From Chiloscyllium plagiosum (Eukaryota): 64,000 nucleotides of DNA. The translations under genes and the position numbers were made by a program. Under the pieces are notes generated by a model. That model was not told where the DNA came from. It did not search any database and saw nothing but the letters and a program-made list of their open reading frames with translations. Positions 1-64,000 of the stretch are shown here, piece by piece (position 1 is the first letter of the stretch; the number at the start of each line of letters is the position of its first letter). The stretch is taken from positions 4,082,301-4,146,300 of the forward strand of contig NC_057759.1 of the NCBI RefSeq assembly GCF_004010195.1, given 5' to 3'.

Positions 1-427
1 TGTACAGTTGTTTCTCAAGAAGCTGCATTGCAGGTTCATCCTGAATTTACACACTTTTTTTTGCCTCCCAAAATCAGGCCCGCTCAATCCCAGCAGTATC
101 TCAATGTCGTGAAAGATATTAACTTTCAGGTGGAGTTATCCAAAATTCAAAGATGTTTTTACTTTTCTGTCTCTGTAAGATCCTGAATCAGCACCTTCAG
201 GAGAATTAGTTAGAGCGGAGTGAGAACAGAGTGGGAGAAAGAGAGCGTGGGATGGTGCTTTCAATTTTTCAGAATAACAAAAGAAAATAATGTTCCACAG
301 AAAATGGAATTGCTTTTTCTGAATTTCTACTTTGGACTGATAGTGATGAGTTTTGTAATCTCTTCTTACAGAGTATTTGAAGATCTAAAGGTGGATGTTT
401 CAGAATTAACAGTTGAAAAGCTTATGC

Positions 428-945
428 CTGTCTCTCCTCCATCGCCAGACCATGGCAACACGACGCCTGGAGGAAGAGTGCCTCATCTTCCGCCTGGGAA
501 CCCTCCAACCACAAGGGACGAATGCAGATTTCTCCAACTTCCTCATTTCTCCTCCCCACCTCCTTATCTCAGTCCAACCCTCGGACTCAGCACCGCCTTC
601 TTGACCTGCAATCTTCTTCCCGACCTCTCCGCCCCATCCCCTCTCTGGCCTATCACTCTCACCTTAACCTCCTTATACCTATCGCATTCCCAACGCCCCT
701 TCCCCAAGTCCCTCCTCCCTACCTTTTATCTTAGCCTGCTTGGCACACCCTCCTCATTCCTGAGGACGGGTTTATGCCTGAAACGTCAAATCTCCTGCTC
801 CTTGGATGCTGCCTGACCTGCTGCGCTTTTCCAGCAACACATTTTTCAGCTCTCCTCCTCTGCGGATGCTGCCTGAACTGCTGTGCTTTTCCAACAACGC
901 ACTTTTCGACTCTGACTCTCCAGCGTCTGCAGTTCTCACTTTCAC
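428..945 (+). mobile_element. Penelope-like retroelement 3' fragment (GIY-YIG C-terminus, pyrimidine-rich 3' UTR, hammerhead-containing tail)
   Basis: Frame 413..604 reads LLHRQTMATRRLEEECLIFRLGTLQPQGTNADFSNF, typical of the PLE endonuclease end. The tail matches the tail at 28440-28719. Hammerhead core CTGAGGA...GAAACGTC at 760-787. Confidence 0.8.
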
Positions 946-1173
946 TGCAATGTCTGCAATCCATCGGGGCTGCAACGATTTTAGACTATGATCCTGTGAG
1001 ATGGAGCAAAGCTTTTTGTTTCAGTACGTTTTCAGAATCAATGGAACTGGGTGAGAGAGCCCAGTATTGCAGCACACTGAGTGTGGAACCTGAAATATTT
1101 ATACAGCCTGGAAAGAGGAGTTCATGGCAGCAAGGGGCTGTACACACGTTTGTGTACAGCTGAAGCTTCAGCC

Positions 1174-2276
1174 ATGGAGAAACCCGAGGAATTCCAGCCC
1201 ATGGGGAAACCATGGAAGTGTGGAGACTGCGGGAAAGGCTTTCGTGTCCCATCTGACCTGGAAAGTCATCGACGCAGTCACACCGGGGAGAGGTCGTTCT
1301 CCTGCCCTGAGTGTGGGAAGGCATTTACTCGCTCCTCCCACCTGCTGCCCCACTGGCGGGTCCACATCGGGGAGAGGCCCTTTAGCTGCCCCGAATGCGG
1401 GAAGGCCTTCGCCGATTCCTCCGCCCTGCTGAAGCATCAGCGGGTCCACACCGGGGAGAGGCCATTCTCCTGCCCCACGTGCGGGAAGGCCTTTACCCGT
1501 TACTCCAACCTTATGAGGCACCAGGAGCTCCACACCAGGGGGAGGCCGTTCTCCTGCCCAGAGTGTGGTAAGAGCTTTAACCGCTCCTCCAGCCTGCTGG
1601 CCCACCAGTCAGTCCATTCCGGGGAGAAGCCCTTCAGCTGCCTCGAGTACGGGAAGACCTTCAGCAATTCCTCCGGCCTGCTGGCACACCAGCAGGTCCA
1701 CACAGGGGAGAGGCCATTCACCTGCTCCGTGTGTGGGAAGGGATTCAGTCAGCTGGGCAACCTGCAGAGGCACGAGTGGGTCCACACAGGGGAGAGGCCT
1801 TTCAGGTGACCCAAGTGCGGGAAGGAGTCCACTTGCTCCGCTAAGCTGATGACCCATTAGCGGATCCACACCGGGGAGAGGCCGTTCACCTGCTCTCAGT
1901 GCGGGAAGGGATTCCTCGATTCTTCCACCCTGCTGACCCACCAGTGGGTCCGCACCAGAGAAAGGCCATTCACCTGCTCCGTGTGCGGGAAAGAATTCAG
2001 TCAGGTGGGTAACCTGCGGACACAGCCGAGAGAGACCATTCACCTGCTCTCAGTGTGGGAGGGGATTAATTGATTCTTCCACCCTGCTGACCCACCAGCG
2101 GGTCCACACTGGGGAGCAGCTGTTCACCTGCTCCGTGTGCAGGAAAGGGTTCAGTCAGGTGGGCAACCTGCAGATGCACCATCGGGTCCACACCAGGGAC
2201 AGCCCGCTCACCTGCTCTAAGTGGGAAGGGCTTTATCCACTCCTCCCACCTGCGGACGCACCAGTGAGTTCATTAG
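1174..2276 (+). pseudogene. C2H2 (Kruppel-type) zinc-finger array, about 13 fingers, truncated or pseudogenised
   Basis: gccATGG at 1174 starts MEKPEEFQPMGKPWKCGDCGKGF. Seven fingers with TGERPF-type linkers precede a TGA at 1807-1809 that replaces a Cys; finger 6 has CLEY (Cys to Tyr). Six further degenerate fingers follow, with TAG at 1858-1860, a deletion/frameshift near 2025 and another near 2220. Confidence 0.88.
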
Positions 2277-2319
2277 CCATTGCAGGGGGTTTGAAGGACA
2301 ATCGACCCAGCTCTGGGGA

Positions 2320-2570
2320 CTTCCGGGTTCAAATCCCGCAGTGCAAGATGGCAGAGTTGGAATTCGGGCAGAAATCTGGTGTTCTGAATCGAATGATGAA
2401 AACAATTTTGGGGAAGAAAAATGTCTAATTCACTCATGCCCTTTTTAGTGAGGGAAACTGCGATTGCGGGTTGCATTCACTCAGTCATCCCAGCTGAATC
2501 CTTTACCCGGTCTAGCCATTGCGTGACTCCAGACCCACAGCAGTGTGGTTGATTCTTGACTGCATCCTTC
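2320..2570 (+). mobile_element. Degenerate DeuSINE/SacSINE1-like SINE
   Basis: B-box-like ggttcaaatccc, followed by the motif ...cctttacccggtctagc...gtgactccagacccacagca...ggttgattctt. Similar to 41030-41340. Confidence 0.55.
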
Positions 2571-3029
2571 CATCCGCCATCCCAAGAAAATGAGGGAGGA
2601 GGAGAAACTTACTTGGATACAGTGTATAGGTTGAAATTGCTGAGCTGACCAATCATAAAGGAAGTGGGGTGGGGAGTGTGTGCACTTTGATCTTGAGCTT
2701 TTTAAAAATTAAAGCTACATTTTGTACACCTTTTCGCTGGGGAGATCTGAAGCAGGAACAAAGTTGGGTCACAATAAAGGTTTCCTGAACTTCCCGTCAT
2801 ACTCAGACATTGAAATCTCTGGGATTTTAAAGCAGCTCATTTCTTTCATCCTCCAGCAGTAAGTTTCCAATGTTGTGTATCAGAAGGAACAGTGAATGAG
2901 TAGCTAGTATCATTAGAAATTGTAAATGTTTCAGGAGTGCGGGTACTGCATTGTTTCATCAGCATTGTAAAGTTTACTGGCAGCACCAGAAGGTGTGGGC
3001 TGTGTTCACTAGAAATGAAATGGAGGAGC

Positions 3030-3850
3030 TTGTTTTGGACTGGGGTGGATAAAGTTAAAAATCACACAACACAGAACCAGGTTATACTCCAACAGGTTTA
3101 TTTGGGAGCACTAGCTTTCGGAGCACTGCTCCTTCATCGGGTAGCTGTGGAACAGGATCATAAGACACAGAATTTAAAGCAAAAGATTATAGTTTCATGC
3201 AACTGAAATGATATATTGAACAAACCTAGATTGCTGTTAAGTCTTTCATCTTTTAGAATGGGTTGCAGGTTTCAGTTCATTAATATGTAATTCCCAGAAC
3301 TTCCTTCAAGTCACATTCTCAACATAACTTAAGGTTTTATTAAAATAAAGTGCCATCTCAACTCGGACAATATATTAAAGGTGTCAGGTTTGAGTCTGTG
3401 TGTATCCCAATCTTGAGTCAGACTGGCTCTACTTCAAAAGTAGAAATTTTAAAAATATTACGTGGACTGACCGTATGCGTTGACTGCCTGCAGATTTTGC
3501 ATTTTGAGCAAAGTACAACTCAGTAAATGCAAATTCATCCCATCGACTTACGTGTGTGTGTGCATGCGTGTGTGTGTGAGAGAGGAGAGTGTGTGCGAGA
3601 GCAAGTATGTATGCATCTGTGCATGCTTGGTAAAGTGTGTGCATGATGGAGTATAAACCTGTGTGTGGGTGGTGTATGTGTGTGTCTATCTGAGACAGAG
3701 CATATGTATGAGAGAGGATCTGCGTGAGTGTGTGTGTGAGAAAGTGTATAGTGTAGTGAGGTCATCTGTGATGTGACATGAACCCAAGGTCCCAGTTGAA
3801 GCCATCCTCATGAGTTCTGAACTTGGCCATCAGCCTCAGGTCAGCCACTG
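3030..3850 (-). mobile_element. Penelope-like element 3' end (second family) with (CA)n-rich UTR
   Basis: The minus strand at 3770-3850 encodes RLMAKFRTHEDGFNWDLGFMSH (GIY-YIG C-terminus). (TG)n-rich UTR at 3550-3750. Tail with a degenerate hammerhead at about 3110-3141. Confidence 0.75.
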
Positions 3851-4630
3851 GAAATGATTAAGCAGTTACATAACACAGTGGAGAGGGCAGGGTAGGACAT
3901 GTCTTTCAATTTGTAGAAGGTGGGAGGCTCTGGATGTTTTGATCCAGGACAAACACATGCTGGAGGACCTTTGACTCAGAGAGATGGAGCTGGAAGCCAG
4001 GCTGCAGACATGTTGTGGGGAAATGGGGAAAGTTAACCGGACACTTTATTCCAAGTGATGGTCATTCCCCACTGCACAGAGCCTTTTGATTGGTTTCAGT
4101 AGACAGTATCAGGAGGGTGTGAGTATGAGTNNNNNNNNNNNNNNNNNNNNNNNNNNNNNNNNNNNNNNNNNNNNNNNNNNNNNNNNNNNNNNNNNNNNNN
4201 NNNNNNNNNNNNNNNNNNNNNNNNNNNNNNNNNNNNNNNNNNNNNNNNNNNNNNNNNNNNNNNNNNNNNNNNNNNNNNNNNNNNNNNNNNNNNNNNNNNN
4301 NNNNNNNNNNNNNNNNNNNNNNNNNNNNNNNNNNNNNNNNNNNNNNNNNNNNNNNNNNNNNNNNNNNNNNNNNNNNNNNNNNNNNNNNNNNNNNNNNNNN
4401 NNNNNNNNNNNNNNNNNNNNNNNNNNNNNNNNNNNNNNNNNNNNNNNNNNNNNNNNNNNNNNNNNNNNNNNNNNNNNNNNNNNNNNNNNNNNNNNNNNNN
4501 NNNNNNNNNNNNNNNNNNNNNNNNNNNNNNNNNNNNNNNNNNNNNNNNNNNNNNNNNNNNNNNNNNNNNNNNNNNNNNNNNNNNNNNNNNNNNNNNNNNN
4601 NNNNNNNNNNNNNNNNNNNNNNNNNNNNNN

Positions 4631-4916
4631 ACAAGTCCACAACGACCCTCTGAACAGTATCCCACCCAGACCCATTCCCCTAACTAATGCACCTAGGCTA
4701 CACATCCCTGAACACTATGGGTAATTTAGCATGACCAGTTCCCCTAACCTGCACAACGTTGTGACAGCAGGAGGAAAGTGGAGCTCCCGGAGAAAACCCA
4801 CGCAAACACGGGGGGAATTAGCAAACTCCACACTAATAGTTGCTCCTTGCCTGATAAAACCTGGGCCCTTGGCGCTGTGAGGCAGCAGTGCTAACCACTG
4901 AGCCACCATGTTGCCC
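4631..4916 (-). mobile_element. HE1-like tRNA-derived SINE (diverged)
   Basis: Reverse complement of the HE1-type head (cagtggttagcactgctgcctcacagcgcc) at about 4870-4910, plus the body motif. Truncated by the gap. Confidence 0.8.
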
Positions 4917-5133
4917 AATGTAAGGGCATTCTTAACTTACTTGATCAATACTGTAAAACGCTGATGAGCTTCTATGAACTCTGGACATGATCTTTTGGGA
5001 ATGTCTGTGAAGCTGACACATCATTTAAGTTCTTCGGTAAAATTGTGACAATTCACAGGACACCCAAGTTTAATAAAGTCTAGATAGATTTCCACTTTAT
5101 ATAACAAAACATGAATTCCAAACTTAAATAAAT

Positions 5134-5285
5134 GATCATGATTTGGAGATGCCGGTGTTAGACTGGGGTGTACAAAGTTAAAAATCACACAATACCAGGT
5201 TTTAGTCCAACAGGTTTAATTGGAAGCACACTAACTTGCAGAGCGTCGCTGTTGGAAGATAACCTGGTGTTGTGTGATTTTTAAC
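5134..5285. mobile_element. Short palindromic Penelope-terminus-derived element (internally deleted)
   Basis: Inverted arms gttaaaaatcacacaataccaggtt / aacctggtgttgtgtgatttttaac. Same family as 63282-63486. Possible TSD taaataaat at 5125-5133 and 5286-5294. Confidence 0.7.
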
Positions 5286-5539
5286 TAAATAAATAATGAC
5301 AACGTTCTAGCGACACCTACGACAACAGCTATGTTCCCTGGAACACCTGCAGACAATAAGTTATTCTTTAATAAATAATAAAATGCTCTCCAGAGAGCAT
5401 GTAAATACTAACACTCTCCCCATAATTCCGTTATACACGGTCTCCTGTTGGTCAGCGACTCTGTATATACTGCCACTGTTTGTGCAGCTACTGCAACAAA
5501 ACGTTGTGGCAGATGATTTTGAAACTGACACAATCACCT

Positions 5540-5772
5540 GATCTGTGTGGAGTTTGCACATTCTCCCTGTGTCTGCTTGGGTTTCCTCCGGGTGCTCCAG
5601 TTTCCTCCCACATTCCAATGATGTACAGGTTAGGTGAAGTAGCCATGTTAAATTGTCAGTAGTGATCAGGAAAGTGTAAGTTAGGTGTATTAGTTGAGTA
5701 ATCGGGTAAGGGACCTGGGTGGGATACGCTTGATGGGCCAAATAGCCGCCTTCCACAGTGTAGGGATTCTAT
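5540..5772 (+). mobile_element. HE1-like SINE, 5'-truncated
   Basis: ctgtgtggagtttgcacattctccctgtgtctg...gggtttcctccgggtgctcc body motif. Confidence 0.75.
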
Positions 5773-6699
5773 AAATTGCACATGTGGGTGCATTTGGACT
5801 GGAATGGAAATTTGCACCTTCTGTTGTCATGCAACTGCGTACCTTGTATTTTTAACTTCACATACAAGGTCATTTGAGGAAGCTTGGTGGATTCATTCGT
5901 GTGCTATGCAAATGGAACACAATGCACGACATTGGTGATGGATGTGGTCAATGGTCACACTGGAGAATGCATGCAACAACGAGCAGACTACTTTGTTTTA
6001 GAAACTGTGGTGATGCTGATAGTGATTGGAGTCACAATCATCTCTGAAGGTGGAGAGAATTTTATAATTCTCGTCTACTGTGATTTCGTACTTATGGGCC
6101 GATTTTAGAACGTCATGAACAGGATTCTTGCCACAGGCTTTCCTCACTACAGAGCATTCTAACCTTTTTGAATTCACGGCCTTCTTTAAATCATAATGAC
6201 AACAATTTCCATTCTGCAATTCAGTTGAAGTATCTGCATCTCGATATTATGAGAGGCGTTGCATAGTTCATGAGACCCACGAAACATGATTGAACTTACG
6301 TTTTTCAGCAGTGTTTGTTAGAGATCATGGCTTAAGTACTCCCTTACTCTTGAACATTAGTACTCATAGGTGTTTTGAGGATTTAGCGATGGAAGAAGTC
6401 TATAGCTGGGATGAATGGGAAAATGTTTGGAGGGCATTTGTGAAAACTACCTTTCACATTTAGGGTTTTCTAAATCTGGAATGCACTGCCCTAGAAGGCA
6501 GTACAGGCGAGAAACCTTTAAAAATACGTAGGCCAGCACGTGAAATGCCATATGGTATATTGTCCTGGAAAGTACACAGCTATTCCAAATCATCTGTATC
6601 CTGCCCTATCCTTTGAAAACTGTGGTCACTACCCACAACTCCAAAAACTTTCATATCACCTGCATATATCGTCTCCGACTTGCTAACTTACCATGGATT

Positions 6700-7647
6700 C
6701 CATGCAAACTAACTTCTGGACCAGCTTACGATGAAGGAACTTTTCAAATGCTTTGGAACAGTCCATGTAGAAAATAACAACTGCCTACCCTCATCAGTCA
6801 CCTTCACCTCTTCCTCATAAAAACACAATGTAATTGATAAAAGAAGTCATCATTCACATAAAGGCATGCGTATCCTCCCTCATAATTGCATTCTTTGTTC
6901 CAAAAATCATCCGCAGTAATTTCCCTACTACAAATATAAAGGCCTATGAACCTGAAGTCTCCTTGATTATCCCTGTTGCCCTAGTTAAGCGACGGAACAG
7001 TGTCGGCTTTTAGTCAGTCTTGTGGGTCCTTACATGTCGCTAAAGGGGACAGAACGAATTTTGTCAAGATTCCACTAGTATGCTCCATTGGCTCCTTCAG
7101 TATTATTGAGTAGATCCATGCTGATCCACAGCTTGACACATCTTACTGATTTTCAAAGAACCCATTATTCCTACTTCTTAGGATTGACATACCTCAGAAT
7201 ATAAACATACCCCTCTATAACCTTAATATAATAACTATCCTTTTCCTCCGTGAATTTCGATGCAAAGTACACATTAAGGACTTTACCCACTCCACTAGCT
7301 CTAATTTCATTGTCCCGTCTAGTAGCCCCATCTACACCGCCCCCTCCACATTGTTTTGTATAAATTCTTGTCTGCTCCCTTGTAATACTGAAGACCCTTG
7401 CTTAATTTTAGTTTCCAGCCTCTTAGACTTTCAATGTTTCACATCCACCAAGGTTCCCGAATTCTGTAATTCATGCTCTTCATCCTTACGGTAGCATGCT
7501 AGTCCTGAAATGTGATTAAACGACATTTAAACGACTCCCACATTTCATATGTTTATTTTACGGGAACCAGCCACTCCGATTTAGTTTCTCAAGTTCTGAC
7601 AAACACTGTTCCAGCTAGCCTTCTCCCAATTTAGTGCGTTCCCGTGT
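6700..7647 (-). mobile_element. Old, highly degenerate CR1-type LINE fragment
   Basis: Remnants of the reverse-complement RT region (caaatgctttggaacagtccatgtag; gtaatttccctactaca; ttatccctgttgccc). Confidence 0.5.
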
Positions 7648-9680
7648 CATAGAACATAGAACAATACAGCACAGAACAGGCCCTTCGGCCCACGATGTTA
7701 TGCTGAACATTTGTCCTAGCTGAAGCACCCATCCATGTACCTATCCAATTGCCGCTTAATGATTCTGACTCTGCCACTCCCACAGGCAGCGAATTCCATG
7801 CCCCCACCACTCTCTGTGTAAAGAACCTACCCCTGACATCCCCCCTATACCTTCCATCCCTCACCTTAAATTTATGTCCCCTTGTAACACTCTGTTGTAC
7901 CCGGGGAAAAAGTCTCTGTCTACTCTATCGATTCCCCGATCATCTTATAAACCTCTATCAAGTCACCCCTCATCATTCACCGTTCCAATGCGAAAAGGCC
8001 TAGCACTCTCAACCTATCCTCGTACGACCTATTCTCCATTCCAGGCAACATCCTGGTAAATCTCCTCTGCACCCTCCCCAAAGCTTCCACATCTTTCCTA
8101 AAATGAGGCGATCAGAACTGCACACAGTACTCCAAATGTGGCCTTACCAAGGTCCTGTACAGCTGCAACATCACTTCATGACTCTTGAATTCAATCCCTC
8201 TGCTAATGATCACTAATACACTATAGGCCTTCTTACAAGCTCTATCCACCTGAGTGGCAACTTTCAATGATCTACGAATATAGACCCCAAGATCCCTCTG
8301 CTCCTCTATCTTACTAAGAACCCTACCGTTAACCCTGTATTCCGCATTCCTATTTGTCATCCAAAATGGCAACCTCACGCTTGACAGGGTTGAATTCCAT
8401 CTGCCACTCCTCAGCCCAGCTCTGCATCATATCTAAGTCCCTTTGCAGCCAACAGCCCTCCGCACTATCCACAACTCCACCAATCTTCGTATCGTCTGCA
8501 AATTTACTGACCTACCCTTCCACTCCCTCTTCCAAATCATTAATAAAAATTACAAACAGCAGAGTACCCAGAACTGATCCCTGCGGAACTCCACATGTAA
8601 CTGGGCTCCTGGCTGAATATTTACCATCCACCACCACTCTCTGACTTCGACCGGTTAGCCAGTTCTCTATCCAACTGCCCAAACTTCACACTATCCCATG
8701 CCTCCTGACTTTCCACACAAGCCTACCTTGGGGAACCTTATCAAATGCCTTACTAAAGTCCATGTACACTACATCCATTGCTCTACCCTCATCCACGTGC
8801 TTGGTCACCTCCTCAAAGAATTCAATAAGACTTTTAAGGCAATACGTACCCCTCACAAATCCGTGCTGGCTGTCCCTAATCAAGCAGTGTCTTTCCAGAT
8901 ACTCATAAATCCTATCCCTTAGTACCCTTTCCATTACTTTGCCTACCACCGAAGTAAGACCAACTGGCCTGTAATTCCCGGGGTTATCCCTATTCCCTTT
9001 TTTGAACAGGGGCACAACATTCGCCACTCTCCATCCCCTGGCACCACCGCCATTGACAGTGAAGATGAAAAGATCATTGCCAACGGTTCCGCAATTTCCT
9101 CTCTTGCGTCCCACATAATCCTAGGATATATCCCGTCAGGCCCGGGCAACTTTTCTATCCTCAAGTTTTTCAAAATGCCCAACACATCTTCCTTCCTAAC
9201 AAGTATCTCCTCTAGCTTACCAGCTCTCCTATCTCTTCCGAATCAATACACAGTCTCCCACTACTGTCCTTGATCGGACCTACCCTCGATATCGTCATTC
9301 TCATGTTTCTCACATACGCATAAAAGGCCTTGGGGTTATCCTTGATCCTACCCGCCAAAGATTTTTCATGCCCTTTCTTAGCTCTCCTAATCCCTTTCTT
9401 CACCTCCTTCTTGGCTATCCTGTATTCCTCCAACGCTCTGTCTGAACCTTGTTTCCTCAACCTTATGTAAGCCTCCTTCTTCCTCCTTACAAGACATTCA
9501 ACCTCCCTCGTCAACCAAGGTTCCCTCCACGACCATCTCTTTCCAGCCTGACAGGTACATACATATCAAGGACACGTCGTATCTGTTCCTTGAAAACGTT
9601 CCACATTTCGACGACATCCTTCCCTGACAGCCTATGCTCCCAATTTATGCTCCTCAGATCCTGTCTTGCAGCATCAGCAG
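7648..9680 (-). mobile_element. CR1/HER1-type LINE ORF2 (RT) and 3' tail, 5'-truncated, relatively young
   Basis: Minus ORFs read WRVANVVPLFKKGNRDNPGNYRPVGLTSVVGK...SQHGF...DVVYMDFSKAFDKV and LYRTLVRPHLEYCVQF. (catagaa)n tail at 7648. Confidence 0.93.
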
Positions 9681-10959
9681 TTGTTTCTTATTCAGCAAAA
9701 TCTTAAGACATATGCATATTATTCCCAAACAGCTTCCTCATTGAAATTTCGATCACCTGGCTATGCTCACTATCTGAAGCAAGAACGAATGAAACTCTTT
9801 CATATTTGGAATTTGTTTCAAGGAACCCTTCACATGCACAAACAAATTCTGCTTTTTCTCAGCACGTTGCACAGAAGGAGTTGAACCCAACAGTTCGGAA
9901 GGGGACGAGTGTTAAACTACCTATGGCAACCGTTGCTGTGTAGATTTATCATTGGGTTCTAATCTCTCTGCTTTCGGATTGACGTCTGGGAGGTAAATTA
10001 TCATTGTTTATCATTCATCACAATGGATCTTAAAATACAACATGCGACTTGCAGAATTAGAACATGATTTGGAATTTCGGACACAAATACATTTTTTTGT
10101 CCAGAGATGGGACAACTTTAACTCAAAATAAATTCTCTTTTAAATTAATTAAATTTTCTGTTCCTTCGAAGATGTTAATGTTATAAGTAGTGTTGATTGT
10201 GTGTTTCCACAAATCAATCCTGTCTGTGATCCCTGCAATACTTTGCAGGCGTGTGATCATAAAGAAATAACTCATCACACAAGTAGAATGAATAAAAGAA
10301 ATGACATTTTCTGCTGTGACTGAGTATCACAAAATGGTGACTCCACCCTCAGAGTCTAGATAGAGGCTCATTAATGAAGCATTGTTGTCCATAACAGGTC
10401 ATCAGGAATAATAAAAGTAACAAGACATTAATACGTCAGATAAACAGACCTGCAGGCGCGTGGCTGCATGTTTTCTTTAGGACGCAGCTTCAAAGCGAAT
10501 ACTGATGAGAGTAAAGAATGCCTGTACTGGTGATAGTGGCAGCCACGCTAAAGGATACTTCAGGTGTATTCACATATGCATTTGGGATGCCGAGACAGAC
10601 AAACCGTGGACCAAGTACTGGGAATTTGAAGTAAACAATTAAAATGATGCATTTAATAATGCCAGATGAATGAGCCAAAGGCATTTCTTGCTATGGTCTA
10701 CAGCTTTATGTCTTTGCGATGCAATAAGCCTTGCAAATCTGAGCATCATTTTAGTTATGTCAGGAATATAATCATTATATCTGTCTACAAAACAACTCTT
10801 ATCTTTGGCATGCACACGGATTCCTCCTCTTAGTTTCTGTTGGCCGCTGTCATTGCCCTCCCAAACTCACCACGTTGCTCTCCCTTCTCTTTTTTTGTCA
10901 GTATTGGGAATAGTAATTACGATTCCATAAGTCTCTGAATATTCATGGACAAAGAGCAG

Positions 10960-13105
10960 AGTAGTCCTAAAGGAAGAATACTAAATTGGGGGAACGCCAA
11001 TTACACCAAAATTCGGCAGGAGTTGGCGAATGTAAATTGGGATCAGCTGTTTGAAGGGAAATCCATATTTAATATGTAGGACGCTTTTAAAAAGAGGTTG
11101 ATTAGAGTTGAGGAGAGATATGTTCCTGTGAAAATGAGGAGTAGAAATCGTAAGATTTGGAAACCATGAAATGGTGAGACTTGCTAAGAGGCAAAAGGAT
11201 CCTTGCATAAGGTACAGGTGACTAAAGACAGATGAAGCTTTCGAAGAATACTGGGAATGTAGGACCAACCTGCAATTAAGAGGACTAAAAGGGGTCATGA
11301 GATATTCTAAGCGAGCATGATGAAGGAAAATCTCAAAGTCGTTTATTCATTTATAAGGACCAAGAGGGTAATTAGCGAAAGGGTTGGCCCACTCAAAGAC
11401 AAAAGAGGAAAGATACGCGTGGAGTCAGAGAAAATGAGTGCATTGCATCGGTATCGACAGAGGAGAGGGACATGGCGGATGTTGAGGTTAGGGATAAATC
11501 CTTGATTACTCTAGGTCAAGTCGACATGAAGAGGGAGGAAGGGTTGGGTATTCTAAAAGGCATAAATGTGGGCAAGAATCAAACGACATCTATCCCAGAT
11601 TGATGAGGGAAATTATAGAGGAAATACTTGGGGCTTTGACAGATATCTTTTCAGCATCCATGATCACGAAGGAGGATTCAAAGGACTTGGGAATTGTTAA
11701 TTTGTCCCTTGTTTAAGAATGGTAGCAGGGATAATCCGGATAATTAAAGACCTGCGAGCCTGACGTCAGTGGTAGGGAAGCTACTGGCGAAGGTACTGAG
11801 AGATGGGATTTTTATCCAATTGGAAGAAAATGGGCTTATGAATGATGTGCAGCATGTTTTTGTTCGGGGGAGTTCATGTCTTACAATCGTAATAGAAATT
11901 TTTGAAGTGGTGAAAATGTTGATTGATGAGGGAAGGGATGTAGATGTCAATCCATGGACTTTAGAAATGCGTTTGATAAGATTCCCATGGTAGACGAATG
12001 GAGAATGTGAAGTTGCATAGAGTCCAGGGTATTCTAGCCTGATAGATAGAGAAGTGGTTGGGTAACAGGAGACAGAGAGTAGTAGTGGAAGGATGCTTCT
12101 CAAAACGGAGACATGTGACCAGTACTGTTCCACATGGATCTGTACTGGGACCACTGTTGTTTGTGATATACACAAACTATTTGGAGGAAAGTGCAGGTTG
12201 CCTCATTAGCAAGTTTGCAGATGACACTAAATTGGTGAAGTAGCAGGTAGTGAAGGGGATTGTCAGAGAATTCAGTAGGGCATAGATAGATTCGAGCATT
12301 AGGTGGAGAAATGGCAGCTGAAGTTCAATCCGCACAAATGCATTTTGGAACATCCAATTCAAGAGCGAACTATTCAATAAATGGAAAAGTCCTGGGGAAA
12401 TTTGATGTACAAAGAATTCTCAGTCTTCAGGTCAATTGTTCCCTGAAGGTCGCAACACAGGTGACTGGAGTGGTCAAGAAGGCATACAGCATGCTTTCTT
12501 TCACTGGGCGTGGAATTGAGTACAAGAGTTGGCAGGTCATGTTACAGTTGTATAAGATTTTGGTTCGGCTACATTTGGAATACTGCATACATTTCTGGTC
12601 GCCACATTACCAAAAGGATGTGGATGCTTTGGACAGGGTGCAGAGGAGGTTCACGAGGATGTGTCCAGGTATGGGGAGTGTTAGCTATGAGGAGAGGCTG
12701 AGTAGATTAGGATTATTTCATTGGAAAGAAGGTGGTTAGGGGAGACCTGATTGACGCGCATAAAATCATGAGAGAAGTAGAAAGGGTGGATAGCAAGAAG
12801 GATTTTCCATTAGTGGAGAACTCAATTACTAGGGGTCACGAGTTCAAAGAGACAGGGGAAAGGTTTTGGGGAGATATGCAAGGAAAGTTCTTCACGCAGA
12901 GGGTGTTGGGTGCTTGGAATGTGTTGCTAGTGGAGGTTGTAGGTGCGTAAATGATAGCGGCATTTAAGATATATCTCGGCGGATACATGAATGGGTAGGG
13001 AGCAAAGGGATTTAGAAAATAGGCTGCAGGTTTCTATTGAGGATCTGAATTGCTGCAGGCACGGAGTGCTGAAGGGTCTGTTCCTGTGCTGTCATGTTCT
13101 TTGTT
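10960..13105 (+). mobile_element. CR1-type LINE ORF2 fragment, degenerate
   Basis: VPHGSVLGPLLFVIY, ISKFADDTK, LYKILVRLHLEYCIHFWSPHY, FFTQRV motifs spread over frameshifted ORFs. Confidence 0.9.
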
Positions 13106-13574
13106 CTTTCATCTTTCTTCTATTCTGGCATCGCCCCCTTCCAGAAGTGAGCATTTTGAAACGAATTCACTATGACATCCGCCAAAGTGGTTACCACTCA
13201 CTTTTACTATTTTTGAACAATTGGACGTCACAAGGATCTGAATGGAATAGTAAATTATTTTGCAAAAAGAAAAAGCACAGGTGGACAGTCTCAGCAGATT
13301 TAAGGCTGTCATATTAAAAGCAATGAGAAGAAAAAGGTGCCTGATCCATGCACATGTTGCCCCTCTCCCAGGAGGCAAAGTAGTCTGTGGTAGCGTTAGA
13401 ACTTTCTTTTCTCTCAGTCAAGTGGAAGATTTGGAATACTGGCTGCAAATGCTCCTTCCTCAGAGAACTGAATTCCGCAGAGAAACAAAGCATTGATTTA
13501 CGTTGTGCTTGCAAAGATGCTGAGCTTCCAGTTACCTGCCAGTTTAACACACCACTATGTTCCCTGGCCAACAT

Positions 13575-13820
13575 CTTTGGAGTGAGGGGCACGTTTTTCA
13601 CACAAAGGGTGGTGCATGTATGGAGCAAGCTAACAGAAGAAGTAGTAATGTTATGTACAATTGCAACATTTAAAAGTCGTTAGCACAGGTGCATGGATAG
13701 GAAAGGTTTAGCAGGATATGGACCAATCGCAGGTAAATCGGACTAGTTCAGTTTGGGAAACCTGGTCAGCACGGATGACGTAGGCCGAACGTTCTGTTTC
13801 CGTGTTGTAAAACTCTATGT
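13575..13820 (+). mobile_element. CR1 3' fragment
   Basis: RGTFFTQRVVHVW motif and CR1 3' UTR. Confidence 0.75.
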
Positions 13821-14269
13821 TTACTGCAGTTAATGGGTGAAATTGTTGTAAAGGGGAGGTGGGGAGAAACCAGCTTGCGATGCACTCAGGGAGATGAATC
13901 ATCTTAGATTGCAAGTATCTACTTGGAAATGGAGCGAGTGGGATCTTTCCCTGCTCAGTAACACCAGAAACACCATTTATTTGGTTTTTCAACAAGGTCA
14001 GAGGAGAAATTAATTGCCCTCCCAGTATCTACCCTCCCAGAGAGAGGAAGGTCGATTTAACATTTGAATTCCGCACGATGATGCATATCGATTTTGCCTG
14101 CTTGTTTACTTTAAATGTTTGTTATAGATTTATATCTAAATTAAACATTGTGTACATTTGTCTATCAGATTAATCACAAGGAAATGAGATGTCAGAGCCA
14201 TGCTGTTAGGAGCAGCTAAAATAATTTTAATGAATTTGTGTGTCCGAACATGTAATTAAAATTTATGAA

Positions 14270-15475
14270 AGTGAGGAGGGTGGATTGAGAGATAGAAAAA
14301 GATAAATGGCAGGATTGAGGTGGAGAGCTGGAGAGAGAGAGATGGCGGCAGGAAGAGGGAGAGGGAGAGGGTTGGGGGTGTGATTGAAGCAGTGAAAGAG
14401 TGAGAGAGATGGGAAAGAATTGAAAGAGTGAGATGGGAAAGGATTGAGAGAGATGGGGCAGGATNNNNNNNNNNNNNNNNNNNNNNNNNNNNNNNNNNNN
14501 NNNNNNNNNNNNNNNNNNNNNNAAGATGGAGGGAGAGAAATGGAAGTAGAATTGAGAGAGAGAAAAATGTGGGCAGGATTGAAGGAGAGAGAGACAGATA
14601 GGGCAGGACTGAGGGAGAAAGAATGAGATGGGTGCAGGATTGAGGAAGCGGGAGAGAAAGAAAGAGAGATGAAACAGTATTGATGGCGAGAGATGAGGCA
14701 GGAATGTGGGAGAGAAATGGGTGCAGGATTGAGGGAGAGGGAGAGAGATGGGGTCAGATTTAAGGGAGAGAGGTGAGGGAGGATTCAGTCAAAAGAATTC
14801 CGTTGTTATATCCAGAGATACGGTACAGGATTGAGGGAGAGAGATGGGACAAGATTTATGGAGAGAGATGTAGCAGGCTTGAGGGAGAGAGATGGGTGCA
14901 GGATTGAGGGAGAGATGGGGCAGGTTTGAGGTAGTGAGATGGGTGCTGGATTGAGGGAGAGGGAGAGAGATGGGGATAAATTTGAGGGAGAGAGGTGGGG
15001 TTGCATTCAGGCGAAAAAACATAAATGCGGCAGAATTGATTGAGAGAGAGGTGGGTGCAAGACTGAGAGAGAGAGAGAGATGGGACAGGATTGAGGGAGA
15101 GAGAGAGAAATGGGCAAGATTGAGAAAAAGAGATGGTGGCATGATTGAGGGAGTGGGAGAAAGATGGGGTAGTATTGAGGGTGAGAGAGATGGGACAGGA
15201 TTGAGGGAGAGGGATGGGGTAGGATTGGGGAGAAAAAGAGCGAAAGATGGGGCAGGATTGAGGGCGAGAGAGAGAGAGCAAAGAGAGATGCGAGAAGGAT
15301 TGATAGGGAGAGGTATGAGGCCAGGACTGAAAGAGCATTGAGAGAGAGAAAGAGAGAAAGACGGATGGAGACAAAACTGAGAGACAGAGAACAATTTAGG
15401 CTGAGACAGTGAGACATAAGGATAAAGAGAGGGAGATGAGGCAGGAATTGAAAACAGTGAAGGAAAGAAAGAGAG
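14270..15475 (+). repeat. Purine-rich minisatellite, unit about 25 bp (gagatggggcaggattgagggagaga)
   Basis: Dozens of degenerate copies in the same orientation on both sides of the 14465-14522 gap. Confidence 0.9.
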
Positions 15476-15479
15476 TCAG

Positions 15480-16200
15480 ATAGATGGGTTTGTAAAGAAG
15501 GTACGTGGAATTCTCACCTTCTTTGACAGAGGAATGGAATACAAAATGTATGGATATAACAACGGAATTGTATAAGGTACTGGTGAGGCAACAACAGGAG
15601 TACTGTATGCAGTCAGGTCACCACATTTCAGGAAGGACTTGTTTATTGTTGAGAGAGTGCACAGGAGATTACTGAAGATCTGTAGCTATCAGGAAAGGCT
15701 GACATTGTGTTCCAGGGAACACAGGTGCCATGATTAAGGAATACTAAATAGTGTATACTAAATGATGAACGAGCAGAAATCCGAAAGCTAGTGATTTCAA
15801 ATACGCCTATTGGACTATAATTTGGTGCTGTGTGGTTTTGAACTAGCTAGTGAGAGGGAGAGATTAGAGTAGAAAGGAGGAATATGTTTCCTTTGACAGA
15901 GAGATCAGACATCGGGATCATAGATTCAAGCTAAGTGGCTGAAGGATTAGATAATATAAGAGGAAAAACCTTTTTTTTATGCAGAGTGGTGGATATCTGG
16001 AATTTGTTGCCTGATTTGATGGTGCAAGCAGAGATCCTAAACTTCTTTAGACAAAAGTTCCCTGGAACTGCACCTCAAGCGCTGCAAACTGCAAGGATAT
16101 GAGCTGTGGCAGGAAGATAGGATGAGAAAGGGCATCTGGCTGACTTGGACTGGCATGGACAAGATTGACTAAATGCAGCCCCCCCACCCCCGTGCGGCTT
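15480..16200 (+). mobile_element. Old CR1 3' fragment with a small PLE-terminus insert (about 15778-15845)
   Basis: Degenerate LYKVLVR/PHFRKD region. The insert ccgaaagctagtg...ttggactataatttggtgctgtgtg matches the 63282 family. Confidence 0.6.
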
Positions 16201-16277
16201 ATATTTGTGATTCAATAATTATCTATGGGCCACTGCCAGTCTCTGCTGTGCGAATACGTTAATATATTTATATTTAA

Positions 16278-16912
16278 AACGATTTGGTGTTTTGGCTTTC
16301 ATTAACAGGGGGATCGAGTTTAAGCACTGCGAGGTTTTGCTGCAGCTCTACAAGTCTCTGGTGAGACCACACTTGGAATATTGTGTCCAGTTCTGGTTGG
16401 CCCATTATAGGAAAGATACAGAGGCTTTGGAGACGGTACAAAGAAGGTTTATCAGGATGCTGCCTAGACTGGAGGGCTTGCCTTCTGAAGAAAGGTTGAA
16501 TAAGCTCGGACTTTTCTCTCTGGAGAGGAGGAAGACAGGAGACCTGATCAAGGTGCACAAAATAATGAGTGGAATAGATAGAGTCAATAGCCAGAGAGTT
16601 TTCCCCAGGGCAGGATTGACTGGTACGAAGAGTCATAGTTTGAAGATTTTAGCAGGAAGGTATTAAGGAGACGTCAGAGGTAGGTTTTTTTTTATGCAGA
16701 GAGTTGTGAATGCATGGAATGCGTTGCCAGGTGTGGTGGTGGAAGCAGAGACATTGGGGACATTTAAGCGACTGCTGGACATGCACATGGATAGCAATTA
16801 GTTGAGGGGTTCTTAGGTTAAATTACTATATTTTACATTAGGATTAAATCTCGGCACAACATTGTGGGCCAAAGGGCCTGTTCTGTGCTGTACATTTTCT
16901 ATGTTCTATGTA
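16278..16912 (+). mobile_element. CR1 LINE 3' fragment
   Basis: LYKSLVRPHLEYCVQFW...QRRFIRMLP; tail ttctatgttctatg. Confidence 0.9.
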
Positions 16913-17571
16913 TATTTATCTCTATACTTTTGGTAACTATACTCACACATTCCCTAAACAGGAACTGACACGTATAAATCAATATCTAAATGGACATATC
17001 CACATACACACTTGATTGCGCTTACTCAATTGATATTAGAATTTGAGGAAGAAAATGGACAAGGAGCAGCTCAGGGCAGGAGTGGAATCAAACCCGTGGG
17101 GTTCTGTTTAATTTGCTGGCTTTACATAAAAAAAAACTTAATGATGAGGAACTGAATGTTACATAGATGTTGCCAATCAGAGCTAATGTTGATTTACAGG
17201 GGATGCCTCATCTGTCTTTCTCCAGGTAAATATTTGAAGGACCAAGACAATGTAATATTCCCTCAGTACAGAGCCAATTATGACGAGCTGCTTCTAACAA
17301 ACAGCAGGTATGCACCACTGTCAGAATGAAGACCATTCTTTCCATATCCACAGAGCGGATTGTGTCAGAGATACATGGATCTCAATATCCAGAGAGCTAT
17401 GTTCAAATCAAGAGTCAAACATCACCGAGGAAATAACATTTTATATTTTTAATCTATTTTCTCCAAACATGTCATCCAGTTCCAGTAAATTTGAATGAAT
17501 ACTCATCCAAAATATACACTCGGGAACTGCATTAAATCTGAACATAGAACATTGGATGCCTTGTTAAAATG

Positions 17572-17900
17572 GGTGGCACGGGGTGGCTCAGTAATTTCCA
17601 ATACTACCTTATAGAACCAGGGACCCGGGTTCGATACCAGCCTCGGGCGACTGCCTGTGTAGAGTTTTCACATTCTCTCGGTGTCTATGTGGGTTTCCTA
17701 CCACAATCCAAAAATATACAGGTTAGAATGAATTGGTCATGCTGAATTGCTCATAGTGTTCAGGCTTATGTATGTTAGGTGCATTAGTCATGGGGAAATG
17801 TAGAGTAGTAGGAGAGGGGAATGGTTCTGGCCGGGTTACTATTCGGATGATGGGTGTGGAGTTTGTCATCTGAATGGTTTCTACACGGTAGGGATTCTAT
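17572..17900 (+). mobile_element. HE1-like SINE (diverged)
   Basis: ggtggctcagt...gggacccgggttcgatacc tRNA-like head and the HE1 body. Confidence 0.75.
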
Positions 17901-17914
17901 GAACCTTCTCTGCA

Positions 17915-18802
17915 TAGAAGAGTACAGCACAGGAACGGGGACTTCTACTCATCATGCTGTGCGGAACATAACATTAATCCCTTTTGCCTGACATTCATCC
18001 ATATCCCTTCATTTCTTGCATATCGACTTGCTTATCTACAAGTCCCTTAAATACCCTTAACGTATGCCTCCATCACCACTCCCTGGCAGTGTGTTCCAGA
18101 GACCTACCACACTCTGTGCAAAAACAACTTGCCCCTCCTGTCTCCTTTGAACTTGCCCCCCTCATCTTAAACGTATGCCCCATTGTATTAGACATTTACA
18201 CTCTGGGGTAAAGAATTCTGACTATCAACTCGAGATGTATCTCATAATTTTACAGGCTTCTATCAAGTCTCCCTACAACCTACGCTGCTCAGGAGAAAGC
18301 AACCTGAGATTTCCTAGGATCTCTTTATATCTCTTACCCTCTAATCCAGGCAGCGTCCTGGTAAACCTCTTATATACCCTTTCTGAAATCTCCACATGCT
18401 TCCTGAATTGTGCCGACACAGTTATCTAAGTATGACCTAACCAAAGACTTAGAAAGCTTCAATACCACATCCTGACTCTTGTACTCAATTCCCTAATCAA
18501 TAAAGGCAAACATGGAATAGTCGTTCTTCTCTCTACCACTCTATCTACTTGCACGGCCACTTTCAGGGAGCTTTGGATTTGGATCCCAAGACGCTTCTGC
18601 AGATCAATGATGTTCAGAGTCCTGCCATTCACTGTATACTTTTCTTAACATTTGATCTTCCAAAGTGCAGCACCTTACAATTTCCTGGATTAAACTCTAT
18701 CTGCCTTTTCTCCGCCCATTTCTGCAACTGACTTATATCCCGCTTTATCCTTTGAGAATCCTCCACACTACCCACAACTCCACCATTCTTTATATCATCT
18801 GC
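17915..18802 (-). mobile_element. CR1 LINE 3' fragment
   Basis: Minus ORF ADDIKNGGVVGS...LQKWAEKRQIEFNPGNCKVLHFGRSN. Confidence 0.85.
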
Positions 18803-20714
18803 ATTTAATAAAGATAAATCTAATGTTGCAATTAAGGTCAACAAATAAATTATGTTGTCAGTGTGAACAAGAGTAGGAGAAATAGATATTGAGTACAGAT
18901 ATTGAAGGAAACTGTTCAGCTGTCAGGAACTAGGAGGGAAAGAATTAATCTTTTGTCACATACATAGACACAACAATTAAAGAGTATGAATTACAAATAC
19001 ACATCGGTGTCAAAGTCTGACACAGAAAGAATAATTAATGTGTATGTTCGTATATAAACAACACGCACACACTCTGACTTACAATGAGTTTCAAAAGCAT
19101 TCGCCATCCTAACACACTCTAAATGTTTAACATTGCAACAGTAGTAGTCTCGCCAACTTTAAAAGAATTTAACTGTTCATTGAATAAACATATGGATGAT
19201 AATAGAATAGTGTTCGTTAGATAGGCTTCAGATTGGTTTCACAGGTCGGTGCAACATCGAGGGCCGATGGGCCTGTACTGTGCTGTAATGTTTTATGTTT
19301 TAAAACAATCATGCAGATTCATAGACATTGCAAGTAACAGAAAATTCTACAAACAAAATGATTTATACTCAGAGATTCCTTGGCAGAAAGGCCGACAGCA
19401 CAGAATCACAACTTTTGAATATTCACCAAGCAAAAACAACCAGCTAAAAAGCCTCATCCTATTCAGTTAGGATTCCACTTGCATAAATGTACTGTGGTGG
19501 CAGAGGGGCTGCCATCCCCACCTTTATCTCCACATCATTCGGCATTTCTTCATGTTGCTAGAGTAGACTTGGTATTATCTTTTACAGTTCAACAAGAATT
19601 GTTTTTAGATAGTTGTGTACCCTTTAAAATTAGCTTTAATTTTCTACAAAAAGCCCCGCATTCCTCCTGATACTCCCTACAATGCATTAAAAAAAATAAA
19701 GACATCTGCTTACAACTTTCAAAATGCATCAATGGAATTTAATGACAACCCTTCAATGCAGTGGAGAAAGGGGACAAAATGCCCAAAATTAGTAGTTCTG
19801 TAGGACTGCATATTTTGTTTTCAGGCAGAGTTGAGTCGTGTTGATTGAATTTGACAGGGTAAATATTCTGCACTGCATCACAGAAAATAAAAGTCCTTGT
19901 TGCTTTCCTCCTCCCTACTACAGTGCAACACAAGAGTACTGCTAACAATGCATCATCGCACTACAGAGCAGGGTAATGCCGTGTCTACATCAGAAAATAG
20001 AATCGAATCAACCGGTTGCATTTTCTGTCCAAGGAGCATTGAGGTCAGTGAGCTCTAATGCAGTTGAATTATTCATCGCCCTTTCACTTAGTTACAATGG
20101 ATTCTGTTTGCACTGATTGTTACTTCAGCAGTATTCAGAAAAGTGCATCACTTAGTACTGAAACAAAAACTGATGGAAATCTGAACACCAACACTTTTAT
20201 ATAATGACTCTGTTAGATTCCGCACTACACAAGATACAAAGGCCCATTGTGTATCCTACCTTGTCTCTGAAGAACAACACAAAATCCTTGCTGTTGCAGT
20301 GTGTTACGTTTTCACTTGCACATGATTCCTACAGGCACTAACAATTAAAGAACTTCCGCTGTTTCCCATTCACTACAGGAGACATGAACTGAGATACAGA
20401 CTGGCAGCACAAAAGCAAATTCACTCTCACTCAGCCACTGGATGCTGAAAGGAAAAGAATAAAATTTGCCCTCTCAATTATCTTCAGATATGAATTGACT
20501 CTCAAAGCCACTGACCACCGCTGAGGAGGTTAAATTATTAATGTCCCGTGTAGACCTAAAAATCCCTTTATACTCAGACAAATGTAAGTCTCAGATACGA
20601 AACCACAACCGAACACAGGGGAACACAGGGAAACTTCTTCAAAACTGGTTCTAAAGTTATTTAAAGTCAGATGACTACAGAATTGATGTCAAATTGACCT
20701 TTCCATATAGACAC

Positions 20715-22500
20715 TGACAATTCGTGGATGAAGTTCACATTTCTTTGAGACGGTGACAAAACAAGTGGATGGAGGTAAGACGGTTGATGTGGTGCATATG
20801 GACTTCAGTAAGACGTTTGATGAGTTTCCACGTTGGAGGCTATTGCATAAAATAAGGAGTTTTGGCATTTAAGGTGATTAAGCGGTTTGGATCAGAGATT
20901 GACTAGCTGAAAGCAGACAGATTGTGGTGGTTGATGGGAAATATTCATCCTGGCATTCAGTTACCAGTGGTGTGTCGCAAGGATCTGTTTTGGGGACACT
21001 GCTGGTTTTCAGTTTTATAAATGATCTGCACGTGGGCGTAGAAGGATGGATTAGTAAATTTGCAGATGACAGTAAGGTAGGCAGAGTTGTGGACAGTGCT
21101 GAAGGATGTTGTGAGTTACAGAGGGCCATAGGTAAGAAGCAGTGCTGTGCTGAGAAGGGGTAATTGGAGTTCAATGTGGAAAAGTGTGAGGTGGTTCTCT
21201 TAGGAAGAAGTAACAGGATTGCAGAGTCCTGGGCTAATGGTAAAATTATTTAGGGAGAGATCTCCGTGTCTAGGTGCATTAATTCATGAAAGTTGCCCCT
21301 CATGTTGATAAGGTTGTGAAGTAGGCACATGGTGTGTTGGCGTTTCTTGACAGAGGGATTGAGTTTCCGAGTCACGAGATCATGCTTCAGCTGTACAAAA
21401 CACTGCTCAGGCCACGAATAGTTCTGGTCACTGCATTATGGAAAGGATGTGGAAACTTTGGAAAGGGTTCAGAGGAGATTTACTAGAATGTTGCCTGGAA
21501 TGGAAGGAAAGTCTTACAATGAAAGGCTGAGAGAACTGAGTCTGTTTTCATCTGAAAGACGAAGGTTGAGAGGTGACTTAACAGAGATGTATAAAATAAT
21601 CAGAGGGTTAGATACGGTAGACAGTGAGAATAGTTTTCCTCGGATGGTGAAGCCTAACGCGAGGGGACAAAGCTTTACATTGAGGGGTGATGGATTTAGG
21701 AGAGATATTAGGGGAAGTTTCTTTACTCAGGGAGGAGTAGGGGCGTGGAATGGCCTGCCTACAACTGTGATAGACTCGCCGACGATAAGGGCATTTAAAT
21801 GGGCTTTCACAGGGAGATTGACAAGTTGGCCAAATGGGTAGAAACTTGGCAAATGAATTCCAATGCAGAGATGTGAGGTATTGCATTTTGCTACCAGTAA
21901 CACACGGCAACACTGCAGGTTCCATGGTCCAACTTGAAGAGAGTTGTGGAGCATGTATCATTCTGTGAAAGTGACAAGGAAATCTGAAACAGTTTTGAAG
22001 ATGGCTCAAAGATTTCTTATGGTTATAAATAGAGACATTGAGTATAAAACCAAGGAAGTGATGCTACACCTCTACAAGTCATTAGTCAGACCACATTTTC
22101 ATTCAGTTCTAGGAAACTTATTTAAGGAAGGATCTTCAAGCTCTGGACAGGGTTCATTAGAGATTTACGAGAATGATAGCAGGAATGAAGAATTTTACAT
22201 GCAAGGAAAGATTAGTGGCATCAGACTTATTCTTCTTGGAGCAGAGAAGATTATGATCAGGACCTTATAGGAGGTATTCAACACTATGAAGAATTTGGAA
22301 GGGGAAAGATTATTTTGTTTCCACGAGTTGGTATGTCAGAAACTAGAGTTCACAATTTCAAGATCGTCAACAAGATTAGGAGGATTTTTTTTTACTCAGA
22401 GAGTTGGTAGGATTTGGAATATGCAGCTTGGTGAAGGTAGAATCCATATGAGGTATGAAAAGAGAGCTGAATATGTATTGAAAGTTATGAAGTTGAGGAC
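20715..22500 (+). mobile_element. Two adjacent CR1 LINE fragments (junction about 21805)
   Basis: SGVSQGSVLG, ISKFADDSK, QRRFTRMLPG, then a second LYKSLVRPH/FFTQRV series. Confidence 0.88.
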
Positions 22501-22867
22501 AATGAAGGTACGGCTACAATTAATTCTTGTCTTGAATTAATTCCAGCTCACCGTAATTTTAGAAAAAAATCTAGAGTACTTTCAATTCACTGTCTCATCT
22601 GCCTTGAACCATTGACCAGGAGATCAAATGGACACTGAAGTTAGGAATGGGCAGCACAAAATCTCAAATTTCTGCCATCAAAAGTTAGATCGTCCAACAG
22701 CGGGATGAATTGACCAACTGAGGGTTGTGGGAGAGACAATTATTCAAATGGTATCCCAAGACAAGTAGATCTTTGAAACTCACATTTGCTGAGTAAATTG
22801 AGACAAACCCTTATTTTCCTTGTCCTCCTTGTTTGTTGAAACGTAGGATTGCTACTGATTGATTTGT

Positions 22868-23028
22868 TTAGCTTTGAAGGTGCTCTTCTGCGCTGTTTCC
22901 TGATGTCTGCAGAAGGTTCGCGTAAACATTTCCCTCTTTGTCTTGACCTCGTTTCTCAACTCCTCCTGTATCTGTGTGCTTCAAGCTTATGCATGTGATA
23001 CAGAATGGTTGCTGCTCCGCTGGTCAGC
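22868..23028 (-). pseudogene. Ig-receptor copy 2: terminal cytoplasmic exon
   Basis: Acceptor ttttcAG. Reads ...PFCITCISLKHTDTGGVEKRGQDKEGNVYANLLQTSGNSAEEHLQS*, aligning with the copy-1 last exon (SCIKYATL...DGNVYMNI). The ITIM Tyr is apparently changed to Cys; 161 nt is off-phase relative to copy 1. Confidence 0.7.
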
Positions 23029-23074
23029 CTGAAAACAGGTCAACACAGAAACACAGTAAATAGAAGCAGGGCCA

Positions 23075-23910
23075 ACATTGGTGGCATAGAGGACAGAGAA
23101 GAAGGTTATTTAAGAGTGCAATGGGAACTTGATCATGAAGTTTAATTTAGACGAATGTGTGGTGTTATGCAGGACTTATGCAGTTAATATTACAACTCTG
23201 GGAGTGTTGCCGAACAAAGAGACTTAGGGGTGCACATTCATATTTCCTTAAATGTGGCTTTGCAGCGAGACACGGTGGTGAAGAAGGCGTTTGGCATTCT
23301 TGCCTTCATTGTCAAACATTGACGACAGGAGTTGGGGCATCATCGTACAGCTGCACAGGATGTTGGTGAGGTCACTTTTAAATTACTGTGTAAGTTCTGG
23401 CTAGCCGACTGTGGAAAGGTTGTTGTTAAGCTAGAAAGTGTACAGAAAAGATTTACAAAGATGTTACCAAATCTGAAGGGTTGAAGTTATAAGGGGAAGC
23501 TGCATAATCTGGGATCTTTTCTCCCCTGGAGCATCGGAGGCTGAGGGGTGACCTTACAGAGGTTTATAAAATCACGAGGGGCCGAGATAAGGTAAATAGC
23601 TATAGGGTGTTCCCCAGGGTAGCGGAGCCCAAAGCTCGTGGGCACAGGTTTATGGTGAGAGAGGAAGGATCAAAAAGAGACAACGTTATCACACAGATGG
23701 CAATGTGTACATGAAATGAGCTGCGAAAGGAAGTTTTAGAGGCAGGTAAAATTACAACGTTTAAAAGATATTTGGAAAGGTATGTGGATAGGAAAGGTTT
23801 AAAGAGATATTGGCCAAATGCAGACGAATGGTTTGAGGTGAGTTTGGGAAACGTGGTCAGCATGGACGAGTTGGACCGAAGGGCATGTTTCCGCACTGTA
23901 TGACTATGCA
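23075..23910 (+). mobile_element. CR1 LINE 3' fragment
   Basis: gacttaggggtg, ggtgaggtcactttt, ctgaggggtgacctt motifs and CR1 tail. Confidence 0.8.
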
Positions 23911-24719
23911 AATAGATGAGAATAACAAACTTTACCTCTAAGTCAATCAGAGTGTACAGGAGGAGCTGTGAATATCTGCAGTCATTATACAGACTAATTT
24001 CTCTTAGCAAAGCACGGGACTGGAACAAGCCAAAAAACTGACCCTGCCATATATTATTTCTCTGTACTCTGAACAGGATGTCGCCATCTTTGCCAAGTGG
24101 ATGCAATTCCGAAATGTCCTTGAACCAATCGACTTGTTCAGCCAGGCAGTGAGGAGTTTGCAAAGGGGTAGGAGACACCTGCAAAGCAGACCGGATAAGG
24201 GGGACAGATTTCATCATGAGGATCATGAGAAGGCCATTCGGCCCCTCAAGCCTGCTCAGCCATTCAATAACATCGTGGCTGATGCCCCATTCGTCATGCT
24301 CACTTTCTTGCAGTTAGCCCGTAACCCTCAATTCCCCAACTGATGAAGAATCTTCTATCCCAGACTTAAACCTGCTCCCTGTCCCCATACACAGCTCTCT
24401 GTTGCAACGAGTTCAAAAGACACATAACCCTCTGAGAGAAGAACTTCCTCCTCACCTCAGTCTTCAGCTTTGAACCAGATGGTTGTTTGTTCCTGACAAC
24501 AGTCATCGTTGTAGTCTTAACTTCAGATCTGTTTTTGTTTAAAATCGAATTCCAAATCCACACCTGCCACCGCAAGATTCAAATTCACGTCTTCAGGGTA
24601 TACCCTGGGGAGAAATAAACAGAGGATTTTGCTTCCACATTATTTCAGAAACGGAAAGTGAATCTCATCAAAATTGAGATCAGAATAAATTGTCGCACAA
24701 CATTGAGCTAAACATTGAT

Positions 24720-25225
24720 GTCGCCAGAATCCATACAGTGTGGAAAGGGGCCATTTACCCATGTTGTCTGCACTACATCCTTTGAACAGGATGCCACCCA
24801 GATCCCGACCAGGACCGTGTTCTGATTCCCATAACTCTGCATTAACCTTGGCCAATCTCCCTAACTTGAACATCATAGAATCCTTCAGTGTAGAAGCAGC
24901 CCTTTCGGCCCGTCGAGTCCATACTGACCCTCTGAGTAGCATCAGACCAGATCCTCTGGCCCTACTCTATTCCTGTACACTACATTTCCCATGGTTAACC
25001 CTCCTCACCTGCATAACCCTCACAATATGGACAACTTAGCATGGCCAATCCACCTAAACTGCACATCTTTGGACTGCAGGAGGAAATTGGAGCAGCGGAG
25101 GAAACCCACGCAGAGAAGGGGAGAACATGCAAACTCCACCAAGTCACCCGAGGCTGGAATTTTACGTGAGTCCCTGGCGCTGTGAGGGAACAATGCTAAT
25201 CACTGAGCCACTGTGGTGACCAATG
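24720..25225 (-). mobile_element. HE1-like SINE plus a second partial copy
   Basis: Reverse HE1 body/head (ggccaatccacctaaactgcacatctttggac...ccctggcgctgtgagg). Confidence 0.75.
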
Positions 25226-26097
25226 CTTTTGTCTCTGGCCATGTCGGGGTTGGTTGGTTAGATCAGTGATTCTACAGTTAGCTTACAATGTATTGTTACA
25301 CTGACAGCATGTGGTTCAATTGCTGCTCTGTTTGAGATTGCTCTGAATGATCATTCCCTGTGCTTTAGATGTGGTGACCCTCAGGTTAAACACAAAGCAA
25401 TTGTTGCTTTTTCTCTCTCTTTCTCCCCCACACCTCTCTCTCCCTCTCTCTAACGAGACAATGATGACTTTACATTAACTGCCTGCTAAAAAACATAACT
25501 TTGCTGATTCCAAATTAACTGCTCTCTTTTTCACTGCAAAGTAACTTTTGTGTTTCCTTCTTGATGCACTGTCAGAGTGAGCTGTAAATAAAAGGCATTT
25601 TACCAATGGTACATATCTCAGTGAACTGGGAGAGGATGCACAGAGAGATTTACCAGCATATTGCTTTGGGGGGTTGGAGAGTTTCAGTTATGGAGAGAGA
25701 TCGAACTGACTGGGCTGGCTGTCCTTATAGCAGAGTAGTTTGAAAGAGAGGAATGTATAAAATGATGAGGAGCATAGATAGGGTAGACAGGAAGAAACCT
25801 TCCCCTCTTGATCGAAGGATCAATAAGTGGGAGAGGAACATAGATTGAAGGTAAAGGTTTCGAGGGGATGTGAGGAAAATCTTGTTCACCCAGAGAATGG
25901 TGTGAAATTTGGAACTCACTGCCTGTAAGAATAGGAGAGGCAGAAACCCTCAGCACATTGAAGGAGGGTTTAGATGTGCACTCATGACGACAAGACAATG
26001 GGCCAAGTGCTGTGGCAAAGGAATTAGAGAATAGTGAGATGTTTTTTTTCTGACCAGCACAGACTCGATAGGCCGACAGGCTTTATTCTGGTCTGTA

Positions 26098-26412
26098 GAT
26101 TAGATTAGATTACATTACAGTGTGGAAACAGGCCGTTCGGCCCAACAAGTCCACACCGACCCGCCGAAGCGCAACCCACCCATTCCCCTACATTTACCCC
26201 TTCACTAAACACTACGGGCAATTTAGCATGGCCAATTCACCTGACCTGCACATCTTTGGACTGTGGGAGGAAACCGGAGCACCCGGAGGAAACCCACGCA
26301 GACACGGGGAGAATGTGCAAACTCCACGCAGTCAGTCGCCTGAGTCGGGAATTGAACCTGGGTCTCAGGCGCTGTGAGGCAGCAGTGCTAACCACTGTGC
26401 CACCGTGCCACC
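26098..26412 (-). mobile_element. HE1 SINE, young full-length copy
   Basis: Near-identical to 29203-29510 and to the reverse complement of 47412-47718. (tagat)n tail; tRNA-like head. Confidence 0.92.
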
Positions 26413-27077
26413 GTAGACCTCTCTGACACTGTGACTAACTCACTTTGGATTGTGTATTCTATCTAAATACTGTCTAAACGTAAAGTGATTTTCATGTTCA
26501 GTGATGGGAGGTTTGTGTTCAGAAGAGAGATTGAGCAGTTACTCGGATACCCTCTGAAGTTCAGAACACTGAGAGGATACCTAAGTGATGAATTTCAGAT
26601 ACGAGAGGGGATGGTATTGACAGAGGAAATGGTATTGACATGAAGATGTTTCCTCATGTAGAATGAGACGGTCATCGTTTCAAGATAAGGTGATGGGAGA
26701 GAATGATAACAGAGATGTGGAGGAATGACTTCTTTCTAAGGGAAAGGAGTTGTTATTTTGTGGGAATTCACCACAACCTGTGCCCCGCCCCCCCCACCCA
26801 CTTGTGGGCCATGACAGGATACTGAATAAATTGAGGGGGGCGAGGGGGAAAACAGATATATTGTTAATCAATGAGTAGTTAAAGGGAGGGGAGTCAGAAA
26901 GTGGAATTGAAGCTGGGATGAGCTAAGCCACAGCTGTATAGAATGGGTGGTGGGGTGGGAGTTGTGCGGTTGCAGGCTCCTGAGGTCTCCTAGCCCGTTT
27001 GTTGTATTGGTCATCCAGCTGTCAGAACACATTTTACTGTTGAGAGCTCATAGCACATGCTCAGAAAGTCCTGAATC

Positions 27078-28719
27078 CAACCTCATAGTCCGACAACCCC
27101 GCACCGCCCGCTTCTACCTCCTGCCCAAAATCCGCAAACCTGACTGCCCCGGCCGACCCATTGTCTCCGCCTGCTCCTGCCCCACCGAACTCATCTCCAC
27201 ATACCTTGACACCGTCCTGTCCCCCTTAGTCCAAGAACTCCCCACCTACGTTCGGGACACCACCCATGCCATCCACCTGCTCCATGATTTTCGCTTCCCC
27301 GGTCCCCAACGCCTTATTTTCACCATGGACAACCAGTCCCTGTACACCTCCATCCCCCATCACGAAGGACTCAAAGCACTCCGCTTCTTTCTTTNNNNNN
27401 NNNNNNNNNNNNNNNNNNNNNNNNNNNNNNNNNNNNNNNNNNNNNNNNNNNNNNNNNNNNNNNNNNNNNNNNNNNNNNNNNNNNNNNNNNNNNNNNNNNN
27501 NNNNNNNNNNNNNNNNNNNNNNNNNNNNNNNNNNNNNNNNNNNNNNNNNNNNNNNNNNNNNNNNNNNNNNNNNNNNNNNNNNNNNNNNNNNNNNNNNNNN
27601 NNNNNNNNNNNNNNNNNNNNNNNNNNNNNNNNNNNNNNNNNNNNNNNNNNNNNNNNNNNNNNNNNNNNNNNNNNNNNNNNNNNNNNNNNNNNNNNNNNNN
27701 NNNNNNNNNNNNNNNNNNNNNNNNNNNNNNNNNNNNNNNNNNNNNNNNNNNNNNNNNNNNNNNNNNNNNNNNNNNNNNNNNNNNNNNNNNNNNNNNNNNN
27801 NNNNNNNNNNNNNNNNNNNNNNNNNNNNNNNNNNNNNNNNNNNNNNNNNNNNNNNNNNNNNNNNNNNNNNNNNNNNNNNNNNNNNNNNNNNNNNNNNNNN
27901 NNNNNNNNNNNNNNNNNNNNNNNNNNNNNNNNNNNNNNNNNNNNNNNNNNNNNNNNNNNNNNNNNNNNNNNNNNNNNNNNNNNNNNNNNNNNNNNNNNNN
28001 NNNNNNNNNNNNNNNNNNNNNNNNNNNNNNNNNNNNNNNNNNNNNNNNNNNNNNNNNNNNNNNNNNNNNNNNNNNNNNNNNNNNNNNNNNNNNNNNNNNN
28101 NNNNNNNNNNNNNNNNNNNNNNNNNNNNNNNNNNNNNNNNNNNNNNNNNNNNNNNNNNNNNNNNNNNNNNNNNNNNNNNNNNNNNNNNNNNNNNNNNNNN
28201 NNNNNNNNNNNNNNNNNNNNNNNNNNNNNNNNNNNNNNNNNNNNNNNNNNNNNNNNNNNNNNNNNNNNNNNNNNNNNNNNNNNNNNNNNNNNNNNNNNNN
28301 NNNNNNNNNNNNNNNNNNNNNNNNNNNNNNNNNNNNNNNNNNNNNNNNNNNNNNNNNNAGGTTAGACTGGGGTGGGGGCGGAGAGGTCGGGAAGATGATC
28401 TCAGGTTAGGAAGGCGGTGCTGAATTCGATGGAACCGGATTCAGCACCGCCTTCCGAACCTGCAATCTTCTTCCTGACCTCTCCGCCCCACCCCAGTCTG
28501 ATCTATCGCCCTCACCTTGACCTCTTTCCACCTATCACATTTCCGACGCCCCTCCCCCAAGTCCCTCCTCCCTACCTTTTATCTTAGCCTGCTGGACAAA
28601 CTTTCCTCATTCCTGAAGAAGGGCTTATGCCCGAAACGTCGATTCTCCTGTTCCCTGGCTGCTGCCGGACCTGCTGCGCTTTTCCAGCAACACATTTTCA
28701 GCTCTGATCTCTCACTTTC
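27078..28719 (+). mobile_element. Penelope-like element (RT fragment, gap, inverted 3' segment, hammerhead tail) with 9-bp TSD
   Basis: ARFYLLPKIRKPDCPGRPIVSACSCPTELIS...FTMDNQSLYTSIPH is PLE RT. Inverted repeat at 28362-28502. Hammerhead at 28613-28640. TSD tcctgaatc at 27069-27077 and 28720-28728. Confidence 0.88.
28613..28640 (+). ncRNA. Minimal type I hammerhead ribozyme motif (PLE-associated)
   Basis: CTGAAGA-a-GGGC-ttat-GCCC-GAAAC-GTC: conserved core, helix II and cleavage triplet. Confidence 0.75.
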
Positions 28720-28784
28720 TCCTGAATCTGAGGGGCCAAACTGTACAATGCATTACAGGCTATTAGTCACTTATTAACCAAGGC

Positions 28785-30000
28785 CATAAGATATACCAGG
28801 CACTCAGTCCATCAAGTCCGCGCTGCCATTTCATCATGTTTGATATGATTTAACCACATTCTTTTGCTTTCTACCTGAAATAATTGACCCCTTACTGATC
28901 AAGAACCTATCGTCTCTGACTTAATGACACTTAATGACAACCCTCTGTGATAATGAGTCCCACAGATTCCCCACTCTTTAGCTGAAGAAATTCCTCCTCA
29001 TCTCAGTTCAAAGAATCGTCCTTTCATTCTGAGACTGTGCCCTCGGTTCCTAGTCTCTCATCCTCGAGGAAACATCTTCTCCATGCGCACTATATCTCAG
29101 AATTCTCCAAGTTTCAATCAGATTCTCCCTCATTCTTCTGAAATCCATCGACTCCAGATACAGAGTCATCTACCTCTTCTCATTTTTTTTTTGTTTTTTT
29201 TTAGATTAGATTACAATGTGGAAACAGGCCCTTCGTACCAACAAGTCCACACCGACCCGCCGAAGCGAAACCCACCCATACCCCTACATTTACCCCTTAC
29301 CTAACACTACGGGCAATTTAGTATGGCCAATTCACCTGACCCTGCACATCTTTGGATGGTGGGAGGAAACCGGAGCACCCGGAGGAAACCCACGCAGACA
29401 CGGGAGAACATGCAAACTCCACACAGTCAGTCGCCTGAGGCGGGAATTGAACCCGGGTCTCTGGCGCTGTGAGGCAGCAGTGCTAACCACTGTGCCACCG
29501 TGCCGCCCACCGTGCTGCCGTATCATGTGACAAGAGCTTCATTCCTGGGATCTTTCTTGCAAACCCCCTCTGAACTCCCTCCACGTTCAGCTCAGCCTTC
29601 CTTAGACATGCTGCCTAAAACTCACAATGTTCGAAATTGTGCTCTGATCAGAGCCTTATGCAGCCTCAGCAGTACATCTCTGCTCTTGTATTGTAACCAT
29701 CTCGAAATGAATGCGAAAATTACATTTGCCTTCATAACTGGCAACTGAACCTCCCTGTTAACCTGAAGAGACACTTGAACTCGGACACTCAAGTCCCTTT
29801 CTGCTTTAGATTTCTGAAACCATTCCCCATTTAGAAAACATGCTCCATCTCTCTTCTCCCCACTGAAATACATTATCTCCCATTTTCCCACATTATATGC
29901 TATCTGCCATTTTCTCTCCTAGCCTGCCCAATTCCTTCTGCAGCCTCCCCTCTTCCTCAACACGTTTTGGCCTTCTAACTATTTTTGTGTCATTTACGAA
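28785..30000 (-). mobile_element. CR1 LINE fragment interrupted by an HE1 SINE
   Basis: Minus ORF ERDLSVRVQVSL...LLRLHKALIRAQF; CR1 tail at about 28790. Confidence 0.75.
29203..29510 (-). mobile_element. HE1 SINE, young full-length copy
   Basis: Reverse complement of gggcggcacggtggcacagtggttagcactgctgcctcacagcgcc; (tagat)n and poly-T tail. Confidence 0.92.
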
Positions 30001-30490
30001 ACGCTCAGAACAATGAAATGGCAATGTCCCCCATGTGAATGATGCTCGACCAAGAGCGAATGGCTTTTGTCACGGCGGCAAAGGCTCGAAGGGACCACTC
30101 TCAGATATTAAGCTGTTGAATTGGGGTAATAAAAAGGTTGTTATTTCAGTGTCAAATGTTTAAGCGTTCCCTCAAAACAAGATGAACGATATAGCAATTA
30201 GCCATCAATGTAAGATTACTTCTTCTAACACATATTTCCATGCTGTCAATTTCGTTGACATAATTGGATTATGACGAAGATTTAGATACATTTAAAACAT
30301 TATTTGTTATTAATAAATTTGAATGATGTAAAAGGTTTTGAAAAACTTGGGCAGATCTTCGCTCCATGCTATAAGCAAGAGAAACACCGGCGATGTTTAA
30401 AACTGGCTGGTGGGTTGAAATAAACCAGAGAAAATCTCCACTTCAACTGTGCCAGAAATGTTTTAAAAATATATATACTGTATCCTTTAC

Positions 30491-30555
30491 CAGCGTTTCT
30501 TGGCTTTGAGATTGTCCCACCGAGTACACCAAACTGCCATCCATTTTTGAGTCAT
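30491..30555 (-). pseudogene. Ig-receptor copy 2: ITIM-containing cytoplasmic exon (frameshifted)
   Basis: tttacAG|AT GAC TCA AAA ATG GAT GGC AGT TTG GTG TAC TCG GTG G-G ACA ATC TCA AAG CCA AGA AAC GCT G|GTAAAG = DDSKMDGSLVYSV(V)TISKPRNA. Paralogous to copy-1 LIYSVVTIKK. 65 nt, implying a 1-nt deletion. Confidence 0.75.
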
Positions 30556-30619
30556 CTGTAAATCGAGAAACAATAAGCAAAGGAGAATATTGTGGAAAAG
30601 AATGAGCTACAGGATATTA

Positions 30620-32182
30620 GACTAGAAATTATCGAGGTTAGTAAGGAGGAGGTGTTATCAATTTTAGAAAAACGGAAAGTAGACTTGCCCCCTGTGCCAA
30701 ATGGAATTTATCTATGATTCTCTGAGAAGCTAAGGAGAGGATATTGGAGACTTTGGCCTTGATCATTGAGTCGTCATTGTCGACAGCTTTTATACAACAA
30801 GACTGGAGGATTGCAAATGTTGTGCCAATGTTCAAGAAGGGCAGTCGATATGACCCAAGAAATAATAAACCAGTGAGCCTTACTTCTGTTGAAGGAAACG
30901 TTTTCGAAATGTTCATAAGAGGTAGGATTAATAATAATCTAGCAAATAACAATTTGTTTGCAGATAGTGAACATGGTTTCGTCAGAGCTTGTTGAGAAGG
31001 TAAACAAGCATGTGGATGAGGATAGAGCAGTTTACATGGTGTACATGGACTTCAGTAAAACCTTTGAGAAGATTCCACGTGGAAGGCTGTTGTAGAAAAT
31101 GCAGAAACATGGAATTAAAGGTGATTCAGCAGTTTAGTTAGGGACTGGTTTTCTGTAAGAAAGCAGCGAGTGGTGGCTGATAGAAAATATTCAGTCTGGA
31201 GTGTAGTTACTATTGGTGTGCCACAAGGATCTGTTTTGGGACCACTGCTGTTGGTCATTTTTATAAATGACTTGAACGCAGGCAAAGGTAGATGGGTTAG
31301 TAAGTTTGCCGACAACACTAAAGTCGGTGGAGTAGTGGACAATGAGAAACAATGTTACATGTTGCAGGGGGATTTGGATAAACAGTGGAATTGGGCTGAG
31401 AGGTGGTAAATAGAGATCAATGCAGATAAACGTGAGGTGATTGACTTTGGGCAGAATAACAGGAAGGAAGAATACTGGGTCAATGAAAAGATTCTTGGTA
31501 GTTTGGATGTGGAGAGGGATCTTGGAGTCCATGTACATAGATCCCTGAAAGTTGCTACACAAATTGATAGTGCCGTTAAGAAGGCACACGGTGTGTTAGG
31601 TTTCATTGGTAGAGGGATTGAGTTCTGGAGCCGCAATATCATGCTGCAAGTATACAAAATGCTCGTGTGACCGCACTTGGAATATTGTGTACAGTTCTGG
31701 TCGCCCCATTACAGAAAGGATGAGTTACCAGGATGTTCCCTGGTCTGGAGGGAAGTTCTTATGAGGAAAGGCTGAGACACTCGGTTCTGTTCTCATTGCG
31801 GAGAGGAAGGCTACCAAGGAATTTGATTGAGACATACAAGATGATCAGATGATTGGATAGGGTAGACAGTGAAAGTCTTTTTCCCGAGATGATGACATCA
31901 GTTCGTACGAGGGGGCAAAGGTACAAATTGAGGGGTGATAGATTTAAGACAGATTTAGAGGCAGGTTCTCTATTTAGAGAGTGGTAAGAGTGTGAAATGC
32001 CATGCCTGTCAATGTAGTTACCTCAGCCACATTAGGAACAATTAAACAACCCTTGGATAAGCACAAGGATGATGATGGGATCGTATAGAGGGATGGGCTT
32101 AGATGAGATCACAGGTCAGTACAACATCGAGGGTGATGGGCCTGTCCTGCACTGTAATGTTCTGTGTTCTATGTTCTTTGTT
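30620..32182 (+). mobile_element. CR1 LINE ORF2 fragment
   Basis: [49 protein letters not shown]. Confidence 0.9.
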
Positions 32183-32479
32183 CAAAGTGAATCAAAGGGT
32201 GAGAGAACAGAATATTAAAACAACAGTAAACGACGCCTCAAAATTGCTTACAGGGTGATGATTGAAGTCAAAGAGCCAACCCAGCAGGAAAATAAACCGA
32301 AGGTCTTGGCTACATATTGACCATTTTTTATATAGCGGTTCATGGGACAGGTGACTCAATAATATTGAAGGGTATTTTGCACGTATATTTGTCCTAAAGT
32401 TTCCGCCTACCCCTACCAGAACAAGCTCACATAGTGAAGGTGGAGGGCCTCGGAAAAGTTACAATTTTTAAAATTATTA

Positions 32480-32980
32480 TTCACTCATGGCATGCAAGTA
32501 CTACTGGCTGGGCCCAGCAGTTCTCACCAACTCATCCCTAATTGCCCCCTTGAGAAGGTGGTGGTGAACTGCCTTCTTGAACTGCTGCAGTCTTTGTGCT
32601 GTAGGTAACCCACAATGTCATTTCGAAGAATTTGATCCAATGACACTGAAGGAGCGGTGTTATATTTCAAAGTCAAGGCACTGAGTGACTCGATGGTGAA
32701 CTTGCAGAAGGTGGTTGTCCCATATATCTACAACCCTTGTTCTTCGAAATGAATGTGATTGTGAGTTTGGAAGATGTTGTTTTAGGACATTTGGTGATTT
32801 TTTGCAGTGCATCTTGTAAGTGGTACACACTGCTGCTACTCAACATTGGTTGTGGAGGAAGTGGATGCTTGTGGATGTCGTGTCAGTAACCAGGCCTGCT
32901 TTGTCCTTGGATGGTATTGAGCTTCTTAAATGTTGTTGGAGCTGTGGACATCCAGGCAAATGGGAGTATTCCCTGGCTTG
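32480..32980 (-). mobile_element. L2/CR1-clade LINE 3' end (tail related to SacSINE1-type SINEs)
   Basis: Reverse-complement counterpart of 43110-43630. Confidence 0.7.
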
Positions 32981-33519
32981 TAACTGGGAAACTATGAAAT
33001 CCCGACGTATCAATATTGTTCTGTCGTCCTCATATGGAGCCCAGTGTCTACCCTACAAATCACAATTTGAGCCATATCCATCGCACAGCCTCCCTCAGAT
33101 ATATGGAAAGCCTTTGAATTTCTGCCATTTAATAATAGTTCTCAGTGTGCCCCCAAAGGCAGGTTTATAGAGTTAAGCAACAGATCAGCCATTGAATGCT
33201 GGATCAGGCTAAAGGGGCTGGATGGCCTCCTTCTGCTTCTTTGTACGAATATTCCACATTAATAAATCATCGAATCCCCTGTAGTTGCAAAGTGGCATTT
33301 GCACACGCCGGAGCAATTCGTGATTTGAAATACAAACTGAAAGTCCAAATAATTTATTTTCACTCGTTGCAGAACCCGCCATCCTCTGTGTGAAAGAATC
33401 ATCAAATCCCATTTCGAAACCTCTTATGCTCCACTTTAAAATGATGCCCTCTCCTTGCGACTGTGTCTGCGACTAAGGGAGAACAGCTGTTTCCTGTCCC
33501 CCATCCATGTCCCTCCTAA

Positions 33520-34200
33520 TGGAGTCATTGGGTCATACAGAAAGGAAATAAACCCATAATCTCGAACTATAGTTGCCCCACTTGTTTGCACTTGGCCCAT
33601 ATCTCTTTTACCCAAGCGTCTTTTAAATGTTGTAACTCTCTCTGTAACACCACTTCCTCTGGAAGTACATTCCACAAGTTAACCACCCTCTATTTAATTA
33701 AAAAATGCCCCTCGTGTCATTTAAAAAAAATGAATTCTTCTCTCACCTGAAAAAGATGTCCTCTGGTCTTGAAGTCCCCCCACTTGCCATTCACCCTATT
33801 TGTGCACATCGTGATTTTACGAAACTGTATAAGGTCACAACTCAACCTCCTAATCTGCAGTGGAAAATGTCCCAAACTACCCAGCTTCTCCGTATGACTC
33901 AAACTTTCCTGTCCTGGCAACATCCTGGTAAATCTTTTCTGTACCCTCCCCAGCTTAATAATATCTTTCCTGGAATAAGGCAAACAGAACTGTACATGGT
34001 ACTCTGATAGTGTCTCACCGATGTCCTGCCCTATTTCAATATGACGTACCAACTCCGATATTCAGTAGTCTGAACAATGAAGGAAAGTGTGCTAAACGCC
34101 ATCCCAAACATCCTGTCTACCTGTGACACAACTCCAAAGAATTATGTACCAGAACCCCTGGGTCTGTCTACTGGACAACACTATCCATTTTACACACCTC
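33520..34200 (-). mobile_element. CR1 LINE 3' fragment
   Basis: EYHVQFCLPYSRKDIIKLGRVQKRFTRMLPG. Confidence 0.8.
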
Positions 34201-35094
34201 TATCATGTCCCGCTCCCCCATCAACGTTCGCTTTTGTGAAGGAAACAACCCAAACTTCTCTCCATCGCTTACAGAAAGAGAGTTGTTTTTTGTTGATGTC
34301 CCCAATCAGACGAATACCAGCATGAACACTGACCAATATATGACGGTGTTCAATTGTCAGCTTACAGATTCGCACTCGCCATTCAGTCAACTTGGCCCAG
34401 TCTCTGCGTATTGAAATTTCCTGCAGGTCTATTATCACTCACACCCTCAGCTCGAATTCCCATCGCCTCACTTGGAGTGAAATATTTCCAGATTAATACC
34501 AAACCAAGTTCCAATCATACTTGCAACAACAATTTGCTGCTGTCGCCAAATGAAAATCCTGGCCATGAGATCACTGAGCGAAGGTCCGAAGGGATTTATC
34601 CTGGAATTATCTGGAATGTGGCTCAGAATTTCTATCTTCATAGAATCATAGAATTTTACTGTACAGGAGGAGGCCGTTCGTGTCTGCACCAGCATCTGAC
34701 AGAGCTAACAGCTAGTCTCACTATCGACCCCTATCTCCACAGCCCTCTAGCATCAGCCCCTTCAAACTTATATCCAGCTTTCTTTTGAAACCGCCTGTGG
34801 CACCCGTCTCCACCACTCTCCCAGGCAGCACATTCCAAACCCAGCAATCCAACAGTAAGCAAGTTTCTCCTCATCTCATTATCTCAATTGAAAATATTGA
34901 AATTCTGACCCGTTAGTCACCTGTTAGTAAGGCAACAGTGGGAAACAGAAAATCTTTCTTTTCCCTGTCAGACTTGTTCATGACTTTCAACACCTCAACA
35001 AGTTCACCACTTCAACTTCTCTGTTCCATGGAGAATACGCTCCATCTCTCTAACCTTTCCCTATATCTCAAACCCCTCAGTTCTGTTGTCATTC

Positions 35095-35372
35095 TACTAC
35101 ATCACAACGCCAGGGACCCGGGTTTAATTTCCGCCTTGGGCAATTGTGTATGTGCAGTTTGCACATTCTCCTTGTGTCAGCGTGGGTTTCTCCCCACAAG
35201 CCAAAGATGTGCAGGCCATGTGAATTGTCCAAACTGAATTGCCCATAGTATTAGTTGCATTACTCAGGGTTATATATAGGGTAGGGGAAAGTGTCTGGGT
35301 GGATTGCTCTTCGGAGGGGTGTTGTGGACTTGTTCGGCCGAAGGGCCTGTTTCTGCACTGGTGGGAATCTAA
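35095..35372 (+). mobile_element. HE1-like SINE (diverged)
   Basis: acaacgccagggacccgggtttaatt...tttgcacattctcc...ggccgaagggcctgtttc. Confidence 0.75.
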
Positions 35373-35822
35373 TATAAATCTCTTTCATACTCTCTCCAGG
35401 ATTTGAACATCTTTTCATAAGGAAGGTGTCCAGAACTGAACAAAACCAGGCTTGGTAACAAAAAGCCAACTCCCTTCTTCAAACGTGCTTCTAAATTCAG
35501 CTTCTGTTGCCTACAAAGAAAGGTGTCAAATAAACGACAGATTAAAATACGTACTCCCCACGTTTCTACTGATCATCACAGTATAATATTCTCCATTCAA
35601 TACATGTTCACTTACTAGAATTCATTTCTTTTCTGCTCTCTGCTTGGTGTTGGGTGTTGGGCTAGCTCAGTTAGCTGGATGGCTAGTTTGGAAAGTAGAG
35701 TAACATCGACAGCGTGGCTTTGAATTTCTCACTGGCTGAGGTTACCATGAAGGACTGTCCTTCTCCATCTCTCCTCTTGTCTGAGGCATGATAACTCTTA
35801 GGTTAAAGCTCCATCTATCAGT

Positions 35823-35824
<2 letters not shown>

Positions 35825-35886
<62 letters not shown>
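35825..35886 (+). repeat. (CT)n microsatellite
   Basis: Direct observation. Confidence 0.95.
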
Positions 35887-35890
<4 letters not shown>

Positions 35891-36215
35891 CAGATGCTGC
35901 CAGACCTCCTGATGTTCTCCACAACTTTGTTTTATAATCTGTAATCTTAACTCTGTTCCTCTCTCTCCACTGTTGCTGCCAGACCTGCCTTCTTTCTCCA
36001 GCACTTTGTGTTGATAATCTCTGTTTATGTTGATATTATCTTTGTGTTGATAATATTAACTCTGTTTCTCTCCGTTTCTCTCTCTCTCTTCCCAGATGCT
36101 GTCAGACGTGCTGAGTCTATCCAGCAATTTTTCAGAGTGTTCATGTCAAGTCTTCAGCCGGACATGTGGACCACAGTGAAGAACGAGCATGGATCACAAA
36201 TGAAGAATGAATTAC

Positions 36216-36506
36216 CTGGTTCTGTGATGTCTTTGGAATGACTGGTCACATTAAATATCGTTAGACTAGGACACCTGTCGATTGCGACACGTTGGTATCG
36301 GTGTTGGTGCTGGAAATGGAAGGATTGAACGCCAAGCACTCTCATGTCTGAGCTAGACTTGTAATTCCCGCTGGCGTTCTGTCGAAAGTATCATTGAAAG
36401 TAGGGCCCAGTACTTCGGCTCAATACACACTCGAGAACGAGACAACTCCCAATCAGAACCTTCATTTTATTGGCTCAGGGAGTGATGAAAACCCCAGCAA
36501 AAGGAA
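36216..36506 (-). pseudogene. Ig-receptor copy 2: fifth (membrane-proximal) Ig exon
   Basis: ttgcAG|...|GTAATT, 291 nt, phase 1-1. VPFAGVFITP*ANKMKVLIGSCLVLECVLSRSTGPYFQ*YF...SFHFQHQHRYQRVAI...TIFNVTSHSKDITEP. Two stops; second Cys lost. Shares TIFNVTS with the copy-1 exon at 56921-57212. Confidence 0.8.
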
Positions 36507-36679
36507 CTGCAAGAAAATATCGGATGTTGCGTTTGTCATTTTTTCCGATAGTTACCTCCATCTCTTGTAAAATCTAGGCTTCGAAAGGTTTGTCTTAACT
36601 GTGGCTGGCCAAATGTTACATCATTCAACTATTGCCCTCTTGACGTTCTGAAGTGGAACTGTTTCTGTCCACATCTCCA

Positions 36680-37036
36680 CTCCAATATCAACATCCTGGG
36701 GGCTCCCATCACGGACCCCATCCCCACCGCACTATCAACATCCTGGGGGTTACCATCACTCTACCACCCCCACTCTACCATCAACATCTTAGGGGTTACC
36801 ATCACTATCCCCAACCCCTTCTAATTATCAACATCCTAGGGTTTAACGTCACTGTCCCCACCCCCACTCCACTATCAACATCATGGGGGTTACTGTCACT
36901 GACCCCACCCCCGCACAATCAACATCCTGGGGGTTACCATCAATGTCCTCACTCCCACCCCACTATCGACATCTTGGGGGTTACAATGACTGTGCAACGC
37001 CCATCCCACTATCAACATCTTTGGGGTTACCATCAG
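36680..37036 (+). repeat. Minisatellite, 8 units of about 46-47 bp (core actatcaacatcctgggggttaccatcac)
   Basis: atcaacatc-type core recurs at about 36687, 36734, 36780, 36827, 36874, 36918, 36965 and 37011. Confidence 0.9.
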
Positions 37037-37420
37037 CCTCCAATGGGTCATGCAGCACAGAAACGGACACTTCCGCCCATTGAGTCAATGCAGTCATTAA
37101 CAACCATTTCTCTATTCTCTCGTCTGATTTTCCCAGTACTTAGAGTCAAATAGTCATGCAGCATGTAAACAGGCCCTTGAACCCAATGTGACAATTCTGA
37201 CCAGTCCTCACAAACTGAACCAATCCTAGTCCTAAATGCCTGCGTTGGCCCTTATCCCTCTAAACCTTTCCTGTCCATGTATCTTTCCAAATGTCTTTTA
37301 ACAGTTGTAATTGTATCCGCCTACAGCACTTCCGCTGGAAGCTCATTCCATATACAGACCACTTTCTGTATAAAAAAGTTATCCATCAGGTCTCTTTTAA
37401 ATCATTCCCCTCTTACCTTA

Positions 37421-37665
37421 GGAGTTTGCACGTTCTCCCCGTGTCTGCGTGGGTTTCCTCCGGGTGCTCCGGTTTCCTCCCACAGTCCAAAGATGTGCAG
37501 ATCAGGTGAATTGGCCATGCTAAATTGCCCGTAGTGTTAGGTAAGGGGTAAATGTAGGGGTATGGGTGGGTTACGCTTCGGCGGGTCGGTGTGGACTTGT
37601 TGGGCCGAAGGACCTGTTTCCACGCTGTAATGTAATGTAATGTAATCTAATCTAATCTAATCTAA
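37421..37665 (+). mobile_element. HE1 SINE, 5'-truncated, inserted in a minus-strand CR1 tail
   Basis: ggagtttgcacgttctccccgtgtctgcg... with (taatg)n(taatc)n tail. Confidence 0.9.
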
Positions 37666-38173
37666 TGCTCTGTGGGTTTGGACTCTCATGCCCTTGGACT
37701 CTCCTGCCCTTGGCTATTCATCTGATTCCAGGAAAAGGCAAAGTGAGATGTCGAGTAGCCTTTGATTGGATCACAAGTACACATCCAAATCCTTCTTCAA
37801 CATAATGAGGTTTGTGGTTCACCCAACCAAGCAGTGAGTTCCAGATTGCGCACCACCCTCTGGGTGAAAATCTTATCCTTCGCATCCCCCTCTAAACCTC
37901 CTTCCCCTGACCTTCAATCTATCCCCCTCCCCGGTCACTAATCCCTCCATCAAAGGGGAAGAAGTATCTTGTCTACCCCTCATTATTTCACACATTTCAA
38001 TCATGCCCCCACACTCTCAATTTCCTCTGCTCTCAGGAAAACCGCAGTCTGTACAATCTGTCTCCATCAATGAAACTCTTCAGCCCCCAAGGCAACATGC
38101 CTCTGCACGCTCCTCCACTGTTATCACATTGCTCTGATAATGTGGATTTGTACAGAGTTGCTTAGAAACTCAA

Positions 38174-38448
38174 CGATCACCGAAACGGCGAGGAATTTGC
38201 TGTTCAGGAGAAGTTGTTCCTCCTGATTAGAAACAGTGCAGTGATAATTACCCTCTTGGCTTTTGCTAATGCGTGTACGGTTCTGCTGTGTTTGGAGAAT
38301 TCCCAGTATATCTCCTCGCCATCCTTGTAGAAAATATGTTGAATTGGGGTCGAACCGCTAGTCACGGATCAGTTGAATGCAGTGCTATCTCACTCCACTA
38401 CCTCGTTTCCAGGCTGGGCACTCAGCTCTGGGACTGACACAGGGATGC
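38174..38448 (-). pseudogene. Ig-receptor copy 2: fourth Ig exon
   Basis: ttgcAG|GC ATC CCT GTG TCA gives IPVSVPELSAQPGNEVVE*DSTAFN*SVTSGSTPIQHIFYKDG...(frameshift)EGNYHCTVSN...AVSVI. Donor is TTGAGT. Paralogue of copy-1 IPVSKPEL exon. Confidence 0.82.
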
Positions 38449-38804
38449 CTGCAATTGAACCAAACTGTTAGGCTCTTTTCTAAGGCAGGAATTGCTGTTG
38501 TGTTCAGCCACAAACAGTATTCCCATCATACAGTCAGAGAGAGACAGAGTTAGAGAGACACTGAAAGAATTAGATCCAGAAGAGTGAGTCATACAGAGAC
38601 AGGGGGAAACAGAGAGAGACATAGACATAGAGAGGTATAGAAAGACATAGAGAACCATAGAGAGTAATAAAGGAACATAGAGTCATAGAGAACATAGAGA
38701 GTCAGATAGAGAGATAGACAAAAATCACAAACTCATCAAGATTAATCGACATAGTCATAGAGAGTTAAAGCGATTCATACACAGTCAAACAGATATATAC
38801 GCAC

Positions 38805-38806
<2 letters not shown>

Positions 38807-38848
<42 letters not shown>
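38807..38848 (+). repeat. (GA)n microsatellite within an AG-rich low-complexity tract (about 38535-38885)
   Basis: Direct observation. Confidence 0.9.
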
Positions 38849-38853
<5 letters not shown>

Positions 38854-39368
38854 GACAGAGGGAGATGAAGAGACATAGAGAGAGCCCTCAAGGTTTGTAC
38901 AGTTCTGTCATCATGACCCAATGCTTCATAATCTGTGCTGTGACTGTTAAAAACAAGTGTCTTATCTGCCTTCTTAACATACTTATTAAGCTGTCCTGTC
39001 TCCCTCAGGGATCTGTAGGCGAGTTCCCCCAGATTCATGTATTCCTCTGAACCTGCCAAAGGCTGTAGATAATTCATAACAAAAACCGTTTAGTATTCAC
39101 ATGAAATTCAGACCCTTGAAGCAGAAGCACTGGTAATTGCAAAAGAAAGAAGCAAAAATTCATGGTAGGGTGGATAACCATGGATCGGGACTGAAGACCG
39201 GAATAAATATGTGTTTCACAAATTCAATAACAAGTAAAAGAGTGTAAACTTTAAAGCACAAAAACAGTTTTCCTATGCTGAAATTGACAAGATGAGCTGA
39301 CTAACTCTTACATTTGCAACGGACTGAATGGCAGGAGAATGAATGAATTAAATGGAGATGCAGTTTAC

Positions 39369-39646
39369 GTTTGATTAAAATGGGAATTATGTTGCTCTTT
39401 TTCCTCAGATTATTGTCGTGAGTCGTGACTTCACATTTGTAAGTCCCTGAATGGTGCAGTGTTGCTTCCTCTATTGTAAAACTGCTCTTTTCTGAAGGAA
39501 AATTGAGAGATTCCCGGATTTTGTAAAATGTGTAAAACAGGGGGTGATCATCCTGAAAGGTTTCAAACAAGCAGGTGAGCTTAAAGCCTTCAGCAATGAA
39601 TACTTCCATGATGGGGTCAGCTTGCAAATTTGCTCAGAGCAGAGAT
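39369..39646 (-). pseudogene. Ig-receptor copy 2: third Ig exon (FCRL D3-like)
   Basis: gatgtAG|AT CTC TGC TCT GAG (DLCSE), then a frameshift into LQADP...FKLTCLF...LFYTFYK...HSGTYKCEV...KKSNIIPILIK, donor C|GTAAAC. 278 nt. Confidence 0.82.
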
Positions 39647-40081
39647 CTACATCAGAACAAAAACACACAGAGGTATAAACACAATGAACGCTGGAGATAG
39701 GAGACAAAACACAAGAAGTGCTAGAGAAACTCAGCAGGTCTGGAAGCATCTGTGGAGTGAGAGGGAGAAGCAGAGTTAACGTTACAGGTTATAAACACAG
39801 AAAATGTCAGAGATACTCAGCAGTTCTGGCAGCATCTGTAGAGGGAGGAACAGAATTAGCGTTTTGAATCCTTTGTCCCAACTTCGGATTTGCCATCCTG
39901 CCAAAATAATGGGACAGTATCTGTTTTTACACATTACACTCTGATGTCTTTATGAAATTTCTATTGCACGTTTGCAAATCTTTTCGGACAACTGCTGACG
40001 ATGGTTTTTAAAGCAACATTGACATCTTTGCCTGTGAGCCATTTAGAAACAAGTCAGAGTAAGTCAAAAGGGATAACCTAC

Positions 40082-40348
40082 CTTTTACAACAACGCTCAT
40101 ATCGTCTGAGATCCATTTCCTGAAACCCAGTTTCTGCTCACATCGATAAGTTGCTCCATCTGAAAATCTCATCCTTGCTATCATGTATTCGAGTTCATGT
40201 TCTCCTTCAATTAAGGAATTGTTTCGATACCAAACGTAAGCGTAATCTCTTTCAGATGCCCAGAAACGCTTGGAGTACTTCAGAGCAGATGTTTCACCAA
40301 GCAGCAGGGTCCTTGAATGGACTTGCGCAGTCCATGCCACACTCGAAG
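40082..40348 (-). pseudogene. Ig-receptor copy 2: second Ig exon
   Basis: tctttaAG|...|GTAGGT, 267 nt, open: LLLGETSALKYS...YVWYRNN...SDGATYRCEQ...ISDDMSVVVK. The first canonical Cys appears as Tyr. Confidence 0.82.
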
Positions 40349-40394
40349 CTTAAAGAAGAAAACATAACTTATAAGATCTGACAAGCCTTGTTAG

Positions 40395-40930
40395 CACTTA
40401 GGGAAGTCTTATTGCAACTTCACAAGGTGATGGGGAGACGACACTTGAAGCACTGGGAGCAGTTTGAATCCCTTTGTTTGAGGAATGATATTATTGCATT
40501 GGAGACAGTTCAGATAAAGTTTACTGGCATGATCTCTGGTAAGGAGAGATTGCCTTATGGAGCAAAGGCTAAACAGGTTGGGATTCGACTCGCCGGAGTA
40601 TAGAAGAATGAGAGGTGATCTCAGTGAAATATATAGGGACTTAACAGGTTCAATGATGAGCGGATGTTTCCCCCTCATGGGAGAGTCCAGGGCCAAAGGG
40701 CACAGTCTCAGAATAAAGGGGCACTGATTGAAGAGAGAGATGAGGGCGAATTTCTTCTCTCAGAGAGTTAAGAGTCTTTGAAACTCCTTGCCATCGAGAG
40801 CTGTGAGGCGACAGAGCCCTTGTGCAAATTGAAGGCTGAGACAGATAGATTCTTGATCAGTCGGGGAATCACGAGAACGAGCAGGAAAGGGGACATAAGG
40901 AATGTTTGATCAACCACGATCCCATTGGAT
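40395..40930 (+). mobile_element. CR1 LINE 3' fragment
   Basis: LLQLHKVMGRRHLKHWEQF...LETVQIKFTGMI; ttcttctctcagagag. Confidence 0.75.
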
Positions 40931-41029
40931 GGCACACCAGGATATCAACACGATTGGACAATCTCAGGATGATCATCACAACAAGAATTTATCATCTAAA
41001 TTCGGATCCGAGAATGCTTTCCATAGGGG

Positions 41030-41340
41030 GAGATGATGGCCTAGTAGTATTATTAATTGTTAATCCAGTGAATCGGGTGCAAATCCCGCCATAGCAGATC
41101 GTGGAATTTGGAACCAATTAATAAAAATCTTGAATTCAGAGTCTAATGATGCCCCTAAATTAACTGCTGATTATCAGGGGAAAAATACCTGGTTCACTAA
41201 TATCCTTTAGGGAAGGATATCTGCCAACAGTTCTCAATCTGACCTACAAGTGACTCCAGACACACAACAACATTGTTTTCCACTGGACAATTAGGGATGG
41301 GCAGTAGGTGTCGGCCTAGCTAGCATCATCTATAACCCCA
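41030..41340 (+). mobile_element. DeuSINE/SacSINE1-like SINE
   Basis: gggtgcaaatcccgcc...ctggttcactaatatcctttagggaagg...gtgactccagac...ttagggatgggca. Confidence 0.6.
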
Positions 41341-41409
41341 AAACAACTAAAAAATTGTAATGCAATGGAATATCAAGGCAAAACGTATTAATCAGATACT
41401 ACAATGCAA

Positions 41410-42295
41410 GCGATGATGCAGATGGTATGAAGACTGGCTGGATGATTCACAGTGAGGGAGAAGGTCAGATGGGCAGGTCAATGACAGATGGAGTTGAACT
41501 CTGTTAATGGGAGGTAAATCACTTTGGAAGAAGGGATGAGACAAGGGCATACTCAGTGAGTAGTAGGACACTTGGAAGCACAGGGATCTTGGGATGTTTG
41601 TCCACAGATCTCTGGAGGTGGCAGAATAGTTTAATAGGACGGTTAAGAAGGCATAGGGGACACTTGCCATTGTCAGTGAATGAGTAGATTATAAGAACTA
41701 GGTAGAGTGGGATGGGACTTTAGTGAGTCCACAGCTGAAGCACTGTGTGCAGTTCCAGTCTCCACATAATAGGAAGGATGTGATTGCACAGGAGAGGGTG
41801 CAGACGAGATTCCCTAGGATGCTGTCTGATTTAGAGCATTTCAGCGATGAAGAGTGGCTGAGTAAGCTCAGGTTGTTTACTATGGAGCAGAGTAGCCTAA
41901 GGGGCGATCTGATAGAGGTGTATAAGATTAAGAGTAACATGCATGGGGTGGGGGGGGGGGGGGGGGGGGGGGGGTGCGGGGTAGATCAAGTAGCTGTTCC
42001 GCTAAGTCGAAGGGTCAATAACAAGGAGGGGAGGCATCATTATAAATCGAAAGACAGGAGGTTTAGAGAGGGATTTGAGGATGGTTTCACACAGAGAGTA
42101 GGAGAATTTGGAAGGCACTACGCGGGAGGGTGGATGAGGTGGGAAACCTCTCAAACTTTAAATGCTCTTCGTCATCCACTTGCAATGTTATAAAATTCAA
42201 GGTTATTGGCCGAGTACAGGATAGTGGGAATAGCGTAGAAAGATCAGTGCAGAGCCGATGGGTTGAAGGATCCCTTCTGTACTGTAGCTGACCAG
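41410..42295 (+). mobile_element. CR1 LINE 3' fragment containing a poly-G tract (41945-41973)
   Basis: HCVQFQSPHNRKDVIAQERVQTRFPRML...LRGDLIEVYKI. Confidence 0.8.
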
Positions 42296-42713
42296 GACTC
42301 TGTGACTCACTCACTAAAGTAAATGAAAAGCTGAATTAATTTGGAAGTGAATGTGGCCCAATTTATGATGATGCCCAGCCTAGTCAGCAAAGTAGGTAAA
42401 GCTCTTGGAGCAAGGGGTCATGAAAGCAGGTCAAAGATCAGTCGTTGCAACTGACTGGAAAGTGAGCAGAATCGAGAGGCCGAACAGTCTACTCCTGTTC
42501 CGATTTTTTCTGATCCTGATGGTCAACATTAAAATCCGGAGAGCCTGAGAATTCCTTTCCTTGGGAAGTGGGATGGAAAGCCACAATACCTCACCGCACC
42601 CCTTGGGACATAATGAATGGAACAGCGTGCAGTACGATATATCGTGCGCTCTCTCTGCAAAAAAGAATGTGGTTCGACACAGATACGTATATGATCACTC
42701 AATATTTACGTAC

Positions 42714-42956
42714 CAATGGTCACCACTTCCAAAGGTTCACTTGGTGAAAAAAGGTTCCCAATTTGACACAGGTACAAGCCTTCAATTTTACTGTCAACCC
42801 TTCCACTGAAGTCATAAAATTTAACCTTGTAAAAGTTGTTCTTATATCAGGTAGCCTTTATAAATCTGTTGTTGCATTGACAGTTCAGAGTAAACCACTT
42901 CTCTTCTTAGATGACACTATCCCTAGGATTAGTTATGACAGCCTCTGCGAATTGGC
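42714..42956 (-). pseudogene. Ig-receptor copy 2: first Ig exon
   Basis: ttctgcAG|GC...G|GTACGT, 243 nt, phase 1-1: QFAEAVITNPRDSVI*EEKWFTLNCQCNNRFIKAT*YKNN...IEGLYLCQIGNLFSPSEPLEVVTI. Stops at 42907-42909 and 42847-42849; the latter replaces the conserved Trp. Confidence 0.8.
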
Positions 42957-43109
42957 CTGCAGAACAATGATAACATGCATTTCTAATGAGTAAAACTTTA
43001 ATTTAAGGCTTTCACTCTTCATTACAGTTCATGCCTTTGGTTTTTCTGCCCAACGCAAAATCTGCATTTCGTCGATTAATCAATGTTTCTCCTCATCAAA
43101 TCCTGATCA

Positions 43110-43630
43110 CCATTCACAAGGCACAATTCAGGAGCCAGGAGAGGGCATACTCCTTACTTGCCTGGATGGATGCAGCTCGAACAACACTCGAGAAGCTCGA
43201 CACCATACAGGGAAAAAGCAGTTTCTGCACCACATCCATGAACATCCATTGCCTCTTCCACTGACACTCAGTGGCAACAGTGTGCACCATTGACAAGGTG
43301 TACTGCAGAAATTCACCAAAGATTTTGAGACAGCACCTTCCAAACCCATAGTCACTTCCATCCAGAAGGACACAGTATACAGATACATGGGAACAACATC
43401 CCCTGCAAATTCCACTCTGAGCCACTCACCATCCTGACTTGGAAATACAGCAGTTGCTCCTTCAGTGTTACTGGGTCAAAATCATCGAATTCGTTCCCTC
43501 AGGGAATTGTGGGTCTACCTGCAGCATGTGGACTTCAGTGGTTAAAGAAGGCTGCTCAGCATCACCTTCTCAAGTGGGCAACTGGGGGTAGTGACTATAC
43601 ATGATGGGCCCAGCCAGTGACGCCCATGTC
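43110..43630 (+). mobile_element. L2/CR1-clade LINE 3' end
   Basis: IHKAQFRSQERAYSLLAWMDAARTTLEKLDTIQGK followed by a conserved 3' UTR. Confidence 0.75.
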
Positions 43631-43639
43631 CTATCAGCG

Positions 43640-44400
43640 GAAATGATCTTCAGTGGGACTCCATCTCCGCAAAGATTGTGTAGGGGTCACTGTTAGAGAT
43701 ACGGTCAGGGGCAGATGTATCTGCAGCTGGCAAGTTGTTAAGGAATGTCAGGTTGTTTTTCCCTCATGTTGATTCCCACACCACCTGCTGCAGACCTAGT
43801 CTAGCAGCTATGTACTTTAGGACCCGACCAGCTCGAATAGTAGTGCTGCTGCCGAGCCACTGTTCGTGGTGGACACTGAAATCCCCCACCCAGGTGAGAT
43901 ATTGTGCCCTTGTCGTCCTCAGTGTTTCGTCTAGTTTTCGTTCAAAATGAAGGAATGCCGATTCATCAGTTGAGGAAGGACAGTAAGTGATTTCCTTGAC
44001 CATGTTTGACCTGAAGCCATGAGAACTCATGTTGTCCGGAGTCAATGTTGAGGACTCGCAGGGTAACACCCTCCGGATTGTATCTCACTGTGCAGGATGT
44101 GTCTTGCTATGGGAGAGGACATATCCAGGTATGGCGATGGTTGTGTCGGGGACATTGTCTGCAAGTTATGATTCAGTGAGTACGACGATGACTCTCCCAA
44201 TTTTGGCACTCGCCCCCAGATGGTTGTGATGAGGTCTCTGCAGAGTCGACAGGGCTGTTTCTGCAATTGTCTTTTCTGGTTTCTAGTTTGATACCAGGTG
44301 ATCCGTCTGGTTTAGGTACTTTGTTGATACTTCAAAGCGATGGATACAACTGAATAGCTTTCTCGGCCATTTGAAAGGGCAGTTAAAGGTCAACCCTGAT
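43640..44400 (-). mobile_element. APE endonuclease fragment of an L2/CR1-clade LINE
   Basis: TYCPSSTDESAFLHFERKLDETLRTTRAQYLTWVGDFSVHHEQWLGS (GDFN-type motif). Confidence 0.75.
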
Positions 44401-45824
44401 AAATAGTTGAAGGATTCGACATGTTAACGCTGTTTCTCTCTGTCTCCACAGATACTATCAGACCTACTGAGTTCATGCAGTACTTTCTGTGTTTACAACC
44501 TGTAGCGTTAACTCTGTTTCTCTCTCCATAGATGATGGTGGACCTGCTGAGTTTCTCCAGTACTTTCTGTGTTTATAAGCGGTAATGTTAATTCTGTTCC
44601 TCCCACTCTCTCTCTCTGTCTCTCTCTCTCTCTGTCTCCCCATTGACCTGCTAAAACGTTGAAATTTGGCATTTTTGCTTTCTTGTCCTGATTAATATGA
44701 GACAAGAAATCTCAAACAATTGATTCATTCTCTACGAGCAATACTGCCAAGTGAGTATTGGCAAAGATTCCCAACTTTCGAAAGTCGCTGGAATCGACTT
44801 AAGGAAAGGGTGGGGTGGGGGGTTGGGGGAATCACTTTACAAAATGCAGCTTTCAGTTGATTTTGAATGTTTGAAAAGGAACATGTCATTAGAACATTGC
44901 TCAGTTCCAGATCATGGCAAATTCACTACAGTCTTATCAGACCATTGGGCTGTTTTCCCATTACAGAGAGATGACTGAGTGGTGGTTTAACCAGATGGTC
45001 ACCACTCCTCAGGCAACGGGAGAGGTTGAGAAGGAGAGTCTTTCATGGTGACATCAGCTGGTGTGGGAACTGAATGCTCGCTGTTGGCGTTCCAACATAT
45101 TGCAAAACAGCTTTTCAAGCTCCAATAAACTCCATCCTCTGTCTGAGGCAGGAATAGGAGATGATCTGGAAAAGGGGGTAATTACAATTCAAATAGTCTT
45201 AACTCACACCCAAACCCAACATCACTGAAGCCAAAGATACTGATTTATTCCAAAGATTTATCGTAAGAAAAATGATTGAGCAGTTTAGGCCGATATTCTC
45301 TCAAGTTTAGAGAAAGGATAGGAGATCTAACTTAGAGATATAGACTGCTAAACGGGGGTTGACAAAGGAGATGGAGAGAGGATGTTTCCTCATGTGTGAC
45401 AATCTAGAACGAGAGGTTATCGTTTCAGGAGCAGGGGTTAGGACAGAGTGAGGATAGAGATTGGCTTCTGTCAAAGGGAGTCGTGGTTCTATGGGAATAT
45501 ACCCCAACCCAGAGTGTGTGGGTGTACTGGGACACTGAATAAACTGAAGGAGGATATAGATTTTTAATCAGTGATGGGTTAAAGGAAGCGAGGGCAAGAA
45601 AATGGAGTTGAGACAGAGATGGCATTAGCTGCGATTGTGTGTGTTGGGAGAGCAGGCTCCCCTGGGGCTTAAATGGCCTGCTGTTTCTAGCCCTTATGTA
45701 TGTATGATGTGCCATGAATAACAATGGAGAACTTCCACACGGTGTGAGTACCGAGGGATAATGCCAATAGCAAATACAATCAATCCTCAACACTGAGGAT
45801 TCGTAGGGATACACAATCCCTAAA

Positions 45825-46090
45825 ATGAAGAAGCAAGCCATTCGACCCACCAACTTCACACCAACCTTCGAAAGGGCATCATGCCCACACCAATCTCCCT
45901 ACCCTACCCCTATAACCCTGCACTTACCAGGGCTTATCCAGCTAACCTACACATCTCTGAACACAATGGACAATTTCCCATGGATAATCCACCTAACCTG
46001 CACATCTTTGGTTTGTGGATGGAAACAGGAGCACACAGAACAAACCCATTCAGACGCGGAGAGAATGTACAAATTCCACACAGACCATCA
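45825..46090 (-). mobile_element. HE1-like SINE (diverged)
   Basis: aatccacctaacctgcacatctttgg...aaacccattcagacgcggagagaatgtacaaattccacac. Confidence 0.7.
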
Positions 46091-46397
46091 CCCGATCAAG
46101 TTCAAGTCTGCTGCTCTGGAGGAGTGTGATAACCCCACCTCCGTCATCATGGCGTTCCCAGAACATCTGCAGCGAGAGAAATCCCATGAATTCGCGCAAT
46201 AGTGTTTGGAATCTCAGAAAGCCAGGTCAAAGCATTTGGCAGGAGTTTTGGATTATTGAGAGATCGCTCCTCCATGGAGATTCCCAATCAGCCATGCTTC
46301 CTCCATCCCGATCTTCAATCGCTTACAGCTCAGTGTTCGTTCTGTCCGTGGGGCACAAATGTGCGAGCTCGAGCCCCACGCCACAGGACACACTCAC

Positions 46398-46659
46398 CCT
46401 GAAAAGTAACCAATAAAACTGCCTGGTTTCTGTTTTAGTATCTCCCTCCTGTCAGAACTGTCTGACAATTTCTGTTCTAAGATCTGTTCTAGTCAGTATG
46501 GGACAGATTCCTGATCGTCCATTCATTGAAGGGGCCAGATATATTCTTGCCCTTAAACGTCGACCAAATGAAAAGCTTAATCTTCAGATATGTACATGAG
46601 AGCGAAGGAGATGCAGGTATTAAATATCCAAAGACAACCAGTAGCCAAAAGAGTTTGAT
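46398..46659 (-). pseudogene. Ig-receptor copy 2: candidate split leader (31-nt S1 at 46629-46659 and 21-nt S2 at 46398-46418)
   Basis: S1 ATC AAA CTC TTT TGG CTA CTG GTT GTC TTT G (start codon and donor both non-canonical). S2 cAG|TT TTA TTG GTT ACT TTT CAG G|GTGAGT. Spliced to exon 42714-42956 this gives IKLFWLLVVFVLLVTFQGQFAEA. Confidence 0.4.
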
Positions 46660-46882
46660 AAATTCAAAACCCACTGGTGACCAGAACAGACTGATGGTCA
46701 CACTGACGTGAAAGTAGCTTCCCTGGGAGAAAATGAGTGGAGTTAAAATGCATTGCGAAACATGGTTTCTATCATAAAGTTAAGAAGTTTGTTATCTGTA
46801 CGCAGGAATTACATTGTACCGCTTTATCAACCAGTGTATAGAATCGAATGAACACCCCTCACCCCATCTAACATCTTGCTTC

Positions 46883-47002
46883 TTACTTGCGCGGAATATT
46901 CATGTAAACATTTCCATCCCCTCCGTCTTCTTCCTGCGAGGGCTCGCTGAGGTTCAGTGTGGCGTATTTGATACAAGAATCGTCAGAGTCAGTCTTTGAA
47001 TC
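46883..47002 (-). pseudogene. Ig-receptor copy 1: terminal cytoplasmic exon
   Basis: attaaAG|GAT...TAA, 120 nt, phase 0: DSKTDSDDSCIKYATLNLSEPSQEEDGGDGNVYMNIPRK*. ITIM IKYATL plus a YxN motif. Confidence 0.82.
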
Positions 47003-47411
47003 CTTTAATGGAATGACATTGGAAGGAAATTGGAATTGAGTGGGAGCAAGAAGCAGAAGGGGAAAGAGAGGTCAGTTGGGTTACAGGTAGCAGTGAATCT
47101 CAGAAAAAGATGGGAATCACCAGCAGGCGGTTCAGGGCCTGGAACGTAGAAATCTGGCGGCAATGTGATACTGTCCCTATCTCTGAGCCAGGAGGGCAGA
47201 GTTCAAGTCCCACATGCTGCTGTGGTGTGCCATATAGATATAGAAGCTGGAAGATGATGTGCGAGCGGGACAGGACTTTGGTGAGGCCATTGTGTACTGT
47301 TTCAATGTCTGCACTATCATAAAGATGTGATACACTGGAGGGAATGCAGAGGAGATTCACCAGGATGTTGTCTGGGATGGAGCATTTCAGTGATGAAAAG
47401 AGGCTAGATAA

Positions 47412-47718
47412 GCGGCACAGTGGTTAGTACTGCTGCCTCACAGCGCCGGAGACCCGGGTTCAATTCCCGCCTCAGGCGACTGACTGTGTGGAGTTTGCAC
47501 GTTCTCCCCGTGTCTGCGTGGGTTTCCTCCGGGTGCTCCGGTTTCCTCCCACAGTCCAAAGATGTGCAGGTCAGGTGAATTGGCCATGCTAAATTGTCCG
47601 TAGTGTTAGGTAAGGGGTAAATGTAGAGGAATGGGTGGGTTGCGCTTCGGCGGGTCGGTGTGTACTTGTTGGGCTGAAGGGCCTGTTTCCACACTGTAAT
47701 ATAATCTAATCTAAATCT
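47412..47718 (+). mobile_element. HE1 SINE, young, inserted in a CR1 fragment
   Basis: gcggcacagtggttagtactgctgcctcacagcgccggagacccgggttcaattccc; (taatc)n tail. Confidence 0.92.
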
Positions 47719-48319
47719 AAAGCGCCGCTTGCTTTCTTTGGAATAGAGTAGACGGAGGTGGTTTGATTTTGTTTCCATTTACTTCTGGGATGGCAGCATC
47801 GTGGCTGGGCCCAGAATTTGTTGCCCAGTCTCCAGTTGGTCTCCTGAGCAACTGTACTCCCACCTGCTGAAGGTTAACTCGCAATTCACGTAGGGAGGGA
47901 ATTTCTGCATTTAGACCCAGCGACACAGAAGGAACGGCTGATGTATTTCCAAAGGATGTTGAGTGGCTCGCTAGGGTTGGTGTTCCCGTCTGCTACCCTG
48001 GCCCTTCCAAGTGGAATTGGCTGTGGGTTATAACGCTGCTATCCTAGGATCTTGCTGACTTCCTACAGTGAATCTTGTAGACGATACACACTGCTGCTAC
48101 CAATTGGGTCCAAATGACAACGGACTGACAAGCATTCAACGTCAATATCAGTGATGTTATAATAATGTATGAAAGGGAACTGGAACATCAACACTAATAT
48201 TGCCCCAATTTTGAAACTCACTTGTCTCTGGGCATTGGAAGTGGAATGCGAAACAGTGAGTAATCTACTCCATTAAGAAAGCATTGCCGGTTATTTTCCA
48301 TGTGTTTATAGGCACACAC

Positions 48320-49175
48320 AAACTTGGGAGGGAGGGGGAGCAGAGAAAGAGGATGCAGAGATGCGCCAGTGTGATTTGGACAAGTTGAATGAGTGGACCA
48401 ATGCACGACAGATGCAGGATATTGTGAGATGATCCAATTGAGAGCAAAAACAGGATGGTGAATTATTATCTGAATAGTGATTGATTGAGAAAGGGTGAGG
48501 TGTAATAAGGCTGGGCGCCCCTCATACACCAGTCACTGCAAGTGAACATTGCAGAAGCAGCAGGCTGTGAAGCAGGTAAATGGAATGTTGGCCTTCATAG
48601 TGAGAGGATTCGAGACCAGGAACAGTGATGTCTTGCTGCACTTGCACCGGGTGAGACCACATCCTGGAGTAATGTGTGTGCAGTTTGGGGTCTTCTTATC
48701 TGAGGAAGGACGTTCTGGCGATGGGGGCAGGGGGTTCTGCCGGGAAGATTTCCCAATGTGATTCCTGGGATGGCAGGACTGACGGATGGAGAGAGATTGG
48801 ATTAGTTAGGATTATATTCACAGGAGTTCAGAAGAATGACGGAGAATCTGATAGAATTGTAACAGGACTAAATATGGTGAACACAGAAAGTGTGTTCCCG
48901 ATGAACAGGAGTGAGTACAGAACCTGGGGATTGCAGTCTAAAAGAGACGGAGTAGGACTAATTTGGGGAGTAATATCTTCACCCAGAGAGTGGGGAGACT
49001 GCCACAAAAAGCAGTCAGGCCAGAACACACAATGTTGTCCAGGAAGGAGTTGCATAGAGTTTTTAAGGACTAAATAGAGAAAATGGGGGAACAGGAGACT
49101 GAGTTGGATCATCTTATTGAATGGGGAGAGTAGTCTGCAAAGGCTGAATGGCTACTCCTGCCCCTACGTTTTATG
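48320..49175 (+). mobile_element. CR1 LINE 3' fragment
   Basis: QQAVKQVNGMLAFIVRGFETRNSDVLLHL. Confidence 0.75.
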
Positions 49176-49302
49176 ACATATCCTTTAATTAGTCTGATAA
49201 TAATCAGCAGTTGATGTTTTATATTGTGGATACCAGGAATAAATCTAACTGTAATTTGTGTAGAAATAGCTGTGGTCTATTTAGACATAAAATGTAACAT
49301 AC

Positions 49303-49337
49303 CTTCTTCCTATCGGAGGAAAAAACAACACTCTTGC
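49303..49337 (-). pseudogene. Ig-receptor copy 1: cytoplasmic exon 4
   Basis: ttttattttcAG|GC AAG AGT GTT GTT TTT TCC TCC GAT AGG AAG AAG|GTATGT (GKSVVFSSDRKK). Phase 1-0 fits both neighbours. Confidence 0.75.
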
Positions 49338-50805
49338 CTGAAAATAAAATACAACTAGATGAAATGGATCTGGACCCATCGAAGGCTGATCAATACTAAA
49401 TACAGAGCTGCATCTGTTGAAATCATAGCTCTGCTTTTGTCAACTTTGAAAAAAAGAAAAGAAGAATCAGTGCAACACATTCAAATTGGATTCCGAATTT
49501 CTCAATCAATCCCGACACTGCAGAATATCGCATTTAGAAAATTCGGCTCTGTTTAAATCGTGCAATTGGTTTTCTGATAAATAAGACGGTTTATCAGTTT
49601 TTAGGATGCGGGTCACTGCAACATCTTGAACAGGCCATCTTAATCTCATCAGCCTTTGTGTCACATGCCAATTGTTCAGAAAAGACTGGAGTGAACTATT
49701 CAGGTTGCATACGTTTGGGTTTTAACTCCTGTATTTGGCTAGTTCAGTGTAGTTCACCTGTGTGGATGGCTGGTGCTTGCAAAGCATTTGCCAACAGCAT
49801 GGTTACAATTCTCACACCAGCTGAAATTACCCTGAAGAACTCTCGTTATGAACCTTTACTCTCTGATGATGCATGATGACTGGCAAATTAATTTTGACAA
49901 TCCTCCCACTCCTCTCACTCTCTCTCTCTCTCTCTCTCTGTCTTTCGCTGTCTAATGAGAGAACAGGATAATGGCCTGGACGAACATGACTTTTACTCAT
50001 CCACTGACACGGTGACTGAAATGAGAGGCAGATTTCATTATAGATAAGACCAATTGCAGTTGAAATTAAGCTTATGGTTTGAGAAGCATCTGCGTGAAAA
50101 TTGTACGCTCAATTCTCCGAGCAACAATATAATGGGCGATGCTTTTATTTTCTCTGTCATCTCAAATCGGTGAGTGACAATATTTAGCCAATCGGCTTTG
50201 AACATTATGAGACAAAAACAGGACTTGCTTTCTGTCTCTCCGCAGATGCTGAGCTGCTCTAGCACTTTCTGTGTTTATATGCTGCAAAACTAAATCTGTT
50301 TCTCTCTCTTTCTCTCCACAGACGCTGCCAGACCTGCTGAGTTTCTCCAGAAATGTCTGAATTTGTTTCAGATTTGCAGTATCTGCAGTTATTAGCTTCA
50401 TGTGAAAATGATCTATAACTACCTCAGTGAAGAATAAAGTACATGTCCCACTGCCACTCTCATACACAGAATGTGTATACATGTGCAAGAAGTGATTCTG
50501 ACGCAACTACTATCATAACCCACCCACCGACATACACAACTACATCCCTCTCTAATTGCTCTGTGAATTTGTTTTGGGTCGCTGTCAACATTTAAACCAT
50601 CTCTGAATTCTTTGCCTTCACCCTATCTACAGGAGAAGAAAGGGACAGAGTAGATCAGATTGGAGATTGTTTCTGATTAGCTGGAGGTTCCACTTTCTCA
50701 GCCACTGGGATCGTACTATGGTTGGAGCTTCAGTAATCTCACCCCCACTGATCTCCCCCAGTCCCATCTCATATATTCATAGTATTGAAGAGAAGAGATC
50801 TTTAC

Positions 50806-50865
50806 CAGGCTCTGTTCTCTTTTTGATGGTGACCACTGAATAAATCAAATCCGCAGTGGTGTTTC
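50806..50865 (-). pseudogene. Ig-receptor copy 1: cytoplasmic exon 3 with ITIM
   Basis: tctttgtAG|GA...G|GTAAAG, 60 nt: GNTTADLIYSVVTIKKRTEP (ITIM LIYSVV). Confidence 0.82.
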
Positions 50866-51322
50866 CTACAAAGAAATAAAGTGTCACAAGAAACACACAT
50901 CAATCTGACAGCTTCGCTATAAAGTGCTAAATGATCTATAGATTAAATGGAGTAGATAGATACGTAGGTAAGAGAGATTGATAGACAAATACATTTTAGA
51001 CTGAGATAGATAGGAGCTTGATTAGGAAGGGAGATGAAGGTTAATAGTGAGAAAGGAGGAGAGTCAGGTTGTGGAATATATCAACCCCGATTGAGGAGGA
51101 GAGGTGCCTCGATAGGCTGAATTGCCTAATTCTGCTCCCATATCTCATGTTCCTATGATTGCATCTAGATAGATAGATAGATAAACATGTATATAGAGAC
51201 ATTTCATTAGAAATCATTATGTTAGCCAAGATCTCTCTAAAGACTGCTGTACAGGAAACGAGCTCCTCTTCATTATTATTTGCTCAGGCCACATTTGGAG
51301 TATTGTGTATTGTTTTGTTCGC

Positions 51323-52475
51323 AAGGCGAAAGTGAGGATTGCAGAAGCTGGAGTCCAGAGTCAAGATTAGAGTGGTGCTGGAAAAGCACAGCATTCGAGG
51401 AGCAGGAAAATCGACGTTCCGGGCAAAAGCCCTTCATCAGGAATGTGGCAGGGACCCTCCGGAGTGGAGAGATAAATGGAGCAGGGTGAAGCTGGGGAGA
51501 AGGTATCTAAGAGTATAATAGATGTATAGAGGTCGGGATGAAGGTGATAAGTCGGAGAGGAGGGTGCAGCGGATAGGTGGGAAGGAAGACTGGCAGGTAG
51601 GGTAGGTCATGAGAATGGTGCTGAGCTGTCAGGTTGGAACTGGGGGAAGGTGGGGGGAGGGGAAATGAGGAAACTGGTGAAGTCCACATTAATGCCCTGG
51701 GGTTGAAGTGCTCCAAGATGGAAGACGCGGCGTTCTTACTCGAGGTGTCAGGTGGTGAGGGTGTGGCGGTGGAGGAAAACCAGGACCTGCATGTCCTCGA
51801 CAGAGTAGGAAAGGGAGTTGAAATGTTCAGCCACAGGCGGAGGTGGGGTTGGTTGGTGTGGGTGTCTCGGAGATGTTTCCTAAAGCGCTCTGCAAGAAGG
51901 CATTCAGTCTCCCCGATATAAGGAAGGCCACATCGGGGCAATGGGTACAATAAATGACATTGGTAGATGTGCAGGTGAAACTTTGATGGATGTGGAAGGC
52001 TACTTTGGGGCCTTGGATGGACGTGAGAAGGGAGGTGTGGGCGTAGGTTTTGCAATTCCTGCGGTGGCAGGGGAAGGTGCCAGGACGGGAGGGTAGGTTG
52101 TTGGTGAGCGTGGAACTGACGAAGTATTCACGGAGGGAACGCTCTTTGTGGAAAGTGGAAAGGGGTGGGAAGGGAAATATATCTCTGGTGTTGGGGTCCA
52201 TTTGGAGGTGCCAGAAATGTCGGTGGATGGTATGGTTTATGCAGAGCTTGGTAGGGTGGATGGTGAGGACCGGGGGGTTCTGTCCTTGTTGTGGTTGGAC
52301 AAGTGGGCTTTGAAGGCGGAGGTGCAAGACGTGGATGAGATGCATTGGAGGGCGTCTTCAACCACGTGGGAAGGGAATTACGATATTTAAAGATGGAGGC
52401 CATCTGGTGTGTTCTGTGGTGGAACTTGGTCCTCCTGGGAGCAGATACGGTGCAGGCGGAGGAATTGGGAATATA
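51323..52475 (-). mobile_element. Penelope-like element (RT C-terminus, GIY-YIG, tail) nested in a CR1 fragment
   Basis: PGTFPCHRRNCKT...FTCTSTNVIYC...YIGET...LAERFRKH. Degenerate hammerhead at 51411-51441. CR1 sequence continues on both sides. Confidence 0.88.
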
Positions 52476-52484
52476 AGATACCTA

Positions 52485-52990
52485 CCGGAGGATGTGGAAT
52501 CTTTAGAAAGAGAGTGCAGAGAATTTTCACTGGGATGTTGCCAGCTCTCAAGATCATTGGCTAAGAGGAAAGGTTAAATCGACTTGTATTGTTTTCACTG
52601 GAAAGACAGCTTTTGAAAGGAAATCAGATAGAGATCTACGACATTATGAGAAGCATATGTAGGGAAGATAGTCAGAGGCTTTTTCCCAGGGTTGATGTTT
52701 CAACTTACAAGGGGACACATTTCAAGGTGAGAGACGGAAAGGTTTAAGGAAATTGTGCGAGGGAAGCTTTTCACACAGTAAATGGTTAGAGCCTGAAAAG
52801 CATTGCCAGAAATGACTGTGGAAGTAGGCACGTTTAACAGGCCTATGGGTGGTCACATGAACAGGGAGGGAATAGTGGGGTAGAGACCAAATAAAGGCAT
52901 GAGGTTTTTTGTATAGTTTGGTTAGGACATGATGATCGGCACAGGCTTGGAGTGCTGAAGGGCCTGTTCCTGTCCTGTACTTTTCTTTTG
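52485..52990 (+). mobile_element. CR1 LINE 3' fragment
   Basis: gaggatgtggaatctttagaaagagagtgcag...ttcacacag...gaagggcctgttcctg. Confidence 0.75.
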
Positions 52991-53502
52991 TTCTGTTTTT
53001 TTCTTTTCTTTGCCCCCTTTGAACCTTCAATCAAGACGGAAATGTTTCTTCCTGTTAACGTTTCTTCCTGTTAACGTTTCTAAGCTCCTCATCATTTTTC
53101 ACATCTCAAACAAGAAACAGTTCGCATCTTTGGGGATTAAAGGGATTGAAAGTTTGAACAGAGAAAGCGGGGAACCAGGGACTGAGTTGGATGTTCAGCC
53201 ACGATTCTATCAAATGGGCAGAGCAGGCTAGAAGGGCCAAATGGCCTATTCCTTGTTTTTATGGGAACCAGAGTTGGATGGATAGCCATGATCATAATGA
53301 ACGGCGGGGCAGGCAAGAAGGGCTGAATGGCCTACTCCTGTTCACTACTTTCTGCATAACACTTCAGCCACCGCAGTTCCAAGGGAATCGGCCCCATTCG
53401 AGCCCATCAGATGGCTCGGATGTTTATCCAGAATTTCCACCAGGTTGCAGTACACTCTGACTGTGCGGGGCTCTTTAATCACACTGATACTATGGCACTC
53501 AC

Positions 53503-53576
53503 CAACATTGTGTGCTGCTCCAACTACTGCAAACTACAGATGGCTGGCTGCTGCCCCTTCACCAGAAGGTTGGGAT
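53503..53576 (-). pseudogene. Ig-receptor copy 1: cytoplasmic exon 2 (in-frame stop)
   Basis: actAG|A TCC CAA...GTT G|GTGAGT, 74 nt, phase 2-1: SQPSGEGAAASHL*FAVVGAAHNV. TAG at 53534-53536. Confidence 0.65.
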
Positions 53577-54129
53577 CTAGTTCCAGTATAAAGGGGAAGG
53601 AAAGGAAGCCGTCATTTCGAACACAATGTTTTCAAAACCAAGTTTAACTTTAAGAAAACGGCAAAGCTACCAAACAAAATAAAAGAAAACTCAGCGAGAC
53701 CTGCTATTCCCTGTTCCCATGTCTCTGGTTTCCATCCAAACACGGAGTTTTCTCACCCTCAAGGAGTTGCCCAGTTCTCTATCTTGTTTTCACTCATATC
53801 CTTTGTGGAAGGTAATCCGCCGTCTTTACCTGGGCTGGGCCAACATACGATTCCATACCATGGTTAAATATTACCGCCCTCTGGGGCTTTTAGGGATCGA
53901 CAACAAATGCTGTCCTAGCCAGTGACAGCATCATCCCTATTAATGAATAAAAGTTGTCTAGGACCTTCCTGTCGTATGGTAACCTGGTTTGTCGATAAGA
54001 CACAGGTTAAAAGGATGCAGTCATATCCAAGCTCCTTCTATGACTTCTTCGTTTCTGTCGTCTCTCCCTAATTGAGAGGAATCGGGATAAACAGTGACAA
54101 ATATAAAAACTGCAGTTTCAGTCACTTAC

Positions 54130-54160
54130 CTCCTGGGCTGCGACACAGTTGACGAATTGC
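54130..54160 (-). pseudogene. Ig-receptor copy 1: cytoplasmic exon 1
   Basis: ctctctttccctgcAG|GC AAT TCG TCA ACT GTG TCG CAG CCC AGG AG|GTAAGT. Strong splice sites; 31 nt, phase 1-2. Confidence 0.75.
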
Positions 54161-54379
54161 CTGCAGGGAAAGAGAGAATATTCTCAGCATCATTTACAGT
54201 AGCTCTGTACTGTCACAGACAGGAGCTGCCAAAGTGTTATCTCAGTCATAAACAGGGAACATAAGCATCAATAGATGATACATGGCTTGGAGAGGGTGGA
54301 CGCTAGGAAATTGTTTCCGTTATTTTATAATGGTCAAACCTGTCTTAATGCATTAAACAGCTTAACATTAAGCAGCCGC

Positions 54380-54790
54380 ATAGGTTTAGGGTGATGGGTA
54401 GGGCTAGGGTGAGGGCTAGGATTCTGATAACGGTTAAGGTTAGTGTTAGGGTATTTCGTTGAGGTTCGTGGTTAGTGTTATGTTAAGAGTTAGGTTTAAG
54501 GTTAGAGTTATGATGAGGTTTATGTTTTAGATTAAGAGTAGGATTAGAGGCAGGTTAGGATTAGGGTTAGAGCTAGAGCCAGAGTTAGGTTTAGGATTAG
54601 CGTTAGCTGTTTCGTTAGGGCCAAAGTTAGAGTTAGGGTAAAGGTTATGATTGAGTTACATTTAAGTTTAAAGTCGGAGTTTGCGTTAAGGATGGTTATG
54701 TTTAGTGTTAGGGTAAGGATTAAGGTTGAGCTAGGTTTAAGTTTAGGGTTAAGCTTCGGGCTAGGGTTCAATTTACGTGTAGGGTTAGGT
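54380..54790 (+). repeat. Degenerate (TTAGGG)n-like interstitial repeat
   Basis: About 400 bp of 6-mer variants (ttaggg, ttagag, ctaggg, ttaagg). Confidence 0.85.
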
Positions 54791-55224
54791 CAGACTGCCC
54801 AGTGGATACTGAATAAATTTAAGGAAGTGATAGACAATGTTTTAACGAGTCATAGTTTAAAGAGAGTGATCTGTAAAGTGAAGTTGATCCAGATGCAATG
54901 CATTAAATAACAGAGCAAGATCCTGAGGTGCTGAATGTGCTCATCCTGTTCCCGACACTCTTGGTCTTACATCTCTCCTCTTCTCTGAGGTGCTTTGACA
55001 TAGAGTGGTGGGCTGTGGTGGGTCACAGTTACCCGATCCAGCAGGCTAGCTTTAGGAGTACTCTCCCTCCCGACTGTCCGGAACACGGCCTACTCCAGTT
55101 CCCGACCTTAACATCCTTCCCTCGGCCTCCCCGTTCAGCTGAAAGGTTACATTGTAATTGGAGGGTACCACTGTCATGGCGTGAGGATGTGGAACAAGTC
55201 CCATTCCCATGGGATGTTACAGAC

Positions 55225-55322
55225 CTGTGTCCCTCAGTGAATGTAGTTCCACAACACAACCAGGCCAGCCAACAGCAGAACTGGGAGGAGCGACGCCACG
55301 ATTTCCTTGGAATAATCCTGAG
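55225..55322 (-). pseudogene. Ig-receptor copy 1: transmembrane exon (in-frame stop after the TM)
   Basis: ggattccAG|CT CAG GAT TAT...: QDYSKEIVASLLPVLLLAGLVVLWNYIH*GTQ|GTCTGT. Uncharged TM. TGA at 55234-55236, plausibly from CGA. Confidence 0.75.
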
Positions 55323-55624
55323 CTGGAATCCAACAAGAATATTCAGCTCACGTTAACAAATTCACCAGGAAGTTTTATCACATCACCCCTGCGTGAGGTA
55401 CACAGTTAATATCAGACTGACTAACACCTACAGAAATGTAACTCCCTGCCAGCATAGAGGTATCGAGAGTTTCACAGTGTGGCAGAGTTTGCCCCACTGA
55501 GTTACCAACACAAATCCCACTTTCCAACACTAACCCTCCGCAGCCTTCAATGTTATGACATTTCAAATGCCGATCCAAGTACTTTGTAAAAATTGGGAGT
55601 TGCCCTGCTAGGCAGTATGTTCCA

Positions 55625-55828
55625 CCAAGGTAAAAACAATGACTGCAGATGCTGGAAACCAGATTCTGGATCAGTGGTGCTGGAAGGGCACAGCAATTCA
55701 GGCAGCATCCGAGGACAGGCCAAATCGACGTTTCGGGCAAAAGCCCTTCATCAGGCTTTATTCCTGATGTTGTCCTCGGATGCTGCCTGAATTGCTGTGC
55801 TCTTCCAGCACCACTGATCCAGAAACGA
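55625..55828. mobile_element. Palindromic hammerhead-containing mini-element with 11-bp TSD
   Basis: Inverted arms 55664-55717 and 55771-55824. Minus-strand CTGATGA-AGGGC-tttt-GCCC-GAAACGTC at about 55726-55755. TSD agtatgttcca at 55614-55624 and 55829-55839. Confidence 0.8.
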
Positions 55829-55989
55829 AGTATGTTCCAACCCCCACCACACTTTGGGTGAACCTATCCTCAAATTTCACTTTAAACCGCCCGTCCTTCA
55901 CTTTAAAATGACGTTTCCATCCCTGACATTGTTATTGACCCTTTGACTATTGGGAACATCTGTTTCCTTTTTCCCCAGTCCCTTCCCCG

Positions 55990-56585
55990 TCATGTTGTGG
56001 CTGTACAGGACATTGGTTACGCCAATGTTGGAATACTGCGTGCAACCCTGGTCTCCTTCCTATCGGAAAGATGTTGTGAAACTTGAAAGGGTTCAGAAAA
56101 GATTTAAAAGAATGTTGCCAGCGTTGGAGGATTTGAGCTATAGGGAGAGGCTGAACAGGCTGGAGCAGTTTTCCTTGGAGCGTCAGACGTTGAGAGGTGC
56201 CCTTATAGAGGTTTAAAAAATCACGAGGGGCATGGATAGGATAAATAGGCAAAGTCTTTTCCCTGGGGTCGGGGAGTCCAGAACTAGAGGGCAAAGGGTT
56301 AGGGTTAGAGGGGAAAGATATAAAAGAGACCTAAGGGGAAACTTGTTCACACAGAGGGTGGTACATGTGTGGAATGAGCTGCCAGAGGATGTGGTGGAGG
56401 CTAGTACGATTGCAACATTTAAAAGGCATTTGGATAGATATAGGAATAGGAAGGATTTGGAGGGATATGGGCCGGGTGATGGCAGGTGGGACTAGATTGG
56501 GTTGGGATATCTGGTCGGCATGGACGGGTTGGACCGAAGGGTCTGTTTCCATGCTGTACATCTCTATGACTCTATGACTCTATGT
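55990..56585 (+). mobile_element. CR1 LINE 3' fragment, young
   Basis: LYRTLVTPMLEYCVQPWSPSYRKD...RGNLFTQRVVHVWNELP; (ctatgact)n tail. Confidence 0.9.
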
Positions 56586-56920
56586 CTATTGAGTTCCCCT
56601 CTCAGCATTTCCTGTTCCATAGAAAAGATTCCAAGATTATCCAGCCTCCCTCTCTTCCTCGCTAAAATTCAGGGAACATCCTGGTAAATCTGCTCTGCAC
56701 TCTGCCCTCTCCATGAGGTGTGCAGTTCTAGTTTTTTATTGCATTCGAATTCCACCCGGAACACCACCCAACATCATTCTGGATCAATAACCTATGATAA
56801 TGCCGCCCAGCTATCACCTCCCCAACTGAGATGGTTAACAGTTTCTGATTAGCACAGACTGGATGGACGAATGGCCTTTCTCTGTGGTCTGTCTATGTTC
56901 ATTCCGAGTGTCAATGTTAC

Positions 56921-57212
56921 TTCGCAGCGTGAATTCTATGTAGTCGCTGGTAACATTAAAAATGGTGTGGTTGGCTCCTTTGTTGATTGCTGCACAGTAA
57001 TACCTCCCGATATCGTCTCTCTGGAATGAATGAATAACCAGCTCACCACCATCAGCAGTCACATAGTAGCTTGCACTGTCGTTTTTTAGCGGAGTGTTGT
57101 CATGGTACCAAACGAACTGGGGCTCTTTGCCTTCCCTCACCCGGCACTGGAGAACAAGGCGGTCCCCAGATTGTATCTCAGTCCCGTTAATGAAGAAAAT
57201 CTGTGACAGGAA
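56921..57212 (-). pseudogene. Ig-receptor copy 1: membrane-proximal Ig exon (frameshifted near its 5' end)
   Basis: ctcctcAG|TT CCT GTC ACA (VPVT), then a shift into INGTEIQSGDRLVLQCRV...FVWYHDN...DIGRYYCAAIN...TIFNVTSDYIEFTLR, donor A|GTAACA. 292 nt. Confidence 0.85.
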
Positions 57213-57339
57213 CTGAGGAGAAAACACAGCGTGATCAAAATGCATAGAGTTTACCCATTGAATTCAGGCCATCAGCGGGAACCAGTTTGACACAATGGTT
57301 TTAAAATAAAGTTGGGAATTCGATAGATTAAAGAACTAA

Positions 57340-57845
57340 TGTAACGGATGGATAGTATTAAACTGGAGAAAATACCGAAGAAATGTAAAAGGATGTTGAA
57401 AGGATTCAACACTCTGAGTTTTAGGGAGAGACTGGATAAGCAAACCCTTTTGCTTTCAAACATAGGAGACTGAGCTGGGATCACAAAGAAGTATATAAGA
57501 TCTTGGTTGGGGTGAATGAACTCAATCTGTTTCCCTGGGTTGTGGAGTCAAGGACTAGAGGGCATCGGTTTAAGGTTCGACAGGAAAGATTAAAAGGGAA
57601 ACCTGAAGGACAATTCTTTTACACATCTGGTGTAACAGATATGGAATGAACTGCCAGGGGAAGTGGTTGAAGAGGGTACATCAACAATATTTAAAAGTCG
57701 TTTGGACAAGTACTTGGATAGAAGTGGTTTAGAAGGATATTAGACAAAGTGCAGGGACATTGGCTTCGCGTGGATGGACATTTTGGTCTGCATGGACCAA
57801 TTTGAGCAGAAGGGCCTGGATTCTTGCTATAGGACTCTATGATTC
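57340..57845 (+). mobile_element. CR1 LINE 3' fragment
   Basis: ggactagagggcatcggtttaagg...tggaatgaactgccagggg. Confidence 0.75.
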
Positions 57846-57874
57846 TGATGTGCAAGGCTGTGCCACTTTTGTTT

Positions 57875-58052
57875 CGGAAAGTGTAATGCTGGAAAAGTAT
57901 AGTTGACGTTTCGAGCATAAGCTCTTCATCACATTCCTGATAAAGAGATTATGCCCGAAACATCGGCTCTCCTGCTGCACGGATGCTGCCTAACCAGTTG
58001 TGCTTTTCCATCTCCATATCTTTTGACTCTGATCTCCAGCATCTGCAGTCCT
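57875..58052. mobile_element. Degenerate head-to-head pair of PLE termini (two decayed hammerheads)
   Basis: gacgtttcgagcataagctcttcatc / ctgataaagagattatgcccgaaacatc around 57905-57965. Confidence 0.65.
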
Positions 58053-58187
58053 CTCTCTGTCTCTGTGTTGCTTTAGTCAAAAGTGTGGTGCTCAAGAATG
58101 AAGCGCCAGCTTTGAGTTGGTCTCAGCAGCAGTTTTCCCGAGCTGATGGTTCAGTTACTCTTTGGGAGAGAGTCCTTGTGAATTCAT

Positions 58188-58472
58188 CTACCACTGTGAT
58201 CTCTATGTCTTCACTGTGCTGAGGGCATGTCACCTCATTTCTCACTGAACAATGGTAAAGCCCTTCATCAGTTCTACTGATAGGCCCAATGTTGTAATCA
58301 AGCTCAGTGCTGTTGGAAAGCTCCCTGTACAGTTCCACACTTGAGCTGTTGTAGAATTGATAATAAATCGGCAGAGAACCATTGGAGACTGAACAGATTA
58401 AGGATCCTGTGTCTCCTTCGATTAGATCTTTTCCGGGTTGAATTACCAGTTCCGGTTTTGACACTGGAATTC
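58188..58472 (-). pseudogene. Ig-receptor copy 1: Ig exon (IPVS-type, FCRL D4/D5-like)
   Basis: gttacAG|GA ATT CCA GTG, 285 nt, open: IPVSKPELVIQPG...LICSVSNGSLPIYYQFY...DEGLYHCSVRN...HSEDIEITVV. The expected donor reads ATGAAT. Confidence 0.85.
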
Positions 58473-58754
58473 CTGTAACCATAGACAAATGGTAGATCAT
58501 TGTATTTAGCAGAGTTAATTGCAAACTCAACTATGAACATCACCACAGACATGCAAAAACGCATATCCTGTTGTTTTTGTTCATTCGTTGGATGTGGGTG
58601 CCACTGGATACTCCAGTACTTACTGCTCATCCCTAATTACACAAAGGACAAGGTTGTTGGGCTGCAATCAACCTTTGGAATTGAATTCAGATTCTCCCAT
58701 ATGCTATGGTTGGATTTGAGCCCAGAATATGAGCCGATTCTCTGAATTTTTACG

Positions 58755-60460
58755 ACATAGAGCAGTACAGCACTGGGACATGCCCTTCAGCCCACCATGT
58801 CTGCGCATGGCTGTGATGCCATTCTATACGTATTCCATTTGACTACATGTGGTCTAGATTCCTCTACTCACTACATATAGTCTGTCAATATGCCTCGTAA
58901 ACATTGCTATCGTATTTGTTTCTACCAACTGCTCTGGCAGTGTGTGCCAGACACCTAACCACTCTCTGTGTAGAATCATAGAGATGTAGCGCACCTTCAG
59001 TCCAACTCGTCCGTGCTGACAAGATATCATAAATTAATCTAGTCCCATTTGGCAGCACTTGACCCTTATATCTCTAAATCCTTCCACTTCATACACCCAA
59101 TCAGATGTCTTTTAAATGTTGTAATCTTACTGGCCTCCCCACTCCCTCTGCCAGCTCACTCCACAGACGCACCACCCTTTGTGTGAAACTGTTATCCCTT
59201 AGGTCCTTCTAATTTATTCCCCTCGCACCCTAAACCTACGCCCTCAAGTTTTCGACGCCCTCACCCAAGGGAAAAGACTTTGCCTAATTTTTCCTATCCA
59301 TGCTCCTCAAGACTTTATAAACCTCTATAAGGTCATCTCTCGGCCTCCAATATTCCAGGGAAAACAGCACCAGCCTATTTATCCACTCCCTATAGCTCAA
59401 ATCCACCAACCCTAGCAATATCTTCATTTTTTTTCCAAAATTCTTTCAAGTTTCACGACATCCTTCCTTTTGGAGGGAAACCAGATTTGCACACAATATT
59501 CCAGAAGTGGCCTAACCTATGTGCTGTACAGGCGGAACATGACCTCCCAACTCCTATACTCAGTGCTCCAACCAATAAAGGAAAACATATTAATTAGATT
59601 CTTCATCATCCAATCTATCGGCATCCAAACTACACTGTTAAGAAACTGTGAATCTAGACTTCAAGGTCTCTTTATTTAGCTGCACTCCCCAGGACCTTAC
59701 CAATAATTGCATAAGTCCTGTCATGATTTGCCTTTCCAAAATGCAGCACCTCACACTTAGCTAAATTACACTCCATCTGCCTCTCCTCAGCCCATTGGCC
59801 CCTTTGATCAAGATCCTGTTGTCCTCTGAGGTAACCTTTACTCGCATATCACCTTTAAACTTTCCTCCTTTCACCTTAAAGCTGTGCTTCCCACCTTAGT
59901 ATTTGATATTTCCATCCGGGGAGAGAGACTCTGACTATCCACTCTCTCCATGCCTCTCATAATTTTGTATATACAATACAAGTCTCCCTACAGCGTCCAA
60001 TGCTCTACTGAAAACAACTCAAGTTTGTACAACCTGTCCTCATAGTTCACCTACTCCAACCCAGGCAACATCCAGGTAAACCTGTTTTGCACCATCTCAG
60101 AAGACTCCACAACTTTGTTATAGTATATCCTTGCCAACATTTACAATCACTGCCCCGAATGATGACGACAAGCATGCCACATGACTTCTTTACCACGTTA
60201 TTCACTTGGGGTGCCACATTCAGTGAACTATGAGCTTGCACTGCAAGATCCCTCTGCATATCAATGCTCTCAAGAGTCCTGCCATCTACTGCATATTTTT
60301 CTCTTGCATTTCACCTACCAAAAAATGGAACAGCTCATATTAGTCTGGATTAAAATCCATCTACGATTTCTGTGCCCAATGTTCGGGTTGATATTCTTTG
60401 ACAACCTTGCTCACTATCCACAACTCCACCAAATTTCATGTCATCAGCAAAATTATTAAT
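58755..60460 (-). mobile_element. Two nested CR1 LINE 3' fragments (inner one about 58975-59835)
   Basis: Minus-strand QRDLAVQAHSSLNVAPQV; two CR1 tails, at about 58755 and 58975. Confidence 0.8.
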
Positions 60461-60992
60461 TCGACATGGTAAGCACAGAAAAAAACTGTTATTGATAGTC
60501 GAGAGACATCCAGGGGTCACAGTCTAAAGGAGATGGAGTAGGACTGAGATGGGAGGAATGCCTTCACCTAGGGAGTGGGGATCCTGTGGAATTCTCTGCC
60601 ACAGAGTATGGTCGGAACCAGAACCTTAAATGTTGTTCAAGAATGAGGTGAATATAATACTTAGGGCCGAAGGGAAGAGTGCAAGTGGCCAGGGGACTGA
60701 GTTGGAAGATCAGCCACAATCCTAGTGCATGGGCATATCAAGCTGCAAGGATTGAATGGCCTATTGCCATTCACATGTTCCAATAATTTTCTAGCAGTGA
60801 ATCCCACAGGCTCCTCAGTCTCTGCATGAAGTCATTTTTCCCCATCTCAGTCCTAAATGGCCCACCCAACACCCTGTGCTCTTTGCCTCTAACTCTCCAA
60901 TATATGTCTTTCAGATGTGGAGAGTGATGATAAATTGTCTCTATTCTGAGTCTTCAGCAGTTTAGAAACGGACGAAAATAAATTATACTCAT

Positions 60993-61262
60993 GCCTGATG
61001 GACGAATAGAGCTGATTACTGCATTTCCACACTTTCCCGTCTGTAACTTCACAATGGTAAGTACCCGAGTCTGTCAGACGAGCTGACACAGAAAGGTAAT
61101 CCCTGTGGTAGCATGGAGACTGGAGAGGGACCCCATTTCTGTAAAAGCTGTACCACAAGGAAGCTTGCGAGGGATACTCTTCAATCCAGCACACCAGGTT
61201 AACCCATTGGCCATCAAACAGCTGTCCCTCAGGATGCACAGTCAGCATCGGAATGGCGAACA
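60993..61262 (-). pseudogene. Ig-receptor copy 1: Ig exon (FCRL D3-like)
   Basis: ttccaaAG|TG TTC GCC, 270 nt, open: FAIPMLTVHPEGQLFDGQWVNLVC...LWYSFYRNG...DSGTYHCEV...SNQLYSSIR. The expected donor reads C|ATGAGT. Confidence 0.85.
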
Positions 61263-61484
61263 CTTTGGAAAGCAGAAGGACATGTTTCTGTTTCAGCCTG
61301 TAGAGTGTCTGTGCTTGGGGAAGCTCAGTGATCAGAACGAGAGCAAGAAAATCCCGAGACGGGGTTAGTCCAGGAGATTCCAACAATCCTTCAAGGATAA
61401 TCAAGGCTGTTAACGCCATGTCAGCTCGAGGTTAGATTTGGTGAAGATTGCGATCGAATTTGGAATGAATAAATACAACCTCAG

Positions 61485-62000
61485 CGAGAGTATTGCATTC
61501 GGTTCCGGAATCCACATTCTAGGAGGGACAGGATAGCACTGGGAGAAGGTGTACAGGCAAATTTACCAGGATGTTGCCCTTGGAGCTGGAGAGTTTCAGT
61601 GATGGCGAGAGACTGGAGAAAGTGTTTTTGTTTCCTTAGAGCAGAGGGGATTGAGACGAGGGTGGGGGTCATGATTGAGATTTATAACATGATGAGGCGT
61701 GTAGATAGGATAAACAGGAAGAAACGTAATGCCCTTCGTGGAGAGATCAATGACCGAGGGAGGGAGTATAGATTGAAAGTAAGGGGCAGGAGTGTTTAGA
61801 GGAAATGTGAGAGAAAGCATTTTCATTCAGAGGCTCTGTACCTTACTGCCTGTTAGGTTGGAAGACGCAGAAACCTTCATCACATTTGAAGAGTGTTTAG
61901 ATATGACTTTGCAATGCCAAGGTTATGGGGCCACGTGCTGGGGAAATGGGGATTAGAGAATAGTGAGGTGGCTGTATCTGACTTGATGGGTTGAAGGGTT
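61485..62000 (+). mobile_element. CR1 LINE 3' fragment
   Basis: gagtattgcattcggttccggaatccacattctagg...tttaccaggatgttgcc. Confidence 0.75.
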
Positions 62001-62042
62001 TTAATATGTTCTTCAGATTCTGCAATAATGATAGATAGTTAT

Positions 62043-62309
62043 GTTTAACAGGAATGTTAATGCTGTTGCTCCTCTTCATCAGTCCATAAACCGTATCGAT
62101 TGCTTCACAGGCGTAATTCCCAGAAACGTTTGCAGCCGCTGAGTTAATGGTGTACACGCTTCCATGATCAGGCGCAGTCTGCAGTGCGGCGCTGTCTCTG
62201 TCAAGCTGGACGGAGAGCCATTCCGCCAGGACAGTGCACGTCAACGTGAACTGGAGCCCCTCGAATACTTCAGCTGGCTCCACCCTCAGCACGGGCTCGG
62301 CAAATCGTT
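62043..62309 (-). pseudogene. Ig-receptor copy 1: Ig exon (FCRL D3-like), most 5' exon visible
   Basis: attccAG|AA CGA TTT GCC GAG CCC, 267 nt: ERFAEPVLRVEP...FTLTCTV...SGNYACEA...KRSNSINIPVK. The C-strand YxFY motif is missing; the expected donor reads C|ATAACT. Confidence 0.85.
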
Positions 62310-62744
62310 CTGGAATCGAACATACAATTTGGACTTAACAAGCAACTGTTATCATCAGAGAAAAGAAGGCACTATGGTGACACGCAATGAAGAATGTGAG
62401 CATTTACTGACAAAGTACAGGGGAGAGGGCAAAACTTTATCTTTTTCTTACTTGCCAAATTTCAAATTCCGTTTTGCTGCCACGAGTGCCGTAAAATGGT
62501 AGAGACATACAGAATGTAAACAGACTCTTGTGCCCAACTTGTCCATGCTGGCGAGATCTCCCATGCTGATCTACTCTCATTTGCTACAATTTGGCCCATC
62601 ACCCTTTAACCCTTTCCAACTCAAGTTCACAGAGACAAAGAAAGAAAGAAAGACCATTACACAAAGTCATACAGAGACATAAGGAGGGGAAATATTTGGC
62701 ATTTGCCTCACACCCAGCCTTGGATTCAGAAAAACAAAAAGGTG

Positions 62745-63140
62745 TTTGAGCTATAGGGAGAGGCTGAACTGGCTCAAGCAGTGAGGCAGAGGGGTGACCA
62801 TCAACGTTTATAAAATCAAGAGGGGTCTAGATAACGTGAATAATCACTGTTCCAGGGTCGGACAAACCGAAAGCAGATGGCATAGGTTGAAGATGAAAGG
62901 GCAAAGATTTAAAACGGACCTTAGGGGTCACTTCTTCCCAAGCAAACTGGTGCATGCATTGGTCGAGCTGTCAGTGGAAATGGGTACAATGACAACGACA
63001 TTTGGTAAGGTATGTGAAACGGAAAGATTTGGAGGGGTATTGGCCACAAGCAAGCAAATTGGACAAGATCAGTTTAGGAAACTTAGTTGGCATGGATGAG
63101 TTTGAGCGAAGAGTTGGTTTCCATGTGTTTCTATGGCTGT
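62745..63140 (+). mobile_element. CR1 LINE 3' fragment
   Basis: tttgagctatagggagaggctgaac...ttaggggtcacttcttcc. Confidence 0.7.
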
Positions 63141-63214
63141 ATAAAACTAACTATTAATTTTGGTATTGATTTACTTTTTGAGAAGCAGACTGGTAGTGTC
63201 TGGCAATAAGAACA

Positions 63215-64000
63215 ACTGGTGGGAACATTGCAACAACAAGGTTGTTTCAGTTCATCTCCTTCACACACACCTTCAACCATGTTAAAAATCACACAACACC
63301 AGGTTATAGTCCAACAGATTTAATTGGAAGCACACTAGCTTTCGGAGCGTCGCTCCTTCATCAGGTGATTGTCCAAGGAGCGTCGATCCGAAAGCTAGTG
63401 TGCTTCCAATTAAACCTGTTGGACTATAACCTGGTGTTGTGTGATTTTTAACTTTGTAGACCCCAGTCCAACACCTGCATCTCCGAACCTTCAACCATGA
63501 CATCAAATTCACCTGGACCATCTCTGAGACCTCCCCATCACCCCCGCCCCGCCTTCCAGGACGTTTTCGTCTCCATCTCCAACAAACCATTCAGCACTAG
63601 CATCTGTTTCAAATCGACTGACTCACACAGCTATCTTAACTACAAGGGCTTTTGCCCGAAACGTCGATTTTGCTGCTCGTCGGATGCTGCCTGAATTGCT
63701 GTGCTCTTCCAGCACCATTGATCCAGAATCTGGTTTCCAGCATCTGCAGTCATTGCTTTTACCTCTTATCTTAACTACACCTCCTCCCACCCAACTCCCC
63801 TGTCAAAACGCGATTCCTTACTCCCAATTCCTCTGCTTCAGCCGTATCTGCTCCCAGGGTGAGCAATTCCATTCCACAACATCCCAGATGGCCTCCTACT
63901 CTGGTGACCATAGTTTTCCTTACGCCATGATCCACAACGTCCTCAACTGCATCTCCACCATTTTCCACACCTCTGGCCCTGAAACCCCACTCCTCTACCA
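63215..64000 (+). mobile_element. Penelope-like RT remnant interrupted by two PLE-terminus inserts
   Basis: QFISFTHTFNH/DIKFTWTISETS...FQDVFVSIS...FKSTDSHSYLNY, resuming after 63766 with SSHP...IPYSQFL. Second insert about 63644-63765 (flanks tatcttaactaca duplicated). Confidence 0.75.
63282..63486. mobile_element. Palindromic hammerhead-containing mini-element with 13-bp TSD
   Basis: Arms of about 77 bp at 63281-63357 and 63374-63452. Minus-strand CTGATGA-AGGAGC-gac-GCTCC-GAAAGCTA. TSD accttcaaccatg at 63269-63281 and 63487-63499. Confidence 0.82.

Follow-up and report, generated by a model that had tools for sequence, protein, structure and literature searches.

The 64,000-nucleotide stretch of the Chiloscyllium plagiosum genome analyzed here (contig NC_057759.1, positions 4,082,301 to 4,146,300; hereafter the window) harbors two broken, unprocessed copies of shark receptor genes encoding Ig domains and ITIMs, termed A and B, which were copied together in a block of about 46 kb and whose intact relatives probably function as inhibitory FCR/FCRL-family receptors, a reading to which we assign a probability of roughly 80%. 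A sequence-only reading of the window had described two exon chains on the same strand, and both chains proved to be real: they lie on the minus strand between positions 22868 and 62309, with 58188, 38174, 56921 and 36216 marking the low ends of exons, and Pfam Ig families matched six of six open Ig exons. The two exon sets also align as paralogues, as had been proposed, with the IPVS exons being 38% identical (E 1.8e-9) and the TIFNVTS exons 32% identical (E 2.5e-6). A and B are distant paralogues; given this 32-38% protein identity between paired exons and the lack of any A-to-B exon match in a DNA comparison within the window, a recent tandem duplication from A to B is rejected. The suggested one-to-one exon match was not confirmed: A contains two D3-type Ig exons and a transmembrane (TM) exon, whereas B has a single D3-type exon, preceded by two D1/D2-like exons at the N-terminal side, and lacks a TM exon. 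Beyond the four pairs listed (IPVS, TIFNVTS, ITIM and terminal exons), A has the TM exon and three further tail exons, and B has a stop-bearing first Ig exon and two further tail exons. Likewise, the Ig exons are phase 1-1 by position, but the GT donor is missing in four of the nine (three AT in A, one TT in B). The description of both copies as receptor genes did not hold, as each is a pseudogene with lesions and missing exons. More than 20 separate defects are spread over A and B, in addition to whole exons that are gone; neither copy combines the open frame, leader, spliceable Ig exons, TM segment and tail of a functional gene, and both are predicted to make no protein.

Compared to its intact sister P0002, gene A lacks the leader and the first four Ig exons; four of its splice donors are dead, and its sequence is interrupted by two frameshifts and one stop. 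The remaining chain starts with two D3-type exons, equivalent to the fifth (62043..62309; 12 nt deleted in frame, AT in place of the GT donor) and sixth (60993..61265; the G of the acceptor is gone, a cryptic AG lies in frame 3 nt further on, and the donor is AT) Ig exons of P0002. The seventh, the IPVS exon (58188..58472), has an open frame, an AT donor and FCRL5 as top PDB match, and the eighth, the membrane-proximal D6-like exon (56921..57212), bears an 11-nt frameshift deletion near its start. In the TM exon (55225..55322), which encodes an uncharged helix, a 1-nt deletion creates a stop right after the helix. As for the tail, the first exon (54130..54160) is intact, the exon with the first ITIM (53503..53576) has acquired a stop codon and a Tyr-to-Phe exchange (LEYAVV in the intact gene), the LIYSVV ITIM exon (50806..50865), carried twice by the sister gene, is intact, a 27-nt exon (49311..49337) ends in GG rather than GT, and the terminal exon (46883..47002), containing IKYATL and NVYMNI, is intact. 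The AT donors do not represent a genuine non-canonical splice class, because the paralogues have GT; for the IPVS exon, this holds at 11 further A-type loci (L002-L007, L009-L013). Neither a tblastn search with 49 family proteins nor a DNA comparison to the upstream part of the sister detected any family exon within 60 kb upstream of A, which rejects the idea that the 5' half of A sits further upstream, with the limit that small N gaps (for example 69211-70182) could conceal an exon. A genome search also revealed no A-type N-terminal exon near gene A. The exons of A are 91-96% identical at the DNA level to the P0002-type intact homologue, and the dN/dS ratio between A and the intact sister is 0.38 (398 codons), indicating that A retained traces of selection and probably became a pseudogene late.

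Measured against the intact B gene P0023 (C50 2.50-2.53 Mb), gene B lacks the leader and TM exons and is interrupted by six stops and several frameshifts, with its exons showing 77-85% DNA identity to the P0023-type homologue. The first Ig exon (42714..42956) contains two stops common to the sister copy and a 9-nt deletion; the second (40082..40348) is open, though its first Cys is changed to Tyr. The D3-type exon (39369..39646), for which FCRL5 and FcgammaRI are the top PDB matches, has a 1-nt frameshift common to two other dead copies, and the IPVS exon (38174..38448) has two shared stops, a 10-nt deletion and the donor TT. The membrane-proximal exon (36216..36506) has two stops, a 12-nt deletion and has lost its second Cys. 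The TM exon expected next is absent, and neither a hydropathy scan nor alignment located it elsewhere in the window. The tail comprises an exon with a 1-nt deletion (approximate bounds 34380..34470), the ITIM exon (30491..30555), a 36-nt exon (25546..25581) and the terminal exon (22868..23028; 1-nt deletion). Two motifs assigned to this tail need correction: 'LVYSV-TI' conceals a 1-nt deletion within the ITIM, the actual frame reading LVYSVGQSQ, and 'CITCISL' corresponds to IIYATL in the intact gene, that is, the ITIM tyrosine has been replaced by Cys. Between the window B and the sister B, four of eight stop positions are shared, and dN/dS is 0.86 over 433 codons.

The segment carrying A and B (18650..64000) is a segmental duplicate of a block at 4.85-4.91 Mb on C50 (G000:C50:4851195-4910540), in which A is intact (P0002; exon matches at C50 4.89-4.93 Mb) and B is already dead. 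Window and sister are linked by 20 collinear blocks covering 38,837 window bases at a mean identity of 88.5%; the homology continues for about 1 kb outside the window and ends at 65053. We propose that subfamilies A and B, both present in other carpet sharks, split early and sat in tandem, that the B lineage of the window would have died first and become a passenger in the duplication of the A-B block, and that the 5' half of the window A may have been lost, or never acquired, before this copy decayed. The predicted birth-and-death cluster was confirmed, with intact and dead copies being intermixed: one exon gave 27 matches in G000, mostly on C50 between 1.0 and 7.1 Mb, seven of seven B-type copies found on C50 are downstream of an A-type exon, and among the B copies examined one of ten is intact and the other nine are all broken. 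Poor annotation, also predicted, applies to names rather than to models, as RefSeq models exist for the intact copies but are named inconsistently (FCRL2/3/5/6, PECAM-like, FcgammaRI-like, HSPG2-like). The carpet-shark models P0002 (subfamily A; 'PECAM-like isoform X3') and P0023 (subfamily B; 'PECAM-like isoform X2') are exon-for-exon homologues of A and B, respectively, with other relatives being named FCRL2/3/4/5/6; unlike the window copies, both are intact, having a leader, eight or five Ig domains, a TM segment and a tail.

The attribution to a cartilaginous fish was correct, and the kinship with FCR/FCRL receptors that had been suggested for the family is supported by the intact relatives. 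FCRL5, FcgammaRI and FCRL4 lead the PDB ranking for P0002 and P0023, and FCR/FCRL structures also come top for two window exons; for the membrane-proximal exon alone, titin and MDGA1 rank above FCRL5. P0002 has FCRL5 as top match (1.5e-71) and is collinear over residues 122-380 with FcgammaRI D1-D3, while residues 26-371 of P0023 are collinear with FCRL4 26-372. According to collinear alignments and class scores, the ectodomains present D1-D5(-D6) subtypes in N-to-C order, and of 34 intact shark/ray domains, 28 have a tetrapod FCRL domain class (D1-D6) as their best match and none has CD22. Of the named non-chondrichthyan profile matches, 17 of 23 are FCRL-named (30 of 150 looked up, hand-picked). 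In a domain tree (91 columns; 106 domains kept, 25 near-duplicate or atypical ones dropped; CEACAM, LILR and verified LITR left out), the membrane-proximal domains join FCRL-like domains of turtle, alligator, frog, caecilian and paddlefish in a starred clade (99/97), which we provisionally label D6 on our reading of PMC2413239, a paper that names a sixth subtype. D2 groups with its tetrapod subtype (90/97, not starred), and the D1, D3-type and IPVS domains have no resolved placement in this tree.

Non-mammalian FCRL-like proteins (turtle P0097, alligator P0170, caecilian P0077, frog P0096, paddlefish P0105; Xenopus XFL family, PMC2413239) share with the shark proteins the succession of D1/D2/D3-type, one or two PVS-type and one membrane-proximal domain, a split leader, a multi-exon tail with tyrosine motifs and a birth-and-death cluster. 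Unlike in these FCRLs, the shark IPVS domain cannot be assigned to D4 or D5, and none of 10 shark A-type TM exons encodes an activating NxxR motif. Mammalian FCRL3/4/5 and FcgammaRI resemble the shark genes as top PDB matches, in the collinear D1-D3(-D4) and in the ITIM tails, but differ in the second leader exon and, in the proteins sampled, in having no D6-like domain. The signal peptide of the intact relatives is split over two exons (31+30 bp in sister A, 40+30 bp in intact B), the second being 30 bp in both genes instead of the 21 bp of mammalian FCR/FCRL (PMC7940838), a length that, according to PMC2413239, is shared by only some of the Xenopus XFL. Owing to this 30-bp exon, we do not file the intact shark genes as orthologues of mammalian-type FCRL1-6. 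Phase 1-1 single-exon Ig domains, with AG/GT-bounded open exons for four A and five B Ig domains of the intact relatives, fit as well, although many IgSF genes have this trait. For synteny, the FcR-gamma/zeta-type exon, the sole family searched, gave a single match, located on C12 rather than C50.

An improbable alternative accepts that the copies are dead but places the family beside FCR/FCRL rather than inside it, as the product of an expansion, in sharks and rays, of a PECAM1-related or pre-FCRL ancestor. PECAM1 has PVS-type Ig domains and an ITIM tail like the shark family, many members are PECAM-like by RefSeq name, the second leader exon is 30 bp, and in the tree PECAM domains nest among D5 domains. 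Moreover, the IPVS domain lies nearest to PECAM domains, scoring best to PECAM in five of six intact proteins (a class that includes domains from the same genome) and grouping with shark PECAM d2 at 94/87. However, a PECAM1-like gene exists separately on C24, with PECAM1 as the top match of its first domain (1.1e-07), making it a better PECAM1 candidate than the C50 genes, whose PECAM1 orthology is thereby rejected; PECAM1 also lacks the FcgammaRI-like D1-D2 pair and the D6-like domain, the D1-D2-D3 order matches FcgammaRI and FCRL4, and the D6-like clade has no PECAM member. Because the C24 gene has IPVS/VPV motifs as well, these motifs are not diagnostic of FCR/FCRL, contrary to what had been assumed. 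The LITR label gained no specific support; one of 34 intact domains scored best to a single teleost LITR-like stand-in (P0134; not a verified LITR). Teleost LITRs form an expanded Ig-domain receptor cluster with D1/D2-like domains as in sharks but, according to PMC2413239, lack D3-D5, whereas D3-D5 dominate in the shark genes. No grouping with CD22 or CEACAM was seen: CD22 was the best class for none of 43 domains, and CEACAM1 (2e-07) fell far below FCRL5 (8.5e-39) in the PDB search, the one comparison that included CEACAM.

With respect to the window copies themselves, the view that both are working inhibitory receptors, with the defects being assembly errors or rare alleles, could draw on the several open exons of A, 85-91% identical to the intact protein, and on its dN/dS. 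It is largely refuted and now hardly credible, considering the number of separate defects in two genes, the entire exons gone, the B stops common to a copy 750 kb away and to two unplaced copies, and the 11-nt frameshift deletion of A, which contigs from three of three contig runs examined (three samples, two studies) span without a gap; this was the sole lesion checked in independent data, and one run could be the assembly's own sample. For the donor of the A IPVS exon, no spanning contig was among those listed. A non-coding role of the A remnant, as a gene-conversion donor or as a transcript source that diversifies or tunes intact copies, would agree with its exons being conserved more at amino-acid than at silent sites, and conversion could yield the silent-site distance of the A IPVS exon to the 1.49 Mb copy (dS 0.11), which is below that to the block sister overall (0.15). 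Yet late death accounts for the same numbers, and a single exon with 63 silent sites is weak evidence, leaving such a role very unlikely. About 6 in 100 of one raw RNA run contained 0 reads of the window copies, a sample too small to bear on expression. We regard the window copies as unremarkable remnants of an immune gene cluster with rapid turnover, the cluster itself being of greater interest.

Each intact gene would encode a type I membrane protein that combines 5-8 C2-type Ig domains with an uncharged TM segment, 2-4 ITIMs and a final YxN motif. All eight intact tails contain 2-4 ITIMs and none contains an ITAM, and the TM core lacks a charged residue in all 10 A-type TM exons. Ligand binding may lead to tail phosphorylation and recruitment of SHP-1, SHP-2 or SHIP, which would dampen leukocyte, probably B-cell, activation. 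According to PMC11372145, fcrl3/fcrl5-named genes are high in bamboo shark B cells; four supplements of that paper contained no match to fcrl3/5/6 or fcgr1.

A 2014 survey (PMC4016189) and a 2026 review (PMC13337447) describe cartilaginous fish as having no FcRL genes, and both ask how these animals manage antibody-dependent functions. No paper describing a shark FCRL cluster was found in the literature searched, most subscription journals being outside its scope, and our search terms had no match in the main text and one supplement of the elephant shark genome paper (PMC3964593). As shark FCRLs are already implied by RefSeq names and a 2024 single-cell paper, we see them as a correction awaiting write-up rather than a hidden discovery. 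In practical terms, reads can be mis-mapped and genes miscounted in the C50 cluster owing to dead copies of near-identical sequence. A far-reaching and rather doubtful extension would be that a true FCR/FCRL cluster exists in sharks and rays, which would make the family as old as jawed vertebrates, that this cluster grew by repeated duplication of A-B pairs with B usually a dead passenger, and that one intact member (for example P0002 or P0023) underlies a shark immunoglobulin Fc-binding activity never assigned to a gene. If sharks and rays have intact genes whose domains are ordered as in FcgammaRI and FCRL4, the origin of the family would shift to the jawed-vertebrate ancestor, and these genes would provide named candidates for the binding of IgM, IgW or IgNAR.

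Two same-strand exon chains in the window, which spans G000:C50:4082301-4146300, had been put forward as a tandem pair of paralogous inhibitory Ig-receptor genes. All of the motifs behind this proposal were recovered in place on the minus strand, the numbers quoted for them being the low ends of the exons, and exon mapping delineated an upstream chain, gene A (62309-46883, minus strand), and a downstream chain, gene B (42956-22868, minus strand). Pfam Ig families were matched by all six open Ig stretches of the window. At the protein level, the IPVS Ig exons of A and B share 38% identity (E 1.8e-9) and the membrane-proximal TIFNVTS exons 32% (E 2.5e-6), whereas at the DNA level no A exon could be aligned with a B exon. 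A fresh tandem copy is thereby ruled out, and the sequence comparison identifies A and B as old paralogues. The earlier observation is thus partly confirmed and its interpretation partly supported: homology between the chains holds (32-38% protein identity), but working receptor genes they are not, as both are broken and the pair consists of two pseudogenes. At 26911-27394, 51500-52480 and numerous further sites, their introns are filled by what we take to be SINEs and decayed remnants of LINE/Penelope-type reverse transcriptases; N gaps lie at 4131-4630, 14465-14522 and 27395-28358.

Lesions were read against two intact references, the gene A sister P0002, which maps exon for exon onto 4.89-4.93 Mb of the same contig (C50), and the subfamily B protein P0023, which maps to C50 2.50-2.53 Mb. 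Splice-site damage in gene A, relative to its sister, comprises GT-to-AT donors after three Ig exons, loss of one acceptor base and a GG donor at a small tail exon. Its coding sequence has lost 12 nt in frame, has an 11-nt frameshifting deletion in the last Ig exon and a 1-nt deletion producing a stop directly after the TM helix, and carries both a stop and a Tyr-to-Phe change in the exon of the first ITIM. Neither the leader nor any of the first four Ig exons is present; sister homology stops at 65053, and no family sequence was found over the 60 kb beyond. Contigs from three of three contig runs (three samples, two studies) cross the 11-nt deletion with no gap, a coverage outside of which the donors lie. 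For the IPVS exon, the donor is GT in 11 other A-type loci, AT recurring in one further decayed locus (L020). The three altered donors (62041-62042, 60991-60992 and 58186-58187) are consecutive and all G to A; methyl-C decay accounts for the two in CpG context, not for the third. Judged by these lesions, gene A is dead. Its dN/dS against the sister, 0.38 over 398 codons, is the chief result against a long decay, so gene A probably died late.

Gene B is without a leader (both exons) and without a TM exon, and one exon of its tail is gone as well. Its Ig exons contain six stops, frameshifts affect two of the Ig exons and three of those of the tail, one donor reads TT, and two Ig domains lack a Cys; in the ITIM exon a frameshift falls within the motif, and the tyrosine of the terminal ITIM is replaced by Cys. 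Window B and its copy in the sister block have four of the eight stop positions seen in either copy in common, at a dN/dS of 0.86, indicating that the block duplication copied a B that had already died. The same IPVS-exon stops are carried by two unplaced contigs. On this sequence record gene B is likewise dead, and earlier than gene A; no protein is predicted from either of the window copies.

The duplication itself is evident from the collinearity of window 18650-63281 with C50:4851195-4909127 (38,837 bases, 88.5% identity). As the A and B halves are 88.3% and 88.6% identical, respectively, the alignment indicates that both genes were copied together as one block. This 4.9 Mb block is the only close DNA sister; a block at 1.49 Mb is ~80% identical to the A half, and one at 3.85 Mb gave no long match to the window. 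In the genome, 27 matches were found to the A IPVS exon, mostly at C50 1.0-7.1 Mb, and 15 to a B exon, of which seven are B-type and on C50. Each of these seven lies 18-76 kb downstream of a same-strand A-type IPVS exon, the 2.97 Mb case with an intervening fragment. One of ten B copies examined is intact (2.5 Mb), and of the neighbouring A genes, those at 1.49 and 3.85 Mb show open exons with normal splice sites, as far as exon bounds could be set. Such an arrangement would fit repeated duplication of an old A-B tandem unit in which B mostly travelled along dead. At window 1081-2300 (plus strand), a C2H2 zinc-finger array (Pfam zf-C2H2) has two stops and two frameshifts past its seventh finger and is, from these lesions, probably a ZNF pseudogene. 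ZNF genes adjoining a receptor cluster are reminiscent of the human LRC neighbourhood.

To which family the intact genes belong was addressed by several comparisons. The 22 longer protein relatives of the gene A IPVS exon are without exception shark models, under names such as FCRL2/3/5/6, PECAM-like and FcgammaRI-like, and the seven relatives of gene B are likewise shark models with such names. Among solved structures, P0002 is closest to FCRL5 (1.5e-71), then FcgammaRI, its residues 122-380 spanning D1-D3 in order, and residues 26-371 of P0023 align with FCRL4 26-372. A profile of 14 shark proteins, searched against 1.84 billion representatives, ranked other sharks and rays at the top; among 30 hits hand-chosen for naming, seven are FCRL-named shark or ray models (horn shark, catshark, smooth-hound, white shark, basking shark, stingray, electric ray), and 17 of the remaining 23 are FCRL-named proteins of mammals, reptiles, amphibians and ray-finned fish. 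When scored pairwise, the intact shark/ray domains fall nearest to FCRL classes in 28 of 34 cases, to PECAM in five (all IPVS-type), to a teleost LITR-like stand-in in one and to CD22 in none, in line with the proposed FCR/FCRL kinship; the nine window domains divide into five nearest FCRL classes and four nearest PECAM. In the domain tree (106 domains, 91 columns, 25 domains left out), the A and B membrane-proximal domains group with domains of turtle, alligator, frog, caecilian and paddlefish (support 99/97) and the shark D2-like domains join tetrapod D2 (90/97), but D1, D3 and IPVS domains found no resolved placement.

A PECAM1-like gene lies at G000:C24:48062074-48096450 (plus strand; L052, L045, L053, L055), with six Ig exons, three with PVS-type starts, and a first domain best matched to PECAM1. 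This rejects C50 as the PECAM1 locus and deprives the IPVS/VPV motifs of the diagnostic value that the sequence-only reading had given them. Single Ig exons with weak likeness to the IPVS domain occur at C22:53.598 Mb (L046) and C35:32.523 Mb (L047). The leader of the intact genes is split, with a second leader exon of 30 bp, in contrast to the 21 bp of mammalian FCR/FCRL genes (PMC7940838, in excerpt), a rule followed by only a fraction of Xenopus genes (PMC2413239, in excerpt). We therefore place the intact genes in the wider FCR/FCRL family (probability about 0.85) and do not file them as orthologues of any mammalian FCRL. Sister A has a normal split leader (L044/L056, G000:C50:4934260-4935781, minus strand) absent from the RefSeq models P0002 and P0005, whose N-termini derive from other upstream sequence.

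All eight intact tails carry two to four ITIM-consensus motifs, with a YxN motif as the last in line, none contains an ITAM, and the TM cores of 10 A-type exons are uncharged. ITIMs, once phosphorylated, recruit SHP-1/SHP-2 or SHIP; Grb2 binds to YxN. From these tail and TM features, the intact genes would encode inhibitory leukocyte receptors. About 8.8 kb past the window end (L021, window numbering about 72750-72900, minus strand) lies a single hydrophobic stretch that resembles an exon but differs from the TM exons of A and B. An intact FcR-gamma/CD3-zeta-type TM exon (PF11628, E 1.2e-12) is present at G000:C12:49769721-49769807 (L080, plus strand); no FcR-gamma had been reported for sharks in PMC4016189.

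The same paper states that no FcRL was found in sharks, a statement repeated in 2026 (PMC13337447, in excerpt), and the accessible text of PMC4810170 makes no mention of sharks. By annotation name, fcgr1a-like, fcrl3 and fcrl5 are high in bamboo shark B cells (PMC11372145, in excerpt), and PMC6795676 cites a paper of 1988 under the title 'Fc receptor for shark IgM'. The literature searched, which covered few subscription journals, yielded no published account of the shark cluster. Through its intact genes, the cluster is relevant to a gap that has been stated for shark immunology.
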